This document shows, one piece after another, positions 1 to 64,000 of a stretch of 64,000 bases of DNA. The number at the start of each line of letters is the position of its first letter. The stretch's first letter is position 1. The DNA lies in contig JAZLFJ010000053.1 of the NCBI GenBank assembly GCA_045615665.1, positions 89,531 to 153,530 of the forward strand. Reading direction: 5' to 3'. Source of the DNA: Bacilli bacterium (GTDB lineage Bacteria; Bacillota_I; Bacilli_A; RFN20; CAG-826). The position numbers were made by a program, and so were the translations under genes. The notes under the pieces are model-generated. The model did no database searches. It saw nothing but the letters and a program-made list of their open reading frames with translations, and was not told the origin of the DNA.

Positions 1-46
1 TAAATTCGTATTAGCAAATTTATAAAATTTGAAAGGGGGATTATCT

Positions 47-373
47 ATGGCAGATTACGTCCAAATAAATCCAAATTCCAAAAATGGTAGTCTCATGATT
101 TCAAGAGCTGTTTTTGAATCAATCGCTAGTGACGCTACTAATAGAGTTAGTGGTGCTAGCGTCGCTAAAAAGAACTTCAAATTATCGAAACCAGTTCAAG
201 CTACATTCCAAAGGAATGGAAGAGTTAAAATTACCATCTCAATCAACCTTAAAAAAGGAGTGAAAGCTCAAGAAATTTGCTCGAAGATCGAAGAAAGTGT
301 CGCCAATTCCTTAATGACCTACACTGAATCGGTTCCTTTCGATGTCAATGTTAATATTGTGGAGATTAATTAG
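47..373 (+). CDS. Asp23/Gls24-family (YqhY-like) stress protein
   Basis: ORF 29..373. ATG at 47 follows an AAGGGGGA RBS. Sits upstream of nusB like yqhY in Bacillus. Size and composition are Asp23-like. Confidence 0.7.
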   Translation: MADYVQINPNSKNGSLMISRAVFESIASDATNRVSGASVAKKNFKLSKPVQATFQRNGRVKITISINLKKGVKAQEICSKIEESVANSLMTYTESVPFDVNVNIVEIN

Positions 374-376
374 TCG

Positions 377-778
377 ATGATTTCACGTAACCAAGAACAT
401 GAACTTATTATGATTAGCATCTATGATGCTCTCATCTATAGCGAAATGGACGAGGTCTTTTCACTTGAAGATATAATGGAAGGAGTGTTCATGCTTGAAT
501 ATGACGATATTCCATTATTTTCCAAAGAAATTGTGATTAAATCGCTAACTAATATCAATGATATTAAGCAGGTCTACCAAGCCAACATGCCTAAATGGAA
601 CTTCGACCGACTCAACGCGGTGGAAAGAGCTATCCTTCTAATGAGTTATACTCATAGAAAAGTTATTAATGACTCCCAAAAGAAAGTCATAATCGATGTG
701 GCGGTTAGACTCGCTAAAAAATATTTAGATAAAGACGATTACAAATTCGTCAATGCTATTTTAGATCGAACTCTATGA
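377..778 (+). CDS. nusB: Transcription antitermination factor NusB
   Basis: 133 aa with the C-terminal FVNAILDR motif. ATGA stop/start overlap with xseA. Confidence 0.85.
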   Translation: MISRNQEHELIMISIYDALIYSEMDEVFSLEDIMEGVFMLEYDDIPLFSKEIVIKSLTNINDIKQVYQANMPKWNFDRLNAVERAILLMSYTHRKVINDSQKKVIIDVAVRLAKKYLDKDDYKFVNAILDRTL

Positions 779-1986
779 ACGAAACGATTTTCTCTGTCTC
801 GGCCCTAAATAGACATATCAAACAAATGTTTGATAATGATTTTATTTTACGCGGTTTAAGACTCAAAGGAGAAATATCGAACTTCAAACGTTATCCAAGC
901 GGACATATCTACTTCACCCTTAAGGACGAAGAAAGTTCAATTAAAGCGGTGATGTATGTCTCATACACCAAATTTATGCCTGAAGGCATCAAAGATGGCG
1001 ATGAAATAGTCGCTAGCGGATACGTCTCAGTTTATCCTCAAAGAGGAGAATATCAATTCTACGCTCAAGCAATTGATCTATTTGGTAAAGGTAATCAACT
1101 CTTAGAGTTGGAACTACTAAAAAAGAAGCTCGCAAGCGAAGGTTTATTCGATGCATCACGTAAAAGAAAGATTAAACCGTTTCCAAAATCAGTAGGTGTA
1201 ATCAGCGCTCCTAATAGCGCAGCCTTAAGCGATATTAAAACAAACCTTCTTAGAAGAAACCCCCTTATTGAGCTCAAAATATTCCCGTCCCTTGTCCAAG
1301 GTAGCGATGCTCCAAAAGCGCTCTTAAAAGCCCTAAATGAGGCCAAAATGAGCAATATTGATACCTTGATCATCGGTCGTGGTGGCGGTGCTAGCGAAGA
1401 TTTATCAGCATTTAATGATGAAACTTTAGTTAGAGAAGCCGCCAAATTTCCAGTGCCGATTATATCGGCAGTTGGACACGAAATCGATTTCACTCTCATC
1501 GATTATATCGCAGATGCGCGTGCCTCTACTCCAACAGGTGCAGCAGAGCTTGCAACCATCGATAAAAGAGAAATATATGATTCTTTAGCGAATTATGAAA
1601 CAAGAATGGAGGATGTATTAATCATTAAGATTAATAATCTCAAGCAAAAAATCGATAGCATCAAATCTAGACCATTCTTCATTAATCCCAACGCGATGTA
1701 CGCTGATGCGTTAAAAGATGTCGCCATGCTAAAAGAAAGAATAGATTTAGCAATATCTCATCTTATAAAGATGAAAAAGGAGAAACTTACTTCTTATATC
1801 CCAAGATTAAATTCTCTTAGCGTAGATGCAACCCTCAATAGAGGCTTCGCGATCATGATGGATGAGAATAATAGAATCGTTAAAGATATAGATGATGTAG
1901 AACTTAACACTAGTGTTAAAACAAAAGTTAGTGGTGGCATAATAACTTCAACAATCACCAAAAAGGAGAAAACAAATGGCAAATGA
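775..1986 (+). CDS. xseA: Exodeoxyribonuclease VII large subunit
   Basis: 403 aa with an OB-fold N-terminus and the IIGRGGGASEDL motif. Followed by xseB. Confidence 0.9.
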   Translation: MNETIFSVSALNRHIKQMFDNDFILRGLRLKGEISNFKRYPSGHIYFTLKDEESSIKAVMYVSYTKFMPEGIKDGDEIVASGYVSVYPQRGEYQFYAQAIDLFGKGNQLLELELLKKKLASEGLFDASRKRKIKPFPKSVGVISAPNSAALSDIKTNLLRRNPLIELKIFPSLVQGSDAPKALLKALNEAKMSNIDTLIIGRGGGASEDLSAFNDETLVREAAKFPVPIISAVGHEIDFTLIDYIADARASTPTGAAELATIDKREIYDSLANYETRMEDVLIIKINNLKQKIDSIKSRPFFINPNAMYADALKDVAMLKERIDLAISHLIKMKKEKLTSYIPRLNSLSVDATLNRGFAIMMDENNRIVKDIDDVELNTSVKTKVSGGIITSTITKKEKTNGK

Positions 1987-2164
1987 AAAGATTGATTTTG
2001 AAAAATCACTCTCTGAATTAGAGAAGATTGTTTCTAAAATTGAAAACGAAACTCTTCCTTTGGAAGAATCCTTAAAACTCTATGAAGAAGGGAAGAAACT
2101 AATTTCCACTTTAGAGAAAACTTTAAAAGAAGCCGAAAAGAAAATTGAGGAACTACAAAAATAA
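1976..2164 (+). CDS. xseB: Exodeoxyribonuclease VII small subunit
   Basis: 62-aa helical protein (FEKSLSELEKIV..LEESL) overlapping the xseA 3-prime end. Confidence 0.85.
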   Translation: MANEKIDFEKSLSELEKIVSKIENETLPLEESLKLYEEGKKLISTLEKTLKEAEKKIEELQK

Positions 2165-2188
2165 CTATTTATAGTTAATAAAATAATA

Positions 2189-2208
2189 TTAGTATTTATT
2201 TAGTAGTT
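2189..2208 (+). repeat. TTAGTA-N5-TTAGTAGTT dyad, copy A
   Basis: ttagtatttatttagtagtt, 25 nt after the xseB stop and 10 nt before the dxs ATG. Confidence 0.6.
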
Positions 2209-2218
2209 TTATAGTTAA

Positions 2219-4081
2219 ATGAGTAAATCCAAAGTTAAACATATTGAACTAAGCAGAATTGAAAATCCGCTATTTTTAAAAGATCTTTCGTACAAGGAAC
2301 TCGACGTACTTGCGAGTGATATACGCGGTGAGATTTTAAGAGTGACTTCAACTTATGGTGGACATCTTTCCAGCAATCTTGGAGCAGTGGAGCTCACCAT
2401 CGCTTTGAATCGTTCCTTTGATTTTTCAAAGGACAAACTAATTTTTGATGTTGGTCACCAATGTTATACTCATAAAATTCTTACAGGTAGAAGCCTTGAA
2501 CATCTAAGAACTAAAGATGGACCTTCTGGCTTCCAAAAGAGAAATGAATCCATCTACGATTGCTACGAAGCTGGTCACTCTTCAACATCAATTTCCGCCG
2601 CTAATGGCCTTGCCATCGCTCGTGATTTAAATCATAAAAATTACAATATTGTTGCTTTTATTGGTGATGCCTCAATCGTCAGCGGCTTAGCTTTTGAAGG
2701 AATGAATAACCTTGCTCATTCAAATCACAAAGTGATTATTGTTTTAAATGATAACGGAATGTCGATCTCTAAACCAGTCGGTGCTTTGGCATCTAGTTTT
2801 GCTAAAATCTCAACTAGCGCTGGTTATAACCGCTTCAAGTCTTCTATGAAGAAAACTCTTCAGAAGGGCAAAGTAAGAAATGCTATATACAATTTCTTTG
2901 TCGGAATCAAAAATTGGTTTAAGCGTCATTTAATCGAACCAACTATTTTCACCGATTTAGGCTTTGCCTATATTGGCCCAATCGATGGTCATAATATCAA
3001 AGCAATCGAAAAAGCTATAAGACGCGCTAAGAATACGAACAAATCCGTCGTTATACATGCTTGTACCTTAAAAGGTAAAGGTTATAAATATGCTGAAAAT
3101 GATGAAACAGGTTATTGGCATGGTGTCTCAGCTTTTGATTTAGAAAGCGGTGCGCCTAAAAATAAACATGAAGGCGAAGTTTCCTGGTCTCACTTATATA
3201 GTGATATCTGCGAAGAAGAGTTAAGAAATCATGAGAAAGCTATTTTAATTTCTCCTGCGACAATTAAAGGAGCGGGATTAGATTCTCTTTCTGATGATTT
3301 AAAAGAACGAATTATCGATGTCGGCATAGCCGAAGAACATGCTGCAACCCTTGCTAGCGCTTTATCTTTAAGTGGCTATCATCCAATTATTTCAATTTAT
3401 TCCACCTTCCTTCAAAGAGCGTATGACGAGGTCTCACACGATTTAGCGCGTATGAATTGCAATGCAACTTTCCTTGTTGATCGTTCAGGTTTGGTGGGGG
3501 CGGATGGAGAAACTCACCAAGGCATCTATGATGAAGCTTATTTATCAAGTATTCCTAATGTCACAATTACGATTGCATCTAACGCGGATGAAGCAAAAGC
3601 TTTATTCGATGAATCGTTCAATAACCATGGTCCATTCTTTATTCGTTTACCGCGTACTTTATTAAAGAAGCCTGAAGCAATTAACAAAGTTAATATTCCA
3701 TATGGAACCTGGTTAAAACTAAGCGAAGATTCCTCTAAACAATTAGCGATCATCTCCTGTGGCCCAAGTGTTAGAGAACTACTTTCTTTACTAAAAGAAA
3801 ATGATTTAGATGCAACTTTAATTAATGCTCTATATCTTAATCCAATCGATGAAAAGATGCTTAGCGAGCTCCTTCAATATTCCAAAATTGTCATTTATGA
3901 CCCTTATAGCACCCGCGGAAGCCTCATAAATCTTACCTCAGCATATTTACTCGAAAATGGATTTAAGGGCGCTTTAAAGGCTTATTTCATCCCAAATGAA
4001 TTCGTTAAACAAGCATCCATAAATGAACAATTAGAAAAATATCATCTTTTGCCAAAGCAGATTATCGAAGATTTGAAATAA
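2219..4081 (+). CDS. dxs: 1-deoxy-D-xylulose-5-phosphate synthase
   Basis: 620 aa with the TPP motif GDASIVSGLAFEGMNNL..LNDNGMSI and transketolase-like domains. No Shine-Dalgarno upstream. Confidence 0.95.
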   Translation: MSKSKVKHIELSRIENPLFLKDLSYKELDVLASDIRGEILRVTSTYGGHLSSNLGAVELTIALNRSFDFSKDKLIFDVGHQCYTHKILTGRSLEHLRTKDGPSGFQKRNESIYDCYEAGHSSTSISAANGLAIARDLNHKNYNIVAFIGDASIVSGLAFEGMNNLAHSNHKVIIVLNDNGMSISKPVGALASSFAKISTSAGYNRFKSSMKKTLQKGKVRNAIYNFFVGIKNWFKRHLIEPTIFTDLGFAYIGPIDGHNIKAIEKAIRRAKNTNKSVVIHACTLKGKGYKYAENDETGYWHGVSAFDLESGAPKNKHEGEVSWSHLYSDICEEELRNHEKAILISPATIKGAGLDSLSDDLKERIIDVGIAEEHAATLASALSLSGYHPIISIYSTFLQRAYDEVSHDLARMNCNATFLVDRSGLVGADGETHQGIYDEAYLSSIPNVTITIASNADEAKALFDESFNNHGPFFIRLPRTLLKKPEAINKVNIPYGTWLKLSEDSSKQLAIISCGPSVRELLSLLKENDLDATLINALYLNPIDEKMLSELLQYSKIVIYDPYSTRGSLINLTSAYLLENGFKGALKAYFIPNEFVKQASINEQLEKYHLLPKQIIEDLK

Positions 4082-4099
4082 AGTTTGGTTAACATAATA

Positions 4100-4128
4100 T
4101 TGATTACAAATCAAGCGTTCTATAAAAT
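4100..4128 (+). promoter_or_regulatory. dinB-xerD promoter positioned for a leaderless mRNA
   Basis: TTGATT (4100-4105), 17-nt spacer, TAAAAT (4123-4128), then 6 nt to ATG 4135. No SD. Confidence 0.6.
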
Positions 4129-4134
4129 AGAATT

Positions 4135-5334
4135 ATGGTAAAAGTAATTCTTCATATCGATTTGAACGCTTTTTTTGTTCGTTGTGAAGAACTTGAAGAT
4201 CCTTCTTTGATTGGTAAACCTGTCATCATCGGTCATAGTGGTCGTGGTGGAGTTGTCTCGACTTGTTCATATAAGGCTCGTGAATTTGGTGTGCGTTCCG
4301 GTATGCCCACTTTTCAGGCTTTGAAACTTTGTCCAAACGCGATTATTATTCCTGGTCACTATAGCTTGTATTCTAAAAAGTCTCACGAATTCATTAACTT
4401 TGTTAAAAAACATTCTACGCTCATCGAGCAAGCTTCAATTGATGAATGCTATGTCGATATGACTAAGACTCTTTCTAATATCAAAAATCCGTTGGAATAC
4501 ATTAAGAATATGCAGGACACTCTTTTTAAAGAGACTGGTCTAATGTGTTCCATTGGAGTGGCACCCACTAAGTTTTTAGCGAAGATGGGTAGCGACTATA
4601 AAAAGCCGATGGGAATAACTATCATTCATCGTAAGGATATCGCAAGGATATTATATCCTTTACCTATAGAATCCTTCTTCGGAATCGGTAAGAAGACCGC
4701 TCCAAAATTACGCAAGATGGGAATAAATACCATCGGAGATTTAGCAAAGCTAATTAATGAAGATGATCCTGAAATCAAAAAGGAATTTGGTCGATTCTAT
4801 TATGGAATCAAAGATTGGATTAATGGTTATGGTAGCAATGAAGTTGAAACCGAACCATGGGATCCTAAATCGATTGGTAATTCCACAACCTTTAAATACG
4901 ATACGAATAATTTTGAAGAAATTAAAGAATATGTTTGTGAACTGTCTAAAAAAGTTTCAGAACGCGCTAAAGAGGCAAACAAAGTTGGTTACAGCGTTCA
5001 ACTCGTTTTAAAGGACGATGATTTCAAAGTCATCAACCGCTCTAAGAAATTGAGCAAACCAACAAATGATTTCATAGAAATCTTCGATATAGCCACTCAA
5101 CTTTTAGAAACAAATTTAGGCGATAAAATGATTCGCCTCGCAGGAGTGACTCTTCAAAATTTAATTGATCCTTCTGAAGTGGTTATTCAAATGTCTATCT
5201 TTGATAACTATGATGAAATCAAGGAAGAATGCGCCACTAAACTTCTCATTGCCGAATTAAACCGCAAAATGAAGAAACCGGTTTTTAAAACTGCAGCCGA
5301 AACGCTTAGGGATAAGAAATATGAAACTAGATGA
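4135..5334 (+). CDS. dinB: DNA polymerase IV (Y-family)
   Basis: N-terminal ILHIDLNAFF and SIDECYVD motifs. 399 aa. Confidence 0.9.
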   Translation: MVKVILHIDLNAFFVRCEELEDPSLIGKPVIIGHSGRGGVVSTCSYKAREFGVRSGMPTFQALKLCPNAIIIPGHYSLYSKKSHEFINFVKKHSTLIEQASIDECYVDMTKTLSNIKNPLEYIKNMQDTLFKETGLMCSIGVAPTKFLAKMGSDYKKPMGITIIHRKDIARILYPLPIESFFGIGKKTAPKLRKMGINTIGDLAKLINEDDPEIKKEFGRFYYGIKDWINGYGSNEVETEPWDPKSIGNSTTFKYDTNNFEEIKEYVCELSKKVSERAKEANKVGYSVQLVLKDDDFKVINRSKKLSKPTNDFIEIFDIATQLLETNLGDKMIRLAGVTLQNLIDPSEVVIQMSIFDNYDEIKEECATKLLIAELNRKMKKPVFKTAAETLRDKKYETR

Positions 5335-6199
5335 TGCTTGTGATTTATATTTTCAATATCTGAGAGTAGAAAAAGGCGTTTCGAATGAAACGATTCGTAA
5401 TTACGCTTATGATTTAAAGCAATTTTTTATCGCACTTCCTAAACAATCAACCGATGATATGCTTTCAACAGACATTACCGATTTTGTAACGATACAAATG
5501 AAAAATCAGTTATCGGTTCCGACTATTTTAAGAAGAATTTCTTCGACAATGAACTTTTATCTCTTTCTAGAAAGAGAACATATTATTGATTTCGTAGTTA
5601 AAGATTTTGATCGCCCCCGAAAGATGAAGAATCTTCCTAAAATCATCTCCGTGGAGCAAGTCGAAGATTTGCTAAATGCTCCCGATTTATCTAAAGATGA
5701 AGGTTTTAGAGATCGAACGATGTTAGAGCTAATGTATTGTAGTGGCCTGCGTGTCTCTGAATTACTTTCTCTGAAAGTTAAGCAAATCAATTTAGAAAAA
5801 CAAACTATTGATGTTATCGGTAAAGGTAGTAAGCAACGAAAAGTACCTGTCGGAGAATACGCCTTAGATTTCGTTAAACAATATATTGAAGAGCACCGAA
5901 TTCATAATCCAGGTAAAAAATCAAATTATCTATTTTTAAATAGATATGGAGAACCATTATCTAGACAATATTTCTTCCTTCAAATTAAAAAATACGCTAA
6001 AGAGGCTGGTATTGAAGAAGACATCTCGCCTCATACTTTAAGGCATTGCTTTGCCACCCACATGCTAGAAAATGGTGCGGAGCTACGAGCTTTACAAGAA
6101 ATGCTCGGTCACACCAACCTATCCACAACCCAAATTTACACCAACATTTCTACGAAAAGAATTTTAGATGCATATGATTTGTTTACAAAACGCAAATAA
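5321..6199 (+). CDS. xerD: Tyrosine recombinase XerD (XerC/D family)
   Basis: HTLRHCFATHMLENGAELRALQEMLGH..TQIYT catalytic region. Followed by deoB, as ripX-drm is in B. subtilis. XerC versus XerD is decided by synteny only. Confidence 0.7.
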   Translation: MKLDDACDLYFQYLRVEKGVSNETIRNYAYDLKQFFIALPKQSTDDMLSTDITDFVTIQMKNQLSVPTILRRISSTMNFYLFLEREHIIDFVVKDFDRPRKMKNLPKIISVEQVEDLLNAPDLSKDEGFRDRTMLELMYCSGLRVSELLSLKVKQINLEKQTIDVIGKGSKQRKVPVGEYALDFVKQYIEEHRIHNPGKKSNYLFLNRYGEPLSRQYFFLQIKKYAKEAGIEEDISPHTLRHCFATHMLENGAELRALQEMLGHTNLSTTQIYTNISTKRILDAYDLFTKRK

Positions 6200-6231
6200 G
6201 ATACAATTTAGATGTTCAAGGAGATTGTTAA

Positions 6232-7428
6232 ATGAAAAAATTCAAAAGAATATTCGTAATCGTCACTGACTCAGTCGGCATCGGTGAAATGCCAGATGCA
6301 GAGAAGTTTGGTGATAAAGGAACAAATACGTTTGTTCATACCGCAGAAAGATGTGGTGGACTCAATGTTCCAAATATGAATTCTTTAGGTCTTGGTGACC
6401 TCGCCCCAATACTTGGTACGAGCAAAGTCAAACATCCTCAATCCTATTGCATGAGACTTCGCGAAGCGAGCAATGGAAAAGATACGATGACTGGTCACTG
6501 GGAAATGATGGGGATATATACCACAAAACCATTTATTACTTTTACCGATACAGGCTTCCCACAAGCCCTCATCGATGAGCTCGAAGAAAAGACTGGTCAC
6601 AAAGTGATCGGTAACAAAGCTGCTTCTGGAACCGAGATTCTTGTTGAATTAGGCGAAGAGCAAAAACGTGATAATTCACTCATCGTTTATACCTCCGCCG
6701 ATAGCGTACTTCAGATTGCAGCCCACGAAGAAACAACTGGGGTTCAAGAACTCTATAGATGCTGCGAAATCGCTCGTGAAATTTGCTTACGTCCTGAATA
6801 TTATGTTGGTAGAGTTATTGCCCGTCCATTTATCGGTGACGATAAAACTAACTTCAAACGTACTCCAAATCGTCACGATTTAGCCGTTTCTCCAAGTGGC
6901 ATCACAACCATGGATGTTCTTAAAGAAAATGGTTATATGACTAGCTGCATTGGCAAAATTGGTGATATCTTCAACCAAGTTGGTATTACCAAAACCCAAA
7001 AAACTGTTTCAAATATCGACGGAATGAATAAAACTATCGAAGAATGCAAAAATCATGACTTTGAAGGTTTATGTTATATCAACTTAGTTGAATTCGATTC
7101 TGAATACGGTCATAGAAGAAATCCGCTAGGATATGGTAAATGCCTTGAAGAATTCGATGTTAAATTAGGCGAACTCATCAAAGTTTGTAAAGATGATGAC
7201 TTAATTATGGTAACCGCCGATCACGGTAATGATCCAACTCATACCGGAACCGATCATACCAGAGAAAAAGTCCCTCTACTTTGCTTTAGCAAATCATTTA
7301 AGAATGGCCACTATTTAGAAGAGAGAGATACTTTTGCTGATATCGGTGCAACCATCTTAGAAAACTTCGGTTTAAAGAAAGCTCCAAATCAAATTGGTAA
7401 GCCAATCGAAGAATTATTAAAAGACTAA
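6232..7428 (+). CDS. deoB: Phosphopentomutase
   Basis: 398 aa with VTADHGNDP and EFDSEYGHRR motifs. AAGGAG RBS. Confidence 0.95.
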   Translation: MKKFKRIFVIVTDSVGIGEMPDAEKFGDKGTNTFVHTAERCGGLNVPNMNSLGLGDLAPILGTSKVKHPQSYCMRLREASNGKDTMTGHWEMMGIYTTKPFITFTDTGFPQALIDELEEKTGHKVIGNKAASGTEILVELGEEQKRDNSLIVYTSADSVLQIAAHEETTGVQELYRCCEIAREICLRPEYYVGRVIARPFIGDDKTNFKRTPNRHDLAVSPSGITTMDVLKENGYMTSCIGKIGDIFNQVGITKTQKTVSNIDGMNKTIEECKNHDFEGLCYINLVEFDSEYGHRRNPLGYGKCLEEFDVKLGELIKVCKDDDLIMVTADHGNDPTHTGTDHTREKVPLLCFSKSFKNGHYLEERDTFADIGATILENFGLKKAPNQIGKPIEELLKD

Positions 7429-8015
7429 CTAATCTTAGAAATATGATGAAGGGAACGTTTAATTACGTTCTCTTTTTCTAATTTTGAAATTAGTCTAGAT
7501 AAAGTTTCTCTTTTTAAACCTAATTCGCTTGCTAAAGTAGTGACACTTTTAAAGTCAACTTCGCCTTTATTTATAAATAAATAATATTCAAATCTTTCCA
7601 AAGCCGAATCGATAGAAAGAAGTTTAATTCTGCTATTGAGAGATTTGCCGAAATCAGATTGAATCTTTAAATATTCTTTTAGGAATTCTTTATTTGATGA
7701 TAGCAACGTTATCAAATCATCTTTTTTAATCGTCACCACGATTGATTTATCCACTGAAACAACATCACCTTTATAGTTAGGTTCACTAGAGAAAAGAAGA
7801 TTGTTACCAAATATTTGATTCTTGCCTAATTCGTTAAAGACAATTTCTTTGCCTGAGAACGAATAAGAAACGATTTTGATTTTTCCTTCACTTACAATGG
7901 TGATTTCTTCACATGTTTCACCTTCACGATGTAAAACATCGTTTTTATTGTACGAGCGGACACTCAAGAGTTTTCTTTCCTCTTTTTCTAATAATGATAA
8001 AATGTTCTTTTCCAT
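7425..8015 (-). CDS. Crp/Fnr-family transcriptional regulator
   Basis: cNMP-binding beta-roll plus C-terminal HTH (TLASELGLKRETLSRLISKL). ATG at 8015 is preferred over the track's TTG at 8033. Confidence 0.8.
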   Translation of the reverse strand: MEKNILSLLEKEERKLLSVRSYNKNDVLHREGETCEEITIVSEGKIKIVSYSFSGKEIVFNELGKNQIFGNNLLFSSEPNYKGDVVSVDKSIVVTIKKDDLITLLSSNKEFLKEYLKIQSDFGKSLNSRIKLLSIDSALERFEYYLFINKGEVDFKSVTTLASELGLKRETLSRLISKLEKENVIKRSLHHISKIS

Positions 8016-8022
8016 ATAATTC

Positions 8023-8038
8023 CGTGATTTCAATCACA
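8023..8038. promoter_or_regulatory. CRP/FNR-type palindrome
   Basis: cGTGATTTCAATCACA, with perfect 6-bp arms GTGATT/AATCAC, fits TGTGA-N6-TCACA. Sits in the divergent region between the Crp/Fnr gene and the ABC operon. Confidence 0.5.
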
Positions 8039-8084
8039 TTAATATTATTGATTATTTTGTAAAATAACTCCAGAGGTATTTACT

Positions 8085-9005
8085 ATAAAAAACAAATTAA
8101 TCTTATTATCGATGACCGCTTTACTTTCTGGATGTTCTATGAATTACGAGCACAATCTATCTATAATCGCTCCAACAGGAGCTACATCTTTAGCGTTTTA
8201 TAATTTTGCAAATGATAATAACTTTGCGACAACAAACGCTCCAGCAACTCTAGTTGCAGATTATATGGCACCAGCTAATAAAGATGTGGTGGTCGCTCCA
8301 ACTAATGTCGGTGTCCAAGCGATCGTTAAACAAAACGTGCAATATAAAATCGCTGCAACACTTACCTCTGGTAACTTATTTGTCGCATCGACTGGAAACG
8401 ATGACGATGGAGTCATGGATAAAGATGATTATATTGTTGTTTTCCAAAAGAAAGCTGTCCCAGGACTTATTTTCAAAAGCGTCTATGGAGAAGAATTTAC
8501 AAACGCTGCTCATGATGTCGGAGACGTTTCTTTTGCTGCTCAATGTTTAGCGAGCGGTAAAGACGTGACTACAGAAACCAAAGACAGCGTCGATTATGTC
8601 TTAATTGCCGAACCAGTTTTTACAAATGTTCTTTCAAAGAAAGAAACTGTTCAAGAATACGCGAATTTGCAAACCGAATATAAAAATAAGTTTGGAGTGG
8701 AAATATTCCAAGCCTCTTTATTTGTTAAAAACGGTGCAAATGCTGATTCTTTGTTAAGCACTCTTCAAAAAGATACCGATGAAGTAATTAAAAACGGCGA
8801 TTTATTCACCGAAAAATTAAATGGAATGTCTGATGAGCAGGCTCAATCTTTATTTGGAGTTGCTCCTAAGATGGCCGCTAAGGTTACAAAAAATGGCAAC
8901 CGTATGGGCTTAGGCTTTAAAAAAGCAAAAGAAAACAAAGAAGGGATCGATAAATTCTTATCGTTATTTGGAATAAATGCAACAAGCGAAGAAATTTATT
9001 ACTAA
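8085..9005 (+). CDS. ABC-importer substrate-binding lipoprotein (substrate unknown)
   Basis: Lipobox LLSGC. Extending the ORF in frame to ATA 8085 gives a complete signal peptide (M)KNKLILLSMTALLSGC with a GAGGT RBS 7 nt upstream. The first ATG is at 8112. Confidence 0.6.
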   Translation: MKNKLILLSMTALLSGCSMNYEHNLSIIAPTGATSLAFYNFANDNNFATTNAPATLVADYMAPANKDVVVAPTNVGVQAIVKQNVQYKIAATLTSGNLFVASTGNDDDGVMDKDDYIVVFQKKAVPGLIFKSVYGEEFTNAAHDVGDVSFAAQCLASGKDVTTETKDSVDYVLIAEPVFTNVLSKKETVQEYANLQTEYKNKFGVEIFQASLFVKNGANADSLLSTLQKDTDEVIKNGDLFTEKLNGMSDEQAQSLFGVAPKMAAKVTKNGNRMGLGFKKAKENKEGIDKFLSLFGINATSEEIYY

Positions 9006-9756
9006 TAAATACATGATGTTCCTATATGGAACAATCTTTGTCGTTTTATTATGGTGGATTATTTCGTTATGTGTTAATTCGCTAGTTGTTCCATCTCCAT
9101 TTGATACAGTCGCTTTGGCGATTAAATATCTTGCGGATGGTTACACTTATGTATCCTTAGGTTATTCTTTGCTTAAGATGCTAATCGGCTTCTTGTTAGC
9201 TTTGTTCGTCGCATTCCTTTTAGGAATGTTGGTAAATGATAATGAGAAACTATACCAATTCTTTACGCCTTTAATGACTTTCTTTAAGGCTATCCCTACA
9301 GTTGCACTAGTTTTCTTATTTATCGTTGTGTTAGACGCAAGTAGAGCGCCGGTGCTTGTTGTCATGCTAATTGCTATTCCTATCCTTTATGAGGCTGTTG
9401 TTGGTGGACTTAAGAGTGAGAATAGCAATTTACTCGAAGCCGCAAGTATGGATGGAGCAAGAAAAATCACGAAAGTTATGAAAATCCAGCTTCCATTAAG
9501 CGTTCCATACATCGTCATCGGCATGATTTCGGCATTTTCTCTCTCGTTCAAAATTGAAATTATGGCAGAAGTCATCACTGGCTACACAAAAAACGGATTG
9601 GGCAGTCTAATCAAGGGCGCTCAGATAAACGATCCAACTGATTTGACACCCATATTTGCCTATTCACTCATCGCTGTGGTAGTGATGCTGATTGTCACTT
9701 TGGCCGCAACTCTCATCAACGAGAAAATTCGAAAGATTTACAACATCGAAAAATAG
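8977..9756 (+). CDS. ABC transporter permease (NitT/TauT-like)
   Basis: Six hydrophobic helices and the EAA loop EAASMDGARKITKVMKIQLPLSVP. Start is uncertain (8977 or about 9013). Confidence 0.8.
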   Translation: MQQAKKFITNKYMMFLYGTIFVVLLWWIISLCVNSLVVPSPFDTVALAIKYLADGYTYVSLGYSLLKMLIGFLLALFVAFLLGMLVNDNEKLYQFFTPLMTFFKAIPTVALVFLFIVVLDASRAPVLVVMLIAIPILYEAVVGGLKSENSNLLEAASMDGARKITKVMKIQLPLSVPYIVIGMISAFSLSFKIEIMAEVITGYTKNGLGSLIKGAQINDPTDLTPIFAYSLIAVVVMLIVTLAATLINEKIRKIYNIEK

Positions 9757-9819
9757 AAAATTACTAGTCAAAATCGATTCATTAAAATGGGGCAGTAGTT
9801 AATAAATAGGCCTAATTTT

Positions 9820-9839
9820 TTAGTAGTAAATTAGTAGTT
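9820..9839 (+). repeat. TTAGTA-N5-TTAGTAGTT dyad, copy B
   Basis: ttagtagtaaattagtagtt, 64 nt after the ABC permease stop. Confidence 0.6.
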
Positions 9840-9950
9840 TCTATCAACAAAATATTTGTGGATAACCAGCCTTTTATTCATGTTTTAGCAAAATTCTATT
9901 TTCTTAAAATTTCCATATTCTTTCGATTAATTCTAATTTTCTTAGTATTT

Positions 9951-9978
9951 GGTTAACATAATAGTAGTTATGCGAAGT
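9951..9978 (-). other. dif-like XerC/XerD recombination site
   Basis: Minus strand reads ACTTCGCATAA-CTACTA-TTATGTTAACC. Compared by eye with B. subtilis ACTTCCTAGAA-TATATA-TTATGTAAACT and E. coli GGTGCGCATAA-TGTATA-TTATGTTAAAT. Lies at the gene-orientation switch. Confidence 0.65.
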
Positions 9979-10010
9979 TTACTAATTTTAACACTTCCCA
10001 CAAAAATTAC

Positions 10011-10048
10011 AAAATAAAAGCGCACCCTTGTTTGATGCGCTAATTTTT
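10011..10048. terminator. Bidirectional hairpin terminator (rsfS / terminus region)
   Basis: AGCGCA..TGCGCT stem (10019-10041) flanked by an A-run and a T-run. Confidence 0.7.
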
Positions 10049-10060
10049 CCTTAACTTTTT

Positions 10061-10378
10061 CTACTTGCGAGTTAGGACTTCATCCAAGCTAATTCTTGCT
10101 CTTTCTTCGAGCGAAAAAATATTGATTATGACATGATGAGCGTCGATTAGCATCCAGCCAGATTCAGGTGTTCCTTCAATATGGTTGATGCTAATTTTCT
10201 TTTTGGATAATTCCTCCTCGACGAGCTCGCTCAAAGCTCTGATTTGACGAATATTTGTCGCGGAAGCTAAAACATAATATTCCGCAAAAGGAGTTCTTTC
10301 CTTTACATCGATGATCTTGATGTCTTCGGCTTTATGTTCCTCTAGAACTTTTTTAACTAACGAAACGACTTTATCCAT
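10061..10378 (-). CDS. rsfS: Ribosomal silencing factor RsfS (iojap)
   Basis: 105 aa. Follows nadD-yqeK as in the Bacillus yqe operon. Confidence 0.9.
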   Translation of the reverse strand: MDKVVSLVKKVLEEHKAEDIKIIDVKERTPFAEYYVLASATNIRQIRALSELVEEELSKKKISINHIEGTPESGWMLIDAHHVIINIFSLEERARISLDEVLTRK

Positions 10379-10380
10379 TT

Positions 10381-11478
10381 TTATTCTCCTATGTATTGTT
10401 TAAAGCAAGCATCTGTAAGCTTATTTGTTATGTCTTTAGCGTGACCTAATAAGTATTTCTTATTATCAATAAGTGTATCGATGAATCCTTGATAATAATC
10501 TTTTAAACAAGAATTAATTAACCAAGTAGAATCAAATTGTCTAGTTGGTTCAATTTTATCTGAAGCATATACCACCATCGCTAGCTTCGACATATTTGCA
10601 TTACCTGTGCAATGGAATTTGATAGCGTCTAGTATTTCTTTATCTTTGATTCCGAAATCAGCCTTAGCGATATATTCACCAATAAATTGGTGATATGCGA
10701 ATTTTGGTAAATCAACATATTCTGGATAATGCTCTTGCATAAATTTAATAGCGTCTTCTTTATCACATTTAGATGTTTTACCAACGTCATGCAAAATAGC
10801 TGCTATATAATAACGATCAGGATTCTCAAGATCATTAATTTTGGCAATCTTATAGGATAATCTAGCGACTTGAATCGAATGGGCTAAACGCTGAGGAGTG
10901 ACATATTTAGCAATCTTAGCAATATAATAGAGTCCATTATCTTCAATATATTCACGAACACTATCATTTAAATCTAAAGATTTAAGTTCACGGATTTCAC
11001 TACTAGAAACATCTCCAGAATCATAAAATTCTAAAGAGGTCATATTAAATTTAGCGATGTTATCTTCATTAAGTTTGATATCAGGACGATTGGAGAAGAT
11101 GATTCTAACAAGTTTAGATATCTCCACCGCATCTTTCCATTTGTCGAATTGGTTAACTTGATCAGCGCCAATTAAAAAATATAAATCATCATTCGGATAG
11201 AGTTCTTTAAAATGTTTAACTGTATCGATTGAATAGTTGATTTCATCGTCTTTATCAACTTCAAAAGTTGATATTTCGAATTTAAAATCAACATCTTTAA
11301 GCGCTAAAAAGAGCATCTTAGTGCGATGAATTATATCACTCGATGCTTCTTTCCATCTTGGAGATTTATTTGGGACAAATATCACTTTGGCAGAAAATTT
11401 CTTCGCCGCAAAGGAAGCAATACGAAGATGCCCATTATGAATTGGGTCAAATGTTCCACCAAAAATAATGTAATTCAT
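10381..11478 (-). CDS. nadD: Fused nicotinate-nucleotide adenylyltransferase NadD / HD-domain YqeK
   Basis: N-terminal GGTFDPIHNGHL nucleotidyltransferase motif. C-terminal HD domain (HSIQVA..ILHDVGK). Confidence 0.85.
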   Translation of the reverse strand: MNYIIFGGTFDPIHNGHLRIASFAAKKFSAKVIFVPNKSPRWKEASSDIIHRTKMLFLALKDVDFKFEISTFEVDKDDEINYSIDTVKHFKELYPNDDLYFLIGADQVNQFDKWKDAVEISKLVRIIFSNRPDIKLNEDNIAKFNMTSLEFYDSGDVSSSEIRELKSLDLNDSVREYIEDNGLYYIAKIAKYVTPQRLAHSIQVARLSYKIAKINDLENPDRYYIAAILHDVGKTSKCDKEDAIKFMQEHYPEYVDLPKFAYHQFIGEYIAKADFGIKDKEILDAIKFHCTGNANMSKLAMVVYASDKIEPTRQFDSTWLINSCLKDYYQGFIDTLIDNKKYLLGHAKDITNKLTDACFKQYIGE

Positions 11479-12620
11479 TATTTGCGATCAATTTTAGGTC
11501 TTGAAGTATAGATTGATACACCTTTAGGAACATAAATTCTAAAGGTTTGGCCTTTGGCCAAGAAGTTGAACCAACCTAAGCCTTGGATACCGATATCGCG
11601 GTAATTGGATTCGGTAATCTTAATTTCAAAGACGTCTAGGTCTTTAACAGTTTTGATTCTTAAGCAATATGGTTTAATTGCTTTCTTAGTGATTTCTTTA
11701 ACGAAGGCTTCTTCGCATTTACGATTGGAACGCTTCTTGATTTGAACGTCGTTACTGAAATAACATCTTATAGATGTTTTCTTTCCTTCGACGAGTTCAA
11801 TAAATGACATTCCACCAAAATAAAGGACTTCGTCCTCTTTTAAAGTAAAGTCGCGATATTCCACTGGTTCGGTAACATAAATCTTCTTAGTTGCATTCGC
11901 ATCTAAGTTATAAAGAATGGAATTATTATGTGGAATCGATGGTATTTCATACATCATCGTGCGTGAGCTCATCGGGAGTTGGAGCACGCGTGAGGATGTA
12001 CCTGGATATTCTTGGGAAATAATATTTCCTTGAGAAAGATTTTTATAAACTCTTAAGAATGAATCGATTAAAGTTGTTTTACCAGCGAGTTTACTACCGA
12101 TAATATAAACATCTTTGCCATTTTTGAGTTCATAGATCTGAGCGATAATATTGCGCGCTGTATCGTCATCAAACGCGTTCGCGAGCACGATATTATCACG
12201 ATCGATTTTCACGCCATCTGCTCTAAAACGATGAGCGACATATTCTCTAGTTTCGTCTTCGTTTGTGCCTTTTGGCATTAAGTCGAATTTGTTTGCAACA
12301 ACGAGAATATTCATGTCGTTAATGATTTCATTAATCTTGTGGGAGAAACTTGCTTCAAATGAGAATAGATTTATAACATAAACGAGGAGAGCGTCTTTAG
12401 CTTTTGCGTCTTTAACAATTGTTAAAAGATCTTCTCCTACTAGTGGTTCATTTGTTTTTGGTTGGAATCTTTCGATTTCAAAGCATTTGTTACAGAACAA
12501 GAAGTTCTGCGAACCATTTTCTAAGACTTCTTTGCTGACATATCCTTCTTCTGAAGGATCGTTGCTTTGAAGAACAGCTCCGCAGTTGTAGCATTTTCTG
12601 ATTTGAGAAATTTGTGCCAT
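11478..12620 (-). CDS. yqeH: Ribosome-biogenesis GTPase YqeH
   Basis: CxxC..CxxC zinc finger. Circularly permuted GTPase, with VANKFD ahead of GSKLAGKTT. ATG at 12620 follows GGAGG and overlaps the yqeG stop (TAATG). Confidence 0.85.
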   Translation of the reverse strand: MAQISQIRKCYNCGAVLQSNDPSEEGYVSKEVLENGSQNFLFCNKCFEIERFQPKTNEPLVGEDLLTIVKDAKAKDALLVYVINLFSFEASFSHKINEIINDMNILVVANKFDLMPKGTNEDETREYVAHRFRADGVKIDRDNIVLANAFDDDTARNIIAQIYELKNGKDVYIIGSKLAGKTTLIDSFLRVYKNLSQGNIISQEYPGTSSRVLQLPMSSRTMMYEIPSIPHNNSILYNLDANATKKIYVTEPVEYRDFTLKEDEVLYFGGMSFIELVEGKKTSIRCYFSNDVQIKKRSNRKCEEAFVKEITKKAIKPYCLRIKTVKDLDVFEIKITESNYRDIGIQGLGWFNFLAKGQTFRIYVPKGVSIYTSRPKIDRK

Positions 12621-13141
12621 TATAAGTTCCTCCACTCTCTTAGCAAGTTTTTCTTTTTAAGTGAACGACGAATTGGTCGATCAAATAAACGGTTGAAATG
12701 GGTTGTTGGCTGATCCTCTTTAACGATTTTATCCGTTAAAACTGTCTTTATTTTAGCACGATTTCCACACGCTATGTCAGTGACAGTTTGATCGCCTACC
12801 ATCATTGATGTCGTTAAATCTATTTCTAATTCCTTCATTTTCTTGATTAGTTTCCTGGCGAAGGGTTTACCAATCGAAGAGATGAAAGGAACATTTAGCT
12901 CAGTAGCGTAGGTTGTAACTCTTTCACCAGTATTATTTGAAACAATAATCATCTGGATACCATTTTCCGCCAATTTATCTTTAAGTTCATAAACTCTTTT
13001 TGAAGGAGTTTTACTTCGATAAGAATCTAGCGTATTGTCGAGATCGACAAGGAGAGTCTTAACGCCTTCCTTTTTAAAAAAATCCATTTCAATATCAAAT
13101 ATTGAACTAGCATGAGCGTAAGGAATATGGATTTTCAACAT
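12620..13141 (-). CDS. yqeG: YqeG-family HAD phosphatase
   Basis: HAD motif LLVDLDNTL. Synteny with yqeH. Confidence 0.8.
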   Translation of the reverse strand: MLKIHIPYAHASSIFDIEMDFFKKEGVKTLLVDLDNTLDSYRSKTPSKRVYELKDKLAENGIQMIIVSNNTGERVTTYATELNVPFISSIGKPFARKLIKKMKELEIDLTTSMMVGDQTVTDIACGNRAKIKTVLTDKIVKEDQPTTHFNRLFDRPIRRSLKKKNLLREWRNL

Positions 13142-13206
13142 GTATATATTATATGTTAATTTTAGGAAAGTAATAACTTTTCTAATAAAAACTATAAATG
13201 GGACAT

Positions 13207-13236
13207 GAAAAAAGTGCCCGATAATTGAGCACTTTT
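13207..13236 (-). terminator. parC terminator
   Basis: AAAGTGC..GCACTTT stem followed by a T-run on the minus strand. Confidence 0.75.
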
Positions 13237-13243
13237 CATTAGT

Positions 13244-15868
13244 TTAATCTAAATCATCATCGAAGATCGAGATTTGAGTGTAGCCTTTCTCTTCTTCTAA
13301 TTTTTCCTCTTTCCTTTCTTCAAGAGTTGGACCAACAATTTCTTCTTCTTTTTTCATTGGTTCATCCGAAGAAATTTTAGCAAATGACACAGTTGATTTT
13401 GCAATGTAATCCGTAGCTTCGAGGAACGGAATTTCAAGGCGATTTTTCTTTGGAATATCAATTGAGGCATGAGCGTAATAATCCATTGGAGTTAGATGAT
13501 AATCATCGACCTTAATTTCAACGATTTCTTTGAGATTATCAAGCAATCTAATGCGATTGAATTCAAGGGAGAAATCAAGCATTTTAACATAAACTAGTTT
13601 ATGTTCATCAGACTTAAATGATTTAAATACAACGCTTGGTTTACCTAATCTATTTGTAAGCTCAGTCTTACGAACATCATAGATTCTTACGCAGGCTTTA
13701 TCAGTGATTAAAATCGCCTTTCCTTCAAACTTATCTTTTTCAAATGCAAGAAGGTTCACCACTCTTTGATTTCCGAGTTTTGCAAAGCCTTTAACTCCAC
13801 CGCTTCTCATTCCAGCGAGTGGAAGTTCATTTTCGTTATACATAACCGCCATTCCTTCGCTTGAGAAAAGCATGAGGTTAGAATCACCGGTCGTAAATGC
13901 GACATCGGCTACTTCATCATCGCTGAGTAATTTCATGCATGTAAGCGGCTTGCTATAGCGAATTACTTGGAAATTATCTAAACTCAAGCGCTTGATTTGT
14001 CCACGTTTTGAAACTAGAACGAAGAATAAATCATTTCTAAACTTCTCAACCGCGTATGCACGCACTATTTTTTCATTAGGATTTAAATTAATAAGGTAAT
14101 TGATGTGTTTTCCTTCTTGGAGCCACTTAGCATCTTGGATTTGATGAACTGGAACGTAGAGGAAATTACCTAAATTAGTGAAACAGATTAAATAATCTGT
14201 TGTCATCACTTTTCCTGAATAAACACAGACGTCGCCATCCTTAATTCCAGGAAGTGCGTTTTCACCGCTTGAACGATATGATTTGATTGTTGAATATTTG
14301 ATGTAACCATCTCTAGTAAGAGCAACCATGACTTCTTCTTTATTAATTAGGTCACGTTTATCGATTGTTCCAACATCTTCTTTTTCAACAATCTGAGTTT
14401 TTCTTTCTTTACCATATTTTTTGCTAATTTCTTTTAAATCGTTAATTAAAAGTCTATTTAGCTTATTTCTATCAGAAAGAATTCCTTTAAGGAATTCGAT
14501 ATTAACTTCGAGTTCTTTTTTCTCGTTATCTAAAGTGGTGATATCAGTATTGGACAACTTATAAAGTTGTAACATGACAATCGCTTCAGATTGAGCTTCG
14601 GAGAACGCGAATTTTTCTTGAATATTTTTCTTCGCATCCGCTTTATCTTTCGATTTACGAATCGTTTCAACAACATCATCTAAAATTGAAATCGCTTTAA
14701 TAAGGCCGTCAACGATATGAAGTCTAGTTTCTGATTTGTTCAAATCATAATTTGAACGTCTAGTGATAACATCGACTTGGTGTTCAATATAATTATCAAC
14801 GAAATCAAGGATGTTCATTGTCTTTGGTGAACCATTAACAATAGCGACCATGTTCGCAGAATAACTAGTTCTTAAAGATGATTTAGTCATTAAATATTGA
14901 TGTATAACATCAATCTTTGCATCTTTTTTCACATCGATAACGATGCGTAAACCATTTCGGTCAGACTCGTCTCTCACTTCTTGGATGCCAGGAAGAACAT
15001 TGTTATGTCTAAGCATATCAATTTCGTGAACAAGATCGATTTTTAGAGTTTTAAAAGGAATTTCCGTGACGATGATTTTCTTTTCTTTTATAGTATCGAT
15101 AACTTCGGTTTTCGAAGCAATTTCGATACGTCCTCGGCCTGTTTCATAAATGTCATTTAAACCAGTTGATTTATAGACTAAACCACCAGTTGGGAAGTCA
15201 GGGCCTTTAATGAATTCCATGAGGTCAAGAGGTTCCACTCTAACGTGGTTAATGCGATAGATAATTGCATCAATAACCTCTTTGAGGTTATGAGTTGGGA
15301 TTTCAGTCGTCATACCAACCGCGATACCTTCCGTACCATTAACAAGTAGATTTGGGAATCTAGCAGGAAGAGCAACTGGTTCAAAGTTTTCATCATCAAA
15401 TGTCAAAGACATTTCGATTGTATCTTTATCGATATCACGAACCATTTCTTCTGCAATTTGAGATAATCTAGCTTCGGTATAACGATAAGCTGCTGGACCA
15501 TCTCCATCGATAGATCCATTATTACCTTGGAAATCAATTAAAGGAGCATTTACCTTCCAATTTTGTGACATTCTAACGAGTGCTTCATAAATTGAGGAGT
15601 CACCATGTGGGTGATATTTACCCATGACCGCACCAACGGTATGAGCGCACTTTCTTGTTGGACGATTAAAGATGTTACCATCTTTATACATTGCATAAAT
15701 GATTCTACGTTGGACTGGTTTTAAACCATCGCGAGCATCTGGAATAGCACGGTCCTGAATGACATATTTTGCATATGTAGCAAAACGACTGGACATGATT
15801 TCTTCCATTGTTTCGTTATGAATATTTTCGATTATTTCTTCGACTGGTGCTGTAACTTTCTTTGCCAT
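13244..15868 (-). CDS. parC: DNA topoisomerase IV subunit A
   Basis: AIPDARDGLKPVQRRI, KYHPHGD and the active-site AAYRYTEARL motif. Called parC rather than gyrA because plsY and yneF are neighbours, as in B. subtilis. Confidence 0.8.
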   Translation of the reverse strand: MAKKVTAPVEEIIENIHNETMEEIMSSRFATYAKYVIQDRAIPDARDGLKPVQRRIIYAMYKDGNIFNRPTRKCAHTVGAVMGKYHPHGDSSIYEALVRMSQNWKVNAPLIDFQGNNGSIDGDGPAAYRYTEARLSQIAEEMVRDIDKDTIEMSLTFDDENFEPVALPARFPNLLVNGTEGIAVGMTTEIPTHNLKEVIDAIIYRINHVRVEPLDLMEFIKGPDFPTGGLVYKSTGLNDIYETGRGRIEIASKTEVIDTIKEKKIIVTEIPFKTLKIDLVHEIDMLRHNNVLPGIQEVRDESDRNGLRIVIDVKKDAKIDVIHQYLMTKSSLRTSYSANMVAIVNGSPKTMNILDFVDNYIEHQVDVITRRSNYDLNKSETRLHIVDGLIKAISILDDVVETIRKSKDKADAKKNIQEKFAFSEAQSEAIVMLQLYKLSNTDITTLDNEKKELEVNIEFLKGILSDRNKLNRLLINDLKEISKKYGKERKTQIVEKEDVGTIDKRDLINKEEVMVALTRDGYIKYSTIKSYRSSGENALPGIKDGDVCVYSGKVMTTDYLICFTNLGNFLYVPVHQIQDAKWLQEGKHINYLINLNPNEKIVRAYAVEKFRNDLFFVLVSKRGQIKRLSLDNFQVIRYSKPLTCMKLLSDDEVADVAFTTGDSNLMLFSSEGMAVMYNENELPLAGMRSGGVKGFAKLGNQRVVNLLAFEKDKFEGKAILITDKACVRIYDVRKTELTNRLGKPSVVFKSFKSDEHKLVYVKMLDFSLEFNRIRLLDNLKEIVEIKVDDYHLTPMDYYAHASIDIPKKNRLEIPFLEATDYIAKSTVSFAKISSDEPMKKEEEIVGPTLEERKEEKLEEEKGYTQISIFDDDLD

Positions 15869-15869
15869 C

Positions 15870-17810
15870 TTATTTCACCTCGTCAATAAATGAGTCAACT
15901 TCGTTGAAGTTAATATTTTCTTCAATCCAGCGACGTCTTTCTTGGGCATCACTCCCCATCAATGTAACCATTCTTTGTTCGGCAAGAAGAGCGTCTTCAA
16001 TAGTAACTTTTAAAAGTTGTCTTCTTTTTGGATCCATTGTTGTTTCCCAAAGTTGATCAGCATTCATCTCGCCTAAACCTTTATATCTAGACACTTTGCC
16101 ACCAGGAATTTCTTTTTTTGCAAGTTCGAGATCATTCTCATCCCAAGCATAACGATAAATCATTTTATGATTTACTTCCTTTTGAACACGGTATAAAGGT
16201 GGCATTGCCACAAATAATTTACCTTTCAAAATAAGTGGTCTCATGTAGTTATAAAAGAAAGTGATTAAAAGCGTTTGGATATGCGCTCCATCAGTATCGG
16301 CATCGGTCATAATGATGACTTTCCCATAATGGGAGTTATCGGCATTAAATGTTTCTTTAACGCCTGCACCAATGGTATTAATCATCGTGGCGCATTCTTC
16401 GTTTTTGAGAGTTTTTTCAACTGGAATGCCAAAAGTGTTTAATGGTTTACCACGCAGTGGTAATATTGCTTGATGTTGTCTATCACGACTACTTTTAGCG
16501 GTTCCACCTGCAGAATCACCTTCAACAATGAACAATTCGTTTTTATCGTAATCTTTACTAGTTGCAGGTGTTAATTTATCAGATAAAACAACATCTTGTT
16601 TTAGACTTCTTTTGCTTCTAGCTTCGTCTTTGGCTTTTCTAGCCGCAACTCGAGCATTTTGAGCATCGATACATTTTTTGATTAGGTTGACTGCGAATTC
16701 CTTATTTTCATTTAAATAATAACTAAAGTTATTATAAACAAAGTTTGTAAGAACTGGCAAAGCCTCTGGGGTGCCTAATTTTTGTTTAGTTTGTCCTTCA
16801 TATTCGAGTTTAGCTTCAGGAATTTTTAAGGAAATAACTACTGTCAAACCTTCACGGATATCGCTGCCTTCTAATTTGGTTTTACCTTTTAGAATAGAGT
16901 TTTCTTCGGCGTAATCATTTACGGCTTTAGTGATACCTGCTCTAAAACCTTGTTCATGGGTACCACCATCACGTGTCCTAACATTATTTGCGTAGGAATA
17001 GATATTTTCACCATAATCCTGATAAGCATATTGCATAGCAATATCAATCTTGATTGTATCTTCTTCACCTTCAAAGGAAATAATATCTCCTAAAACATTC
17101 TTGTTAGCTTGTATATCTTTGATATACGCCTTGATTCCATCTTCGTATAAATATTCAACTTTTTCTTGAGTTTTTTCGTTAAGAAGTGAGAATTTTACAC
17201 CTTTTAATAAAAAGGCGCTTTCTTTAATGTGGTTTGCAATAATGTCGAATTTGAATTCGGTTGTTGAGAAGATTCTTGAATCAGGTAAAAACTTAACTAA
17301 AGTACCATGCTTCTTGGTGTTACCAAGAACTTCGAGTGGAGTAACAAGCTTTCCACCATCTTCAAAACGGAGATGATTAATTTTTCCGTTTCTAAAAACA
17401 GTGACATCGCAATATGTAGAAAGGGCATTTGTAACGGCAGATCCGACGCCATGTAAGCCAGCGCTTGAAGTATAAACTTTAGAAGAAAATTTGCCACCAG
17501 AATGAAGAGTTGAGAAAATTAATTGAACGGCAGGCATACCAGTCTGTCGATGAACATCGACAGGAATTCCTCTTCCTTCATCTTCAACTGCTAAAGCACC
17601 ATCTTTTTGGATGGTTATTTTTATTTCTTTTCCGAAGCCACTTAATGCTTCATCAACAGCGTTATCAAGTATTTCCCAAGCAAGATGATGAAGTCCGGTT
17701 TGGTTAGTAGATCCGATGTACATTGCCGGTCGTTTTCTAACTCCAGCAAGGCCTTCTAAAATCTCAATATCGGCGGCTGTATAGGATGTTTTTGCGTCGT
17801 TATTTGCCAT
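15870..17810 (-). CDS. parE: DNA topoisomerase IV subunit B
   Basis: GHKL ATPase and TOPRIM EGDSAGG. Sits immediately upstream of parC. Confidence 0.8.
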   Translation of the reverse strand: MANNDAKTSYTAADIEILEGLAGVRKRPAMYIGSTNQTGLHHLAWEILDNAVDEALSGFGKEIKITIQKDGALAVEDEGRGIPVDVHRQTGMPAVQLIFSTLHSGGKFSSKVYTSSAGLHGVGSAVTNALSTYCDVTVFRNGKINHLRFEDGGKLVTPLEVLGNTKKHGTLVKFLPDSRIFSTTEFKFDIIANHIKESAFLLKGVKFSLLNEKTQEKVEYLYEDGIKAYIKDIQANKNVLGDIISFEGEEDTIKIDIAMQYAYQDYGENIYSYANNVRTRDGGTHEQGFRAGITKAVNDYAEENSILKGKTKLEGSDIREGLTVVISLKIPEAKLEYEGQTKQKLGTPEALPVLTNFVYNNFSYYLNENKEFAVNLIKKCIDAQNARVAARKAKDEARSKRSLKQDVVLSDKLTPATSKDYDKNELFIVEGDSAGGTAKSSRDRQHQAILPLRGKPLNTFGIPVEKTLKNEECATMINTIGAGVKETFNADNSHYGKVIIMTDADTDGAHIQTLLITFFYNYMRPLILKGKLFVAMPPLYRVQKEVNHKMIYRYAWDENDLELAKKEIPGGKVSRYKGLGEMNADQLWETTMDPKRRQLLKVTIEDALLAEQRMVTLMGSDAQERRRWIEENINFNEVDSFIDEVK

Positions 17811-17916
17811 TTTATATTACCTTTTCTCAATTTCTAAAAATTGATTATAGCAAAATAGTTATTGAAAAGTTAACCACTTTTTTTGTATCATTGTAAGGCA
17901 CATTTGGAGAAAGAAT

Positions 17917-18657
17917 ATGGATATTATTTTATATAATATAATCATCGGATTAAGCACATTTTTGATCGGTTATTTTTTCGGTTCAATTCCAACCGGAGTT
18001 ATACTTTGTAAACTCATTTGCCACAAAGATCCACGTGAAGATGGCTCAAAAAATTCAGGCGGAACTAATGTCGGAAGATTATTTGGTAAAAAGATGGGTC
18101 TAGCCGTCATCTTCTTAGATATGATTAAGACCGCAATTCCATTAGTTGTTGTGTGGTCTATCTTAACTTTTTCTCCTCTAAAAAGTGTTTTTGCTAATAA
18201 TTTAGGCGCTCCAATGTTTGATGATGGAGTACTTTATATTTATCTCGCTCCTTTAGGAGCGGCTGTCGGACACTGCTATCCAGTTTATGCAAAATTCAAA
18301 GGCGGAAAAGCAGTTGCAACATTCGGTGGATTTGGTTTATCGACTTCTTGGTTTTTATCTTTGACAGGTTTTGGAACGTTCTTTATCGTCCTTAAAGCTA
18401 AAAAATATGTTTCGCTCGCCTCCATCTCTGCAGGTATCGCGACAATCATCTTCTCGTGGGGACTTTATGCGTTCCAATTTGTCGCTCCAGAAAGCTTTTG
18501 GCAATTCTTTATGTGGGGTTGGGGAAGCTATTTACTTGCCGGTTGGGAGTATGCGACAGTCACGACTTTGATCTCCTTACTTTTAATTGTTAGACACATC
18601 CCAAATATCAAGCGTTTGATCCATCATGAAGAACGCAAAATTACCTGGATGGATTAG
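17917..18657 (+). CDS. plsY: Glycerol-3-phosphate acyltransferase PlsY
   Basis: GSIPTG..GSKNSGGTNVGR motifs, polytopic. GGAGAAAG RBS. Confidence 0.9.
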   Translation: MDIILYNIIIGLSTFLIGYFFGSIPTGVILCKLICHKDPREDGSKNSGGTNVGRLFGKKMGLAVIFLDMIKTAIPLVVVWSILTFSPLKSVFANNLGAPMFDDGVLYIYLAPLGAAVGHCYPVYAKFKGGKAVATFGGFGLSTSWFLSLTGFGTFFIVLKAKKYVSLASISAGIATIIFSWGLYAFQFVAPESFWQFFMWGWGSYLLAGWEYATVTTLISLLLIVRHIPNIKRLIHHEERKITWMD

Positions 18658-18665
18658 TCGATATA

Positions 18666-18685
18666 TTAGTAGATATTTAGTAGTT
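18666..18685 (+). repeat. TTAGTA-N5-TTAGTAGTT dyad, copy C
   Basis: ttagtagatatttagtagtt, 9 nt after the plsY stop. Confidence 0.6.
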
Positions 18686-18724
18686 TTTACAACTGTTGAT
18701 TTAAAAAACTAATGATTGTGGAAA

Positions 18725-18756
18725 GTCCAAATTGTTTCGATGAATTGGACTTTTTT
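18725..18756 (+). terminator. plsY terminator
   Basis: GTCCAAATT..AATTGGAC stem plus TTTTTT. Confidence 0.75.
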
Positions 18757-18758
18757 CA

Positions 18759-18790
18759 TTGACACTTTTTAATTGACACATTTTTGACAC
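18759..18790 (+). repeat. Three direct TTGACAC repeats
   Basis: TTGACAC at 18759, 18773 and 18784, inside a gene-free island bracketed by the plsY and yneF terminators. Confidence 0.8.
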
Positions 18791-18844
18791 TTGAAAAATT
18801 GCCTCCCATTTTTGAGCAGCTATTTCACCACCGCTTTTCGCCAT

Positions 18845-18870
18845 GAAAAAAGCACCTGGTTAGAGGTGCT
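18845..18870 (-). terminator. yneF-like gene terminator
   Basis: AGCACCT..AGGTGCT stem plus TTTTTT on the minus strand. Confidence 0.75.
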
Positions 18871-18892
18871 AATTTCTTCAACTTTTTGAGTC

Positions 18893-19120
18893 TTATTTGT
18901 TGCTTCTTTTCATCGAGTTCATCACTGCTCTTACTTGAGCTTCAGATGGTTTGCGTCCCATCTGCATGAACATTGCTCGAATCATGTTTTCATTTATTGG
19001 AGGATTCTTTTCTAATTGGCGTTTGAAGAACCATCTAGCTCCAAAGAAGCCGACGACGAGGCCTACAATAAGTAAGCCGATGATCAAACCTACTAATCCA
19101 CCTGTTGGAAGTTCTACCAT
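18893..19120 (-). CDS. UPF0154 (YneF-like) small membrane protein
   Basis: 75 aa with an N-terminal TM helix, then the NPPINENMIRAMFMQMGRKPSE signature. Confidence 0.75.
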   Translation of the reverse strand: MVELPTGGLVGLIIGLLIVGLVVGFFGARWFFKRQLEKNPPINENMIRAMFMQMGRKPSEAQVRAVMNSMKRSNK

Positions 19121-19136
19121 TTTCGATTCCTCCTAA

Positions 19137-19691
19137 TTATGCGCGTCCGTCGTAGTCGCCTGTATCAGTGCGAACGAGGATTGTTTCACCATTATCAATA
19201 AATAATGGGACTTTAAGTTTGAAGCCTGTTTCAACGGTTGCAAACTTCATTGCCTTGTTGACTGTGTCTCCTCTAACAGCAGGTTCACAATCGACAATTT
19301 TAAGGGCAACGCTGGAAGGTAAAGTAATACCTAAGATTTCATCTTCATAGAAGAGAATATCAATTTCAGCATTGGATGTTAGGAAATTCATTTCCCATTC
19401 GAGTTTTGATTTAGAAATTTCGATTTGATCATAGGTATTGTTATCCATGAACACTAAGAAATCACCTGAATCATAGAGATAAACCATTTTCTTTTTGCTT
19501 AAAACGGCTTTTTCAACATCGTAACCGGAGTTACGTGCTAATTCGATAATTGCGCCAGTACGCATATTTTTTGCTTTGACTTTAGCAACCATTTTTCTCA
19601 TGGCTGTTTTGTTGAGCAAAATGTCCATAACTTGATAAAGATTTCCTTCATCAAGGAAATAGTTACCTGGTCTTAATTCTGTAACATTCAT
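19137..19691 (-). CDS. efp: Elongation factor P
   Basis: 184 aa that aligns end-to-end by eye with B. subtilis EF-P (..RTGAI.., ..ATVETG..VPLFI..). Confidence 0.9.
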   Translation of the reverse strand: MNVTELRPGNYFLDEGNLYQVMDILLNKTAMRKMVAKVKAKNMRTGAIIELARNSGYDVEKAVLSKKKMVYLYDSGDFLVFMDNNTYDQIEISKSKLEWEMNFLTSNAEIDILFYEDEILGITLPSSVALKIVDCEPAVRGDTVNKAMKFATVETGFKLKVPLFIDNGETILVRTDTGDYDGRA

Positions 19692-19728
19692 TGTTTTTCC
19701 TCCAAAAACATAACTATTATATCTAAAA

Positions 19729-20370
19729 TTAGATATTTCGCAAATAGGGGTTATATTTAGCTTCCCTTTCTAAGGTCGTTGATATAGCGTGACCTGGATA
19801 GACTTTTGTCTCCATAGGAAGCTTCAATAACTTCTTTAAACTTGATTCGATTGTTCTAGGTGAGCCAGTTGGAAGATCAATTCTACCAATCGCTGAATAG
19901 AATAATGTATCACCTGAGAATAACATATTCTCACTTTCGATATAGAAACAAGCGCTGCCCTGAGTGTGGAACGGTGTCTTAATCATTTTAATTTTATAGC
20001 CTTCCACCACAAATTCTTCATTATCACTAAGCGCAACAAGTTTTGATGGGACAAATTCTAAGACATCGGTAAAACCATCGTCTCTAAATCTTGAAAGATT
20101 TAATTTTGAATTTCCTAATAGTTCAACTTCGTCTTCGTTGATAAATGTTGTCGCATTTGGGAATAGATTCAAAACATCTTTAAGCGCACCAATGTGATCA
20201 TAATGAGCATGTGTAATGAGAATAGCGACTATTTCAACATCAAGTTTTTTAATGTGCTCAATTAATCTATTTTCATTGTTTAAGCCTGGATCAACAAGTA
20301 TTCCTTTTTTTGAATCGTTAAAAAGAATATAGGTGTTGCAAGCTTTACGATTTGGATAGATATCAAGCAT
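19729..20370 (-). CDS. MBL-fold metallo-hydrolase
   Basis: ITHAHYDHIG (HxHxDH) motif. 213 aa. Confidence 0.8.
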   Translation of the reverse strand: MLDIYPNRKACNTYILFNDSKKGILVDPGLNNENRLIEHIKKLDVEIVAILITHAHYDHIGALKDVLNLFPNATTFINEDEVELLGNSKLNLSRFRDDGFTDVLEFVPSKLVALSDNEEFVVEGYKIKMIKTPFHTQGSACFYIESENMLFSGDTLFYSAIGRIDLPTGSPRTIESSLKKLLKLPMETKVYPGHAISTTLEREAKYNPYLRNI

Positions 20371-20377
20371 CTATTAC

Positions 20378-20399
20378 AAAAAAATAAGGATGAATCCTT
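20378..20399 (-). terminator. rpmG terminator
   Basis: AAGGAT-tc-ATCCTT stem overlapping the stop codon, then a T7 run. Confidence 0.6.
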
Positions 20400-20550
20400 A
20401 CTTTTTCTCCTTGTGCACTGTGTGCTTTTTGCATCTTGAGCAGTATTTCTTAGTTTCCATTCTGTCAGGATGTTCTTTTTTATTCTTGTTTGTGATGTAA
20501 TTTTCTTCACCACAGACAGTGCATTTTAGGGTTATATTATCTCTTGGCAT
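20398..20550 (-). CDS. rpmG: 50S ribosomal protein L33
   Basis: Not in the ORF track (50 aa). Hand translation gives [59 protein letters not shown]. Confidence 0.85.
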
Positions 20551-20624
20551 AAGTATCTCCTTAGATTTTGCAAGTAGAATAATACCATAGTGTAAAAAAT
20601 ATATCTACAAGATATTTTCGGTTT

Positions 20625-20633
20625 TGCTATAAT
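20625..20633 (+). promoter_or_regulatory. Extended -10 promoter of ispG positioned for a leaderless mRNA
   Basis: TGcTATAAT ends at 20633, with 6 nt to ATG 20640. No SD. Confidence 0.55.
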
Positions 20634-20639
20634 CAAAAT

Positions 20640-21701
20640 ATGCAATTACTTCCTAGAGAAAAAACTCGCAAAATCAAAATAGGCAACATTTCTATCGGTG
20701 GAGAAAACAAGGTTTTAATCCAATCGATGTGCAATATTAAAACCTCAAATACGAAAGAGGTTATCAGGCAAATAAACGAATGCGCTCTTCTTGGTGCTGA
20801 TTTAATGCGCGTGTCTGTTTTAGACATGGAAGACGCTAAAGCAATCAAAGATATCGTCAAAGCTATTTCAATTCCTTTAATTGCAGATATTCATTTTGAC
20901 TATCGCCTAGCGATAGAATCGATCAATTCTGGAGTGAATGCTATTAGAATCAATCCAGGCAATATCGGCTCAATTGAAAATGTGAAAAAAGTCGTTTCTC
21001 TTTGCAAAGAAAAGCATATTCCTATTCGCGTCGGAGTCAATTCAGGATCCATCGATAAAGAAGTTAATAATGATACAGAAAAAGTTCCTGCTAAGGATTT
21101 GATTGAATCGGTCAAACGTACAATTAAGATTTTAGAAGATTTAAATTTCTACGATATCGTTATTTCCCTTAAGGGAAGTCATGTTTTAGATACGATTGAA
21201 GCATATAAACTAGCGAGCCAAGAATTTTCTTATCCCCTTCACGTTGGAATCACTGAAGCTGGACCAAAAGATGTTGGTCTAGTTCGATCAGTTGCAGGCT
21301 TATCGCCAATATTAACTGCTGGAATAGGCGATACAATAAGAATTTCTTTATCAGATGAACCTCAAGAGGAGGTTAGAGCGTGCCGTAGATTATTGAAAGA
21401 TTTAGAAATTCGTAACGATTATCCTAATCTCATCTCCTGCCCAACATGCGGTCGCACTCAAGTTAATCTTGTCCCGTTAGCAAAGAAAATTGCTTCTTTC
21501 CTAGAAGCAAATCATATCAATAAAACCGTCGCTGTCATGGGTTGTATTGTCAATGGACCAGGCGAAGCTAAGCGCGCTGATATTGGCTGTGCAGGTGGAA
21601 AAGGTCAGTGGGTGATCTTCAAAAAAGAAGAAATCATCAAAACTGTTAAAGATAATGAAATCTACGAAGAATTCACCAAAGAAATACTCAAATTAAAATA
21701 A
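20640..21701 (+). CDS. ispG: HMBPP synthase (flavodoxin-type IspG)
   Basis: 353 aa with the 4Fe-4S cysteines ISCPTCGRT and GCIVNGPGE. Confidence 0.95.
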   Translation: MQLLPREKTRKIKIGNISIGGENKVLIQSMCNIKTSNTKEVIRQINECALLGADLMRVSVLDMEDAKAIKDIVKAISIPLIADIHFDYRLAIESINSGVNAIRINPGNIGSIENVKKVVSLCKEKHIPIRVGVNSGSIDKEVNNDTEKVPAKDLIESVKRTIKILEDLNFYDIVISLKGSHVLDTIEAYKLASQEFSYPLHVGITEAGPKDVGLVRSVAGLSPILTAGIGDTIRISLSDEPQEEVRACRRLLKDLEIRNDYPNLISCPTCGRTQVNLVPLAKKIASFLEANHINKTVAVMGCIVNGPGEAKRADIGCAGGKGQWVIFKKEEIIKTVKDNEIYEEFTKEILKLK

Positions 21702-21724
21702 AGACGACCTTAAGGTCGTTTTCT
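21701..21724. terminator. Bidirectional terminator between ispG and nfo
   Basis: GACGACC-TTAA-GGTCGTT hairpin with T-rich flanks on both strands. Confidence 0.75.
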
Positions 21725-22600
21725 TTATCTCCAATCTTCAAATGATTGTTTTCTAAACATCTCAATTTCCTTTTTGTAAGGAGGATTTCCTTCATAATAA
21801 GGTGTTTCAAGAATCATTGGGATTCCCTTTAACAAAGGATGATGGACGACTTTGTTAAGAATATCGAAACCTAAAAAACCATAGCCGATATTTTCATGGC
21901 GGTCCTTATGAGCACCCGTTGGATTTTTCGTATCGTTAACGTGCACAACGAGTAATTTATTTAAGCCGATCGTCTTGTCGAAGTCTTTTAAAACGGTGTT
22001 AAAATCTCCAACATCTAAACCATTGTCATTAATATGACAAGTATCGAGGCAGACACCAACTCTTTCTGGCTTTTCCAAGTGAGAAATAATATGAGCAAGT
22101 TGTTCAAAGGAAGTGCCCATTTCGCTACCTTTGCCAGCCATAGTTTCTAATGCAATCTTCACATCCGTTCCATCATTAGAGAGAACTTCGTTGAGAGCTT
22201 CGATAATTGATTCTAGACCATTTTCTTCACCTGTAGAGACATGACTACCTGGGTGCAAAACAAGGATTTTTGGACCAAAAGCATAGGTTCTTTTAAGCTC
22301 GCTTAAAAGGTGCTTTTTACCTAATTCATAAGTGTCAACATTTAATTTGTTAGCAATGTTAATAATATATGGAGCATGAACCACTATTTTTGATTCATCA
22401 AGACCATTACTTTTAATTAGAGCTCTTCCTTCTTCAATTCTTAATCTTTCCAAAGGAAGTCTAATTGTATTTTGCGGCGCTCCAGTATAAAACATGAACG
22501 TGTTTGCTTCATAAGAAAGGGCTTCTTTAACTGAACCTAAATAGTATTCTGGTCCACTCATTGAAACATGACAGCCAATATAAAGTTCTTCGTTAGCCAT
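21725..22600 (-). CDS. nfo: Endonuclease IV
   Basis: 291-aa TIM-barrel AP endonuclease. Adjacent to the DEAD-box helicase, as yqfS-yqfR are in Bacillus. Confidence 0.9.
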
Positions 22601-23951
22601 TATTTCTACCTTCTTTCTTATATCGCTCGACTCTTTGGCGGCGAATATCTTTTTTAATTATTTCACGACGATGTTTTTGTTTTGCTTTGGCAATTTCGTC
22701 TTTTAGTTTCTTTTTATAGCCAGGTTTGATCTTTTTATTTTTGCCTTTTGCCTTCGCATTTATTTTGCGAATCTCTTTTTGGAGTTCGTCATCCATTTTG
22801 CGTTTATTAGGATGAGTCTTTTCGATTGGATGACCTTCAATTAGATCACCGGCTCTTAAAGATTTATAAATAAATTTGACTCCACTTTGGACTAGCTGCA
22901 AAGGTTTATTGGTTGCATCCTTATTATACAAAGTATAGCAATTGCCACGTTTATCAAATCTTCCTGTACGACCTGCACGATGGAAATAAAATTCGAGGTT
23001 GTTTGGTAAGTCCAAATTTATAACATCGGTTACATCATTAATATCTAAACCTCTTGCTGCCATATCTGAACAAACAAGGATATAGATGTCGTCATTACGA
23101 ATTTGCTTCATGACATTTTTACGTTCTCTCGCGTTTAAATCACCTGTAAGTAATCCGACTTTGTATTTACGAGTTTTAAGATAACTATAAGCTTCATTAG
23201 CGGTCTCTTTTTTAGATGCAAAAACAAACAATAAATAGGGATTTATACATTTAATAATTTGCTCTAGAGCAATTAGTTTGTCTTCGTGGCGAATATCAAC
23301 AAGGTAGTGAGTAACATTGCTTGAAGTCATTATTTCTTCATTCACGATTGGGATATTTGGTCCGACATATTTTTCTAATTCGTGGGCTAAATTTGCTTCA
23401 AGTGTCGCTGAGAAAACAAGGTATTGTGGATCTTTGACTAAAAAAGCGAATTTATCGATTTCGGCAAAATAACCTTCCTTCAAAAGCATGTCCGCTTCAT
23501 CAAAGACAATAGTCTTAACGTTTTTGAGTGATAAGGTTCCATCTTTTAAAACGTCTGCTAATCGACCTGGAGTTCCAATGATTATATGCGGAGCAATAGA
23601 CAAGCCTTTTAGAGTTTCTTCTTTTTCTTGTCCCGATTTAAATAAGCGGATTTTTAAAGACGGGAATTCTTTAGTAAAAGGAAGGACAAAATCAAAAATC
23701 TGTTGAGCGAGTTCTCTAGTTGGTGCGACGATGATTGATTGCACATTTTGATTTTTTAAATCAACATTTTCAATAATTGGCACTAAAAAGCACAGGGTTT
23801 TGCCTGTCCCTGTCGCAGATTGAACCATCAAGGTTTCGCCTTTTAAAGCTTTCGGAATTGTTCTAAGTTGGATTTCAGACGGATTTAAAAAACCTTGTCT
23901 AGAAAGAGAAGTCAACATTTTTTCTGAAAGACTAATTCCGCGAAATGACAT
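22593..23951 (-). CDS. cshB: DEAD-box RNA helicase (CshB/YqfR-like)
   Basis: [18 protein letters not shown] and HRAGRTGR motifs, with a basic C-terminal tail. Confidence 0.8.
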
Positions 23952-24007
23952 AATTTTTACCGCGTTAATTATACACGAAAAATCTTCATCATGATATTAT
24001 TGATATC

Positions 24008-24880
24008 GTGAAAGTTATTCTTGTTGAACCTTATGGATATTGTGCTGGAGTTGCGAACGCAATCTCTTTAGCCTACAAAACAAAAGAAGCTAATCCTGAT
24101 CGTAAAATAGTTATTCTCGGCATGCTAATCCATAATGATGACACGCTGGAAGAACTCGAAAAAGCCGGAATAGAAACAATTTACCAAAAAGATAAGGATT
24201 TACTGGATTTAATCGATCTCATCAAAGATGATTCCATCGTTATTCTCACTGCTCATGGTCATAAAGAAGAGGTTGAGAATAGATTAAAAGAACGACATCT
24301 AAAATTCGTTGACACCACTTGTCCATTTGTAAAGACAACTTTTAATGAAATCGTTAAAGAAACAAGAAACGGTCACGATGTCATTTATATTGGAAAAGAA
24401 AACCATCCTGAAGCAAATGCGGCTTTATCACTTTCAAAAAGAGTTCATCTTTTAGATGTTTCTAGTCCAGTTGTTCCTAGTATAGAAGACGACTCGCCAC
24501 TAATTATTAACCAAACGACCTTCTCACATTATGAAGTTGAACAATTAATCGACTTAGTGAAATCTAAATATAAGAATGCTAGAGTTCTTAAAAGCGTCTG
24601 TTATGCCTCAACAAAAAGGCAGGAAGCTTTGCTTAATCTTCCAAAGGATGTTGATTTAATTTATGTCGTCGGTGGAAAGAAATCTAACAACGCTAAAACA
24701 TTATTTAATCTAGCTAGCAAAAATTACCCTAGCGCCAAAGTTATTGCAATTCAAAACACTAATGACATTAAAGAAAAAGACCTTGAAGGTCTTAATCTTG
24801 TTGGAATCTCTTCAGGAGCTTCAACTCCCAAAGCGATTAGCGAATCTATTAAATCAAAGATTGAAAAATTATTTAATTAA
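24008..24880 (+). CDS. ispH: HMBPP reductase IspH
   Basis: GTG start. N-terminus VKVILVEPYGYCAGVANAI is typical of LytB/IspH. Confidence 0.9.
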   Translation: MKVILVEPYGYCAGVANAISLAYKTKEANPDRKIVILGMLIHNDDTLEELEKAGIETIYQKDKDLLDLIDLIKDDSIVILTAHGHKEEVENRLKERHLKFVDTTCPFVKTTFNEIVKETRNGHDVIYIGKENHPEANAALSLSKRVHLLDVSSPVVPSIEDDSPLIINQTTFSHYEVEQLIDLVKSKYKNARVLKSVCYASTKRQEALLNLPKDVDLIYVVGGKKSNNAKTLFNLASKNYPSAKVIAIQNTNDIKEKDLEGLNLVGISSGASTPKAISESIKSKIEKLFN

Positions 24881-25642
24881 TTCAGGAAGTTCTTCGTGAT
24901 CAATTATTTCAACATTTAGTGTTGGATCGATTGAAAGTAGAACTTTTTTCATATGTGGCATAAATATTCTTTCGACTTCGTGAGAAACGTCCAAATAATT
25001 ATAATGATTTGCGATTACATCTCTTCTAACATGATGTGGAGCGTCTCCCGATATGTAAATATCGTATCCCTCTAGCATCGCGTTTTTGAATTCACGAGAT
25101 CCACCACCACCGATGATTGCCACGCTTTTAACTGAGTCTTTTCCAGCATGAACAAGATGCGAATATTCTAATTTCAAACATCTGTTTGCGTATTTAGCAA
25201 ATTCATGGATTTCCATTGATTTTTCTAATTCACCACCACGAGCCATTCTCGCCGTTTCAAGTGGTCGAATATTTTTTAAACCTAACGCTTGCGTTAAAGC
25301 ATCGTTCATTCCGTTTTTTCCGGCATCAAAATTGGTGTGCATGCTATAAACAGGAATGCCGAGTTTTTCAATTCTTTCGACGAGATCCTTCTTGACTGGA
25401 TCATGATTTAAGACGCGACCTCTTGGGCCGTAAATAAATGGGTGATGGGTCAAAATTAAATCTGGTTTCCTTGTTAAAGAAGGTAAAAGATTATAAACTG
25501 TATCGTCGAAATCAAGGCATAGCAAAATGTTATTAATTTCTTCTGGTAGTTTTCCAGACATTAATCCGACTCGATCTCCCCTACTTTTAATTGATTTTGG
25601 ATAATAGAGTGATAATTTTCTTAATAATTTCATCGTGTTCAT
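24869..25642 (-). CDS. Nif3-family metal-binding protein (YqfO-like)
   Basis: 257 aa. Downstream of trmK, as yqfN-yqfO are in Bacillus. Confidence 0.85.
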   Translation of the reverse strand: MNTMKLLRKLSLYYPKSIKSRGDRVGLMSGKLPEEINNILLCLDFDDTVYNLLPSLTRKPDLILTHHPFIYGPRGRVLNHDPVKKDLVERIEKLGIPVYSMHTNFDAGKNGMNDALTQALGLKNIRPLETARMARGGELEKSMEIHEFAKYANRCLKLEYSHLVHAGKDSVKSVAIIGGGGSREFKNAMLEGYDIYISGDAPHHVRRDVIANHYNYLDVSHEVERIFMPHMKKVLLSIDPTLNVEIIDHEELPELIK

Positions 25643-26289
25643 AGTTTCTCTAACCTCCCGATTTGTTCTTCTCTTTGCTTAATACCTGCTAAGGTAGATT
25701 TTGAAGAAGAACGATATTTGATAAGATTGCTAACTAATTTATTTAGTTCCTCTTTGCGAAAATCTTCGAAGAGAGGGTCCTCTTTTATTTTATAACCCCA
25801 CTCATATTCACTCAATGAATAATCACGATGTCCTTTTATGAAAGATATTACAAAGTAATATGTTCCTTTTTCATAGACGATTTTTTCTTGTTCAATGTAA
25901 AAACCGAGTTTACAAATGTTTTCTCTTACTAGTTCAATATCACGGTGAGCGTCAACGACAATTTGTTTGATATTTGTAAGCTTTGCTTTATTTGAATTTA
26001 GTATATTATTAATGAGAATTCCACCCATTCCCGCTAGAACGATCGTGTCAACTGTTTCATCGATTTTTGAAATACCATCGCTCAAGGATAGTTTTACATC
26101 GTAATCTTTTAGATTATTTTTAAGAATAGAAAAAGGACCACTCTTATTTTCGATTGCTAAAATGGAATTAATTTTTCCTTCGTTAATGAGGTAGATTTCA
26201 AGCAGACCATGATCTGCTCCAACATCCGCAACATTAGCGTTCTCTTTTATAAAAGAGGCAACAGCTTTTAAGCGGTCCGATATTTTCAT
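25639..26289 (-). CDS. trmK: tRNA (adenine22-N1)-methyltransferase TrmK
   Basis: DVGADHG SAM-binding motif. Position after sigA. Confidence 0.8.
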   Translation of the reverse strand: MKISDRLKAVASFIKENANVADVGADHGLLEIYLINEGKINSILAIENKSGPFSILKNNLKDYDVKLSLSDGISKIDETVDTIVLAGMGGILINNILNSNKAKLTNIKQIVVDAHRDIELVRENICKLGFYIEQEKIVYEKGTYYFVISFIKGHRDYSLSEYEWGYKIKEDPLFEDFRKEELNKLVSNLIKYRSSSKSTLAGIKQREEQIGRLEKL

Positions 26290-26290
26290 A

Positions 26291-27586
26291 TTAGTTTTTG
26301 TATGAATGATAGTCGCCTAAACGTTTGGCACGATTTGGGTGACGTAGTTTTTTAATTGCTTTCGCTTCAATCTGACGAATACGTTCACGAGTGACACCAA
26401 ATTCTTTTCCGACTTCTTCAAGGGTCCTTGGATGATTATCCAATAGTCCATAACGGAGTTCGAGAACGCGAGCTTCACGGTCGGTGAGTTCGCGGAGAAC
26501 ATCGTAAAGTTCATCTTTAAGGAGCGATTTGGTCGTATATTCGCTTGGAGAAACAACTTCCTTATCTTCGATAAAATCACCTAAATGTGAATCATCTTCT
26601 TCACCGATTGGAGTCTCGAGAGAAACTGGCTCTTGATTAATACATTGAATTTCCATAATTCTTTCAGGGGATAATGCACCACAGAGTTTTTCAGAAATTT
26701 CTTCGGTTGTTGGTTCACGACCTAGTTCTTGAACTAGCGCACGTTGAGCTTTGGTGATCTTATTAATTGTCTCGACCATGTGAACAGGAATACGGATGGT
26801 GCGAGCTTGGTCAGCGATGGCACGAGTGATAGCTTGACGAATCCACCAAGTGGCATAAGTTGAAAACTTAAATCCTTTAGTGTAATCGAATTTTTCCACC
26901 GCTTTGATAAGGCCCATATTGCCTTCTTGTATCAAATCTAAAAATGGCATGCCACGTCCAGCATATCGCTTTGCGATAGAAATAACTAAACGAAGGTTAG
27001 CATTGATAAGCTCTTGCTTAGCGTCTTCATCGCCAGTGGCAATACGTTTAGCGATTTCGATTTCTTCTTGAGCATTTAATAAGCGAACTTTACCGATTTC
27101 TTTAAGATATATCTTAACGGAGTCATTTACTTTGACATCGCCAACGATAAGATTAGAGATATCACTCAATTCTTTTTCATCAGGTACATCTTCATCTGAC
27201 ATATCTACAGCGATATCGTCGTCATCGCTAAAATCGATTTCATCCATTCCTTCTTCATCGCTATCGGAGATGACTTTGATTTTCTTTTTTACAAAGTAAT
27301 TGATTAAATCTTCGACATCTTCATCTGACATATCGAATTTCTGAATAGCTTCATTGATTTCGGCTTGTTCGATTTCACCACCATCATTTTGGGCTTTCTT
27401 TAAAAGACGCTTCTTTACCGATTCTAAAGTTTCGATTTCTTCGTCTTCATCGCTCTCGACTAATTCTTTAGTTTTTCGAGCTTTGGTTGGCTTCTTCTCT
27501 TTCGGAGCGGTTGCCTTAACCTTACTTTCTGCCTTTTTGGCCTTTTTTGGGGCCTCTATGGCTTCTTTCGCTTTCCTTGCTGCCAT
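26291..27586 (-). CDS. sigA: Primary sigma factor (RpoD/SigA)
   Basis: Region 2 ([19 protein letters not shown]) and region 4.2 ([20 protein letters not shown]), with an acidic/basic N-terminal extension. Confidence 0.95.
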
Positions 27587-27612
27587 TTACTTGTCCTTCT
27601 TTCTAAAGCACC

Positions 27613-29421
27613 TTATTTCGAGCTTTTTATTTTCATTCGGTCTAAGTAGGTCGCTACAATACGCGCTTGCTCCTGAGGCGTTTTCCCCTCTAACGCCTTT
27701 TGGAGATTTGTCTTGTCGTGTATATGAGACCTTTCCGATAAAATTACTTTGTAATAATCTTCTAATAACGTCGGAGAATAGGTTTCACTTTTCGCAAACG
27801 CTATCGAAGATACGGTCTTAATAAGCTGATCATTATTTGGTAATTCAGATGTTTGAATATCGTTGATGATATCGCTTGTTGATATAGATTCGTCTTTGTC
27901 CTTTCTTTCGATTAAGAAATTGGCAATTTGACGGTAATTTTCATCATTAAAATATTTTATATTTTTCTCATAGAATTCGATCGCTTGCTTATCGAGGAAC
28001 ATTTGTTTTAAAACTGAAAATTCCGCTAAAGCGAGTCGACGATATTGTTTTGAAACTTTTCCGACATCGATCGTTGATTCGATTTCAAGATTGACGTTGT
28101 AATCTGGCTCATTTCGATTTTGGCGTGTCGTATACTCTTTGAGTAAATTGCGAATTGCCTGAGCCGAAAAATTTGTTGCCTGCTCAAGTTTATAGATATA
28201 ATCATCCTTCTCTAATTGAGTTTTTAAAGAAGCTAAGGCTGGCAAAAAGTGAATAATCACTTTCTTTCTATTCTCGACCGTTTCTAAATGTGAAACATTG
28301 CGGTAATAGTTGATTGCGAAGTTAAATGGATCCACTAATGAGTTGACAAAAGTTTCTAACTTTTCTTCGCCATCTTGTTTTAATATTTCGTCTGGATCAC
28401 GAACTTCTTGAGGAACGCTAACTAGCCTATAAGGAAGCTTAGCTTCATCAAGTTGAGACATTATTTTCATCATCGCGGTTTGACCTGGATTATCGCCATC
28501 GAGGCACAATCTAATTTCCACGCCAAGAGCTCTAAGCATTTCGATATGTCTACTTGTCAACTTAGTTGACATTAAAGCAACACAGCTCGTTATGCCGATG
28601 CTATCTAAGGCAAAGACGTCCATAAAACCTTCCACCACATAAACATATCCATCATGTTTGGCGGTTTGTTTTGCTAAATGGTAATTGTACAAAACATTAC
28701 TTTTAGTAAAAGCCTTAGTTTCTGGAGAATTCACATATTTTGCAGAATCATCATCAACGATTCTACGCGCTGAAAAACCAACGACTTGTCCATTGTGATC
28801 TTTAATTGGGAAGATTAATCTACCGGCATTATTGTCATCGATGCCAGAAGTTTTCACTAAACCAATGCCAGTATTTTCGATAGTTTTCAATGAAAAACCT
28901 TTTTGTTGAAGGTATTTGATGACCATCTTACCATCTTTAAAAGCATAGCCTAATCCAAATTTGTCTCTTTGTTCGTTCGACAAATGTCGACCGTCTAAAT
29001 ATTTTCTTGCAATTTCACCTTCTTCAGTAGTTAATGCGTAAGCATAGAACTTTTGAATTTCGGTTAAGCAATTATAAATTGGGACTAAATTTTCATCGAC
29101 TTGTTTCACCACAATTTTGCTATGGAGACGTGGGTCATCGTAACCAATAATCTCGGCTACCTTCTTGATAGCGGCCATGAAGGAGCATTTTTCGTACTTT
29201 TGTACGAATGAAAAGACATCACCACCAGAATCGCAGACATAGCAACGGAACATTTGCTTTTCTTTATCGATTTGAAGTGATGGATCATGGTCATCATGAA
29301 ACGGGCACATAGCAACATACCTACGACCTTTTTTCTGAACTGAATTTAGATAATAGGAAATGACGTCGACTATGTCGGCCCTTTCTTTGATATCTCTAGC
29401 TAAATTTGAATCAATTGCCAT
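27613..29421 (-). CDS. dnaG: DNA primase
   Basis: Zinc finger CPFHDDHDPS and TOPRIM VVEGFMDV. Confidence 0.95.
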   Translation of the reverse strand: MAIDSNLARDIKERADIVDVISYYLNSVQKKGRRYVAMCPFHDDHDPSLQIDKEKQMFRCYVCDSGGDVFSFVQKYEKCSFMAAIKKVAEIIGYDDPRLHSKIVVKQVDENLVPIYNCLTEIQKFYAYALTTEEGEIARKYLDGRHLSNEQRDKFGLGYAFKDGKMVIKYLQQKGFSLKTIENTGIGLVKTSGIDDNNAGRLIFPIKDHNGQVVGFSARRIVDDDSAKYVNSPETKAFTKSNVLYNYHLAKQTAKHDGYVYVVEGFMDVFALDSIGITSCVALMSTKLTSRHIEMLRALGVEIRLCLDGDNPGQTAMMKIMSQLDEAKLPYRLVSVPQEVRDPDEILKQDGEEKLETFVNSLVDPFNFAINYYRNVSHLETVENRKKVIIHFLPALASLKTQLEKDDYIYKLEQATNFSAQAIRNLLKEYTTRQNRNEPDYNVNLEIESTIDVGKVSKQYRRLALAEFSVLKQMFLDKQAIEFYEKNIKYFNDENYRQIANFLIERKDKDESISTSDIINDIQTSELPNNDQLIKTVSSIAFAKSETYSPTLLEDYYKVILSERSHIHDKTNLQKALEGKTPQEQARIVATYLDRMKIKSSK

Positions 29422-29441
29422 ATATAACTTTGTTATAAAAA

Positions 29442-29458
29442 TACTAAATAACTACTAA
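29442..29458 (-). repeat. TTAGTAGTT-N2-TTAGTA dyad, copy D
   Basis: Minus strand reads ttagtagttatttagta. Same 11-bp register. Its first box contains the glyQS TAG stop. 20 nt before the dnaG ATG. Confidence 0.6.
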
Positions 29459-30828
29459 TTATTGTCTAACTTCTCTTGAAGGAAATCTTTAACTTTTTCA
29501 ATAGGAATTCGAACTTGTTCCATCGTGTCTCTATCACGGATTGTCACACAGTTATCCTTCTCAATGGTTTCGAAGTCTACTGTTATACAGTATGGTGTAC
29601 CGATAGCATCTTGACGGCGATATCTTTTACCAATTGAAGCTGTTTCATCGTAAGCAATAGAGAAATGCTTACATAATTCAGCATGAATTTCTCTAGCTTT
29701 ATCGTTGAGGTTTTTACTTAAAGGTAAAACCGCCGCTAAATATGGAGCGAGTTTTGGAGCGAAATGCATGACAATGCGACTTTCTTTTTCAAGTTGTTCA
29801 ACATCATATGCTTCGCATGCGACCATGAGGAAGATTCTTTCCACACCCATCGATGGTTCGATGCAATATGGAACATATTTGGTGTTTGTTTCTTGCTCTA
29901 AATATTCAAGCGATTCACCACTAGCTTCCATATGGCGTTTTAAGTCGTAATCTGTTCTATCGGCTACGCCGAGAATTTCGCCCCAACCAAATGGGAATTT
30001 GTATTCGACGTCACAGGTAGCCTTAGAATAGAAAGCAAGTTCTTCTGGTTCGTGATCACGATAACGGAGATTCTTTTCCGATATATTTAAAGATTCCAAG
30101 AACTTTAAAGAATATTCTTTCCAGTATTTAAACCATTCTAAATCGGTTCCTGGTTTACAGAAGAATTCCATTTCCATTTGTTCGAATTCTCGAACACGGA
30201 AAATAAAATTACCCGGAGTAATCTCGTTACGGAACGATTTACCAATCGCACAGATACCAAATGGGATTTTTCTACGAGATGTTCTCTGAACATTTTTGAA
30301 GTTAACAAACATGCCTTGAGCGGTCTCGGGTCTTAAATAGACGAGCGATTCGCTAGCCTCGGTTACACCAATATGGGTTCTAAACATCATATTAAATTGA
30401 CGAATGTCGGTAAAATTCGATTTGCCACAAACAGGACATTTAACTTTATTATCTTTGATAAATTGAATCATTTGATCTTGGTTCATACCGTGAACGTCGA
30501 CTTCTGGGAACTGTTCCTCAATTAAGTTATCGGCTCTATGACGAGCTTTGCATTCTTTGCAGTCGATTAAAGGATCGGAGAAAGTTGCAACGTGTCCAGT
30601 TGCTTTCCAGACATTTGGATTCATTAAGATTGCGGCATCGATTCCAACATTTGTTGGACTTTCTTGAACAAACTTCTTCCACCACAATTTCTTTATATTG
30701 TTTTTAAGTTCCACACCTAAAGGACCAAAGTCCCATGAATTAGAAAGCCCACCATAGATTTCAGAATCTTGGTAGACGAAACCGCTTGTAATCAAGTGAT
30801 TTACAATTTCATCAAATTTCTTTTCCAT
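29455..30828 (-). CDS. glyQS: Glycine--tRNA ligase (homodimeric type)
   Basis: 457-aa class II aaRS. Upstream GAGGT RBS. Confidence 0.95.
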   Translation of the reverse strand: MEKKFDEIVNHLITSGFVYQDSEIYGGLSNSWDFGPLGVELKNNIKKLWWKKFVQESPTNVGIDAAILMNPNVWKATGHVATFSDPLIDCKECKARHRADNLIEEQFPEVDVHGMNQDQMIQFIKDNKVKCPVCGKSNFTDIRQFNMMFRTHIGVTEASESLVYLRPETAQGMFVNFKNVQRTSRRKIPFGICAIGKSFRNEITPGNFIFRVREFEQMEMEFFCKPGTDLEWFKYWKEYSLKFLESLNISEKNLRYRDHEPEELAFYSKATCDVEYKFPFGWGEILGVADRTDYDLKRHMEASGESLEYLEQETNTKYVPYCIEPSMGVERIFLMVACEAYDVEQLEKESRIVMHFAPKLAPYLAAVLPLSKNLNDKAREIHAELCKHFSIAYDETASIGKRYRRQDAIGTPYCITVDFETIEKDNCVTIRDRDTMEQVRIPIEKVKDFLQEKLDNN

Positions 30829-30903
30829 TTTTGTAACCTCATTAAAATGACCGCTATATTTTGGTGTTCTAACGTAATTTTGTCAACCTATTATAAGTGT
30901 AGT

Positions 30904-31620
30904 TTAGATTTTTTTCAATAATTCAATTGATTTTAAATTCAATTGTGCAATGTCACCAATAAATTTAGATAGTTCGTTAATTAAGACTAAACAATCTTCT
31001 TTTGGAAAATCAACTTTGTTAAAGTTATCAACATCAACTTTGAAGATGTAACGAATCATCTTTAACTTATTAACATCCCATTTTGCGTGTTTTAAGGGGC
31101 TAAAGCAATCGCGGCAGATAAATCCTCCATCCTTATAGGAAAGAGCGACCATTTGGTCTTTTTTACCGCAAATTTGACATGAATCAACATTGAGCGAATA
31201 ACCAGATACCATCAATACTCTAGCAAAATAGATTAAAGCAACGGTAAAAGGAGAGAATCCCTTGTCGAGTAAGGTGAGTGATCTTTCTAAGAAAGGATAT
31301 ATCTCCGGCGCATCGTCTGATTGAATAAGTTTGTTAGTTAATTCGCCAAGAAAATCTTCCACCGCCAAACAATCAATATTGGTTTTTACGTTTTGAAAAC
31401 TATCAAGAATTTCACCATTACGCAAAGCGTATCCTTCTTTTCCTCTCATTAGTTGAAAGCGTGATTTGGTGTAAATATTGACCGATGGTCCTGATTTAGA
31501 TTCGTATTTAAGAGCACCTCTAGCCAAAAAAGAGCGAATCTTATCATTAGATAAAACCGTGACCATAGCGTCATGATCACGGAAAGGTGTTAGTCGAATG
31601 ACAATACCTTCAAATTCCAT
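30904..31620 (-). CDS. recO: DNA repair protein RecO
   Basis: 238 aa with an OB fold plus the CxxC..CxxC zinc motif (CQICGK..CRDC). Follows era. Confidence 0.85.
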   Translation of the reverse strand: MEFEGIVIRLTPFRDHDAMVTVLSNDKIRSFLARGALKYESKSGPSVNIYTKSRFQLMRGKEGYALRNGEILDSFQNVKTNIDCLAVEDFLGELTNKLIQSDDAPEIYPFLERSLTLLDKGFSPFTVALIYFARVLMVSGYSLNVDSCQICGKKDQMVALSYKDGGFICRDCFSPLKHAKWDVNKLKMIRYIFKVDVDNFNKVDFPKEDCLVLINELSKFIGDIAQLNLKSIELLKKI

Positions 31621-32492
31621 TATTTATAACCTAATTCTTTTAGAATTCTTGGATTATTAAGCCAGTCTTCTTTAACGGAGACAAACAGTTCCAAGAAAAT
31701 GTGCTTTTGAAAATATTCTTCTAGTTCTTTCCTTGCTCTAATGCCAATCGCTTTGATGCGTTTGCCTTCCTTACCGATGACGATGCCTTTGTGAGAATCT
31801 TTATCTACGATAATTGTAGCGCGAATCATCACGGATTCACTTTTATGTTTTATTTCATCGACTCTCACCGCTAAATTATGAGGAACCTCTTCCTTTAAAA
31901 GTTTCAATAACTTTTCTCTAATAACTTCTGAAACGAAGAAACTGCTATCTTTATCAGTTAAAGCATCTGCTTCAAAATAACGAGGCCCTTCTTTGATGAC
32001 TGATTTGATTTCATCAAGCAATGTATCTAATCCAAAATTTTCAATTGCGGACATTTCGAGTATCTTAGCTTTCGGATAAAGCTCTTGATACTCTGATTTG
32101 ATCTTTTGAGCTTGGTCGATGCGAACTAAATCAATTTTATTGATTACAACGTAAGTTGGAATATTTTTAGAAAGCGATTCGTGGATGAACATATCTCCTT
32201 CATCAACTTTACGAGAAGCGTCCACCACCAAAACTATGGCATCGACATCTTTAGCAGATTCTAAAGCATCACGGTTCATTATCTTTCCAAGAGAATGATG
32301 TGCCTTATGAATCCCTGGAGTGTCTATAAAGACAATTTGGTATTCTCCATCATCATAGATTCCTTTTATGGAGTTGCGAGTTGTTTGGGCTTTGTCAGTG
32401 ACAATCGAAATCTTTCGCTCTAAAAGAGCGTTTAAAATTGTGGACTTGCCAACATTTGGTCTACCGATTATTGAAACAAAGCCACTTTTCAT
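31620..32492 (-). CDS. era: GTPase Era
   Basis: GRPNVGKST, DTPGIH and NKIDL motifs, with a KH domain. Confidence 0.95.
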   Translation of the reverse strand: MKSGFVSIIGRPNVGKSTILNALLERKISIVTDKAQTTRNSIKGIYDDGEYQIVFIDTPGIHKAHHSLGKIMNRDALESAKDVDAIVLVVDASRKVDEGDMFIHESLSKNIPTYVVINKIDLVRIDQAQKIKSEYQELYPKAKILEMSAIENFGLDTLLDEIKSVIKEGPRYFEADALTDKDSSFFVSEVIREKLLKLLKEEVPHNLAVRVDEIKHKSESVMIRATIIVDKDSHKGIVIGKEGKRIKAIGIRARKELEEYFQKHIFLELFVSVKEDWLNNPRILKELGYK

Positions 32493-32893
32493 TATTTTAA
32501 AGCGTCTTCGGAGAAGGCGAATGGTAATAGTTCTTCAACATCAGTTGCTTGAACATCACCTTTGAGATTTGACATATAAATAGGAGCCTTCTTTGGGAAA
32601 AGCTCGGACAAAACTTGTCTACATGCTCCGCATGGCGAACATGGTTCATCTGTATCAGCAGATAGAGCCATCGCCACAAAATCTTCTTTTTTCTTGCCGT
32701 GAAGATAGGCATTATATAGCGCGTTTCTCTCGGCGCACATGCAAAGTGGATAACTGGAGTTTTCGATATTAGCACCGACGAAAACTGTTCCATCTTTACA
32801 AAGCAAGGCTGCACCAACAGCGAAGTGGGAGTATGGTGAATAAGATAACTTACGAGCTTCCACTGCTTTAGCAATTAATTCTTTTGATTCCAT
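32492..32893 (-). CDS. cdd: Cytidine deaminase
   Basis: CAERNA and PCGACRQ zinc motifs. Confidence 0.9.
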   Translation of the reverse strand: MESKELIAKAVEARKLSYSPYSHFAVGAALLCKDGTVFVGANIENSSYPLCMCAERNALYNAYLHGKKKEDFVAMALSADTDEPCSPCGACRQVLSELFPKKAPIYMSNLKGDVQATDVEELLPFAFSEDALK

Positions 32894-33342
32894 TATTTTA
32901 GTCCTCCTAGAATTTCATCTTGTAGTTTGAACATGACGACTTCTTGTTCTTTACTCATATGATCGTATCCGAGCAAATGAAGCATGCCGTGAACGAATAA
33001 GAACGACATTTCTCTTAAAAGAGAATGGCCATATTCTTTAGCCTGAGCCTCTGCTCTTTCATATGAAATAATAATTTCACCAAGACAGATGGGAGAGCCA
33101 TCTTTTTGAGGAACCTCATTCTTATCATCAAGAAAAGCAAAGCTTATCACATCGGTTGGCCTATCAACTTTACGATATTCGCGGTTAACTTCGTGAATCT
33201 CTTCGTCATTAACAATAGTAACGTCAGTGAAATAGTTACCAGCGAGGCCTAAATGTGAAAATACTTTTTCGTATAAATCACGATATGTTGCTTCATAAGC
33301 ATCATAAGATGCTGGTCCTCGATTGATAAAGTCTAATTCCAT
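32893..33342 (-). CDS. ybeY: rRNA maturation endoribonuclease YbeY
   Basis: HGMLHLLGYDH metal-binding motif. Confidence 0.9.
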   Translation of the reverse strand: MELDFINRGPASYDAYEATYRDLYEKVFSHLGLAGNYFTDVTIVNDEEIHEVNREYRKVDRPTDVISFAFLDDKNEVPQKDGSPICLGEIIISYERAEAQAKEYGHSLLREMSFLFVHGMLHLLGYDHMSKEQEVVMFKLQDEILGGLK

Positions 33343-33382
33343 AATCTTGGGTGTATATTATAACATCTTTTTTTAAAAATGC

Positions 33383-34555
33383 TTATAAATCACATCTGTC
33401 CAAAAATCTGGATCTTTTTATTTTTCTTTCTCGGAAGTTAGAGAAATAGCGAATTAAATGTCCGAACGCCTCACTCATTAAGAAATATATTCCAAAATGG
33501 AATATGATGAAATTTGTCGAAGTCATATTGTTAACGATCATCATTCCTAAAGAGAGACATAAACTAACAAAAATATAAAAAACTTTCTTTAAAGAACCAG
33601 TTAACGCTACCTTCCCTGCTAGTGAATTTGCTTTCTTCAAAGAAGCGGTCAAAGTCGATGGAGAATCAAAGGCGGTCTTTTCAATGTCATCAACTTCTTT
33701 AGTCTCTTGCTTTTCTTTCTTTGAAAGTAGCTTGGCATCTAGCACTTTAACTAATAACAAAATCAGAAATACCAATAGATTGCGGTAATCATTCACGCAT
33801 AATAGTGTAGCGAAAACGATAATCATCACCAAATTTGAGATTAAAGTCTTAAAACTGATGAAGTAATTGCATTTGTAATCTACGTAGGAGCGATACGCCT
33901 CGATATTTTGATTACTTTTTTGGGAGAAGAAAATGTCAATATATTGTCTATCAAAGAAATACAATTCTTTGACAATGTACCAATTTTCTACTAATTCTGC
34001 TAAAGCAAACAAAAGCAGGAACCCCATCGTCAAGATGATGCTGGAGTCATCTTTTATCAAGTAAAATCCTGTCAATAAGGATGCGAATACAATGCTTAAG
34101 ATTCCATAATAGATTAAATCCATCCAGATTGGTAAGAGTTTGATTTTATTTGCTTTACATCCTTTAGCGTCCTTTGTATTAACGCATTCGAGAACTTGAC
34201 CGCTCCACCGTTTCATAAATTCATCATGTGAGACCCTTACTTTACCGATGTTAGGATCGATGTAGGTCACGCTGAATTTACTTACTCGTTTTAAATAAAC
34301 GAGATGATTTGGTTTGATCATCACAAGTGTCCCTAAAGGAATCTCCTTAAAATCGTCGATTGGCATCTCATAGGCCGAGAGCACGAAGCCATAATTCTTT
34401 GCGATGTACATCAAATCGTAAAATGTGTAATCCTTCTTCTTTGAAGGCTTTTTGAGATAGAGATATTTTTTATTATGTGTTTTGTTCGCTAAAAGCATCT
34501 TGAGAGAAGCAAAGCCACAATCTCTATCATTTCCTTGGTAACAAACGTATGTCAT
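33383..34555 (-). CDS. C39 (double-glycine) peptidase domain fused to a polytopic membrane domain, with no ABC ATPase
   Basis: QGNDRDCGFASL (Gln7, Cys13), KPNHLVYL (His84) and YIDPNIG (Asp100), then 5-6 hydrophobic helices. GGAGG RBS. Confidence 0.7.
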   Translation of the reverse strand: MTYVCYQGNDRDCGFASLKMLLANKTHNKKYLYLKKPSKKKDYTFYDLMYIAKNYGFVLSAYEMPIDDFKEIPLGTLVMIKPNHLVYLKRVSKFSVTYIDPNIGKVRVSHDEFMKRWSGQVLECVNTKDAKGCKANKIKLLPIWMDLIYYGILSIVFASLLTGFYLIKDDSSIILTMGFLLLFALAELVENWYIVKELYFFDRQYIDIFFSQKSNQNIEAYRSYVDYKCNYFISFKTLISNLVMIIVFATLLCVNDYRNLLVFLILLLVKVLDAKLLSKKEKQETKEVDDIEKTAFDSPSTLTASLKKANSLAGKVALTGSLKKVFYIFVSLCLSLGMMIVNNMTSTNFIIFHFGIYFLMSEAFGHLIRYFSNFRERKIKRSRFLDRCDL

Positions 34556-34568
34556 AGTTTTTCCTCCA

Positions 34569-34608
34569 TAAACTTATTACTGAGAAAAAACGAAAAAAAT
34601 GCGAAAAA
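34569..34608 (-). promoter_or_regulatory. Bipartite motif copy 1 (upstream of the C39-membrane gene)
   Basis: Minus strand reads TTTTTCGCA-N15-CTCAGTAATAAGTTTA. Lies between the rpsU terminator and a GGAGG RBS. Confidence 0.5.
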
Positions 34609-34635
34609 CTTTTTTAATACATAGTATTACTTTTT

Positions 34636-34667
34636 TATAAGAAAAGGCCACCAGCATTTGGTGACCT
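34636..34667 (-). terminator. rpsU terminator
   Basis: AGGUCACCA..UGGUGGCCU stem plus a U-rich tail. Confidence 0.7.
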
Positions 34668-34673
34668 TATTTC

Positions 34674-34847
34674 TTAATAGGATTTACGACGAGCCATCTC
34701 GCTTTTCATTTTGCGTTTGAGGCCTTTTTTCAAATAGAATTCTCTTTTACGTGCTTCAAGGAGGACGCCTGATTTATTAACAGAGCGTTTAAAGCGACGA
34801 AGAGCTTCGTCTAATTGTTCATTTTCACGAACGACAACTTTTGGCAT
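34674..34847 (-). CDS. rpsU: 30S ribosomal protein S21
   Basis: Not in the ORF track (57 aa). Hand translation gives [66 protein letters not shown]. Confidence 0.9.
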
Positions 34848-34883
34848 ATCTTTTCACCTCCCTTTTTACACGAATAGTTTAAA

Positions 34884-35528
34884 CTATTTTCCTTCAACAA
34901 TTTGCACGCCACAAGAAGCACCGATGCGTGTTGCACCTGCTTCAATCATAGCGAGAGCTTCTTCACGTGAATGAATTCCACCGCTAGCTTTGACACCGAT
35001 CTTTGGGCCAACAGCTTTGCGCATGAGCTCAACAGCGTGTGTAGTTGCGCCGCCTTTAGAGAAACCGGTTGAGGTTTTCACATAATCAGCGCCGCCTCTA
35101 ACTGAAGCTTTTGAACATTCGATGATTTCATCATCGGTAAGTAAGCATGTTTCAAGAATTACCTTGAGTAAAACCTTACCACAAGCTTTCTTAACTAAAG
35201 CGACTTCTTTGGCAATGTAGTCATAATCATGCTCCTTTGCCATTGAATCATTTAAGACCATATCTACTTCGGTTGCACCATTCTCGATAGCAAGTTTAGC
35301 TTCATAAGCTTTGCTTTCTGGAAGGGTTGCACCTAATGGGAAACCGACAACTGTGCAAACTTTAACTTCGGTGCCTTTTAATAATTTAGCAGCGAGTGGA
35401 ACGAATCCTGGGTTAACGCACACTGACGCGAATTTGTATTGTTTAGCTTCCTCACATAATTTCTTAATTGCTTCAATAGAAGCATCTTGTTTAAGAAGCG
35501 TATGATCAATCATTCTGTTAATTTCCAT
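34884..35528 (-). CDS. deoC: Deoxyribose-phosphate aldolase
   Basis: MIDHTLLK N-terminus and Schiff-base lysine context VKASGGI. Confidence 0.9.
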
Positions 35529-35560
35529 TTTGTTTACCTCGTAGAATTATTGTATCACAA

Positions 35561-35827
35561 TTATTCAGCCTTCGCTTTTTCTTCTTTCTTGACTGCAGCC
35601 TTCTTGGCCGGAGCTTTTTTAACTGGCTTTACATCGACTGCCTTTTCTTGTTTGGTTCTAGTAACGACATCCTTGCCGCCATAGTAACCACATTTTGGAC
35701 AGACGTTGTGTGATTTAATTGTTGCCCCACAGTTTGGGCATTTAACTAATCCAGAAACCGATAATTTGAAATGAGTTCTTCTCATTCTTTTTGCGGTTTT
35801 GGATGTTCTTCTAAATGGAACTGCCAT
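35561..35827 (-). CDS. rpmF: 50S ribosomal protein L32 with a Lys/Ala-rich C-terminal extension
   Basis: [22 protein letters not shown] plus the CPNCG..CPKCG zinc ribbon. 88 aa, compared with about 59 aa in Bacillus. Confidence 0.85.
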
Positions 35828-35928
35828 CTTTATAAGCCTCCTTTGGACTGCATATATTATATATGAACAGTAAACCTAATCAAACAAATTTAAAACAATG
35901 TTTAATATTTATATCAAAAGTTTAGATT

Positions 35929-37170
35929 TTATCGAACTTTTATTTTAACAATTTTACCAATAGATGATTCTGGAAGATTATCCTTAAGTAGTAAATAATT
36001 CGAAGAATGGCCCATCATTAGTCCAGTCTCTTTATCTTTTTCTTCAACGATAACTTCAAGTTCTTTGCCAATGAATTGTTTACGATAATTCTCTTTTAGT
36101 TTTTCACTTAATTCTAAAAGAATTTGAACTCGTTTAGATTTAATTTCAGGAGCAACTTGATCACTCATCGAATAAGCTGGAGTTCCTTCCCGAGCAGAAA
36201 ATGGAAAAACATGAAGCTCCGCAAAATTAACTTTCTTTATGAATTCAACTGTCTCTAAAAATTCTTCTTCACTTTCGCCAGGGAAACCCACTATTACATC
36301 AGTTGTAATTGCGATATCAGGACGAACTTCTCTAATACGATTAACTTTGTTAATAAAATCATCAACATTGTATTTTCTTCTCATTCTTTTTAAAACGGAA
36401 GGCGATCCACTTTGAAGCGGCATGTGCAAGTGATTAGCGATATTATCTTTGTCTTTTAAAAGTTCAATGAATTTATCATCGATTTCGCTTTCTTCTATCG
36501 AGCTTATTCGTAAGCGATATAGACCATCAATATCTAATAATTCTTCTATCAAAGAAGAAAATGAAACACCTTTATTATCTAAGCCATAATGAGCGGTATG
36601 GATTCCGGTGATGACAAATTCGAGGAAACCATGTTTGATTAGTTCTTTAATTTCGGAAACTATTTCTTCTTTGTCTCTACTTCTTGCTACCCCCCTTGTA
36701 TAAGGAATCGTGCAGTAAGAGCAAAAATTATTGCAGCCATCTTCCACTTTTATATACGCTCTTGTCGTATTAGGGATAGCAACACTATTAAATGACTCGT
36801 ATTCAAATTTACGAGTTTCATTTTCAACAGCGATTATCGGTTTTTTATCTCTGATAAACTTTTTAACTAATTCCACTAATTTAGGGCGGTTAGAGGTTCC
36901 AACTACAATATCGGCATGGCACTCATTAACGACATAATCGGCGTTCTTTTGGCTATAGCAACCCATCACACATAAAATTGCTTTTGGGTTCTTTCTTCTT
37001 TCACGGCGAATGATTTGACGTGATTTTTGATCTGCTATAGCGGTGACTGAACAAGTATTGATCACCACTATTTCATCGTCGTTAGAAAAACCATTATTTA
37101 AAAATAACTCCTTCAAAGCATTAGTTTCGTAGGAGTTAACTTTGCAGCCAAGAGAAATGAATTTAAGCAT
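35929..37170 (-). CDS. mtaB: tRNA methylthiotransferase (MtaB/YqeV-like radical SAM)
   Basis: MTTase N-domain, CNNFCSYCTIP radical-SAM motif and a TRAM end. Synteny with rsmE. Confidence 0.8.
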   Translation of the reverse strand: MLKFISLGCKVNSYETNALKELFLNNGFSNDDEIVVINTCSVTAIADQKSRQIIRRERRKNPKAILCVMGCYSQKNADYVVNECHADIVVGTSNRPKLVELVKKFIRDKKPIIAVENETRKFEYESFNSVAIPNTTRAYIKVEDGCNNFCSYCTIPYTRGVARSRDKEEIVSEIKELIKHGFLEFVITGIHTAHYGLDNKGVSFSSLIEELLDIDGLYRLRISSIEESEIDDKFIELLKDKDNIANHLHMPLQSGSPSVLKRMRRKYNVDDFINKVNRIREVRPDIAITTDVIVGFPGESEEEFLETVEFIKKVNFAELHVFPFSAREGTPAYSMSDQVAPEIKSKRVQILLELSEKLKENYRKQFIGKELEVIVEEKDKETGLMMGHSSNYLLLKDNLPESSIGKIVKIKVR

Positions 37171-37888
37171 TCTTGTCCTCTAGATGATTAGCAATGACGC
37201 TGAGAGCGTAAATTGAGGCTGTTTCAGCCCTTAAAATGCGATTACCTAAACCAACTGGTGAGAAGCCATGATGCTTTGCATAAATAACTTCGCCTTCAGT
37301 GAAGCCACCTTCTGGTCCAATAATAATTGCGATTTTCTTACCTGGTTTCACATTTTTTAACTTTTTATTGAAAGCTGAAACGTCGCCTTTATTTTCTTCA
37401 TAAGCAATAAATTTTAAATCAGCATCGATTTCATCGATACGGTCAAAACTGATGATGTTTTTAATGTAAGGAATTCTATTTCTTTTAGATTGTTGAGCAG
37501 CTTCTTTAAGAATCTTTTGATAGCGACCTAATTTGAGATCATTTTGGTGATCTTTCATCTTGATGATGGTACGGTCTGTAGTGAGCAAAACGACCTCACT
37601 AACACCGAGCTCGGTTGCCTTTTGTAAAACAAGATCCATCTTATCACCTTTTAAAAGCGCAGCTAAAAGAATGATATAGTTAGGAAGTTCACTGTTATCT
37701 TCAAGCGTCTTTTTCGCGATGATTTCAAGAGGTTTAGTTGAAACTATTTCTGATAAATAAACCTTTTCATCGGCAACAACTTCAATTTGCTCGCCTTTTC
37801 TAGCGCGCATAACTTTGAGGAGATGATATTTATCATCCTCATCAAGAACGATCATGTTTTTAAATATACGTCCAAAGTAGCGTTGCAT
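37163..37888 (-). CDS. rsmE: 16S rRNA (uracil1498-N3)-methyltransferase RsmE
   Basis: 241 aa with the GPEGGF motif. Confidence 0.85.
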   Translation of the reverse strand: MQRYFGRIFKNMIVLDEDDKYHLLKVMRARKGEQIEVVADEKVYLSEIVSTKPLEIIAKKTLEDNSELPNYIILLAALLKGDKMDLVLQKATELGVSEVVLLTTDRTIIKMKDHQNDLKLGRYQKILKEAAQQSKRNRIPYIKNIISFDRIDEIDADLKFIAYEENKGDVSAFNKKLKNVKPGKKIAIIIGPEGGFTEGEVIYAKHHGFSPVGLGNRILRAETASIYALSVIANHLEDKNA

Positions 37889-38322
37889 TATTTTAAAAAT
37901 TCTCCTCTTGAGTCTTGAATGTCGTGTCTAAGTAGGAAGGATAAACCGACCCCTATCATCAAAGCTTCCATTACAAAAAACGGGATCAAATAACCAAAGA
38001 CATTATGAAGCACCGCAAAGAATAGAATTGAACCTATTCCCGCGATGGTAATAGTAGATATACCAAAGATAATCAAACCAATTTTGTATTTGCCAAGGTA
38101 GTAATTATGCGCTCCAAAAATACCGAAAACAAAAGCGAGAATAGCAGTGATAATCTTTGATTTTGGTTTAGGCAGTTCAATGCCGTCTAGCGATTCAAGA
38201 GCCTTGGTCATATCTTGCGTGGTCATATCTTCACCTTCAAGAGGTTTACGACCACCACAAAATGGACAATTCTCCTTGTCTAATCTTGATATTTCTGATC
38301 CACAATATTTACATTTCGCCAT
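37888..38322 (-). CDS. Zinc-ribbon plus TM2-domain membrane protein
   Basis: CKYCGS..CPFCGG N-terminus. TM2-like FGIFGAHNYYLGK helices. Confidence 0.65.
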   Translation of the reverse strand: MAKCKYCGSEISRLDKENCPFCGGRKPLEGEDMTTQDMTKALESLDGIELPKPKSKIITAILAFVFGIFGAHNYYLGKYKIGLIIFGISTITIAGIGSILFFAVLHNVFGYLIPFFVMEALMIGVGLSFLLRHDIQDSRGEFLK

Positions 38323-38351
38323 GAATACTTTTTAAAGTATAACACATTAAA

Positions 38352-38382
38352 GATAAAACAAAAGGACAGTTTTACCCTGTCC
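38352..38382 (-). terminator. guaD-like gene terminator
   Basis: AGGACAG..CTGTCCT stem plus TTTTGTTTT. Confidence 0.7.
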
Positions 38383-38396
38383 TCTCTCTTTTTTAA

Positions 38397-38855
38397 TTAA
38401 TAAGCAGTCTTATCAGCGATATTTTTATATTCTGCGTATAGTTTAAGGCATGCCTTGCGGTCTAACTCAATAACAAGTTTCTCGCGTTCGCCTGGTTGCT
38501 GCATATCGTAGAATTTTTTATCTCTAAAGCCGATGTCTTCGGTATCAAGAATATTACATCCGTAATATACTTTATCGATATTGGCCCAGAGAATAGCCGA
38601 CATACACATTGGGCAAGGTTCACCTGTGGTATATAATTCGCATCCACTTAAATCGAATGTTCCAAGCTTTTTGCAAGCCTTATGAATCGCCATCATTTCT
38701 CCATGGCAAGTTGGATCGTTATTTTTTACGACTTCGTTGTGGCCTTTACCAATAACTTCTCCATCCTTTACAATTACGGCACCGAATGGACCGCCATGAC
38801 CCTTACGAATGCCTTTTCTAGCTTCGAGGATCGCCATATGCATATATTTGTTCAT
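38397..38855 (-). CDS. guaD: CDA-fold deaminase, most like guanine deaminase GuaD
   Basis: GGPFGAVIVKDG, HGEMMAI and PCPMCMSAI. Resembles B. subtilis GuaD more than TadA. Confidence 0.65.
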   Translation of the reverse strand: MNKYMHMAILEARKGIRKGHGGPFGAVIVKDGEVIGKGHNEVVKNNDPTCHGEMMAIHKACKKLGTFDLSGCELYTTGEPCPMCMSAILWANIDKVYYGCNILDTEDIGFRDKKFYDMQQPGEREKLVIELDRKACLKLYAEYKNIADKTAY

Positions 38856-38900
38856 AAATCTTCTCCACTTGATATTTTATCAAATTGTTAATTAAATAAA

Positions 38901-38926
38901 AGAAAAAGACCACTTTTCAGTGGCCT
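38901..38926 (-). terminator. dnaJ (dnaK operon) terminator
   Basis: GGCCACT-gaaa-AGTGGTC stem plus TTTTTCTTTT. Confidence 0.75.
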
Positions 38927-38935
38927 AAACTATGT

Positions 38936-40072
38936 TTAACGTTTAAATGACTTTTTGAATTTCTCAAAGAATGAATCCTTTTTGTCTTCCTTAGATTGAT
39001 ATTCTTCGAGGAGTTTCTTTTGCTCTCTAGAAATCTTGGTTGGAGTCTTAACGATCACGTGAATATATTGATCGCCTGGAGTGCCTTTGCGCATATCCTT
39101 GATACCGCGTCCTTTTAGACGAAGGATTTGATTTGGCTGAACACCCGCTGGGATTTCAACTTCCGCCTCACCATAGACGGTTGGAATGTCGACTTTCTTA
39201 CCCAAGACAGCATCAACAAAGCTTATTGGAACATCGATATGAATATCGTTTCCATCACGTTTAAAGAATTCGTGTGGAGTGATAACGATTTCTAAATAAA
39301 GGTCTCCATTTGGTCCACCGTTACGGCCCACTTCACCTTTTTCGCGAATGCGAATCTGTTGACCAGCGTTGATGCCGGCAGGAATATTGACCTCGATATC
39401 ACGTTTAATATGCTTGTAGCCACGACCACCGCAGTCTGGACATTTATCAGTGATGACTTTGCCTGACCCACCGCAGTCTGGACAGACGCTTTGCTGTTCC
39501 ATGACCCCAAAGATTGTTCTTTGTTGAATCTTAATGTAACCTTTACCGCCACAGCGAGTACAGGTTTTAATGCTTGAAGAATCTTTAGCACCCGTTCCAT
39601 CACATTTTGAACATTTTTCATCATATGAAACTGGGATGAGAACTTTTTTACCTAAGATAGCGTCCATAAATGGAACGCGGATTCTTTGAAGAGTGTCATC
39701 TCCTCTTTGAGGACCATAGCTTCTTTGACTTCTTCTACCTCCTCCAAAGAAGGATGAGAATATATCGCCTAAATCGACATCGCCAAAGCCTTGTCCTGCA
39801 AAGCCAGCACCAGAGAAAGGATTACCGGCTCCGCCTGTAGATGCGCCTTGTTCGAAAGCAGCCATACCAAATTGGTCGTACATTTCACGCTTCTTGTCAT
39901 CATATAAGATGTCATAAGCTTCTTGAACTTCTTTGAATTTTTCTTCAGCGCCAGGTTCTTTATTTAAGTCTGGATGATATTTTTTCGCTAATTTACGATA
40001 AGCGGATTTAATTTCATCTTTACTTGCACTTTTAGATATTCCTAGAACTTCATAGAAATCCCTTTTAGCCAT
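38936..40072 (-). CDS. dnaJ: Chaperone DnaJ
   Basis: J domain with HPD, a G/F region and four CxxCxGxG repeats. Confidence 0.95.
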
Positions 40073-40095
40073 AGTTACTCCTTTCTAAGCACTAA

Positions 40096-40121
40096 AGCGA
40101 AGGGGCATTAGCCCCATCGCT
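40096..40121 (-). other. GC-rich hairpin between dnaK and dnaJ (no U-tract)
   Basis: AGCGAUGGGGC-uaau-GCCCCUUCGCU, an 11-bp stem with one mismatch. Confidence 0.5.
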
Positions 40122-40137
40122 AAAGAGTTATTAACAA

Positions 40138-42486
<2,349 letters not shown>

Positions 42487-42512
<26 letters not shown>

Positions 42513-43521
42513 TTGTTGGCTCCTTTCTTTCAGAGAATCTCTTTTCAAGTTCGTCGATTAAGTATTCCATTGAGGAGACGACCCGGTCGTAGTCCATTCG
42601 TTTAGGACCAACGATCGCAATCGAACCTTCTTGTTTTCCAGGAATCTTAACTTTAGCGGAGACGATCGATACATCGTCATCATTTTCACCAGCGATATGA
42701 ATCGAGATGTCGCCGTGGGCTTCATCTTCGACTTCTCTAAATACTTCTGGTGATTCGAATAACTCGAGGAGTCGACGAATCTTACTAGCATCGTTAGCGA
42801 ACTCAGGTTGATCGAATAAGTTGTCCGTTCCATAGGTGTTGAGCCTATCTTTGGCAAAGCCAACAAAGGCTTCTAACATCGTTTGGTAAATGACATCTTG
42901 ATCAATCACGAAGTCATTGAGAAGAGGTTTGATGGCTTCCATCTTTGGGACTAGTTCGGAAATCGCTGTTCCTTTTAGTCTTTCATTTAGAAGCTTGACG
43001 CATTTCTCGATATCTCCTAATTGAATTTCTTCATTTAAGGCGAACGTCTTATTTTCAACATAACCTTGGTCAGTAACGAAGACGCAGGTTGCGCTGGAAC
43101 TTGAAAGAGGAATAATTTGAACCGAAGCGAGTTTCTCTTGCTTGGCGTTTGGACCAAGAACAATCGAGGCTAGCGAAGTCATTTGAGATAAAATCTCACA
43201 AGACTCTTTTATCACGCTTTCAATCGATTGCGTCTTTTGGTCGAGAATCGTCTGCATTTGATATTTGAATTCTTCGGAGACGCTGCGTTCACGCAAGTTA
43301 TCGATATAATATCTATAACCTTTGCTAGAAGGAACGCGTCCGCTCGAGGTATGCGTCTTTTCAAGAAGACTATCACCTTCAAGAGCATTCATTTCCGCTC
43401 TAATAGTTGCACTTGAATAATTCAAACCATACTCATTAATCAAAGTTTGGCTTCCAACTGGCTGAGCAGTTTTAATGAAGTGTTCAACGATCAACTTTAA
43501 GATGCGATCTCGACGGTTCAT
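42487..43521 (-). CDS. hrcA: Heat-inducible repressor HrcA
   Basis: wHTH N-terminus, with CIRCE operators upstream. ATG at 43521 follows an AAGGAGAAA RBS. Confidence 0.9.
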
Positions 43522-43535
43522 AATTTTCTCCTTTT

Positions 43536-43562
43536 TTGGCACTCACACTTTTGGAGTGCTAA
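43536..43562 (-). promoter_or_regulatory. CIRCE operator 1
   Basis: TTGGCACTC-N9-GAGTGCTAA, one mismatch to TTAGCACTC-N9-GAGTGCTAA. Lies between the -10 and the hrcA RBS. Confidence 0.85.
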
Positions 43563-43567
43563 TCATA

Positions 43568-43595
43568 ATTATAAGAATCATTTTGGCACTGTCAA
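43568..43595 (-). promoter_or_regulatory. hrcA-grpE-dnaK-dnaJ promoter
   Basis: TTGACA (43595-43590), 16-nt spacer, TATAAT (43573-43568). Confidence 0.75.
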
Positions 43596-43609
43596 GTCTC
43601 AAGTGCTAA
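43583..43609 (-). promoter_or_regulatory. CIRCE operator 2 (degenerate)
   Basis: TTGGCACTG-N9-AAGTGCTAA, three mismatches. Overlaps the -35. Confidence 0.6.
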
Positions 43610-43649
43610 AAATCGTTAACAATTTTAAATGGCCTCTGGCCAAATTAAT

Positions 43650-43681
43650 AAAAAAGCCCACATTTATTTATGATGTGAGCT
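43650..43681 (-). terminator. Surface-protein gene terminator
   Basis: GCUCACAU..AUGUGGGC stem plus TTTTTT. Confidence 0.7.
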
Positions 43682-43700
43682 ATTTTTTTCGAATTGCTAC

Positions 43701-44297
43701 TTACTTTAAATACACTTTTGCAGATGAGAATCCGTAGTTGAAATCAATATAATCTGTCGCTAAGAATTCGGATGGCATCTCATAGACGACATCGACGGTT
43801 TTTTCAATCTTTGGTCCAAGCGAGATGCTGTACCAGAAACCATTGTCGAGATAGATACCTTTGGTAGATGGATTATATTTATCATTTCCACGATATAGCG
43901 GCATGTAATCCTCAGTGACACTTCTTTCGCTTGAAGCGATATTTCGAATCTTAATGGAAATAACTGAGAAATTTTGTGTCGTCTTTCCATCATCAACATA
44001 TTTTGAGACTTCCTTAGTGTTGTAACCAGAAACGACTGTAAATTCGAAATCATTAATTGTTACAGTGTCGTTCATTTTATATTCTTGAGCAGATGGGCTT
44101 GTTTGACTTGTATTGCTAGACGATTCTTGAGCAGATGGGCTTGTTTGACTTGTATTGCTAGACGATCCATTCGATGAACCACCTGAACCAATTACAACAA
44201 TGACGATAACTGTCGTGACAGTCGCAAGTCCCATTAACATCCAAAACCACCATCTTTTATAAAGTGGTTTCCTTCTTTTTGGTGTCGTATTTTCCAT
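43701..44297 (-). CDS. Membrane-anchored surface protein with S/T/Q-rich tandem-repeat linker and a DUF4352-like beta domain
   Basis: Basic N-terminus plus a TM helix, SSSNTSQTSPSAQE x2, then a C-terminal domain with the alternating beta pattern of DUF4352-type proteins. ATG at 44297 follows an AGGGAG RBS. Confidence 0.6.
   Translation of the reverse strand: MENTTPKRRKPLYKRWWFWMLMGLATVTTVIVIVVIGSGGSSNGSSSNTSQTSPSAQESSSNTSQTSPSAQEYKMNDTVTINDFEFTVVSGYNTKEVSKYVDDGKTTQNFSVISIKIRNIASSERSVTEDYMPLYRGNDKYNPSTKGIYLDNGFWYSISLGPKIEKTVDVVYEMPSEFLATDYIDFNYGFSSAKVYLK
44081..44166. repeat. Perfect 42-bp tandem duplication inside the surface-protein CDS
   Basis: attcttgagcagatgggcttgtttgacttgtattgctagacg occurs twice (44081-44122 and 44123-44164) and encodes SSSNTSQTSPSAQE x2 in frame. 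Confidence 0.95.
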
Positions 44298-44324
44298 AAA
44301 AAATCTCCCTTTAAAGATTCCTTT

Positions 44325-44351
44325 ATTGTAAAGAGAGAGAGAGAGATGCAA
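44325..44351 (-). promoter_or_regulatory. Candidate promoter whose spacer is the CT repeat
   Basis: TTGCAT (44351-44346), 15-nt spacer made of (CT)7T, TACAAT (44330-44325). An AGGGAG RBS and the ATG follow 27 nt downstream. Confidence 0.5.
44332..44346. repeat. (AG)7A / T(CT)7 dinucleotide microsatellite
   Basis: agagagagagagaga read directly. Lies between the -35-like and -10-like hexamers of the surface-protein gene. Confidence 0.95.
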
Positions 44352-44392
44352 GCACTCAACAAAGTAGAGTGCCAATATTACTGTGTAATAAA

Positions 44393-45490
44393 TTAGATTA
44401 TTTTCCTTAAAATGTAATCCATTATAAGTAAGCCGTTATCTGAAAGAAAAACCCTATCTTTGGTGACAATTATGTCTTTGGATTTGATAAATGACGATAT
44501 TTTGTCGTTATATTCGATAACAAAGTCTACTCCAAAGCGATTAATAAAATCTTTTCTTAAGAAACCGGATTCTAGTCTTAAATTTGTGAGTAAAAAATAT
44601 TCAAAATCTTTTTCTTTGGTAACAATTTCCTTACTAGCGATATAATCGCCACTTAAATATTTATCTAAACTTTTAGTGTTCTCGTAGCGAACTCCATTAA
44701 TATATCCTGAAGCCCCCAAACCTATTCCATAATATTCATCGTCATGCCAATAGGTAAGATTATGCTTTGCATATTTTTTGTTTCTAGCAAAATTTGAAAC
44801 TTCATATCTTTCATAACCATATTCTCTTAGAGTCTTAACAATATATTTATAATATTTCGCAGATTCTTCTTCGTCTTGTTCTTTATATTTCATGTTATGA
44901 AACACAGTTCCAGGAGAAACGATCAATGAATAAATTGAAATATGATCAACATCTAAAGCTAGGACGTTATTTAAATCATTTTCTAAATCTTTGATGCTTT
45001 GGGCATTAAATCCATAGATTAAATCAACATTAATTGAATCAAAACCATGCTTTTTAGCCTCGTTAACCACCTTAATAGCATCCTCATAGGTGTGACTTCG
45101 TCCTATTTCTTTTAGACGTCTATTTTGGGTTGATTCAACACCAATGGATAATCTCGAAACTCCATAGCGGCTCATAATATCTAATTTAGCGTTGCTAAGA
45201 TTTTCGACATTTGCTTCAACGCTGAATTCTCCACCATCACACAAATATGGTTTTACTTTCTGGAGCAGTTTTTCAAAATCTTCATCACTTAAAGATGTCG
45301 GAGTTCCACCGCCGATATAGATTGTTTTAACTCTGTTAATCTGATATGAATCAAGTTCTTTAAATAACTCATTTAGATATGGCTTAGCAAAGCGCTCATT
45401 ATAAAAAAGTTTTGTGAAATCACAATATTTGCATATGTGAGCACAAAACGGAATGTGTATGTATAAGGATTCGGGTTTAAGCTTGGCCAT
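44393..45490 (-). CDS. hemW: Radical SAM heme chaperone HemW (HemN-like)
   Basis: IHIPFCAHICKYCDF motif. Position between lepA and hrcA, as in Bacillus. ATG at 45490 is preferred. Confidence 0.85.
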   Translation of the reverse strand: MAKLKPESLYIHIPFCAHICKYCDFTKLFYNERFAKPYLNELFKELDSYQINRVKTIYIGGGTPTSLSDEDFEKLLQKVKPYLCDGGEFSVEANVENLSNAKLDIMSRYGVSRLSIGVESTQNRRLKEIGRSHTYEDAIKVVNEAKKHGFDSINVDLIYGFNAQSIKDLENDLNNVLALDVDHISIYSLIVSPGTVFHNMKYKEQDEEESAKYYKYIVKTLREYGYERYEVSNFARNKKYAKHNLTYWHDDEYYGIGLGASGYINGVRYENTKSLDKYLSGDYIASKEIVTKEKDFEYFLLTNLRLESGFLRKDFINRFGVDFVIEYNDKISSFIKSKDIIVTKDRVFLSDNGLLIMDYILRKII

Positions 45491-45728
45491 TCTTTTTAGC
45501 TTCTTCTTCCATCGCTTTTTGAATTTCTTCATCTTCGATAGGAACTAAAACGCGGTCAAGTTCTTGACGAACAGCTTCTTCTTCGGTAATTTCATCCTTT
45601 TTAATCTGTAAGGAAGTAACGTGCCTTTTTACAAAGATGATTACTAAAATTAGTAATCCAAAGAAACCTAGGAGTCCTAGGATAATCCATAATGGTAATA
45701 GAGCTGATGCTGCTAAAGTTCTAAACAT
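45477..45728 (-). CDS. Small single-pass membrane protein with acidic tail (hypothetical)
   Basis: 83 aa with one strong TM helix. AAGGAG RBS. 3-prime end overlaps hemW. Confidence 0.5.
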   Translation of the reverse strand: MFRTLAASALLPLWIILGLLGFFGLLILVIIFVKRHVTSLQIKKDEITEEEAVRQELDRVLVPIEDEEIQKAMEEEAKKNGQA

Positions 45729-45748
45729 AATTTTTCTCGCTCCTTATT

Positions 45749-47152
45749 TTACTCTTTGTCAATTGGAGTGTAAACAAACTTGTTTTTCACTTGTTCACGC
45801 TTATAGTAGCCAAGGCGCGCTAAATTATCCATAGATGTACGAGCGGTCTCATAGACCGTTCCTTCACATTTTTTAAATTGTTGGATCGTATAATATTTGC
45901 CTTTGGTGCAATGTCTAACATAGAAATGAGCTTGTTTCTTCTTAAGAAGAGGGTCTTCTTCAAGAAGGTTTTCGGCCATGCGTTTTAATTGTTTATCAGA
46001 TGGGCCTTCTTCAACAGGTTCTCTTTCGATAACTTGAATTGGCTTATGCTCACGTGGTTTTGGCTGTTCAACCTCTGGTTGCTCAACAACTTCCTTCTTC
46101 GTTTCAATGATTTCTTCGCTTGGAGAAACTCCAAACTCTTTTTCAAAATCTTCTTTAGATTCACCAAAGGTGTAGGAATTTTTAACAGCGGTCAATGTAA
46201 CTTGCGCAATCTTATCCATCACCATATCTAAGGAAGATGAGAATAAGTCGATAACTCTAAAGAGTTCATATGTTAAATCTCTTGAACGTTGGATTTCTCT
46301 TGAAACGCTAGCGAGTGAACCTTTTTCATCTAAAGCAATAGCTTCTAAGGGAATATAAGCAGCGGCAGATTCAACATCGCTAATTGAAACAATTAACTTT
46401 GTTAAAATTGCACTCATCTCAGCATTATATTTCTCAAATGGTTTGATGTAGGCAATCATATAAGAAGTAACCGCTACCTTTATTACGAAGGAATCTTTGC
46501 TATTATTAACATAGTTAATCAAGTTGTCCATTAGCCATGCAATTTCTTGAGTAGGTGCACCAGCGTATTCGCGGTCAACAAGTAGCCTTTGACCAGCCGT
46601 GTTAATTTCATCTTTTCTAAAGAAAGATTCGTCTAAATCGCTTCCAGAAATGATGGAATAATAAGTTTTAATGGTATTTAAATCGAATTTCTCTTTAGGA
46701 TTTTTTTCAAGGTGAGTTAAGGCTGCAAAATATCTATGGAGTGGTTCATATAACGATTCGGTGTTTTTATATTCATAAACATTGTTTAAAGCGACATCAT
46801 TAACATTGATCTTATTGATTTTCGCAATCATCTTTAATTCGTGAATAACAACATCTCGAAATACTGTGTATTGCGAAACTGAACCAGGTTGTAAGCCGCC
46901 AAAACTTACAATATATTGAGAAATGCTCTCTTCGAGAGTTTCAATTTTTTCAATAATTTTGGGCATGTAGGCAATCGTAAAAGGAACCTTAGTAATATCA
47001 AAAAGGTTCAATTGCTTACGATATTGTTTGCGGTACGATAAAATCGTAACCCAAATTGGTTCTATTAAATTCGTGCCTAATGCTTCGGCTACTTCAGTGC
47101 GAGTTGAATAATTCTCTTCACTGAATCTAATTGCAAGTGTGTTGTCTGCCAT
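45749..47152 (-). CDS. Fic-fold protein with degenerate active-site motif and C-terminal winged-helix
   Basis: Fic-like helix pattern, but YIKPFEKYNAEMSAIL stands where HPFxDGNGRxxR is expected. C-terminal wHTH-like TVYETARTSMDNLARLGY. GTGAGGAA RBS and its own promoter. Confidence 0.55.
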   Translation of the reverse strand: MADNTLAIRFSEENYSTRTEVAEALGTNLIEPIWVTILSYRKQYRKQLNLFDITKVPFTIAYMPKIIEKIETLEESISQYIVSFGGLQPGSVSQYTVFRDVVIHELKMIAKINKINVNDVALNNVYEYKNTESLYEPLHRYFAALTHLEKNPKEKFDLNTIKTYYSIISGSDLDESFFRKDEINTAGQRLLVDREYAGAPTQEIAWLMDNLINYVNNSKDSFVIKVAVTSYMIAYIKPFEKYNAEMSAILTKLIVSISDVESAAAYIPLEAIALDEKGSLASVSREIQRSRDLTYELFRVIDLFSSSLDMVMDKIAQVTLTAVKNSYTFGESKEDFEKEFGVSPSEEIIETKKEVVEQPEVEQPKPREHKPIQVIEREPVEEGPSDKQLKRMAENLLEEDPLLKKKQAHFYVRHCTKGKYYTIQQFKKCEGTVYETARTSMDNLARLGYYKREQVKNKFVYTPIDKE

Positions 47153-47172
47153 AATACTAATTCCTCACTAGT

Positions 47173-47201
47173 AGAATAGCATGTCACAAAGTATATATCA
47201 A
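47173..47201 (-). promoter_or_regulatory. Promoter of the Fic-like gene
   Basis: TTGATA (47201-47196), 17-nt spacer, TGcTATTCT extended -10 (47178-47173). Followed by a GTGAGGAA RBS. Confidence 0.55.
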
Positions 47202-47206
47202 TATAA

Positions 47207-47226
47207 AACTACTAAATTTTAACTAA
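47207..47226 (-). repeat. TTAGTT-N5-TTAGTAGTT dyad, copy E
   Basis: Minus strand reads ttagttaaaatttagtagtt. 12 nt after the lepA stop and just upstream of the -35 of the Fic-like gene. Confidence 0.55.
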
Positions 47227-47237
47227 GTTTCAACTGA

Positions 47238-49049
47238 TTAATTATCATCGTCAATCGAGAGAACACTCATGAATGCTTCTTGTGGAACTTCAACAGAGCC
47301 AATCGCTTTCATGCGCTTCTTTCCTTCTTTTTGCTTTTCAAGCAATTTGCGCTTACGAGAAATATCACCACCATAACATTTGGCTAAGACATCTTTTCTA
47401 ACCGCTTTAATATCGGCTCTAGCGATGACTTTGCCATTAATGGCAGCCTGTACCGGAACTTCAAATTGTTGACGCGGAATAATCTCTTTTAATTTTCTAA
47501 CGACCACGCTTCCTCTTTCGTAAGCGGTTGATCGATGGACAATTGTTGAAAGAGCATCAATGACTTCTCCATTAAGGAGAATATCCATCTTCGCTAAGTT
47601 ACCAGCGTGATAGCCACTGTATTCATAATCGAAACTTGCGTAACCTTTAGTGAAGCTTTTAAGCTTATCAAAGAAATTGTAAACAATTTCCGCTAAAGGA
47701 AGTTCGTAGGTTATTACCATTCTAGTGTCATCAAAATATTCTAAATCAAGATAAATGCCTCGACGTTTCTGACAAAGTTCCATAACTGGACCAACATACT
47801 CCTTTGGAGTCATGATTCTAGCTTTAACATATGGTTCTTCGATTTCTTTTATAGTCGTTAAATCAGGAAGCTTTGAAGGGTTATCAAGTTCAATCATATC
47901 ACCTTTGAAAAGGTTGATATGGTAGATGACGCTTGGAGCGGTTAATATCAAATCTAGATTGTATTCTCTTTCAAGTCTTTCCTGTACGACATCCATATGG
48001 AGTAAGCCGAGGAAACCGCATCTAAAACCGAAGCCTAAGGCTTGGCTGGTCTCAGCTTCAAAGACTAAGGAAGAATCGTTTAGAGATAGTTTCTCTAAAG
48101 CTTCTTTTAAATCGCTGAATTTCTTGGAGTCAACTGGATAAAGTCCGCAATAAACCATCGGGTTCATCTTGCGATAGCCAGGTAGTGCTTCTTTGCATGG
48201 GTTATTACTTAATGTAATAGTTTCACCAGGAATAACGTCTTTAATGTCTTTAATTTGAGCAGCAAGATATCCGACTTCACCAGCGCATAATTCGTTTTTC
48301 TTTAACTCCGTTGGAGTTCTAATGCCTACTTCGGTGACAAGGTATTCTTTGTTAGCAGCCATCAGTCTAATGGTATCGCCGACTTTAACCTTACCATTTT
48401 TGATGCAAATCAAAACAACAACTCCACGGTAAGAATCGTAATATGAATCAAAGATTAAGGCTTGTAGAGGTTTATCGTCTTCGCCTTTAGGCGTTGGGAT
48501 ATATTTAACCACTGCTTCTAGAACATTTTGGATTCCTTCTCCAGTTTTAGCAGATACAAGGCAAGCATTATCGCTTGGAATGCCGATTCTATCTTCAATT
48601 TCTTTTTTCACAAGATCTGGACTAGCGCTTGGTAAATCAATTTTATTGATTACTGGAACAATTTCTAGATTGTTATCCACCGCTAAATAGACATTGGCGA
48701 GAGTTTGAGCTTCAACGCCTTGAGTCGCGTCCACTACTAACAAACAACCTTCGCAAGCTGCGAGTGAGCGTGATACTTCGTAGGTGAAGTCGACGTGCCC
48801 CGGAGTGTCGATTAAATTGAATAAATAATCTTCGCCATTCAGAGAATGATATTTAATCGTTACCGCGTTTAGTTTGATAGTGATTCCTCTTTCACGTTCA
48901 AGATCCATCGAATCGAGAAATTGTTCCTTCATTTCTCTTTTAGAAATGGTTTCGGTCAATTCTAAAATACGGTCCGCCAAAGTGGACTTGCCATGGTCTA
49001 TATGAGCAATAATTGAGAAATTGCGAATATGATTTTTATCAAAATTCAT
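47238..49049 (-). CDS. lepA: Elongation factor 4 (LepA)
   Basis: [13 protein letters not shown]-domain. ATG at 49049 ([11 protein letters not shown]) is preferred over the track start. Confidence 0.95.
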
Positions 49050-49056
49050 AACAAAT

Positions 49057-49085
49057 ATTCTATTTTTTATTCCAGAAGTTAGCAA
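49057..49085 (-). promoter_or_regulatory. lepA promoter positioned for a leaderless mRNA
   Basis: TTGCTA (49085-49080), 17-nt spacer, TAGAAT (49062-49057), 7 nt to ATG 49049. The -10 contains the stop codon of the upstream helicase gene. Confidence 0.55.
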
Positions 49086-51393
49086 CTTCTTCTTTTACAT
49101 CCTTTAAGGAAGTAACGACTTTGTATTGAGGCCACTCGTTTCTAAAGAGGTCAATATAAGTCTTTGTTAAATAGCGATCATCAATTAATAGAGCTACCCC
49201 GCGATCAGATTCGCTTCTAATAACTCTTCCCACCGCTTGCATAACTTTGTTAATGCCTGGATTTATATAAGCATAGGAATAGCCATTTCCAGAAGTTTTT
49301 TCAAAATATGAGCGAATCAAATCTCTTTCAAAACAAATTTGAGGAAGACCAACTCCAATAACAGCAACTCCAATGAGGCGATCGCTAACTAAATCGATAC
49401 CTTCGCCAAAGGCGCCACCGACAACAGCTAATCCTACGGTCGTGTTCTTAGGTTTATCGACAAAGCAAGATAAGAATTGCATCTTATCAATTTCACTCAT
49501 ATCGCGCTCCTGAATGATTAAATTCGCATCCATATCTTTTAGATAAGGGGCAAGTTGGTCTAAATATTCATAACTTGGAACATAGACAAAATAATTGCCT
49601 AAACGGGCTTCCACCATTGCTTTGATATATTGAGATACTTCTTCAAGTGTTTTGCTTCTATTCTTGTAACGAATCGAAACAGTTGGAGCGACTAATAAAT
49701 CAAGATTTTCCTTTGGAAATGGCGATGCTAATTTTAGCAATGGATCACTTTTAGCCCCACCTAATAAATCGACATAATATTCAGCTGGCGATAAAGTAGC
49801 TGAAAAAATAATCTTAGCTTTCACCTTGTTTAAAGCCATCTTTATTTGACCTCGTGGGTCTAAGCAATAGAGAGTAATTTTCGTCTCTCCTGACGGCGTT
49901 TTTGTGACATATAGAGTAAATGAGGAGTCAAAGACATCGTAAAGTTTTGCAAATTTATTTAATTCAAAGAAAAATTCGGTGAAGTCTTCATTTATTTCAC
50001 TATGGTGATGCTTATTAACATCGCTTGAAGCAAGAAGATAGGCATTTATGCCTCTTAAATCTTCTTCCTCAAGATGGTCGATAATATAATCGCCAGGTTC
50101 AAGCATCTTATATTTATTAAATATTTTCGAAATTCGTTTAATAGCATTTTTAATTTTTCGATGTTCCAAATTATGGACAGATTTCTTTGCTTTCTTAAAT
50201 AAGAAAGAGTTAAAAGATGCTGAATACATTTCTCTAGCGCGGTCCACCAAATTGTGCGATTCATCAACTAAAACGATCATCTTCGAAGCATCTTCGTCAA
50301 AAAATCTTCTTAGATACACCATTGGATCAAACAGATAATTGTAATCACAAATTATGATGTCACTATAAAGAGACAAATCTAATTGAAGCTCGAACGGACA
50401 GATTGTGTATTGCTTTGCAATATCAAGTATTGTTTCAGGTGAAAAAAGTAAGTTCTCTTTAATTGCTTTACTCACTGCTTCTCGAATATGAGTGTAATAG
50501 TCTTTAGCGAACGGGCACTCATCTGGATTACAGCCTTTACCAGGGCAAAGACAAATTTTATCTTTTGCAGTAATTGTAATAACCGATGCTTTGAGTCCTT
50601 TTTCAAGAAGAAGCATAGCGGCTTTATATGCAGCAACTCTCCCAGAGTTCTTGGCAGTTAAATAAAAGATTTTATCATTGGTTTCACTCGAAAAAGATTT
50701 GGCAAAAGGATATAAAGTCGACATCGTTTTACCAATCCCAGTTGGAGCTTCAGCGAAAAGAAGACCACCGTTTGTAGCGATGCCATAGGCATATTTAGCT
50801 AATTCTTTCTGCCCTGCCCTAAATTTCGGAAACGGAAATTCTAATTTGGAAGCAGTTTTATTTCTCTCTTGAGTTCTATCAAAAACAAATTGATAAAAAT
50901 CTAAATATTCGCTTAAAAGATTATCAACATATTTTTGTAGTTCGTCTCTTTTAAAAGAGAAGTTCTTTATCATCTTCGTATTTTCGATTTGGTGAATATA
51001 GGTTAACTGGACCACCACTTCATCGAGATGATAAAGTCTCGCATACATTAAGGCGTAGCATTTCGCTTGACCTAGATGCCATTCTTTTTGTGATTCAAAA
51101 TATTCCTCTAAAGGAGAGATGGTTGATTTTATTTCATCGATTGTAACTTTATCGCCGTCGATAATAACCCCATCAGCGCGTCCTTCAATATTGAAAGTAA
51201 AGTCTTTGACTTTGAATGTGTCTTTTAAAAAGAATTCTGGATAATAGTTCGCACTTTGTCTTGACTGATGAAAAGAATGAATCTTGGTTCCTTCGCTCAT
51301 CGTCGTTTTGTTGTATACTCGATTATCGATATCACCAGTTCTAAGTAAAAAATCAACAAGTTGATGGACCGATAAAGACAAAACTTTTTCCAT
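49060..51393 (-). CDS. PD-(D/E)XK nuclease domain fused to an XPD/DinG-family Fe-S helicase
   Basis: N-terminal GRADGV, DEIKS and QAKCY nuclease motifs. [10 protein letters not shown], a four-Cys cluster ([13 protein letters not shown]), VDESHN and QAVGRVIRS. Confidence 0.75.
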
Positions 51394-51407
51394 GCGATAA
51401 TTGTAAC

Positions 51408-51437
51408 AAAAAAGGGCTACTATAAATAGTCCTTTTT
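51408..51437. terminator. fmt terminator (bulged hairpin)
   Basis: GGGCTACTAT..ATAGTCC stem with A and T runs on either side. Confidence 0.55.
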
Positions 51438-51444
51438 ATAAAAC

Positions 51445-52380
51445 CTATTTTGCGATTGCTCCGCTTAGGTGCCTCGAGCCATTTGCGAAACTCTTAGCGT
51501 CCATCTTCTTTTTGCCTTCAAGTTGGACTTCATCGAGTTCTATTTCTCCATCGCTTAATTGAAGAATTACTCGCTTAGAGATCGTTATTGTACCGACTTC
51601 GGAATTCCTATTCTCAGATATTTTATGAGCTTTATAAATTTTGAATTTGAGATTGTTCAGATAAACATAACCACCTGGTTCTTCGCTTAATCCGCGAACC
51701 CAATTTAAGAATAGATTCGTTGGTTTAGATGAATCTAATTTTTCATCTTCTGGTCTAATTTTATCCGCAAAAGTGACTTTATTTTCATCTTGTTCAACGC
51801 CTTTTAGATTGCCTTCAAGATATGACATTAAATTGTTTTTGATAACTCTATTCCCACATTCGACGATCTTGTCGCACAAGGAAGAATAGTTTTCATCAGG
51901 CAATATCTCACATTCCTCGAAAGCAAACATCTTACCAGCGTCCATTTTGTCAATCATTTCCATTAATGTAACGCCAGTTTTCTTCTCACCTTCGATAATT
52001 GCTCTTTGAATTGGAGCGGCTCCACGATATTTCGGTAAAATCGAACCATGAATATTAAGACAACCTAATGAAGGAATATCAAGAAGTCCTTGAGGAATGA
52101 TTTGGCCATAGGCCATAGTCAAAATTAAATCGGGTTTAAGTTCTTTAACAAATTCATAATCCTTACGAATTCGGTGTGGTTGATAAACAGGAATATTATA
52201 TTTTTCCGCTACTAATTTAGTAGGTACTTTTTGAAGGATAGCTTTGCGTCCTTGAGCTTTATCTTCTTGGGCTATGAGAGCGACAATATTAAAACCATCT
52301 TGTATAAGATTCTCAAGTATTCTAGCGCTCATCTCTGGAGTGCCCATGTATATGATTCGATAATCGATTTTGGACTTCAT
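51445..52380 (-). CDS. fmt: Methionyl-tRNA formyltransferase
   Basis: IIYMGTPE and HGSILPKYRGAAPIQ motifs. ATG at 52380 sits 7 nt after a consensus -10. Confidence 0.9.
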   Translation of the reverse strand: MKSKIDYRIIYMGTPEMSARILENLIQDGFNIVALIAQEDKAQGRKAILQKVPTKLVAEKYNIPVYQPHRIRKDYEFVKELKPDLILTMAYGQIIPQGLLDIPSLGCLNIHGSILPKYRGAAPIQRAIIEGEKKTGVTLMEMIDKMDAGKMFAFEECEILPDENYSSLCDKIVECGNRVIKNNLMSYLEGNLKGVEQDENKVTFADKIRPEDEKLDSSKPTNLFLNWVRGLSEEPGGYVYLNNLKFKIYKAHKISENRNSEVGTITISKRVILQLSDGEIELDEVQLEGKKKMDAKSFANGSRHLSGAIAK

Positions 52381-52387
52381 ATCCGTA

Positions 52388-52416
52388 ATTATAAAGTTAG
52401 ATTTAATGATTTTCAA
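52388..52416 (-). promoter_or_regulatory. fmt promoter positioned for a leaderless mRNA
   Basis: TTGAAA (52416-52411), 17-nt spacer, TATAAT (52393-52388), 7 nt to ATG 52380. Confidence 0.6.
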
Positions 52417-52460
52417 TCATGAGAGAATTTGCTATCATATGAAAATCGGGGAGATAAAAT

Positions 52461-54464
52461 ATGGCAATTGATAACAAACAAGTTAAGAAGTTCTTTGAAT
52501 CAGCTGCTGCACTACTCAACACTTCAAAGACGCTTCAAGAAATATTTTTAGCCGCTACAACACTACATAAAAAAGAAACAGCTATCACCTATATTAACGA
52601 AAAAGGAAAAGTTGTTTCTTATAAATATAAGAATTATCGTTCATTATGTTTCGAAACAGCCTCTAAGCTTTCTCAAAAGTTCCACGAACTTCCAAAGAAT
52701 TCTGTCGTTGCTTTGAAACTCAAAAACTGTCCAGATTGGCCGCGTCTATTCTGGGGCATCCTCATGAATGGATTTGTTCCATTTTTAATTGATGCAAAAC
52801 TTCCAAAAGAAAATACCGAAACTCTCTTAAGAGAATCTGGCGCCAAAGGAATTGTCACTGGGGAAATCTTTTCCTACGATATTCCAACAGTTAACGTCGG
52901 TAGACTAGATGAGCTTAAAGTTAACTTTAAATTTCCAGTTACTTGGGCTAACCAAGTCATCTTCTGCTCCAGCGGAACAACTGGTAATGTCAAACTAATG
53001 GTATTTGATGGCGCAAATCTCTGTCACCAAATCGCCGCAAGCTTAGACATGCCAAATACAACCAATGACATCATGTATCCTGGTGAACTCAATATAGTTG
53101 CCATTATTCCGTTCCACCACATCTTCGGTTTCGTAGCTGTCTTCCTTTGGTATACTTTCTACGGCAAGAATATCGTTTTTGTCAAAGATCTTTCACCAAG
53201 CGAAGTCACTTCAACATGTCAAAGATGTGGAGTTACCCATGTTTATAGTGTTCCACTATTTTGGGATTCACTCGCTCAATCGGTTGTACGTAAAGCCGAC
53301 TTAGATGGACCAAAGAAGGCTGACATCTTATCAAAGATGATTGCATATAACACTCACAAAATTGATAACGTTCAAGCTGGACAAGGCGCTAGCGCAATCA
53401 CTCTAGGATTTGTTCGAGGACAACTCCTTGGCAAAAAAGTTCGCTATTGCATTTCTGGTGGCGGATATATTTCTGCTGAAACAATGAACATTATCAATGG
53501 TGTTGGTTATCCATTATATAATGGATATGGAATGACAGAAGCCGGTGTTGTCAGCGTTGAGCTTTCACCTAAAGTTGAATATAGACTTAAAGGTTCAATT
53601 GGTAAACCACTCCACGGTGTCGAATTCAAATTAAGAAACACAACCAAACTCCATCCAAATGTTGGTGAGCTTATGATTAAATCAGATATCACCCACAAAA
53701 TCGAGATTATCAATGGAGTTGAACAAACCCCAGAACTCATCGATGGATTTATGCCTACAGGCGATATCGCTGAGTGCGATGAAACTGGATTTTATTATAT
53801 AAAAGGTCGTATCAAAGACATCATCATCAACGAAAATGGTGAGAATATTTATCCGGATGAAATTGAAGACTACTTCAAAGAAGTTCAAGGTGTCACAAAT
53901 GTTTGCGTTGTCGGTGTAAAAAAAGGCAAATCAACTCACGAATCCATCACCGCAATATTTGAAATTGCAAACGATGTCGATGAAGAAAAACTCAAAGCGA
54001 TGAAAGCTAAGATCGACGAGATTAACGCCTCGCTTTCTAATGAAAAGAGAGTGCAAGACTTCTTCGTTTCGAAAGAAAAACTTCCTCTAGCTGCTTCAAT
54101 GAAAGTCAAACGCTTCCAAGTCCGTGAACTACTAAAAATCAAAAAAGGCGCTTTCGTTTCCTTCGATGAAAAGAAAGAAATTAAGAACTTCGATGGTTAT
54201 AAAAAAGAAGATGTCGAACCAGTCGTTAAAAAAGTACGTAATCTCTTTGCAAAAACTTTATATCTTCCAATCGTTAAGATTGGAGATGATGACCACTGGA
54301 TCAATGACTTAGGTGGAGATTCAATGTCATACATCGAACTCATTAATTCAATTGATGAATCCTTTGGAATCAAAATTCCAGAAGAATTATACGCGAAACT
54401 AACATCAGTAAATGAGTTTACTGAGGCGGTTTTAAATCTCAAAGGAGTCAAAAAATCTAAATAA
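52461..54464 (+). CDS. Adenylate-forming enzyme (acyl/aryl-AMP ligase) fused to a C-terminal carrier-protein domain
   Basis: SSGTTGNVK, GYGMTEAG, TGD and KGRIKD core motifs. C-terminal LGGDSMSYIELI phosphopantetheine site. GGGGAG RBS. Confidence 0.75.
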   Translation: MAIDNKQVKKFFESAAALLNTSKTLQEIFLAATTLHKKETAITYINEKGKVVSYKYKNYRSLCFETASKLSQKFHELPKNSVVALKLKNCPDWPRLFWGILMNGFVPFLIDAKLPKENTETLLRESGAKGIVTGEIFSYDIPTVNVGRLDELKVNFKFPVTWANQVIFCSSGTTGNVKLMVFDGANLCHQIAASLDMPNTTNDIMYPGELNIVAIIPFHHIFGFVAVFLWYTFYGKNIVFVKDLSPSEVTSTCQRCGVTHVYSVPLFWDSLAQSVVRKADLDGPKKADILSKMIAYNTHKIDNVQAGQGASAITLGFVRGQLLGKKVRYCISGGGYISAETMNIINGVGYPLYNGYGMTEAGVVSVELSPKVEYRLKGSIGKPLHGVEFKLRNTTKLHPNVGELMIKSDITHKIEIINGVEQTPELIDGFMPTGDIAECDETGFYYIKGRIKDIIINENGENIYPDEIEDYFKEVQGVTNVCVVGVKKGKSTHESITAIFEIANDVDEEKLKAMKAKIDEINASLSNEKRVQDFFVSKEKLPLAASMKVKRFQVRELLKIKKGAFVSFDEKKEIKNFDGYKKEDVEPVVKKVRNLFAKTLYLPIVKIGDDDHWINDLGGDSMSYIELINSIDESFGIKIPEELYAKLTSVNEFTEAVLNLKGVKKSK

Positions 54465-54527
54465 CAATTGTTTATAATCATTAAGTTTGCTAAACTTATG
54501 AACGAACATTTTTAAGAGGTATTTAAA

Positions 54528-54794
54528 ATGGCGCAAATCAAATCACAAATTAAAAGAATTGGAACTAACGAAAAAGCTCGTCAACGCAATGTTGCTTATA
54601 GAAGTAGAATTTCTTCTCAATCCAAGAAGGTTCGCGTTGCTTGCGAAAAGAAAGACGTTGAAGCCGCAAAAAAGGAATTACAACTTGCTCTTAAATTAAT
54701 CGATAAGAGCGTTACTGCTGGCGTTTATACCCGCAATACAGCTGCACGTAAAAAATCTTCTCTTACAAAGTTAGTCAATTCTCTTGCTAAATAA
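54528..54794 (+). CDS. rpsT: 30S ribosomal protein S20
   Basis: MAQIKSQIKRI.. 88 aa. AAGAGGT RBS. Confidence 0.9.
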   Translation: MAQIKSQIKRIGTNEKARQRNVAYRSRISSQSKKVRVACEKKDVEAAKKELQLALKLIDKSVTAGVYTRNTAARKKSSLTKLVNSLAK

Positions 54795-54795
54795 T

Positions 54796-55746
54796 CTAAT
54801 TTGGAAAATTAATTAGAAATAATTCAAGTCCATAGAAGCGGTCAATCTGGCCGCTTTTAATTTGATAATCAAGGTAATATAAATCGTCTAAAGCATGAGC
54901 GATTTGTCTTCTAGACAAACGTCTACTATTTCTAAGTGAGATCTTAACTCTCCATTCGTTTGCTTTTAATTCGGATGCGATTTCTTTTTCATCTAAGCCT
55001 TTACTTGATAAAAACAAGACTTCGCTAATGAATCTAAATTGTGATCCAAGCATTGGAATTAATCCGTCCGTAGAATTTGAGCCCTGTAAACAAATATCGC
55101 GGAATATCGCTAATGCATTTGCATTGTCGCCCTTAAAGAGCGCGTTTGTAATTTGGAAAGCATCATCTTCAAGTGGCTTAGCAACCATTAAAGTTATATC
55201 CGCAATACTAAGATGATCCTTATATAAGCACAGCTTCTCGGCTTCGTTTACAAATCTAGATAAATCACCATTCACTCTTAAAGCGAGTTCTTGAACGGCG
55301 TTTTCATCAATAACGACATTTCTTTCTTTAAAATATTTGCGAATATAGATTGGCCATTCTTCTTTTTTTAGATTTAAGAATTCGAGGATTTCACCATTAT
55401 TTTTTATATAGTCTACAATTGGGTTTTTATGATCGATATTTTCGTTTCGTAAAATAAAAATAATATTGATGGAATCGGAACTATTTTCTAAAACTGAAAG
55501 TATTTTTTCAACTGTATCTTTATTGCTTTTTGGCTCCAAAAATGAGGCTTTATCAATAACTACGGCTTTAGAGTCGTATCCTAATGGAAGCATGCTAGCT
55601 TCATCGCAAATTTCGTCGACGATGTCATTCGAAAATTCAAATTTGACGACATTAAAATCATCAACTTCTTTTAATCTTTCTTTTAGGATTTTTCCGAGAC
55701 GTTTTTTAATCATCGGATATTGTTCGCCATAAAGAATGTAATTCAT
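54796..55746 (-). CDS. holA: DNA polymerase III delta subunit
   Basis: 316 aa. Follows comEC as in Bacillus. Confidence 0.8.
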   Translation of the reverse strand: MNYILYGEQYPMIKKRLGKILKERLKEVDDFNVVKFEFSNDIVDEICDEASMLPLGYDSKAVVIDKASFLEPKSNKDTVEKILSVLENSSDSINIIFILRNENIDHKNPIVDYIKNNGEILEFLNLKKEEWPIYIRKYFKERNVVIDENAVQELALRVNGDLSRFVNEAEKLCLYKDHLSIADITLMVAKPLEDDAFQITNALFKGDNANALAIFRDICLQGSNSTDGLIPMLGSQFRFISEVLFLSSKGLDEKEIASELKANEWRVKISLRNSRRLSRRQIAHALDDLYYLDYQIKSGQIDRFYGLELFLINFPN

Positions 55747-55765
55747 TATTTTGAATTATACACTA

Positions 55766-57775
55766 TTATGCAAACATCGACACATAAGAAATTGTTCCCT
55801 CTAAATCTGTGCGACGTATTTTAACATTGTATTTTGTTAATGTTTCAATAACTTCTTTATTTGGGTGACCATATTTGTTTTTCGCGCCACAAGAGATGAC
55901 TGCTTCGCTAGGCGAAGTAGCTTTAATAAATTCTTCACATGAAGAAGTTTTTGAACCATGATGCCCTACTTTTAAAATGTCACAATCAACATCGATTCCA
56001 CTGTTAAGAATATACTTTTCACTTTCAATTGAAGCGTCGCCTGTAAAAAGCCACTTTTTCTTCATGAAATCAACTAAGAAGACGAGGCTAGAATCGTTTT
56101 CATCGCCATCATAATAATTGATATTTTCAAGTTTTATATCTCCTACTTTAATAGGAAAATCACTTCGTTCTTTTAGGTAGCTTTTAACTTTAAAGTTCTC
56201 TATAAGAGAACTAGCTGCTCCAGCATGGTCAAAATCATCATGACTTGTCACTAATAAATCGATGTGAGAAACTCCTATTTTTCTAAAGTAAGGAATTAGA
56301 GTTTCTTCTGCCATATCGAATTTGGTGTTTCCGCCAGTATCAATTAGGACATATTTGTTCCGATTACAAAGAAGGATGGAATCGCCCTGGCCAACATTGA
56401 TGAAATGAACTGAATTATTTGGGAGTCTGATTGGTAAGATGGATATAGTTAGAAAGCTGACCAAGGCGATCGCTACGTTTCTTAAATGTCTGATCCTTTG
56501 AGATTCTAAGAGATAGAGGGCCAAAATTAAAGAAGCGTAGTAAACGAGAAAGAACCACTCATTTACCTTTATAGGTAAAGAGATATCGAGTTTTAATAGA
56601 GATTTTGATATCCCTACTAGGAAGTTCGAGTAGGAATTTATAAGGCTCGTAAGAGGTAATCTAACAATTGATGGAAGGATGAGAATTATATATATCGTAA
56701 TAAAAGGAATAAGCATCAACTGTAACGGAAATGAAAATAAATGAAATAGGTTCTTATTTGCGAACATTATGGGGAGAAGGAACAAATAAGCAAAGATGGA
56801 CAAGTAATATTTTCTTTTCCTGGATGGGAAGTAATTGATTCCAGTTCGATAAAACACTCCTAGTAGGGATAATAAAAATCCTATATAAAATGTCTCTTGA
56901 TATACCAGGTGGTAGTCGATGATGAGAAAGAACAGAGAGAGACCACTTAACAAAGTTAAGTACGAGAATCTCTTTTTTAAGAAATGTTCATTTATATATC
57001 GGAGCGAAGTTAGTAGGAACACCCTTAGAATCGAGATTCTCGGGAAAGAAAATAAAGCTATCGGAGAAAATAGTAAGATCGGGACGAGTTCTGCAACTTT
57101 TTTAGATGAGAAGAGACCAAAGACATACGTTGTCCCTTTGAATAATGAATGTAGATAAATCCCGCTGATCGATACTAGATAAATTAGATTGAGTTCAGCA
57201 AAAGCTGCTATAGCAGGATTTGAGTAATCTTTTTCATTGAACAATAAGGCATCTATAAGCCCTTGAGAATTCTCATTAAATTTAGCCAGGAAAATCTTTT
57301 TGCGACTATGAAGTCTAATCGGATTAGTAAAATCAGTTTGATAATCCTTTATTTCTAGGCTTCTTGTAACACCTTTATCTTTAAGATAATTCGCGAAATT
57401 AAACTGGGATTCATAAGTGGTTACTTTGAATTCGCTAGGTTTGCTTTTTATGGTGAGAAAATCACCGATTTCCTTATCTGAGTTCTCGTCGTAAACGTAA
57501 TATTTTTCAAAGTGGCTTTGGAAGATGAAGTAATTTTCTTTAACTTCCACCACCATTCCTTGATAAATATTGTCTTGATTATCGTATTTGATATTTAAGT
57601 TTCCGATGAAGGCGCCGCCGATAAAGACTATTAGAAATACTATCGCGCGCTTCTTAGAAAATCTTACGAATATAAATACAATATAAACAAGACTAATGAT
57701 GATGCTTAAAGCAAGATTATTTCTAAAGAAATATAATCCGAGTACGAGTGATATCGTTGTACATAATAGACTCAT
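55766..57775 (-). CDS. comEC: DNA internalization channel ComEC (competence plus MBL domains)
   Basis: Polytopic competence domain and a C-terminal MBL (HFINVGQGDS..SHDDFDHAG). Confidence 0.85.
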   Translation of the reverse strand: MSLLCTTISLVLGLYFFRNNLALSIIISLVYIVFIFVRFSKKRAIVFLIVFIGGAFIGNLNIKYDNQDNIYQGMVVEVKENYFIFQSHFEKYYVYDENSDKEIGDFLTIKSKPSEFKVTTYESQFNFANYLKDKGVTRSLEIKDYQTDFTNPIRLHSRKKIFLAKFNENSQGLIDALLFNEKDYSNPAIAAFAELNLIYLVSISGIYLHSLFKGTTYVFGLFSSKKVAELVPILLFSPIALFSFPRISILRVFLLTSLRYINEHFLKKRFSYLTLLSGLSLFFLIIDYHLVYQETFYIGFLLSLLGVFYRTGINYFPSRKRKYYLSIFAYLFLLPIMFANKNLFHLFSFPLQLMLIPFITIYIILILPSIVRLPLTSLINSYSNFLVGISKSLLKLDISLPIKVNEWFFLVYYASLILALYLLESQRIRHLRNVAIALVSFLTISILPIRLPNNSVHFINVGQGDSILLCNRNKYVLIDTGGNTKFDMAEETLIPYFRKIGVSHIDLLVTSHDDFDHAGAASSLIENFKVKSYLKERSDFPIKVGDIKLENINYYDGDENDSSLVFLVDFMKKKWLFTGDASIESEKYILNSGIDVDCDILKVGHHGSKTSSCEEFIKATSPSEAVISCGAKNKYGHPNKEVIETLTKYNVKIRRTDLEGTISYVSMFA

Positions 57776-58314
57776 CTCAAGCGAATATAATTCTTTATCT
57801 TTTCGAATGTAGCGTTGCCTATTCCGTTGACATTCTTAACATCTTCAATTCGACCAAACTTATTTTTCGAAGTTCGATAGCTAACAATCGCTTTAGCGAC
57901 GGTTGAGCCAATACCAGAGATGGTTTGAAGAGTTTCTTCGTCATCACCGTTTATATTGACTTTAGTAATCGGATCCATGCTACAAACATCAGAATTGTTG
58001 TATTTTGGAGCGATATAAAAGCTCATCGAATCTTCTAATAAATAAGTCGTGTCATACGCAGCCTCATCAGCGTTTGTTGTAACGCCACTAGCTAAAGAGA
58101 TCAAATCTCCTAATGTTGTATTAGGTTCTAAAATGTAAGTTCCTGAGCGAGTCACCTCTCCAGAAATTGACACGCTGATGGAATTTCCACTCGCTGAAAC
58201 TAATGTCGAAGCGTTGTTCGCAACAATTGGGCTAGTCGTGTTCGGGTCAATGAATTGGAAGATGACAATCATAATGACCGCTGTAACTAAGACGGCTGCA
58301 AAAACTTTGACCAT
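57772..58314 (-). CDS. comEA: DNA receptor ComEA
   Basis: N-terminal TM helix, SLBB-like region and a C-terminal double helix-hairpin-helix (ISGIGSTVAKAIV..VNGIGNATFEKI). Confidence 0.8.
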   Translation of the reverse strand: MVKVFAAVLVTAVIMIVIFQFIDPNTTSPIVANNASTLVSASGNSISVSISGEVTRSGTYILEPNTTLGDLISLASGVTTNADEAAYDTTYLLEDSMSFYIAPKYNNSDVCSMDPITKVNINGDDEETLQTISGIGSTVAKAIVSYRTSKNKFGRIEDVKNVNGIGNATFEKIKNYIRLR

Positions 58315-58334
58315 AGCTTTTTATCTCCTTTCAC

Positions 58335-58374
58335 TAAACTTATTACTGAGGTTTTTATGAAAATTTGCGAAAAA
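58335..58374 (-). promoter_or_regulatory. Bipartite motif copy 2 (upstream of comEA-comEC)
   Basis: Identical TTTTTCGCA-N15-CTCAGTAATAAGTTTA between the valS terminator and an AGGAG RBS. Confidence 0.5.
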
Positions 58375-58384
58375 TTTTTGTTTA

Positions 58385-58410
58385 AAGAAAAAAGATGGCA
58401 AAGCCATCTT
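58385..58410 (-). terminator. valS terminator
   Basis: AAGATGGC-ttt-GCCATCTT stem plus TTTTTT. Confidence 0.8.
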
Positions 58411-58432
58411 AATTCACTAAAGAATTTTTACA

Positions 58433-60982
58433 CTAATTTAGCTCGGCAAGTTTCTTTTTAAATTCAGCGAGTTTATTCTTTTCAAGTTCAACCTTCTCTT
58501 TAGGTGCTTTAGAGACGAAATTTGGATTATTTAGCATGCCTTCGCTACGCGCAATTTCAGCTTTTAAGAAAGCGATGTCTTTTGCTCTTTTAGCCTCTAA
58601 TTCTTCTTTAGAAATTTCATCTTCGATATAAAGATTCATCTTCTTATAGGCAAATCTCATTCCTTTCGAAGTTGTTTTAGAAGTGAGAATAATTTCTTTA
58701 GCAAAGCTAAATCTTGCCAAATATTCTTCGAATCCTTTAAAGATATTCTCACCTTCAACAATGAAGCGAAGTTTGTAATTTGGAGCGAGTTTATTGCTCA
58801 CTTTATAGTTACGAATATCTTGAATCATCTTATAGAGATTTTCGACTTGTTCGATATCATTTTCAGGAATATCTAAAGGTTTAACATATTCTTCGATCAT
58901 GATTGATTTCTTATGCTCAGGAAGAGCTAAATAAAGTTCTTCGCCAATAAATGGAGCGAAAGGATAAATCATAATAATTATATTCTTAAGAATATAAACT
59001 AGAACCGATTTAACAATCTTTTTATATTCATCATCACCTTTTTGTAAAGAGACTTTAGACATCTCTAAATATGATGAACAGAAATCATCATAAACGAAAT
59101 TGTATAAATATGATGATGCCATCGAATATTCATATTTATCCATAAATGATGTGACGGATTTAATTGTTTTATTTAGTTTAACTAAGATATCCTTTTCAAC
59201 TTCATGAAGTTTATCAAACTTAAAGTCGACTGGTTTAAAATCTTCACCTAGGCTTTCTAAAACATATCTAGCGGAGTTCCAGATTTTATTAAGATAATTC
59301 GCACTGCTTTGAACTTTTTCTTCGATGTAACGAATATCTTGTCCTGGAGCAGAACCGGTTGTTAAGAAATATCTTAAAGCATCAACACCATATTTATCGA
59401 TTACATCGATAGGATCAATGCCGTTTCCAAGTGATTTAGACATTTTACGACCTTGTGAGTCACGAATTAAACCATGAATTAAGCAATCTTTAAATGGCGA
59501 TTCACCAGTAAATTCAAGGGAATCAAAAATCATTCTTGAAACCCAGAAGAAAATGATGTCATACGCGGTCACTAAAAGTGAATTTGGGAAATAACGTTTA
59601 TAATCTTCTGATTCAGTGTTTGGCCAACCTAAGGTTGCAAATGGCCAAAGAGCGCTGGAGAACCAGGTATCCAAAACGTCTTCGTCTTGATAATAATTTG
59701 GATCATTTATCGGAGTCTCGCTAACGATGATGTCGCCAGTTTGCTTATTGTAATAAGCAGGAATGCGGTGTCCCCACCAAAGCTGCCTTGAGATGCACCA
59801 ATCATCAACATTTTCCATCCATTGTCTAAAGGTATTTGAGAATCTATTTGGAACAAAGTTGACGCTCGATTTGTTTAAAGCTTGTTCAGCAAGTGGGCGC
59901 ATCTTCACGAACCATTGTTTCATAAGCATCGGTTCCACTACTGTGTGACTTCTTTCAGAATGGCCGACAGTGTGGACGATATCTTCAATCTTAATTAGAC
60001 GTCCATCTTTTTCGATTTGTTTAACAAGTTCATCACGGCATTCATAGCGGTCCATTCCCTTGTATCTACCGCAATTTTCATTCATCTTGGCATTTAAATC
60101 CATGCAAATAATACGAGGAAGATTATATTTTTCGCTTAGGGCGAAGTCATTAGGGTCGTGAGCTGGAGTACATTTCATCGCTCCTGTACCAAATTCAATA
60201 TCGACATATTCATCACCCATGATTGGAAGAGCTTCTCCATTAGCAGGATTAATGACCTTTTTACCAATTAAATGTTTGTAGCGTTTATCCTTTGGATTAA
60301 CAAAGACTGCGACATCACCAAACATCGTCTCTGGTCTTGTGGTCGCAACAACTAAATATTCTTTAGAATCAACGATTGGATATTTAAAATAATAAAATTT
60401 ACCTTTATCTTCGCTATATTCAACTTCAATATTGCTTAAAGCAGTCTTTAATTCAGGGTCAAAATTGATGATTCTTTCACCACGGTAGATTAAACCTTTG
60501 TCGTAAAGGGTCTTAAAAACGTGAAGAACTGCTTTATTAAGAGATTCATCTAAAGTGAATCTTTCACGGCTATAATCGAGCATTAAGCCCATTTTTGCCC
60601 ATTGTTTATGAATATTGTCAGCGTATTCTTTTTTCCATTCCCAAGCTTTTTCTAAAAACTTTTCACGTCCAAGGTCATATCTTGATATTCCTTCGGAGCG
60701 TAGCTTTTCTTCAACTTTAGCTTGGGTAGCTATACCAGCATGATCCATGCCAGCGAGCCACATTACATCGTAGCCTTGGAGTTTTTTATATCTAGCAGTT
60801 ATATCTTGAATGGTCGTATTCCAAGCATGACCTAAATGTAATTTTCCAGTAACATTTGGTGGAGGAATAACCATTGAAAAAGGCTGTTTAGTTTTATCAC
60901 CCGCGGTGAAATAACCTTCCTTTTTCCAGTTTTCATATTTTCCTTCTTCAACTTTTTTTGGTTCATAGCGTTTTTCAAGCAT
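58433..60982 (-). CDS. valS: Valine--tRNA ligase
   Basis: PNVTGKLHLGHA (HIGH) and KMSKS motifs, with a coiled-coil C-terminus. T-box leader upstream. Confidence 0.97.
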   Translation of the reverse strand: MLEKRYEPKKVEEGKYENWKKEGYFTAGDKTKQPFSMVIPPPNVTGKLHLGHAWNTTIQDITARYKKLQGYDVMWLAGMDHAGIATQAKVEEKLRSEGISRYDLGREKFLEKAWEWKKEYADNIHKQWAKMGLMLDYSRERFTLDESLNKAVLHVFKTLYDKGLIYRGERIINFDPELKTALSNIEVEYSEDKGKFYYFKYPIVDSKEYLVVATTRPETMFGDVAVFVNPKDKRYKHLIGKKVINPANGEALPIMGDEYVDIEFGTGAMKCTPAHDPNDFALSEKYNLPRIICMDLNAKMNENCGRYKGMDRYECRDELVKQIEKDGRLIKIEDIVHTVGHSERSHTVVEPMLMKQWFVKMRPLAEQALNKSSVNFVPNRFSNTFRQWMENVDDWCISRQLWWGHRIPAYYNKQTGDIIVSETPINDPNYYQDEDVLDTWFSSALWPFATLGWPNTESEDYKRYFPNSLLVTAYDIIFFWVSRMIFDSLEFTGESPFKDCLIHGLIRDSQGRKMSKSLGNGIDPIDVIDKYGVDALRYFLTTGSAPGQDIRYIEEKVQSSANYLNKIWNSARYVLESLGEDFKPVDFKFDKLHEVEKDILVKLNKTIKSVTSFMDKYEYSMASSYLYNFVYDDFCSSYLEMSKVSLQKGDDEYKKIVKSVLVYILKNIIIMIYPFAPFIGEELYLALPEHKKSIMIEEYVKPLDIPENDIEQVENLYKMIQDIRNYKVSNKLAPNYKLRFIVEGENIFKGFEEYLARFSFAKEIILTSKTTSKGMRFAYKKMNLYIEDEISKEELEAKRAKDIAFLKAEIARSEGMLNNPNFVSKAPKEKVELEKNKLAEFKKKLAELN

Positions 60983-61003
60983 ACATTTTCCTCCTAGATA
61001 AAT

Positions 61004-61215
61004 AAAAAACGTCCCACATAAGGACGCTAAGAGCGCGGTACCACCTTAATTCTATAACCTAGTTATAGCTCTCGATTATCTTTATCGCAGATATACGGAA
61101 TATTCCTATTCAGCCTAACAAGCGACAACATTTAGGGTTTAGGTAGCTATTCCACCGCTGCGCTACTCTCTAAACTAAACTTAACTAAATATCCTCTTGC
61201 TCAAACGGCACTTAA
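61004..61215 (-). promoter_or_regulatory. T-box riboswitch leader of valS
   Basis: AGAGAG stem-I box and the conserved T-box sequence GGTGGTACCGCG (61045-61034). Terminator CGTCC..GGACG plus a T-run (61027-61004). Adjacent GUU GUC valine codons at 61129-61124 are specifier candidates. Confidence 0.8.
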
Positions 61216-61243
61216 ATTATAACAAAGTAGGTGAATTAGACAA
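61216..61243 (-). promoter_or_regulatory. Promoter of the valS T-box leader
   Basis: TTGTCT, 16-nt spacer, TATAAT, with TG at the extended -10 position. Confidence 0.65.
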
Positions 61244-61246
61244 TTA

Positions 61247-61825
61247 TTATTGTTTAATTGCCTTACTTATCTTTGACTTTAGTAAATCTATTCCCACGTT
61301 TTTTGTCGAGGAAATAGCAATGAATTCATCTTCTTTTATAGTGCTAGCAATATTCTTTTTCATCGCTGCTTTTTCACTTTGATTAAGTTTATCGATTTTT
61401 GAAGCGACAAGAAGGAAAGGAATATCATTATCTATAATAAAATTATAGAAATCGACATCGTTCGCTCCTAGTTTGTGTCTAGAATCAACGATAAAAATAA
61501 CTAGTTTCAAATTCGGATTTTTGAAATATTCTTCCATCATTTTAGCAAAATTATCAAGATGGCGCGATCCACTGGCGGTATAGCCATATCCTGGAGCGTC
61601 CACCAAATAGAAAGAATCATCAACTTCAAAATAATTTAGAAGTTTCGTGAATCCTGGCTTTGATGAAGTGAAAGCTAATGATTTGTTGTTTGCTAGAGCG
61701 TTGATTAAAGATGATTTTCCGACATTTGATTTACCCACAAAAAGGACCTCTGGGAGATCCTTCGTGGGTTTATCTAAATATGAAGTCGCACTTTTTATAA
61801 AGGCGATTTTATGGAAATTGATCAT
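61247..61825 (-). CDS. engB: Ribosome-biogenesis GTPase EngB/YsxC
   Basis: GKSNVGKSSLIN, DAPGYG and SKIDK motifs. Follows lon as in Bacillus. Confidence 0.9.
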   Translation of the reverse strand: MINFHKIAFIKSATSYLDKPTKDLPEVLFVGKSNVGKSSLINALANNKSLAFTSSKPGFTKLLNYFEVDDSFYLVDAPGYGYTASGSRHLDNFAKMMEEYFKNPNLKLVIFIVDSRHKLGANDVDFYNFIIDNDIPFLLVASKIDKLNQSEKAAMKKNIASTIKEDEFIAISSTKNVGIDLLKSKISKAIKQ

Positions 61826-64000
61826 TTTACTAAGGCGATTTTTAAAGCATCATCGACATTGTTCATATAGATGATTTTGACCGCGTCTTTAACTTCCTTT
61901 GGAAGTTCACTAACATCCTTTTTGTTCTCACTTGGAACGATGATTGTCTTTATTCCTGAACGAAGTGCAGCGAGTGATTTTTCTCTTAAACCACCAATTG
62001 GTAAAGCATTACCTCTTAAAGTAACTTCACCAGTCATTGCTACATCGTTGTTTACAGGAATTTTTGTAAATAATGAAACAATGGCTGTAGTTAACGCCAC
62101 ACCAGCACTTGGTCCATCTTTTGGAACAGCGCCTTCTGGAACGTGAATATGAATATCGTTATCTGAGAATAGTTTCGAATCGATTTTATATCTATTCGCA
62201 TTACTTCTAACGTAGTCATAAGCAATTGTGGCCGATTCTTTCATCACGTCGCCAAGTTTACCAGTGAGGACAAGATTTCCCTTTCCAGGGAAATAATTGA
62301 CTTCAATTGGTAAGATATCACCACCATATTGAGTATAGGCTAAGCCAGTGACAACACCGACTTGTGGTTTCTTTTCTTTCTTGGTGTTATCAAAAAGTGG
62401 AGCACCTAAATATTTATTAATAACTTCAGGAGTGACTTCAACTTTTTTGAGTTCTTTATTTGAAAGAAGTTCAACCACCGCTTTTCTCATAACGGATGCA
62501 ACTTTACGTTCGAGTTCACGAACCCCGGCTTCACGAGTGTATTTTTGAATTAGATAATGATATGCTTCATCACCAATTGAAATTTGACGAGATTTTAAGC
62601 CATTCGCTTCTAGTTGTTTCTTAAATAAGAAACCTTTAGCGATTTTGACCTTCTCATATTCGGTGTAAGAATTCACTTCAATGAGTTCTAACCTATCGCG
62701 AAGAGGAGCAGGAATATTTTCTAAATAGTTCGCTGTACAGATGAATAAGACATTGCTTAAATCATATGGTTCTTCAAGATAATTGTCATTGAAAGCGAAA
62801 TTCTGTTCTGGGTCTAAGACTTCAAGAAGAGCAGAGGCTGGATCGCCTTTGTAGCTTGAAGCAAGTTTATCGACTTCGTCGAGAAGGAAAACAGGATTGA
62901 TGACTCCAACGCGTTTCATACCTGAGATAATACGTCCAGGCATTGAACCAACGTATGTACGTCTATGTCCACGGATTTCAGCTTCATCGGAAATACCACC
63001 TAAAGAGGCTTTAAAGAATTTTCTTCCAAGCGCTCTAGCGATTGATTTTCCTAAGGAAGTTTTTCCACATCCTGGAGGTCCATAGAAACAAAGGATTGGA
63101 GCCTTTAAATTACCAGTCATCTTCTTGACTGCTAAATATTCAACGATACGTTTTTTAACGTCAACAAGACCATAATGGTCTTCATCTAAAATTTTCTTAA
63201 CATTTTCGATATCATCATTGTCTTTAGTTTCTTCATACCAAGGCACATCCATAAGTGTTTGGATATAAGACATAATTAAAGATGATTCAAGCGATGCTTG
63301 AGGCATCATCGAATAACGTTTTAATTCGTTTTTAACTTTCGCCTTAACGTGTTCTGGATAAGGATTTTCTTCGAGTCTTTTACGAATCGAATCTTCATCG
63401 TCGGCGCTTTCATCGCCTTCACCGAGTTCCTTTTTAATAGCGCGAAGCTTTTCTCTTAAAATGTAATCTCTTTGTTGCTTTTCGGTTGATTGGGCAACAT
63501 TTTTCGAAATTTCATTGTCGATTTTAGCTTCTTCGATTGCTTCTCTTATAGAGGTTAAGACAAATTCGAGACGATTATCGACAATATTTTCACTTAAAAG
63601 AGTTTGTCGGCCTTCATCGGTTAAAGGAAGGTAAGGACCTAAAAAATCAGGTAATTCTCTTGGATCGGCGCCTTTGGTGGTTATTTCCACTAAAGCGGTT
63701 CTTGGAATCATTGAAGTGATTTGAGGAACATTTTGAAGTGAAGAGACAATAGCTTTAGTTAAAGAGATAACTTTTCTTTCATCGCTAATGACATCTTCAA
63801 GTTTTTCACTATCAGCAACAAAGAAACCAGCAGCGTCGAAAGAAACGTTATTGATGCGCACTCTTGCGCTACCCATGATACGGACGCGAACATAGGTTTT
63901 CATATCGCTATAGGATGTGATTCGGCACAAAGTGCCGACTTCATACAAATCCTTTTGAGTTGGAACATCCACTGCCACATCTTTTTGAGAAACGACAAGG
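61822..64000 (-). CDS. lon: Lon protease (5-prime end lies beyond the window)
   Basis: GPPGCGKTS Walker A and the PKDGPSAGV catalytic serine. The reading frame stays open to the window edge. Confidence 0.9.
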   Translation of the reverse strand, partial: LVVSQKDVAVDVPTQKDLYEVGTLCRITSYSDMKTYVRVRIMGSARVRINNVSFDAAGFFVADSEKLEDVISDERKVISLTKAIVSSLQNVPQITSMIPRTALVEITTKGADPRELPDFLGPYLPLTDEGRQTLLSENIVDNRLEFVLTSIREAIEEAKIDNEISKNVAQSTEKQQRDYILREKLRAIKKELGEGDESADDEDSIRKRLEENPYPEHVKAKVKNELKRYSMMPQASLESSLIMSYIQTLMDVPWYEETKDNDDIENVKKILDEDHYGLVDVKKRIVEYLAVKKMTGNLKAPILCFYGPPGCGKTSLGKSIARALGRKFFKASLGGISDEAEIRGHRRTYVGSMPGRIISGMKRVGVINPVFLLDEVDKLASSYKGDPASALLEVLDPEQNFAFNDNYLEEPYDLSNVLFICTANYLENIPAPLRDRLELIEVNSYTEYEKVKIAKGFLFKKQLEANGLKSRQISIGDEAYHYLIQKYTREAGVRELERKVASVMRKAVVELLSNKELKKVEVTPEVINKYLGAPLFDNTKKEKKPQVGVVTGLAYTQYGGDILPIEVNYFPGKGNLVLTGKLGDVMKESATIAYDYVRSNANRYKIDSKLFSDNDIHIHVPEGAVPKDGPSAGVALTTAIVSLFTKIPVNNDVAMTGEVTLRGNALPIGGLREKSLAALRSGIKTIIVPSENKKDVSELPKEVKDAVKIIYMNNVDDALKIALVK

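Follow-up and report, generated by a model that had tools for sequence, protein, structure and literature searches.

What do the five TTAGTA direct repeats in this DNA do, each standing just past the stop codon of a gene on its own strand? The window, which here means the whole stretch of 64,000 nucleotides that was analysed, comes from a Bacilli bacterium, and a literature search found no description of the motif.

Repeat arrays and their unit

The initial annotation had reported five dyads of this kind, and all were confirmed in place: array A (TTAGTATTTATTTAGTAGTT, 2189..2208, plus strand) at the xseB|dxs junction, array B (TTAGTAGTAAATTAGTAGTT, 9820..9839, plus) in the convergent spacer containing dif, array C (TTAGTAGATATTTAGTAGTT, 18666..18685, plus) past the plsY stop, array D (TTAGTAGTTATTTAGTA, 29442..29458, minus), in which the TAG of the first unit is the glyQS stop codon, and array E (TTAGTTAAAATTTAGTAGTT, 47207..47226, minus) past the lepA stop. 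Array A begins 24 nt past the xseB TAA and ends 10 nt before the dxs ATG, while B, C and E follow co-oriented stop codons at distances of 63 nt (permease TAG), 8 nt (plsY TAG) and 11 nt (lepA TAA). Allowing up to one mismatch, TTAGTA-N5-TTAGTA matched the window six times compared to 0.51 expected, a count reached in 0 of 100 shuffles, and TTAGTAGTT matched seven times compared to 0.59 expected. The dyads are non-random, and chance is ruled out as their source; the sixth match (33978-33994, minus strand, one mismatch) lies within a gene and is probably a chance occurrence.

Across loci of the clade described below, perfect hexamers were spaced by 11 bp in 102 pairs (~30 of which were not imposed by the search pattern), by 12 bp in two and by 10 bp in none, so the 11-bp register noted earlier is strict. 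The unit consensus is TTAGTA-R-W-W-A-W; the GTT extension past the box, also noted earlier, proved common but not universal among relatives. Arrays contain two to five units, often three to five elsewhere in the clade. Orthologous sites retain the hexamers and the A at unit position 10 but differ in spacers, flanks and number of units (2-5), and this difference between conserved boxes and free spacers is evident even against the closest relative (L037). Downstream of the arrays, positions beyond +3 are merely AT-rich.

Conserved junctions in related genomes

The arrays belong to a conserved group of intergenic sites, few in number, found in uncultured Bacilli of gut and rumen that form a clade at order level. 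In a motif-blind sample of eight relatives, fetched by PlsY homology alone (53-84% identity), array C and array B beside dif were each kept at their junctions in 8/8, a density of two arrays per 20 kb, with only one further dyad in 160 kb. Orthologous arrays of A type were found past xseB in seven loci (L037, L100, L099, L125, L153, L016 and L236, the last with dinB instead of dxs downstream), of C type past plsY in six pattern-found loci, of D type in L049, L096, L179 and L228, and of E type in L043 and L116. Independent scans returned the junctions xseB|dxs or dinB, glyQS|dnaG, lepA|, plsY| and dif, and further parC|yqeG, relA|hisS, rpmA|obg, nrdE|nrdF and pfk|nrdE. With unrelated flanks from site to site, and orthology of the sites from genome to genome, the arrays are not part of a longer dispersed repeat or the end of a mobile element.

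The claim that the element always follows a co-oriented stop codon holds for the five window copies but fails in relatives, where antisense, divergent-spacer and post-terminator arrays occur. In tandem spacers the ratio of sense to antisense was ~13:6 site groups after removal of orthologous duplicates. Well-formed antisense arrays were found at nrdE|nrdF (kept between genomes L029 and L174), recN|spoIVB and aspS|tkt, other arrays lie in divergent spacers, and intact arrays of three to five units are present among the antisense and divergent cases. Clade dyads within genes number only about four (L031, L047, L092 and L112), approximately the chance level.

Cross-species conservation and a preference for gene 3' ends are also features of DNA uptake sequences, and comEA/comEC are encoded in the window, so a genome-wide self-recognition tag was considered. 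Uptake sequences (USS/DUS) are likewise short clade-specific words that are frequent behind genes, and USS flanks are helically phased. We nonetheless find this explanation extremely improbable: the arrays are sparse and site-specific, orders of magnitude rarer than USS/DUS, limited to fixed orthologous junctions and essentially absent from coding DNA, the few intragenic dyads being about as many as chance would give. The TTTGCAKG box of a related motif family was not enriched in the window (5 matches compared to 5.5 expected), and viral contigs hold only single copies in approximately chance number.

dif, DnaA boxes and the terminus

Array B lies 112 bp from dif (GGTTAACATAA-TAGTAG-TTATGCGAAGT, 9951..9978, plus), the XerCD site at which gene orientations converge. 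A dif search recovered the pattern TTAACATAA-N6-8-TTATGCGAA in 19 loci, and in these, as in every relative examined, array B stood 95-130 nt from dif in constant orientation; the orientation relative to dif was also the same in 12 pattern-found loci and in 8/8 PlsY-fetched relatives. The gene upstream of array B varies among relatives and is sometimes divergent, while the dif anchor is constant. A consensus DnaA box (TGTGGATAA, 9857..9865, plus) is located 18 nt past array B, and every B-type spacer, those of the 8/8 motif-blind relatives included, has a TGTGGA(T/A)AA box 3' of its array and co-oriented with it, compared to a background of 0.007 per 80 bp. Nearer to dif, a conserved TTTCGATTAATTC element (9921..9933, plus) lies immediately to its left, where an alignment of nine B-type spacers retained a ..CGAT..A.TC.. 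block; to its right, a second word resembling a DnaA box (plus strand TTCCCACA, minus strand TGTGGGAA; 9995..10002, minus) is directed back at dif, and TTTCCACA occupies its position in L338, L339 and L005.

Array C is followed by a degenerate pair of DnaA boxes (TGTTGATTT ... TTGTGGAAAG, 18694..18725, plus), where relatives show TGTGAATAA and TTATCCACA together with a third TCCACA box; the DnaA box is perfect in L343 and L345. Same-strand DnaA boxes follow B or C arrays in 18 pattern-found arrays. Folding predicts a canonical intrinsic plsY terminator (strong hairpin and U-tract, 18722..18756, plus) 3' of array C, with a stem kept in relatives through compensating changes. No RNA cover was seen at arrays B and C, neither of which has a downstream gene.

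The low-affinity DnaA arrays of E. coli oriC offer a parallel, being direct 9-mers with 2-bp gaps (an 11-bp period) and an adjacent strong DnaA box. However, TTAGTAGTT agrees with the DnaA box at only 3/9 positions, the distance from array to DnaA box ranges from 2 to 35 bp, and the location is the terminus rather than oriC. TAGTAG likewise equals two consensus DnaA-trios (3'-GAT-5'), but each unit has only two contiguous trios, and a period of 11 bp disrupts the 3-nt register (rules in PMC8287927).

The arrays could instead be recognised by a protein with an organising or guarding role at the replication terminus: either a MatP/matS-like domain organiser or a polar barrier to replication forks, comparable to RTP-Ter or Tus-Ter, whose asymmetric sites would flank dif in two groups of opposite orientation. 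The window order A(+), B(+), dif, C(+), D(-), E(-) forms two such groups, array B keeps its place and orientation beside dif, and in L034 and L051 the parC|yqeG array and array B converge on dif. Approximately 58% of pattern-found clade arrays lie at junctions of genes in the 64-kb dif-centred window, an estimate skewed toward orthologues of the window's own sites, as do 5/13 triple-array metagenome matches; on an 879-kb contig the two matches are 21 kb apart. The B. subtilis Ter consensus contains TTRGTA/TTAGT-like words. Fork traps (RTP-Ter in B. subtilis, Tus-Ter in E. coli) also consist of few asymmetric intergenic sites around dif, and in the window, as there, one site adjoins dif; B. subtilis has nine asymmetric ter sites in two opposed groups over ~10% of its chromosome (PMC13220808). 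Ter sites are, however, single 23-32-bp sequences rather than 11-bp tandem repeats, and the only workable polarity would put dif outside the innermost pair of arrays (C to D). Divergent and antisense patterns occur in other genomes, with four divergent arrays (<- <- -> ->) in 5 kb in L029 and L174, many arrays overlap promoters, for which a fork trap has no need, and no terminator-protein gene was identified. We regard a terminus function as possible but unlikely. The polar chromosome element suggested in the initial annotation is likewise a possible reading: B has a fixed position near dif and array sites are concentrated in a dif-proximal synteny block, but array orientation follows the local gene no less closely than it follows dif.

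Transcripts, promoters and a candidate reader

RNA contigs were unbroken across array A in four metatranscriptomes and crossed array D in three runs (one contig covering 26360-30178), and no hairpins were found past A, D or E. These transcripts bear on an RNA-level signal, in which an RNA-binding factor or a nuclease would bind UUAGUA repeats in 3' UTRs or between cistrons, so that transcripts would be terminated, processed or stabilised, or translation of the following cistron controlled. The five copies in the window, like most in relatives, have sense orientation and stand directly past a stop codon, several precede starts without a Shine-Dalgarno sequence (dxs, dinB, obg and dnaG), and hexameric Rho also reads an 11-12-nt periodicity. 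Set against this are the continuous contigs over A and D, the separate terminator downstream of array C, the arrays of other genomes that lie beyond terminators, at rpmA|obg and 5' of ftsA, the intact antisense nrdE|nrdF arrays, and the anchoring of array B to dif rather than to its variable upstream gene. As RNA, the arrays had no structure (fold z ~0) and no Rfam match. We consider a role in RNA very unlikely, and the earlier reading as a 3'-end, termination or processing signal is not supported: RNA crosses A and D, C is positioned before a terminator, other arrays lie beyond one, and antisense arrays occur.

Arrays D and E adjoin predicted promoters. A -10-like TATAAC (29432..29437, minus), which lies 4 nt past array D and is separated from the dnaG ATG by 10 nt, is predicted to be part of a near-leaderless dnaG-rpoD promoter, and in L096 and L179 a TATAAT stands at this offset, 7-8 nt upstream of the ATG. 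The D-type array ends ~4 nt before the -10 in 4/5 genomes (2-4 nt in L049), L228 being the exception; in three of those four the -10 lies 7-10 nt from the ATG, and L049 has a longer dnaG leader with a Shine-Dalgarno sequence. At array E, the -35 of a predicted sigma-A-type promoter for the Fic-like gene (TTGATA-17-TATTCT, 47173..47201, minus) starts 5 nt past the array, and TTTACA-17-TAAAAT takes this position in L043, where the array also ends ~5 nt before the -35. A-type arrays end 1-13 nt from the dxs or dinB start, which leaves no space for a promoter.

Such neighbours could mean that the arrays are intrinsic promoter or UP-like DNA without a dedicated factor, acting as -35/-10-like hexamers or curved upstream DNA. 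By sequence logic, three in-register units produce a -35-like TTAGTA followed after exactly 17 bp by a -10-like TAGTAn, and arrays abut promoters at D, E and in Hepatoplasma (L054) and Mycoplasma marinum (L108). However, a -10 at fixed offset was not conserved over 75 arrays, curvature requires neither the strict G at box position 4 nor the 11-bp register, no transcript was seen downstream of B and C, and some arrays are antisense within operons, which makes this explanation very improbable.

We favour, at a probability of roughly 45%, arrays that act as DNA, as putative sites for a lineage-specific DNA-binding protein, and we infer protein binding, protein family and effect on transcription alike. 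A role in DNA rather than RNA is argued by antisense and divergent arrays, arrays on both sides of terminators and unstructured RNA. Because the sites are exactly one helical turn (11 bp) apart, a protein would read the tandem direct repeats on one helix face; candidates are a head-to-tail winged-helix regulator of the OmpR/PhoP kind and a Rok-like nucleoid-associated protein, neither of which was found by eye among the window genes. At most junctions the array overlaps the promoter or start of the following gene or lies directly beside it (dnaG-rpoD and Fic-like here; obg, hisS, dxs/dinB, nrdE and ftsA in relatives), where a bound protein would most likely occlude or tune transcription initiation or insulate the junction, while at B and C it would probably work jointly with DnaA. 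Against DNA-bound protein, promoter geometry is not fixed across all arrays and sense orientation is still favoured, contrary to the prediction of a pure orientation-free operator. The direct-repeat operator proposed earlier is the best fit in kind (11-bp register, conserved boxes and overlap with the dnaG and Fic promoters), although none of A, B and C is a promoter site of the classical kind.

For Rok, the winged helix prefers AACTA and TACTA (PMC6212790), both contained in AACTACTAA, the reverse complement of TTAGTAGTT, and at some sites the protein co-localises with DnaA; it also forms clusters, one of which is near ter (PMC11841835). Rok is, however, known only in some Bacillus species, with no reported need for 11-bp direct repeats or conserved orthologous sites. 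Outside the regions that Rok binds, genomes containing it are depleted in its preferred words. In the window, TACTA had an observed/expected ratio of 0.30 with 14% of copies inside the five arrays, but this is part of a general TpA depletion and so is not diagnostic of Rok.

PhoP, PhoB and WalR boxes are also tandem direct hexamers, 11 bp from centre to centre, with two to five units per site. TTAGTA differs at two positions from the B. subtilis PhoP box TT(A/T/C)ACA, and, unlike PhoP-type sites, many arrays lie off promoters (intercistronic A, convergent B and C, antisense within operons), two array sites being coupled to DnaA boxes and one to dif. At the dnaG promoter the proximal box falls around -20 and the next around -30, a placement like that of boxes at PhoP-activated promoters.

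Phased TTAGTA arrays at orthologous gene junctions

A pattern search of the window confirmed the five TTAGTA dyads, direct repeats 11 bp apart, where the initial annotation had placed them: A (2189-2208, plus strand, between xseB and dxs), B (9820-9839, plus, beside dif), C (18666-18685, plus, after plsY), D (29442-29458, minus, between glyQS and dnaG) and E (47207-47226, minus, after lepA and before a Fic-like gene). With at most one mismatch, TTAGTA-N5-TTAGTA matched six times in 64 kb compared with 0.51 expected from dinucleotide shuffles of the window, and the extended box TTAGTAGTT matched seven times compared with 0.59. The sixth match, a one-mismatch dyad on the minus strand (33978-33994), lies within a gene and is probably due to chance. 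Because the hexamer alone (35 copies) is not over-represented and TACTA/TAGTA are among the most depleted AT-rich pentamers of the window (observed/expected 0.30), the dyads stand out against a depleted background. No description of either the box or the dyad came up in a full-text literature search, and the TTTGCAKG box was not enriched in the window.

The gene blocks of the window (yqeG-rsfS, lepA-hrcA-dnaK and era-recO-glyQS-dnaG-rpoD) are as in a low-GC Firmicute, and its nearest named relatives among the matches listed are the MAGs 'uncultured Erysipelotrichaceae RUG021', 'Bacilli bacterium', 'Mollicutes UMGS' and Candidatus Fiminaster. Loci for comparison (L-numbers) came from one pattern scan each of genomes, metagenomes and viral contigs and from protein-anchored retrieval; the genome and metagenome scans each gave at least 120 matches, and counts derived from them apply to the matches listed. 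About 45 of the 120 genome-scan matches listed belong to this clade of uncultured gut and rumen Bacilli, and by flanking proteins they fall at a few recurrent junctions. Dyad A has counterparts at xseB-dxs in at least six other genomes, B in the dif spacer of at least 12 other loci, C at the plsY 3' end of at least six, D at glyQS-dnaG in at least four and E at the lepA 3' end of at least two. Arrays absent from the window were found at xseB-dinB (L236), before dinB (L061) and, in various loci, at parC-yqeG, relA-hisS, rpmA-obg, nrdE-nrdF, pfk-nrdE, recN-spoIVB, aspS-tkt, tsaC and upstream of ftsA. The same junctions recurred in an independent three-unit scan of metagenomes.

Arrays contain two to five units, in which the hexamers and the A at unit position 10 are constant and spacers, flanks and unit number vary. 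The proposed 11-bp register was borne out, with boxes spaced 11 bp apart in 102 pairs, 12 bp in two and 10 bp in none among the matches listed. Because the pattern-found sets are ascertained by the motif, eight relatives were retrieved by PlsY homology alone (53-84% identity, 160 kb). All eight carry an array directly 3' of the plsY stop and another left of dif, and these orthologous sites account for 16 of the 17 dyad sites in the 160 kb, with one elsewhere. This 8/8 retention shows conservation in orthologous spacers, a check named in the initial annotation, and is unbiased evidence for site-specific purifying selection. A dispersed repeat or mobile-element end, the alternative that threatened the original proposal, is ruled out by unrelated flanks and orthologous sites. 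DNA uptake sequences (USS/DUS) number from hundreds to thousands per genome, lie within genes as well, and are at non-orthologous places; the arrays differ, being sparse and orthologous with about four intragenic dyads among the clade loci listed, and we rejected this reading. Viral contigs from IMG/VR gave 97 single matches, about chance level, and lend no support to carriage by phages.

The sites are not all universal. At parC-yqeG an array is present in two of about nine genomes; in the window, L005 and L035 its place is taken by a hairpin terminator. A hairpin terminator with a leaderless-type promoter (TATAAT, 6 nt, ATG) lies at 13142-13243 of the window (minus strand), where L034 and L051 have a TTAGTA array. 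In L345, a RelB/ParE-YafQ toxin-antitoxin pair (4733-5283) is inserted between parC and yqeG.

RNA read-through and neighbouring promoters

One earlier proposal, that the element is a terminator or RNA 3'-end signal, is not supported by comparison with RNA. The evidence consists of metatranscriptome contigs (Logan), not raw reads, from a strain ~97% identical to the window; such contigs show continuity and do not place RNA ends. In four runs the contigs continue through A without a break (window 1-3677, for example), and in three (X1, X2 and X5) they span D (26360-30178, for example). RNA folding of the arrays gave no structure (z-scores -0.3 to +0.3). The sole hairpin in the fold test was the separate plsY terminator, strong and intrinsic, downstream of C (18722-18756), and the window had no Rfam matches. 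The B and C spacers had no cover in the metatranscriptome contigs, which speaks against both contaminating DNA and an abundant RNA with its start at those arrays. E is uninformative because the RNA-run strain differs there: downstream of lepA, past the final ~80 nt of the gene (starting near window 47317), the strain's sequence bears no relation to that of the window. Its dxs (window ~2229) also has a 9-nt insertion (CAAAGTTAA), as in RUG021.

The claim that the element always lies downstream of a co-oriented stop codon holds for all five window copies (0-63 nt from stop to dyad start; in D, the TAG of the first unit is the glyQS stop codon) and breaks down among relatives. There, the sense bias in tandem spacers is about 13:6 site groups among the matches listed and not a rule, intact antisense arrays are conserved between genomes (nrdE-nrdF in L029 and L174), and arrays also occur in divergent spacers. 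In other genomes, arrays are located after terminators at rpmA-obg and upstream of ftsA. Given the RNA read-through, the terminator after C, the arrays placed after terminators, the antisense arrays and those in divergent spacers, the TTAGTA element is best read at the DNA level.

Some arrays lie close to promoters. In four of five genomes, L228 being different, ~4 nt (2-4 nt in L049) separate the end of the D-type array from a -10 hexamer; the hexamer is TATAAC in the window (29432-29437) and TATAAT in L096 and L179, 7-10 nt from the dnaG start in these three. With this spacing the boxes fall near -20 and -30 in a near-leaderless promoter for dnaG-rpoD. E-type arrays are followed after 5-6 nt by the -35 of a promoter of sigma-A type, which is TTGATA-17-TATTCT in the window (47173-47201) and TTTACA-17-TAAAAT in L043. 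A Hepatoplasma locus (L054) has the same close layout, with the -10 three nt after the array, and in Mycoplasma marinum (L108) the array is upstream of a leaderless promoter, 18 nt before the -10. A-type arrays end 1-13 nt from the dxs or dinB start. Overlap or abutment with a -35 region is found for D in four of five genomes, for E in the window and L043, and in L054, and not for A, B, C or antisense arrays; over 75 arrays among the matches listed there was no common -10 at a fixed offset.

Composite sites at dif and plsY

Alignment of B spacers revealed a conserved composite of array, DnaA-type box, CGAT element, dif and rsfS terminator. The array is followed, after 2-35 nt, by the DnaA-type box TGTGGA(T/A)AA (9857-9865). 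A variable stretch of about 50 nt leads from there to a CGAT..A.TC element (9921-9933) and dif (GGTTAACATAA-N6-TTATGCGAAGT, window centre TAGTAG; 9951-9978), the last kept in 19 related loci; then come, in close relatives, a second, inverted box TTCCCACA (9995-10002) and, at the end of the composite, the rsfS terminator. Since the gene upstream of B varies among loci and is sometimes divergent, B is tied to dif and not to a stop codon. What is unusual in the finding is that array, DnaA box and dif form a conserved triad. The two DnaA-type boxes that flank dif (TGTGGATAA left, TTCCCACA right) both point toward it, an arrangement of which we know no described case.

C spacers run from the plsY stop through the array, one to three DnaA boxes and the plsY hairpin terminator to a TTTTTAATTGAC(A/G)TTTT box. 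Their DnaA boxes (TGTGAATAA, TTATCCACA) are perfect in L343 and L345 and degenerate in the window. A DnaA-type box follows arrays 18 times among the matches listed, compared with a background of 0.007 per 80 bp, and is found elsewhere at approximately chance frequency; the 29 copies of TGTGGAWAA in 295 kb are mostly at B and C sites. The word ATGTGGAAAAC after the arrays is a DnaA-type box.

Several other readings were tried and rejected. As an FtsK/SpoIIIE-orienting sequence (KOPS/SRS), TGTGGAWAA is not frequent, and 86% of copies are directed toward dif, the baseline set by gene strand being 87%. A small ORF starting from ATGTGGAAAAC would vary at codon positions 1-2, and its peptides are not conserved. 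A DnaA-trio (BUS) element is defined by at least three NAN trios in a row, no more than 16 bp from an oriC DnaA box; TTAGTAGTT has two trios per unit, the 11-bp period breaks their register, the box-to-array distance is 2-35 bp and the site adjoins dif instead of oriC. We likewise rejected TTAGTAGTT as a low-affinity DnaA box on register, spacing and an identity of only 3/9.

The word TTTCGAT(T/G)AAT, which resembles the H-NS high-affinity motif tCGATAAATT, is common to the B spacer (9921-9933, ~20 nt left of dif) and the plsY-terminator loop of the C spacer (18734-18745), including in loci L338-L345; the B and C composites look paralogous. The TTTTTAATTGAC(A/G)TTTT box directly 3' of the plsY terminator (18759-18790) is kept in 9/9 aligned C-type spacers and most pattern-found ones; it occurs three times in the window as TTGACAC, with no matching -10 hexamer. 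In six relatives (L338, at 1355-1864, and L339, L341, L342, L343 and L345), the ABC permease gene is separated from the array and dif by a gene, absent from the window, whose product is a multi-pass membrane protein (156-178 aa) without a Pfam match.

The position of B bears on the main rival reading, in which the arrays would be a terminus organiser or polar barrier by analogy with RTP-Ter, whose nine sites span about 10% of the chromosome (PMC13220808). Array sites cluster in the synteny block near dif: ~58% of the clade arrays found by pattern and 5/13 triple-array metagenome matches (both among the matches listed) are at junctions whose genes lie inside the window, although this estimate has a bias in favour of orthologues of sites present in the window itself. 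Clustering near dif, the two opposed orientation groups of the window (+ + dif + - -) and the fixing of B to dif make such a role possible, but dif lies outside the innermost pair C/D, the array pattern in L029 and L174 is divergent, and we consider the reading unlikely. The B. subtilis Ter consensus probably contains words like the array hexamer (TTRGTA/TTAGT). Still more doubtful is the wider proposal that the arrays and the DnaA boxes flanking dif and following plsY make up a hitherto undescribed terminus system of Bacilli with small genomes. A protein that reads the phased repeats, perhaps jointly with DnaA, would either structure the terminus domain or pose a polar barrier near dif to forks or transcription. 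If true, this would add a third and independent solution to Tus-Ter/MatP-matS and RTP-Ter. MatP, Tus and RTP are, to our knowledge, absent from most Firmicutes, a gap that terminus-specific arrays would fill.

Candidate binding proteins and similar repeats elsewhere

Helical phasing, conservation of the boxes only, tolerance of both orientations, placement at junctions and a small site set are the signature of cooperative protein binding. Our leading, still tentative reading, with a probability of roughly 45%, is that the TTAGTA arrays are DNA-level, helically phased predicted binding sites for a DNA-binding protein, which would bind them cooperatively on one face of B-DNA. In a clade that is uncultured ('Bacilli bacterium', 'Erysipelotrichaceae RUG' and 'Mollicutes UMGS' MAGs from rumen and gut), a box conserved at order level at a few fixed junctions (dnaG-rpoD, dxs/dinB, plsY, lepA, nrdEF, hisS, obg and dif) would be a concrete handle on a major DNA-binding protein.

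Two known kinds of protein fit, both as candidates only. Head-to-tail winged-helix regulators (PhoP, WalR, PhoB), the type put forward in the initial annotation, have OmpR/PhoB-type operators, in which a 6-7-bp box is directly repeated in tandem with 10-11 bp between centres, a layout that the arrays match; inspection by eye found no cognate response regulator among the window's 62 ORFs. The second kind is Rok-like nucleoid proteins. Rok prefers AACTA and TACTA (PMC6212790), and these two best words overlap to give AACTACTAA, the reverse complement of the array box TTAGTAGTT. Rok also co-localises with DnaA at some of its sites and forms clusters close to ori and ter (PMC11841835). Depletion of its words outside binding regions, a feature of genomes with Rok, is uneven in the window: TACTA (0.30) ranks third of 96 AT-rich pentamers and AACTA is only at 0.72, with other TpA words equally depleted. 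Spo0A_C-like genes, stand-alone or C-terminal, and a SpoIVB homologue lie beside arrays in L018 (2481-2855), L040 (7729-7998) and L173, so parts of the clade keep sporulation-type regulators. The Spo0A_C-like genes of L018 and L040 are without homologues in the window or other loci, and their link to the arrays is anecdotal.

Similar repeats occur in other organisms. A separate large family consists of near-perfect 11-bp tandem repeats, ATTAGTA(G/T)GTG(A), in 3-7 copies on gut and rumen contigs of 45-55% GC (18 named loci and others). The genes beside them share no family and are unrelated housekeeping genes (MurG, amylase, ABC-2); the host is possibly Bacteroidales, going only by GC content and source. 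At 11 loci, a TTAGTA dyad is preceded at 5-15 nt by a recurrent word, ...ACTAATTT(A)GTA..., and the occurrence of this word in unrelated MAGs (Nitrospirota, Latescibacterota, Gemmatimonadota and others) suggests a different mobile or regulatory element. Four Prevotella loci (L057, L079, L101 and L106) have in common a hairpin element, AAGTTAGTAAAAAATTAGTAGTTAGTTAATAAAGTCTGGTAT...ACCAG(C/T)TTTTTT, with a tRNA-like GC-rich stretch before the hairpin.

Follow-up and report, generated by a model that had tools for sequence, protein, structure and literature searches.

PCATs are the textbook example of transporters that use ATP to 'cut and export' bacteriocins and quorum-sensing peptides. The described members, among them PCAT1 of Clostridium/Acetivibrio thermocellum (4RY2, 6V9Z, 7T54, 8VP5), ComA, LagD, CvaB and LahT, contain a C39 peptidase domain with a Gln/Cys/His/Asp set, which is followed by a six-helix type IV exporter domain and by a nucleotide-binding domain (NBD) with the Walker A/B and LSGGQ motifs. 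Stand-alone C39 peptidases are active as polypeptides that carry no ATPase; among them are FapD of the Fap amyloid system, FilB of a pilus system and the isolated LahT150, which are soluble or singly anchored and belong to the operon of their substrate. LahT150 has been assayed for cleavage on a set of double-glycine leader peptides (PMC6363468). In streptococci and other Firmicutes, the late-competence regulons are those of ComX (SigX), with its cin-box, or SigH, and CibAB are competence-induced double-glycine peptides. The exporter of streptococci, ComAB, is a complete ABC transporter, and it belongs to the early rather than the late genes. SbmA-type transporters have the ABC-exporter fold with no coupling helices and draw their energy from the proton gradient, and LmrA minus its ATPase domain can also be proton-driven (PMC8442886); for SbmA, a pyranine assay was used in that work.

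The window analysed here is a stretch of 64,000 nt from a Bacilli bacterium (RFN20; CAG-826; assembly GCA_045615665.1, contig JAZLFJ010000053.1, positions 89,531-153,530, forward). It contains at 33383..34555 on the reverse strand a complete CDS, identified from the ORF list and the sequence, which encodes a C39 peptidase joined to a membrane domain in a product of 390 aa (hereafter the C39 protein). The gene is preceded by an AGGAGG-type RBS with GGAGG at 34563-34567. Like the PCATs, the C39 protein carries the C39 Gln/Cys/His/Asp set and then the six-helix exporter domain, but it lacks the nucleotide-binding domain. The protein ends at residue 390, where the ATPase would start, and the start of ybeY is located 40 nt downstream of the stop codon. 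Searches of the C39 protein with Pfam and NCBIfam gave no ABC_tran match, and no LSGGQ signature or ABC-type Walker A is present in the six frames of the 64-kb window. These results agree with the core of the original prediction, which described a C39 peptidase with a membrane domain and no ATPase encoded at the locus.

The cytoplasmic C39 (double-glycine leader) peptidase domain is composed of residues 1-126 (34178..34555, reverse strand), as delimited by PF03412, Foldseek and conservation. Pfam PF03412 (Peptidase_C39) matches residues 3-127 over profile positions 3-131 of 133 with an E-value of 6.7e-19 and 68.5 bits, above the curated cut-off of 22 bits. The catalytic residues had been predicted with the exact numbering: Gln7 (codon 34535-34537), Cys13 (TGT, 34517-34519), His84 (34304-34306) and Asp100 (34256-34258), all on the reverse strand. 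All four are invariant in 37/37 aligned sequences, that is the window protein together with 36 genome orthologues, and are conserved also in an alignment of 50 sequences. With this full Gln/Cys/His/Asp set, the C39 domain appears catalytically intact and would cleave after a Gly-Gly-type leader motif. A sequence search against structures gave weak matches to the peptidase domains of ComA, PCAT1 and LahT. Moreover, Foldseek aligned the modelled protease domain with 6mpz (LahT), 5xe8 (ComA) and 3k8u at target-normalised TM scores of 0.72-0.74 and an rmsd of 3.0-3.8 Å, and the domain is predicted to have the papain-like fold of the solved ComA/LahT/PCAT1 peptidase domains.

Residues 143-387 (33395..34129, reverse strand) form a predicted membrane domain of six long helices with the type IV ABC-exporter fold, based on AlphaFold2, Foldseek and conservation. 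In the AlphaFold2 model of the C39 protein (pLDDT 87.8, pTM 0.76), the helices span residues 143-168, 173-209, 218-255, 259-295, 299-341 and 347-387, in line with the five to six hydrophobic helices expected after the C39 domain. PCAT1, against which a structural comparison had been proposed, accounts for all of the top 13 Foldseek matches (E 4e-13 to 1e-9, query-normalised TM about 0.6), each aligned across both the protease and the membrane domain, and is followed by HlyB, BmrA, TAP, McjD, TM287/288 and MsbA. The alignment of the model with PCAT1 needs about 80 gap columns, and the protease and membrane part of the C39 protein is about 80 residues shorter than that of PCAT1. Particularly, the intracellular loops are short in the model, with ICL1 formed by residues 210-217 (8 residues) and ICL2 by a three-residue turn (296-298). 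Unlike those of the PCATs, these loops seem too short to hold coupling helices, which are predicted to be absent from both ICL1 and ICL2.

The likeness of the membrane domain to exporters lies at the level of the fold, in contrast to the PCATs. Pfam ABC_membrane matches neither the full protein nor any of 35 isolated membrane domains (0/35), and a membrane-domain profile found nothing among PDB sequences. Of the two profile searches that had been proposed for the protein, the one with Peptidase_C39 gives a match and the one with ABC_membrane does not. Mean identity to the window protein is 29% for the membrane domain versus 43% for the protease domain. The conserved residues of the membrane domain are Glu187, Phe201-Asp202, Lys228, Asn255, Glu292, Asn348, His353 and Phe384; among them, Glu187 (codon 33995-33997) is Glu in 30/37 sequences and Gln in 7/37. 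Glu187, Asn255, Asn348 and His353 are polar residues predicted to be kept inside the bilayer.

The closest sequence family is NCBIfam NF045998, the mycoplasma PCATs of the Mbov_0121 family, matched by 49/50 members and thus by more than match any other family, with scores of 30-74 bits (best E 7e-21) that fall well short of the 500 bits set as the cut-off for the family. The orthologue L018 is collinear with profile positions 2-455 of 673, through the whole protease and membrane part, and the alignment stops at the ATPase start, so that nothing in the C39 family corresponds to the final ~218 profile positions, those of the ATPase. The fold match together with this collinear alignment indicates kinship to the ABC exporters. 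Weak NCBIfam matches were also obtained to FapD (37/50) and FilB (6/50); compared with these stand-alone peptidases, which likewise act without an ATPase, the C39 protein has a six-helix exporter domain and no linked substrate gene. Pfam and NCBIfam hold no dedicated model for the combination of C39 and this membrane domain, and the searchable literature, queried also for Mbov_0121 and RFN20 competence, contains no description of an ATPase-less PCAT family, which agrees with the original view that this is not a described system.

Homologues of the C39 protein (n=64) share 30-98% identity with it, and nearly all are 389-404 aa long. The membrane-domain profile matches 449 clusters at 50% identity; among the best 150 of these, nearly all have the architecture of ~380-415 aa and none reaches full PCAT length. 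The dN/dS of the C39 gene is 0.04-0.17 over the protease and membrane domains, and a range of 0.04-0.25 was obtained for the membrane domain; both domains are under purifying selection. In the related genomes, complete orthologous ORFs are open in 36/36 cases, with lengths of 379-413 aa. In addition, the contigs over the C39 ORF from four independent metagenome runs (bovine and sheep) differ by substitutions alone, with 0 indels; the sole 1-nt indel among the four assemblies is located at position 34630, in the spacer upstream of the gene. A frameshift joining the ORF to an NBD was looked for and is found in none of the four.

The C39 gene is located between rpsU (ribosomal protein S21; 34674..34847, reverse strand; ORF translation and tblastn), which is its usual upstream neighbour, and ybeY (32893..33342, reverse strand; tblastn synteny). 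The original prediction regarded the gene as inserted into this backbone and interrupting it, and this part has to be abandoned. The gene is present in 37/37 related genome loci. It lies upstream of ybeY-cdd-era in all 36 loci with sequence past the gene, directly so in 35 (tblastn), the exception being L028 with a 1.4-kb insert between the C39 gene and ybeY-cdd-era; rpsU is found upstream in 32/37 loci (tblastn). Moreover, the pairwise divergence of the C39 protein tracks that of Era and GlyQS (Spearman 0.66), and its mean pairwise identity is 32% versus 71% for the neighbours. The fixed place upstream of ybeY-cdd-era and the tracking divergence together point to an old, vertically inherited resident rather than a recent insertion. 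The C39 gene is thus old, vertically inherited and fast-evolving, and belongs to the conserved core of genes in a clade of uncultured rumen/gut Bacilli.

In contrast to the PCATs, the C39 gene has no adjacent double-glycine substrate or accessory gene. A regex scan of all ORFs of 20-150 aa for LSxxELxxIxGG-type leaders found no double-glycine-leader ORF in the window or in the 37 related loci, in agreement with the prediction for the flanks. The leader pattern matched only internal pieces of an ABC-F-like protein and of a TM2-domain protein, as well as one spurious ORF. Three sets of genes in individual loci were considered as partners or substrates, namely an RsbU/W/V-like module in L016, two membrane or lipoprotein genes in L028, and mnmA upstream of the C39 gene in L018, and all were rejected because they are lineage-specific and unrelated.

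The upstream region of the C39 gene contains the intrinsic terminator of rpsU (34644..34668, reverse strand), composed of a 10-bp stem followed by a T-run, which insulates the gene against transcription from upstream; a hairpin with a T-run occupies the same place in most related loci. Directly upstream of the C39 RBS, a regex scan located a bipartite promoter-like box, TTTCGCA-N17-CTCAGTAATAAGTTTA (34569..34608, reverse strand). A second copy at 58339..58372 (reverse strand), the identical TTTCGCA-N17-CTCAGTAATAAG(TTTA) with the same spacing, is located upstream of the DNA-uptake genes comEA-comEC (55766..58314, reverse strand; comEA 57772-58314, comEC 55766-57775), in which Pfam recognises SLBB and HHH_3 (comEA) and DUF4131 and Lactamase_B (comEC), with PF03772 (Competence) in orthologues. 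These are the two exact copies of the box in the 64-kb window (regex; 34606-34573 and 58372-58339), and their distance to the RBS is the same before the C39 gene and before comEA-comEC. A relaxed scan of the window returned only these two known copies, every weaker match being intragenic. The anticipated terminator-insulated upstream region with a motif shared with comEA is therefore borne out by the terminator (34668-34644) and the two exact boxes. Orthologues in the related loci are preceded by comparable boxes, and none of the 37 loci holds a second box copy. In JGI metagenome contigs, the exact box gave four matches, all by chance in unrelated DNA. The Pfam search of ten mid-sized window ORFs detected no sigma-factor domain.

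An extended -10 promoter (TGTTATAAT; 33357..33365, reverse strand) of ybeY-cdd-era-recO is recognisable by sequence in the 40-nt spacer downstream of the C39 gene. It would give a very short leader with no SD, and the layout TGnTATAAT...CCCAAGA..ATG recurs in most of the 34 related ybeY spacers. From the rpsU terminator through the box and the RBS to the coding sequence, and with ybeY served by a separate conserved promoter behind it, the C39 gene is arranged as a transcription unit of its own. No terminator is present downstream of the C39 gene, so the box may also raise the expression of ybeY-cdd-era-recO. In metatranscriptome data, which are assembled contigs without strand or transcript ends, contig depth is 4-8 over the C39 gene versus 29-40 over ybeY and cdd.

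We favour, with a probability of about 0.62, the reading that the C39 gene encodes a functional, selected PCAT derivative without NBD and coupling helices, which would act as a competence-co-regulated, ATP-independent double-glycine protease. Only the shared box suggests the link of the gene to competence. A dedicated factor, perhaps an alternative sigma factor similar to ComX or SigH, would switch on the gene together with the DNA-uptake genes. The C39 protein would work at the membrane without ATP, and its protease would cut behind the Gly-Gly-type leader motif of at least one precursor whose gene would lie in another part of the genome. The membrane domain presumably forms a homodimer, as in PCAT1. 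It may in addition move the cleaved product through or into the membrane, by a facilitated or proton-driven route as in SbmA; alternatively, its role may be limited to anchoring the protease and holding it in position. The function suggested originally, that of a stand-alone maturation protease or of a component in signal processing, is plausible.

That the gene is a truncated pseudogene or an assembly artefact of an ordinary PCAT has the missing ATPase domain as its lone support, and several results already refute it: the 36 orthologues are intact and constant in length, the membrane domain recurs in 449 clusters, both domains are under purifying selection, the ORF is free of indels in four independent assemblies, and ybeY starts 40 nt past the C39 stop codon. 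The C39 protein might instead be one half of a split ABC transporter, a PCAT that uses an ATPase encoded elsewhere in the genome, which would be compatible with its fold of an ABC exporter membrane domain and with an ATPase motif search that covered the 64-kb window. Such a transporter is quite unlikely, because the ICLs seem to leave no room for coupling helices and no ABC ATPase motif is present in the 64-kb window. In the model, ICL2 and ICL1 measure just 3 and 8 residues where exporters hold the coupling helices for ATPase docking; the related loci show the same housekeeping neighbours in tblastn with the window's genes; and for SbmA, which has no such helices either, this lack was regarded as proof against the binding of an orphan ATPase (PMC8442886). 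We give even less credit to a housekeeping role, in which the protease would mature a ribosome- or RNA-maturation-related protein. This would explain the rpsU...ybeY-era slot, and would suit the position upstream of ybeY in 36/36 loci that reach past the gene (35 directly), as well as the absence of a terminator between the two genes. However, the C39 gene has a terminator-insulated box promoter and ybeY a conserved promoter of its own, and the box is common to comEA-comEC, not to ribosomal genes. In addition, the C39 protein evolves far faster than its neighbours (32% versus 71%) and its RNA contig depth is 5-30 times lower than theirs. Processing of the adjoining ribosomal proteins was rejected, the N-termini of S21, L32 and YbeY being ordinary and without a Gly-Gly leader.

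Two further readings concern the membrane domain. It may transport nothing and just tether, dimerise and position the C39 protease, which would then process a membrane or cytoplasmic precursor whose exit, if any, follows another route such as Sec. This reading is possible and is in line with the predicted lack of both motor and coupling helices, with a membrane domain so diverged that ABC_membrane matches 0/35 and PDB sequences give no match, and with its lower conservation relative to the protease (29% versus 43%). We nevertheless hold it only tentatively, as a mere anchor would need neither six full-length helices of 37-43 residues, kept in ~450 clusters, nor the conserved polar residues in the bilayer (Glu187, Asn255, Asn348, His353), and a membrane-domain dN/dS of 0.04-0.25 would not be expected. 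More speculatively, the C39 protein could be a naturally ATP-independent PCAT. A homodimer would cut a competence-linked double-glycine precursor, for which pheromones, fratricide peptides and small pilin-like membrane proteins are candidates. The product would then be released through or into the membrane by alternating access, either facilitated or driven by protons, with Glu187 and His353 as a putative coupling site. We regard this scheme as doubtful.

The SbmA/BacA transporters (SLiPT) resemble the C39 protein in having an ABC-exporter-like membrane domain without ATPase or coupling helices and with conserved acidic residues in the membrane (PMC8442886, PMC13316013), and they handle peptide cargo, as is by analogy proposed for the C39 protein. 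Unlike the C39 protein, SbmA imports its cargo, possesses an additional TM0 as well as a glutamate ladder, and has no protease domain. SbmA/BacA is absent from the top 50 fold matches, and no SbmA/BacA match was obtained with Pfam or NCBIfam, so the C39 protein would be an analogue of the SLiPTs rather than a member. Proton coupling in the C39 protein would be a purely speculative extension of this analogy.

The C39 family retains a protease and a translocation domain under purifying selection and dispenses with the motor and the docking helices, which raises for the ABC transporter field the question of what an exporter membrane domain is capable of without ATP. To our knowledge, this has so far been answered only for the importer SbmA and the engineered LmrA. 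If the C39 protein were an ATP-independent PCAT, it would be an exporter-side counterpart of SbmA and would belong to a so far undescribed programme of natural transformation in uncultured gut Bacilli with small genomes.

As in the ComX/SigH regulons, one box appears common to the DNA-uptake genes and to a function in double-glycine-peptide processing, but its sequence differs from that of the ComX cin-box, and the regulon is a candidate one, proposed from the shared box in an uncultured lineage. Since the box is common to comEA-comEC and to a core gene of an abundant rumen/gut lineage, it may offer a handle on an undescribed competence-type regulon, and the C39 family may give access to horizontal gene transfer in the gut microbiomes of livestock and humans. 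The mean box alignment score is 17.8 within genomes versus 11.0 across genomes in a small sample of five genomes. One cross-genome comparison scored 24, above the diagonal, probably because the sequences are T-rich. In the same-contig pairs L017/L041, L014/L039 and L008/L038, the C39 box varies together with that of comEA, and so do the two boxes of the same-species pair L002/L043.

The gene at 33383-34555 (minus strand) encodes a 390-residue protein and is preceded by a ribosome-binding site, GGAGG, 7 nt from the ATG. Peptidase_C39 covers residues 3-127 (E 6.7e-19, 68.5 bits; cut-off 22) and is the only Pfam match, neither ABC_membrane nor ABC_tran being matched in the protein. In NCBIfam, residues 6-161 give only partial, sub-threshold matches to the N-terminal parts of peptidase ABC exporters of full length, and weak matches among PDB sequences fall on the peptidase domains of ComA, LahT and PCAT1, the structurally characterized peptidase-containing ABC transporter (PCAT) of C. 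thermocellum. Gln7, Cys13, His84 and Asp100, correctly named in the original prediction, are identical in every one of the 37 aligned sequences (the window protein and 36 genome orthologues) and are also conserved in an alignment of 50 family members. ybeY starts 40 nt downstream of the stop codon. The earlier observation of a C39 and membrane protein without an ATPase is confirmed. Six of the 50 members weakly match NF050078 ('putative pilus system C39 family peptidase FilB'), a hint that filament systems can make use of C39 proteases.

The AlphaFold2 model, computed from the 50-sequence alignment, is confident (mean pLDDT 87.8, pTM 0.76) and shows the protease domain and, C-terminal to it, six long helices (143-168, 173-209, 218-255, 259-295, 299-341 and 347-387). 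In the Foldseek search against the PDB, the first 13 matches are PCAT1 chains (E 4e-13 to 1e-9, query-normalised TM about 0.6), with structural alignments spanning both the protease and the membrane domain. HlyB ranks next, ahead of LahT and ComA (isolated peptidase domains) and of BmrA, TAP, McjD, TM287/288 and MsbA (membrane domains). An intact C39 protease is thus carried on a PCAT-type membrane domain. Judged by its sequence, this membrane domain is beyond recognition as ABC_membrane; the Pfam profile matches none of the membrane domains of 35 members, and a membrane-domain profile finds no match among PDB sequences. The orthologue of locus L018 is collinear with the mycoplasma PCAT model NF045998, the family with the most matching members (49/50), over profile positions 2-455 of 673, and the alignment stops exactly where the ATPase starts. 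Phe201-Asp202 is invariant and occupies the place of the exporter 'FFD' motif, before coupling helix 1.

Alignment of the model to PCAT1 requires about 80 gap columns. Helices 4 and 5 of the model are joined by a 3-residue turn (296-298) and helices 2 and 3 by a loop of 8 residues, which would leave no room for ATPase-docking coupling helices. Neither an LSGGQ signature nor an ABC-type Walker A turns up in the six frames of the 64-kb window, and tblastn searches with the window's genes show the C39 gene flanked by the same housekeeping genes in related loci. There is no ATPase within the protein or the window. The absence of coupling helices, predicted for this protein, is shared by SbmA/BacA, for which it was taken to exclude an orphan ATPase (PMC8442886); SbmA/BacA is proton-driven, and LmrA minus its ATPase domain can be proton-driven too (PMC8442886, PMC13316013). 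A literature search found no published description of an ATPase-less PCAT.

The original prediction had also considered a hidden frameshift that separates the ORF from an ATPase domain. This explanation fails, because the ORF is intact, conserved in length, under selection and free of indels in four assemblies. A large protein collection contains 64 homologues with identities from 98% down to 30%, almost all of 389-404 aa, and among the 37 related loci (one genome per species) all 36 complete orthologous ORFs are open (379-413 aa). A profile of the membrane domain only, searched against 1.84 billion representative proteins, matches 449 clusters at 50% identity, 350 of them at E <= 1e-10. Of the best 150 of these 449 clusters, almost all have a length of about 380-415 aa and place the membrane domain at roughly residues 130-395; none of the 150 has full-PCAT length (about 700 aa), and the few shorter sequences among them are probably fragments. 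For close pairs, dN/dS is 0.04-0.17 overall and alike in the two parts, and the protease and membrane domains are both under purifying selection. Moreover, contigs over the ORF from four independent gut metagenome runs (bovine and sheep, where the window's organism is found) differ by substitutions only, the sole 1-nt indel lying outside the ORF, in the upstream spacer at 34630.

The C39 gene is a transcription unit of its own. A good intrinsic terminator downstream of rpsU (34668-34644, minus strand) bears out the proposed terminator-insulated upstream region, and a bipartite promoter-like box, TTTCGCA-N17-CTCAGTAATAAGTTTA, stands on the minus strand directly before the ribosome-binding site. 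Right after the stop codon lies an extended -10 of ybeY, TGTTATAAT (33365-33357, minus strand), and the ybeY leader in this spacer (33343-33382) is very short and lacks a Shine-Dalgarno sequence, ending in ...CCCAAGATT-ATG. The combination of TGTTATAAT and a short leader of this kind is kept in most C39-ybeY spacers of the related loci (L001-L036). This recurrence indicates that ybeY-cdd-era-recO has its own promoter, leaving the box mainly for the C39 gene, and that the operon appears to be near-leaderless in this lineage. Read-through into ybeY is possible, since no terminator follows the C39 gene. Contig depth in rumen metatranscriptomes, a weak measure, reaches 29-40 on ybeY and cdd and 180 on deoC, against 4-8 on the C39 gene, a low value that fits a mostly-off gene. 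Relative to the window, three of the four independent metagenome assemblies and three RNA-run contigs have one extra T in the A/T run at 34630, a strain-level length variation in the spacer that separates the rpsU terminator from the box. In one sub-clade (L021-L024, L027-L029 and L037), the C39 gene has no recognisable Shine-Dalgarno and a conserved CTTATATATC is located about 17 nt before the ATG, which suggests that the box is of another variant or that the start is leaderless.

As originally proposed, the motif is shared with comEA: the same box with identical spacing is found at 34608-34569 and at 58372-58339, the only other copy in the window, where it precedes comEA (SLBB and HHH_3) and comEC (DUF4131 and Lactamase_B). 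These two are the only Pfam domains detected in comEC (55766-57775); the missing central 'Competence' domain (PF03772), on record for close comEC orthologues, is probably a threshold effect. The boxes were compared in three same-contig pairs of C39 and comEA loci (L008/L038, L014/L039, L017/L041) and one comEA locus from the species of L002. They vary among genomes, and within each genome the C39 box resembles its own comEA box in both halves and spacing; L017 and L041, for example, both have ATTAACATTTT...CTCTAATTAGTAT. Same-genome comparisons have a mean local alignment score of 17.8 and cross-genome comparisons one of 11.0, with one T-rich outlier. The box is therefore common to, and co-varies with, comEA-comEC. 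A box scan of metagenome contigs gave chance matches only.

The C39 protein is a conserved ATPase-less PCAT derivative, probably co-regulated with DNA uptake. The gene would be co-induced with the DNA-uptake genes, the protease would strip a Gly-Gly-type leader from a precursor whose gene lies elsewhere, and the protein would act without ATP. The membrane domain may still translocate the product, through facilitated or proton-driven transport, or may be only an anchor for the protease. Polar residues kept inside the bilayer, namely Glu187 (Glu in 30 and Gln in 7 of 37 sequences), Asn255, Asn348 and His353, argue that it is more than an anchor, and prove nothing on coupling. For a competence-linked leader protease there is a precedent in the competence-induced double-glycine peptides of pneumococci (CibAB).

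The related loci derive from MAGs labelled as uncultured Erysipelotrichaceae, Bacilli or 'Bacillales' and sampled from rumen, horse, sheep and further gut or environmental habitats, a few bins being obviously mislabelled. The C39 gene is present in all 37, lies upstream of ybeY-cdd-era(-recO-glyQS) in all 36 that reach past it, and is preceded by rsmE-mtaB-rpmF-deoC-rpsU in 32/37; the exceptions are local upstream changes, such as mnmA in L018 and L019, or an insert that parts the C39 gene from ybeY. Identity of the C39 protein tracks that of Era+GlyQS (Spearman 0.66, 496 non-independent pairs) yet is much lower (mean pairwise 32% versus 71%), indicating that the gene is vertically inherited but fast-evolving, as expected if its product co-evolves with a variable peptide partner. 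The original interpretation thus holds in that a PCAT-type membrane domain carries an intact C39 protease and no ATPase, but the synteny and correlated divergence do not support an insertion between rpsU and ybeY.

In L016, a 2.6-kb module (3475-5746, opposite strand) separates rpsU from the C39 gene. Judged by eye, its ORFs of 519, 143 and 103 aa encode, respectively, a membrane PP2C-type phosphatase, an anti-sigma-kinase-like and a STAS/anti-anti-sigma-like protein, resembling an RsbU/W/V-type partner-switching set. The sole break of the C39-ybeY link is in L028 (7254-8534), where two small lineage-specific genes encode a putative lipoprotein (175 aa) and a membrane protein (189 aa). In the window, the gene at 37888-38322, between rsmE and a deaminase gene, encodes a protein of 144 aa that combines an N-terminal zinc-ribbon-like CxxC...CxxC motif with a TM2 domain (PF05154) and has an orthologue in at least one relative (L028).

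Follow-up and report, generated by a model that had tools for sequence, protein, structure and literature searches.

The question raised by this locus is why two separate genes of an uncultured member of the Bacilli are preceded by one and the same bipartite sequence, and what kind of signal this sequence might be. The stretch of DNA that was analysed, here called the window, is 64,000 nucleotides long and carries both copies on its minus strand, one 5' of a gene for a C39 peptidase with a membrane domain, the other 5' of comEA-comEC (Table 1). The initial annotation had taken them for an alternative-sigma promoter or a regulator operator, possibly belonging to the competence regulon. We consider it probable, with some reserve, that the motif forms the core of promoters of a dedicated class, which would serve a small regulon in an Erysipelotrichaceae-like uncultured rumen/gut bacterium, a promoter function suggested by its position and its conservation. 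As a kind of finding, a regulon-specific promoter is already familiar.

Two identical copies in the window

Both copies are present as first described: all 25 specified positions are identical, the gap between the boxes is 15 nt in each, and the distances to the start codons (ATG 34555 for the C39 gene, ATG 58314 for comEA), the ribosome binding site (RBS) within each of these intervals and the terminator-like hairpins of rpsU and valS just 5' of the copies were all borne out. The rough estimate that such a match lies far from chance holds as well, given that the window contains two sites at up to three mismatches and none was expected from 100 dinucleotide-preserving shuffles of the window under the same tolerance. 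A mismatch-tolerant scan of the window returned 25/25 twice and 19/25 as the next best score, with nothing between, and either box taken alone, TTTTTCGCA or CTCAGTAATAAGTTTA, is confined to the two motif sites. Weaker copies in the window were considered and discarded, as matches of at least 16/25 are no more frequent there than in shuffles. A chance origin is ruled out by the shuffles, by the mismatch-tolerant scan and by the scan of a genome collection described below; judged by these scans, the motif is a real, conserved, non-chance cis-element.

Table 1. Coordinates of the motif copies, their flanks and the neighbouring genes. Plain positions refer to the window; those with an L prefix refer to retrieved loci outside it.
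Feature	Position	Strand	Remark
Motif copy 1, TTTTTCGCA-N15-CTCAGTAATAAGTTTA	34608-34569	minus	5' of C39 gene
Copy 1 left box, TTTTTCGCA	34608-34600	minus	
Copy 1 spacer			15 nt, T-rich, between the two boxes
Copy 1 right box, CTCAGTAATAAGTTTA	34584-34569	minus	13 nt 5' of C39 ATG
RBS of C39 gene, GGAGG	34567-34563	minus	
A6 tract adjoining copy 1 left box	34610-34615	minus	invariant AAAA columns in nine-site alignment
Palindrome TAATAC-TAT-GTATTA (TAATACtatGTATTA)	34615-34629	minus	just 5' of copy 1
rpsU intrinsic terminator hairpin	34644-34668	minus	shields C39 unit from upstream transcription
C39 peptidase with PCAT-type membrane domain	33383-34555	minus	390 aa, no nucleotide-binding domain
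Extended -10, TGTTATAAT	33357-33365	minus	40-nt gap 5' of ybeY; downstream edge of C39 unit
ybeY	33342-32893	minus	overlaps cdd
cdd	32893-32492	minus	
Motif copy 2, same boxes	58374-58335	minus	20 nt 5' of comEA ATG
Copy 2 spacer, AATTTTCATAAAAAC	58351-58365	minus	
RBS of comEA, AGGAG	58329-58325	minus	
A5 tract adjoining copy 2 left box	58375-58379	minus	also at every other copy
valS intrinsic terminator hairpin	58392-58410	minus	shields comEA unit
comEA	57772-58314	minus	SLBB and HHH_3 domains
comEC	55766-57775	minus	DUF4131 and metallo-beta-lactamase domain
TATAAT	55755-55760	minus	8 nt 5' of holA ATG; downstream edge of comEA-comEC unit
T-box leader	61017-61214	minus	5' of valS
Crp/Fnr-family regulator gene	7425-8033	minus	divergent from an unannotated gene for 297 aa
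Third copy, TTTTTCGCA-N15-CTCAGTATTAAGTTTA	L037:499-538		RUG11348; after a hairpin, 20 nt 5' of RhuM-family gene
Palindrome GGTAC-N3-GTACC (AGGTACgaaGTACCT)	L037:477-491		5' of RhuM copy, same distance from left box
Fourth copy, TTTTTCGCA-N15-CTCAGTAATAAGTTAT	L074:2773-2812		rumen metagenome; after a terminator, 17 nt 5' of ORF124
Sister-species sites, TT(T/G)TTCAAAAAATTT	L007, L067, L082		C39, comEA and ORF124 respectively; right box kept
Fused ybeY-cdd, distant relatives	L013:11214-12062; L015:11210-12055		281-282 aa
IS605 OrfB/TnpB (Cas12f-like) gene	L084:6343-7500		beside ORF124 locus
RhuM island, two strains	L037:1-3423; L075:1-4200		

Further copies beyond the window

The initial annotation had proposed a genome-wide search for the motif. 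Scans of genome and metagenome collections yielded a third copy in the genome RUG11348 and a fourth on a rumen contig. The pattern TTTTTCRMA-N15-CTCAGTAWTWA, scanned over 185,579 species genomes, occurs at 46 loci, 43 of them singletons in unrelated taxa (none of the nine inspected lies at a gene start) and three in RUG11348 alone. From the singleton rate, we put the likelihood of a chance occurrence of three matches in one genome, anywhere in the collection, at about 1e-6. Two of the three loci are the window's own sites on contigs 96.6-96.8% identical to the window, so that RUG11348, a rumen metagenome-assembled genome listed as 'uncultured Erysipelotrichaceae bacterium' (assembly CACXKR01), is by this measure the same species; the ComEA of the window, for its part, finds matches solely on metagenome contigs. 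The third locus precedes a gene of the RhuM family. A metagenome scan found the C39 and RhuM copies again in rumen samples and added the new copy 5' of an open reading frame for 124 aa (ORF124); the contig of the latter was placed in the species through its ORF product (97% to the P0205 cluster) and through its occurrence in the same samples as the C39 and RhuM copies, not through nucleotide identity.

All four copies follow a hairpin, point in one orientation and stand 13-20 nt 5' of an ATG with an RBS between, and within the roughly 150 kb available from the species and its sister species the 9-nt cores are restricted to these sites. Several copies per genome, a single orientation and a fixed distance to gene starts are what is generally looked for in the promoter of a regulon. 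Exact-pattern scans of genomes and metagenomes gave no further copies, degenerate ones being beyond the reach of such scans. A phage or other mobile origin was considered and rejected: a scan of viral contigs gave four singleton matches only, and the PHROGs hold no match for the RhuM-like or the ORF124 protein. A literature search for the box sequences returned only irrelevant primers and eukaryotic sequences.

Target genes and the limits of their units

Both units in the window are closed off at either end. Terminators stand upstream, and the next genes downstream, ybeY and holA, have canonical promoters of their own, so that the motif would serve the C39 gene and comEA-comEC only; comEC overlaps the comEA stop and is therefore presumed to be co-transcribed with it. 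At holA (55744-55760, minus strand) and ispG/GcpE (20628-20642, plus strand), a perfect TATAAT or TGCTATAAT stands 6-8 nt before the ATG, which implies leaderless or near-leaderless mRNAs.

The C39 domain matches Pfam PF03412 at 6.7e-19, and its Gln7, Cys13, His84 and Asp100, the catalytic residues that it shares with the PCAT1/ComA transporters, are invariant across 34 homologs; the protein thus has, as far as its sequence tells, an intact and predicted active peptidase domain. In a predicted model (pLDDT 86), the peptidase and membrane domains superpose on PCAT1 (Foldseek, 6v9z, E=7e-13, TM 0.62), and the peptidase domain resembles that of ComA (5xe8, 3k8u). Unlike these transporters, however, the protein ends after its last helix: it gives no ABC_tran Pfam match and lacks the C-terminal ATP-binding cassette. 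The family is clade-restricted as well (64 clusters, all members of about 390 aa), its gene keeps the same place, between rpsU and ybeY, in every relative, and no gene for a partner ATPase, ComB or a double-glycine peptide lies nearby. The analogy to the processing of the competence pheromone by ComAB, drawn in the initial annotation, accordingly keeps the intact peptidase and the PCAT-type membrane domain but loses the ATPase domain.

The ComEC of the window matches only DUF4131 and the metallo-beta-lactamase domain in Pfam; the 'Competence' domain PF03772 is not found at E<0.001 and gives a weak match in one relative only (L018). The RhuM-family protein (419 aa) matches PADLOC PDC-S05 at E=3e-104, and its gene is followed by AbiEi/AbiEii. 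It lies in a strain-variable island: in one strain it is flanked by an XRE HTH gene on the upstream side and by AbiEi/AbiEii on the downstream side, in another an MNT/HepT toxin-antitoxin pair and a gene for an XRE-HTH membrane protein stand upstream, and the two strains are homologous only from the hairpin 5' of the motif onwards. ORF124, an orphan confined to the clade (8 clusters) and 57% identical between the species and its sister species, has no match in Pfam, PDB sequences, PADLOC or PHROG, and its AlphaFold model (pLDDT 73) has no Foldseek match; that it might be the missing regulator is neither supported nor excluded. The four targets share no obvious common function, and none of comG, comF, dprA, ssb, coiA and recA was found within the window or the fetched loci.

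Anatomy of the cassette

An alignment of nine sites shows that the conserved unit is longer than first described. Its consensus reads A4-5, 0-1 nt, TTNTTC..A, a spacer containing TTT(C), CTCAGTAWTWA.TT and the RBS; the TTT(C) of the spacer is present at 9/9 sites, and the likeness between copies partly continues as far as the ATG. Two subtypes can be told apart. The first comprises the C39 and RhuM copies, which agree at 37/40 positions, share the spacer form TTTTTCGTTTTTT and carry a 15-nt upstream palindrome with a TAC-N3-GTA core, the arms of which are conserved and the loops of which vary across strains and species; these palindromes may represent a second operator or a small hairpin. The second comprises the comEA and ORF124 copies, alike across about 80 nt, with terminator-TTTTTCTTTAAWMAAAAA upstream and AAAAA(C/T) at the spacer end. 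Likeness of this kind, reaching into spacers and flanks, means that part of the identity between copies may be owed to duplication or gene conversion rather than to selection driven by a common factor.

The comEA spacer also matches the CodY box AATTTTCWGAAAATT at 12/15 positions, and so does its strain variant AATTTTTAGAAAAAC; among the four motif sites, such a match occurs at comEA only.

Conservation within the species and a switch in its sister species

Among 13 strain sequences (eight of the comEA copy, three of the C39 copy and two of the RhuM copy), all 25 box positions are constant, and variation is confined to the hairpin loops, the spacer, the flanks upstream of the cassette and one base of a 5'UTR. 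The boxes of the comEA copy are invariant across all eight of its sequences while its spacer varies, and copy 1 is identical in the strains L045 and L073. This pattern points to purifying selection on the boxes and supports the promoter reading. Boxes more conserved than their spacer, together with conservation at orthologous positions, are again what a regulon promoter would be expected to display.

ComEA and C39 homologs led to relatives with nucleotide identities of about 87%, 77%, 75% and 71%. All of them keep the gene order around both window sites, and the C39 gene shares its signal with comEA-comEC in the species of the window and in two relatives. The sister species (86-87% nucleotide identity) reads TTCAAAAAATTT at 3/3 sites, where the species of the window reads TTTTTCGCA at 4/4; its ORF124 site lies about 500 kb from the C39 and comEA sites on the same 930-kb scaffold (ENA ERZ28653736). 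CGCA is kept in two further species (at comEA in L019, and at ORF124 in L084, there with 25/25 positions), from which it follows that the form of the sister species is the derived one, and a neutral coincidence is ruled out by the recurrence of both substitutions at each of three scattered sites. The switch implies co-evolution with the protein that reads them, homogenisation of short tracts among the copies, or both. On the one hand, the comEA spacer of the sister species resembles its C39 spacer, which favours some conversion; on the other hand, its ORF124 spacer keeps a locus-specific 3' half, which argues against wholesale conversion.

Further away, the upstream regions of C39 and comEA in a third species (about 77% nucleotide identity) share CyTTnnAACAAA...AGTATyTATT at equal spacing, and a distant ORF124 ortholog (37% amino acid identity) is preceded by TTTTCGAAC-N18-GTATTAAGT. 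The durable core in distant relatives would thus be roughly TTCGMA-N19/20-GTAWTAAGT. Two rearrangements were seen beside these loci: more distant relatives have ybeY and cdd, which are separate and overlapping genes in the window, fused into one gene for YbeY plus cytidine deaminase, and in one related species an IS605 OrfB/TnpB gene is inserted next to ORF124.

Position and type of the signal

Sigma-A promoters are readily recognised in this DNA. In the window, TATAAT or TGnTATAAT occurs in no fewer than 15 further upstream regions, among them those of parE and ispG (TGCTATAAT), hrcA (TTGACA-N17-TATAAT with CIRCE) and rpsT (TGTTTATAAT); the four motif sites carry none. In line with what had been noted for the two window copies, neither of which is overlapped by an acceptable sigma-A -35/-10 pair, a test for TTGACA-N16-18-TATAAT, in which the -10 had to have A as its second and T as its sixth base, gave nothing overlapping the motif at any of the four sites. 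The sole match at comEA, TTGCCA-16-AAAAAT (9/12, at chance level), lies inside the terminator stem. At ORF124, the terminator T-run and the A tract are only 13 nt apart, which leaves no room for another promoter. By this arrangement, the motif occupies the place that must hold the sole promoter of the C39 gene and that of comEA-comEC. Of the reading as alternative-sigma promoter or operator, what stands is a conserved cis-element unlike the sigma-A promoters of this genome; a protein that reads it is presumed.

Other types of signal were tried and rejected. The four copies have no consistent fold (z = -2.15, 0.36, -0.85 and 1.16) and no Rfam family, Rfam scans by gathering score and by E-value having returned nothing relevant to the motif. 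CRP-S (TGCGA-N6-TCGCA) and LexA/Cheo boxes were dismissed by eye, since the sequence has no partner to form a palindrome and TCGCA is lost in the sister species. Two elements elsewhere in the window were recorded on the way: a T-box leader 5' of valS (79.7 bits, E=7e-18), which stays below the Rfam gathering score of 93, so that no RNA family at all came up in the window under default settings, and a gene for a Crp/Fnr-family regulator (cNMP-binding and HTH_Crp_2 domains) with no evident link to the motif.

Competence and other known systems

The best of the alternatives is that the motif is a competence (late com) promoter read by a sigma factor of the ComX/SigH type, with the C39 protein as a ComA-like processor of pheromone; we regard this as possible but rather doubtful. 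It draws on comEA-comEC being among the targets and insulated from its neighbours, on the ComA-like peptidase domain of the C39 protein, and on precedent, since SigH drives comGA, comEA and coiA in Listeria (PMC4754846) and Staphylococcus (PMC3486894). However, the ATPase domain of ComA is missing from the C39 protein, neither a ComB gene nor one for a double-glycine peptide lies nearby, the other three targets are no known competence genes, and the consensus tests for cin-box, SigH and ComK failed at all four sites, in agreement with the earlier remark that the sequence matches neither known box of the ComX/SigH type. Of the suggested membership of the C39 gene in a competence regulon, what is supported is that the gene shares its signal with comEA-comEC; the two further copies precede the RhuM/PDC-S05 gene and ORF124. 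With three of four targets outside the competence genes, a competence theme is possible but not demonstrated.

The resemblances are instructive all the same. Like the ComX (sigma-X) cin-box regulon of streptococci and lactococci, the motif is a short, conserved, non-canonical element before comEA-comEC and a few diverse accessory genes, with a T-rich upstream region and with units insulated from housekeeping neighbours; unlike it, the motif is bipartite with a fixed 15-nt gap, its other targets are not late com genes, and TACGAATA is absent from the 120 nt upstream at all four sites, with up to one mismatch allowed. ComK of Bacillus subtilis binds two AAAA-N5-TTTT boxes 8 or 18 nt apart, and not one exact half box occurs at any of the four sites.

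SigH competence promoters have the consensus RMAGGRWWW-N11-12-RRMGAAW (PMC4754846); in Listeria, their boxes are more conserved than the spacer within species, and promoters and regulon diverge between species (PMC4754846). The candidate promoter described here behaves in the same way in both respects, and like the SigH promoters of Listeria, Staphylococcus and Bacillus it would be a bipartite alternative-sigma promoter driving comEA. In contrast to them, it has neither the AGGA of the -35 nor the GAAT of the -10 and a spacing of 19-20 nt instead of 11-12 nt; with up to two mismatches, the SigH consensus finds no match at three of the four sites, and the match at RhuM overlaps the RBS and is out of register.

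Among known signals, the closest resemblance, to be taken as a lead only, may be to the promoters of group 5 sigma factors (TcdR, BotR, TetR, UviA), with -35 TTTACA and -10 GTTATA, GTTAAT or GTATAT (PMC4031146, PMC3610760). The -10-like element of the motif likewise starts with G-T followed by A/T (GTAATA, GTATTA), its -35-like element is T-rich, and group 5 regulons are small, with secreted-peptide or bacteriocin functions for which the C39/PCAT-like gene would be the counterpart here. Yet TTTACA is absent, and the full group 5 pattern is not matched at three of the four sites with up to two mismatches.

Other explanations

Less likely again, though still deserving attention, is a sigma-A promoter with a poor core, in which an activator would bind the left box and the spacer, the right box serving as a weak -10 combined with a discriminator or operator. 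Several copies (C39, RhuM) have a direct repeat TTTTTC(G) with an 11-nt period in left box and spacer, and this tandem arrangement, TTTTTCG-N4-TTTTTCR at a distance of 11 bp, is reminiscent of PhoB/OmpR-type sites; the spacer TTT(C), conserved at all aligned sites, could be read as part of an activator site, and the left box is always loosely similar to TTGACA (TTCGCA, TTCAAA, TTAACA). Against this, the second TTTTTC repeat is poorly conserved at comEA and ORF124, and no response-regulator gene is linked to any motif site. The right box lacks the -11 A or the -7 T needed by sigma-A in every register, and its 16 nt are more conserved than the left box, which would be unusual for a weak -10.

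We give very little weight to the idea that the copies are paralogous DNA cassettes, spread or homogenised by recombination or gene conversion and devoid of a shared regulatory meaning. The likeness of the copies beyond their boxes, the concerted change at all sites of the sister species with its C39-like spacer at comEA, and a RhuM copy that travels with a strain-variable island would all fit. But every copy has one orientation, stands at a fixed distance from RBS and ATG and has no rival as candidate promoter at its place, boxes are invariant within the species where spacers and loops vary, and the sites are retained orthologously in at least four species. Moreover, the 3' halves of the spacers are locus-specific (e.g. 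AAAAAT at ORF124 in three species), so that any conversion could have covered no more than about 15 nt at a time.

Slightest of all are the prospects of a role at the RNA level, as a translational operator or structure in a 5'UTR reached by transcription from upstream: the motif does lie immediately 5' of the RBS, and the T-run of the C39 copy is able to base-pair with the Shine-Dalgarno region GGAGGAAAAA (-12.4 kcal/mol, z = -2.15), but this pairing is absent in the other three copies, terminators lie immediately 5' of the motif and leave no promoter in between, and Rfam holds no match.

A probable dedicated promoter and its proposed regulon

The reading that we prefer, a dedicated promoter class, assembles these observations as follows. 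The cassette would begin with a hairpin, followed by an A5 tract, TTTTTCGCA, an A/T-rich spacer of 15 nt with TTT(C), CTCAGTAWTAAGTT, and RBS and ATG within 13-20 nt. RNA polymerase would be recruited to it by a dedicated factor and not by sigma-A alone, most likely an alternative factor of the sigma-70 family, less likely sigma-A together with an activator at the left box. The left box would supply a -35-like TTCGMA, and the right box a -10-like GTAWTA that has G-T in place of the T-A required by sigma-A, although the two hexamers are 19-20 nt apart, beyond the usual 16-18 nt, which makes the register uncertain. The first transcribed base would be at or close to the last A of GTTTA, giving 5'UTRs of about 14-21 nt, and in the window the terminators and the sigma-A promoters of ybeY and holA would confine the signal to its two units. 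The regulon so far would comprise four units: comEA-comEC, the PCAT-like C39 protease/translocator without nucleotide-binding domain, the RhuM/PDC-S05 candidate defence gene and the orphan 124-aa protein. The shift of the recognition sequence at every site of the sister species could then reflect co-evolution with the factor, homogenisation of the copies, or both.

A wider interpretation can be offered only tentatively, and we think it more likely to fail than to hold: a clade-specific factor, probably a divergent alternative sigma, might run a small 'foreign-DNA handling' regulon in reduced-genome rumen/gut Bacillota, combining the ComEA/ComEC channel, the ATPase-less PCAT-like protein, a candidate phage-defence gene and a fast-evolving orphan, and its specificity might have been switched between sister species with compensating changes in each of the regulon's promoters (TTTTTCGCA to TTCAAAAAATTT).

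For the biology of these organisms, the motif would provide a compact and testable handle on the control of DNA-uptake genes in small-genome Erysipelotrichaceae-like bacteria of the rumen and gut. The ATPase-less PCAT-like gene between rpsU and ybeY directs attention to an uncharacterised membrane protease that shares its signal with ComEA/ComEC, and the switch of the left box between sister species may serve as a small natural experiment in the co-evolution of promoters and the factor that reads them.
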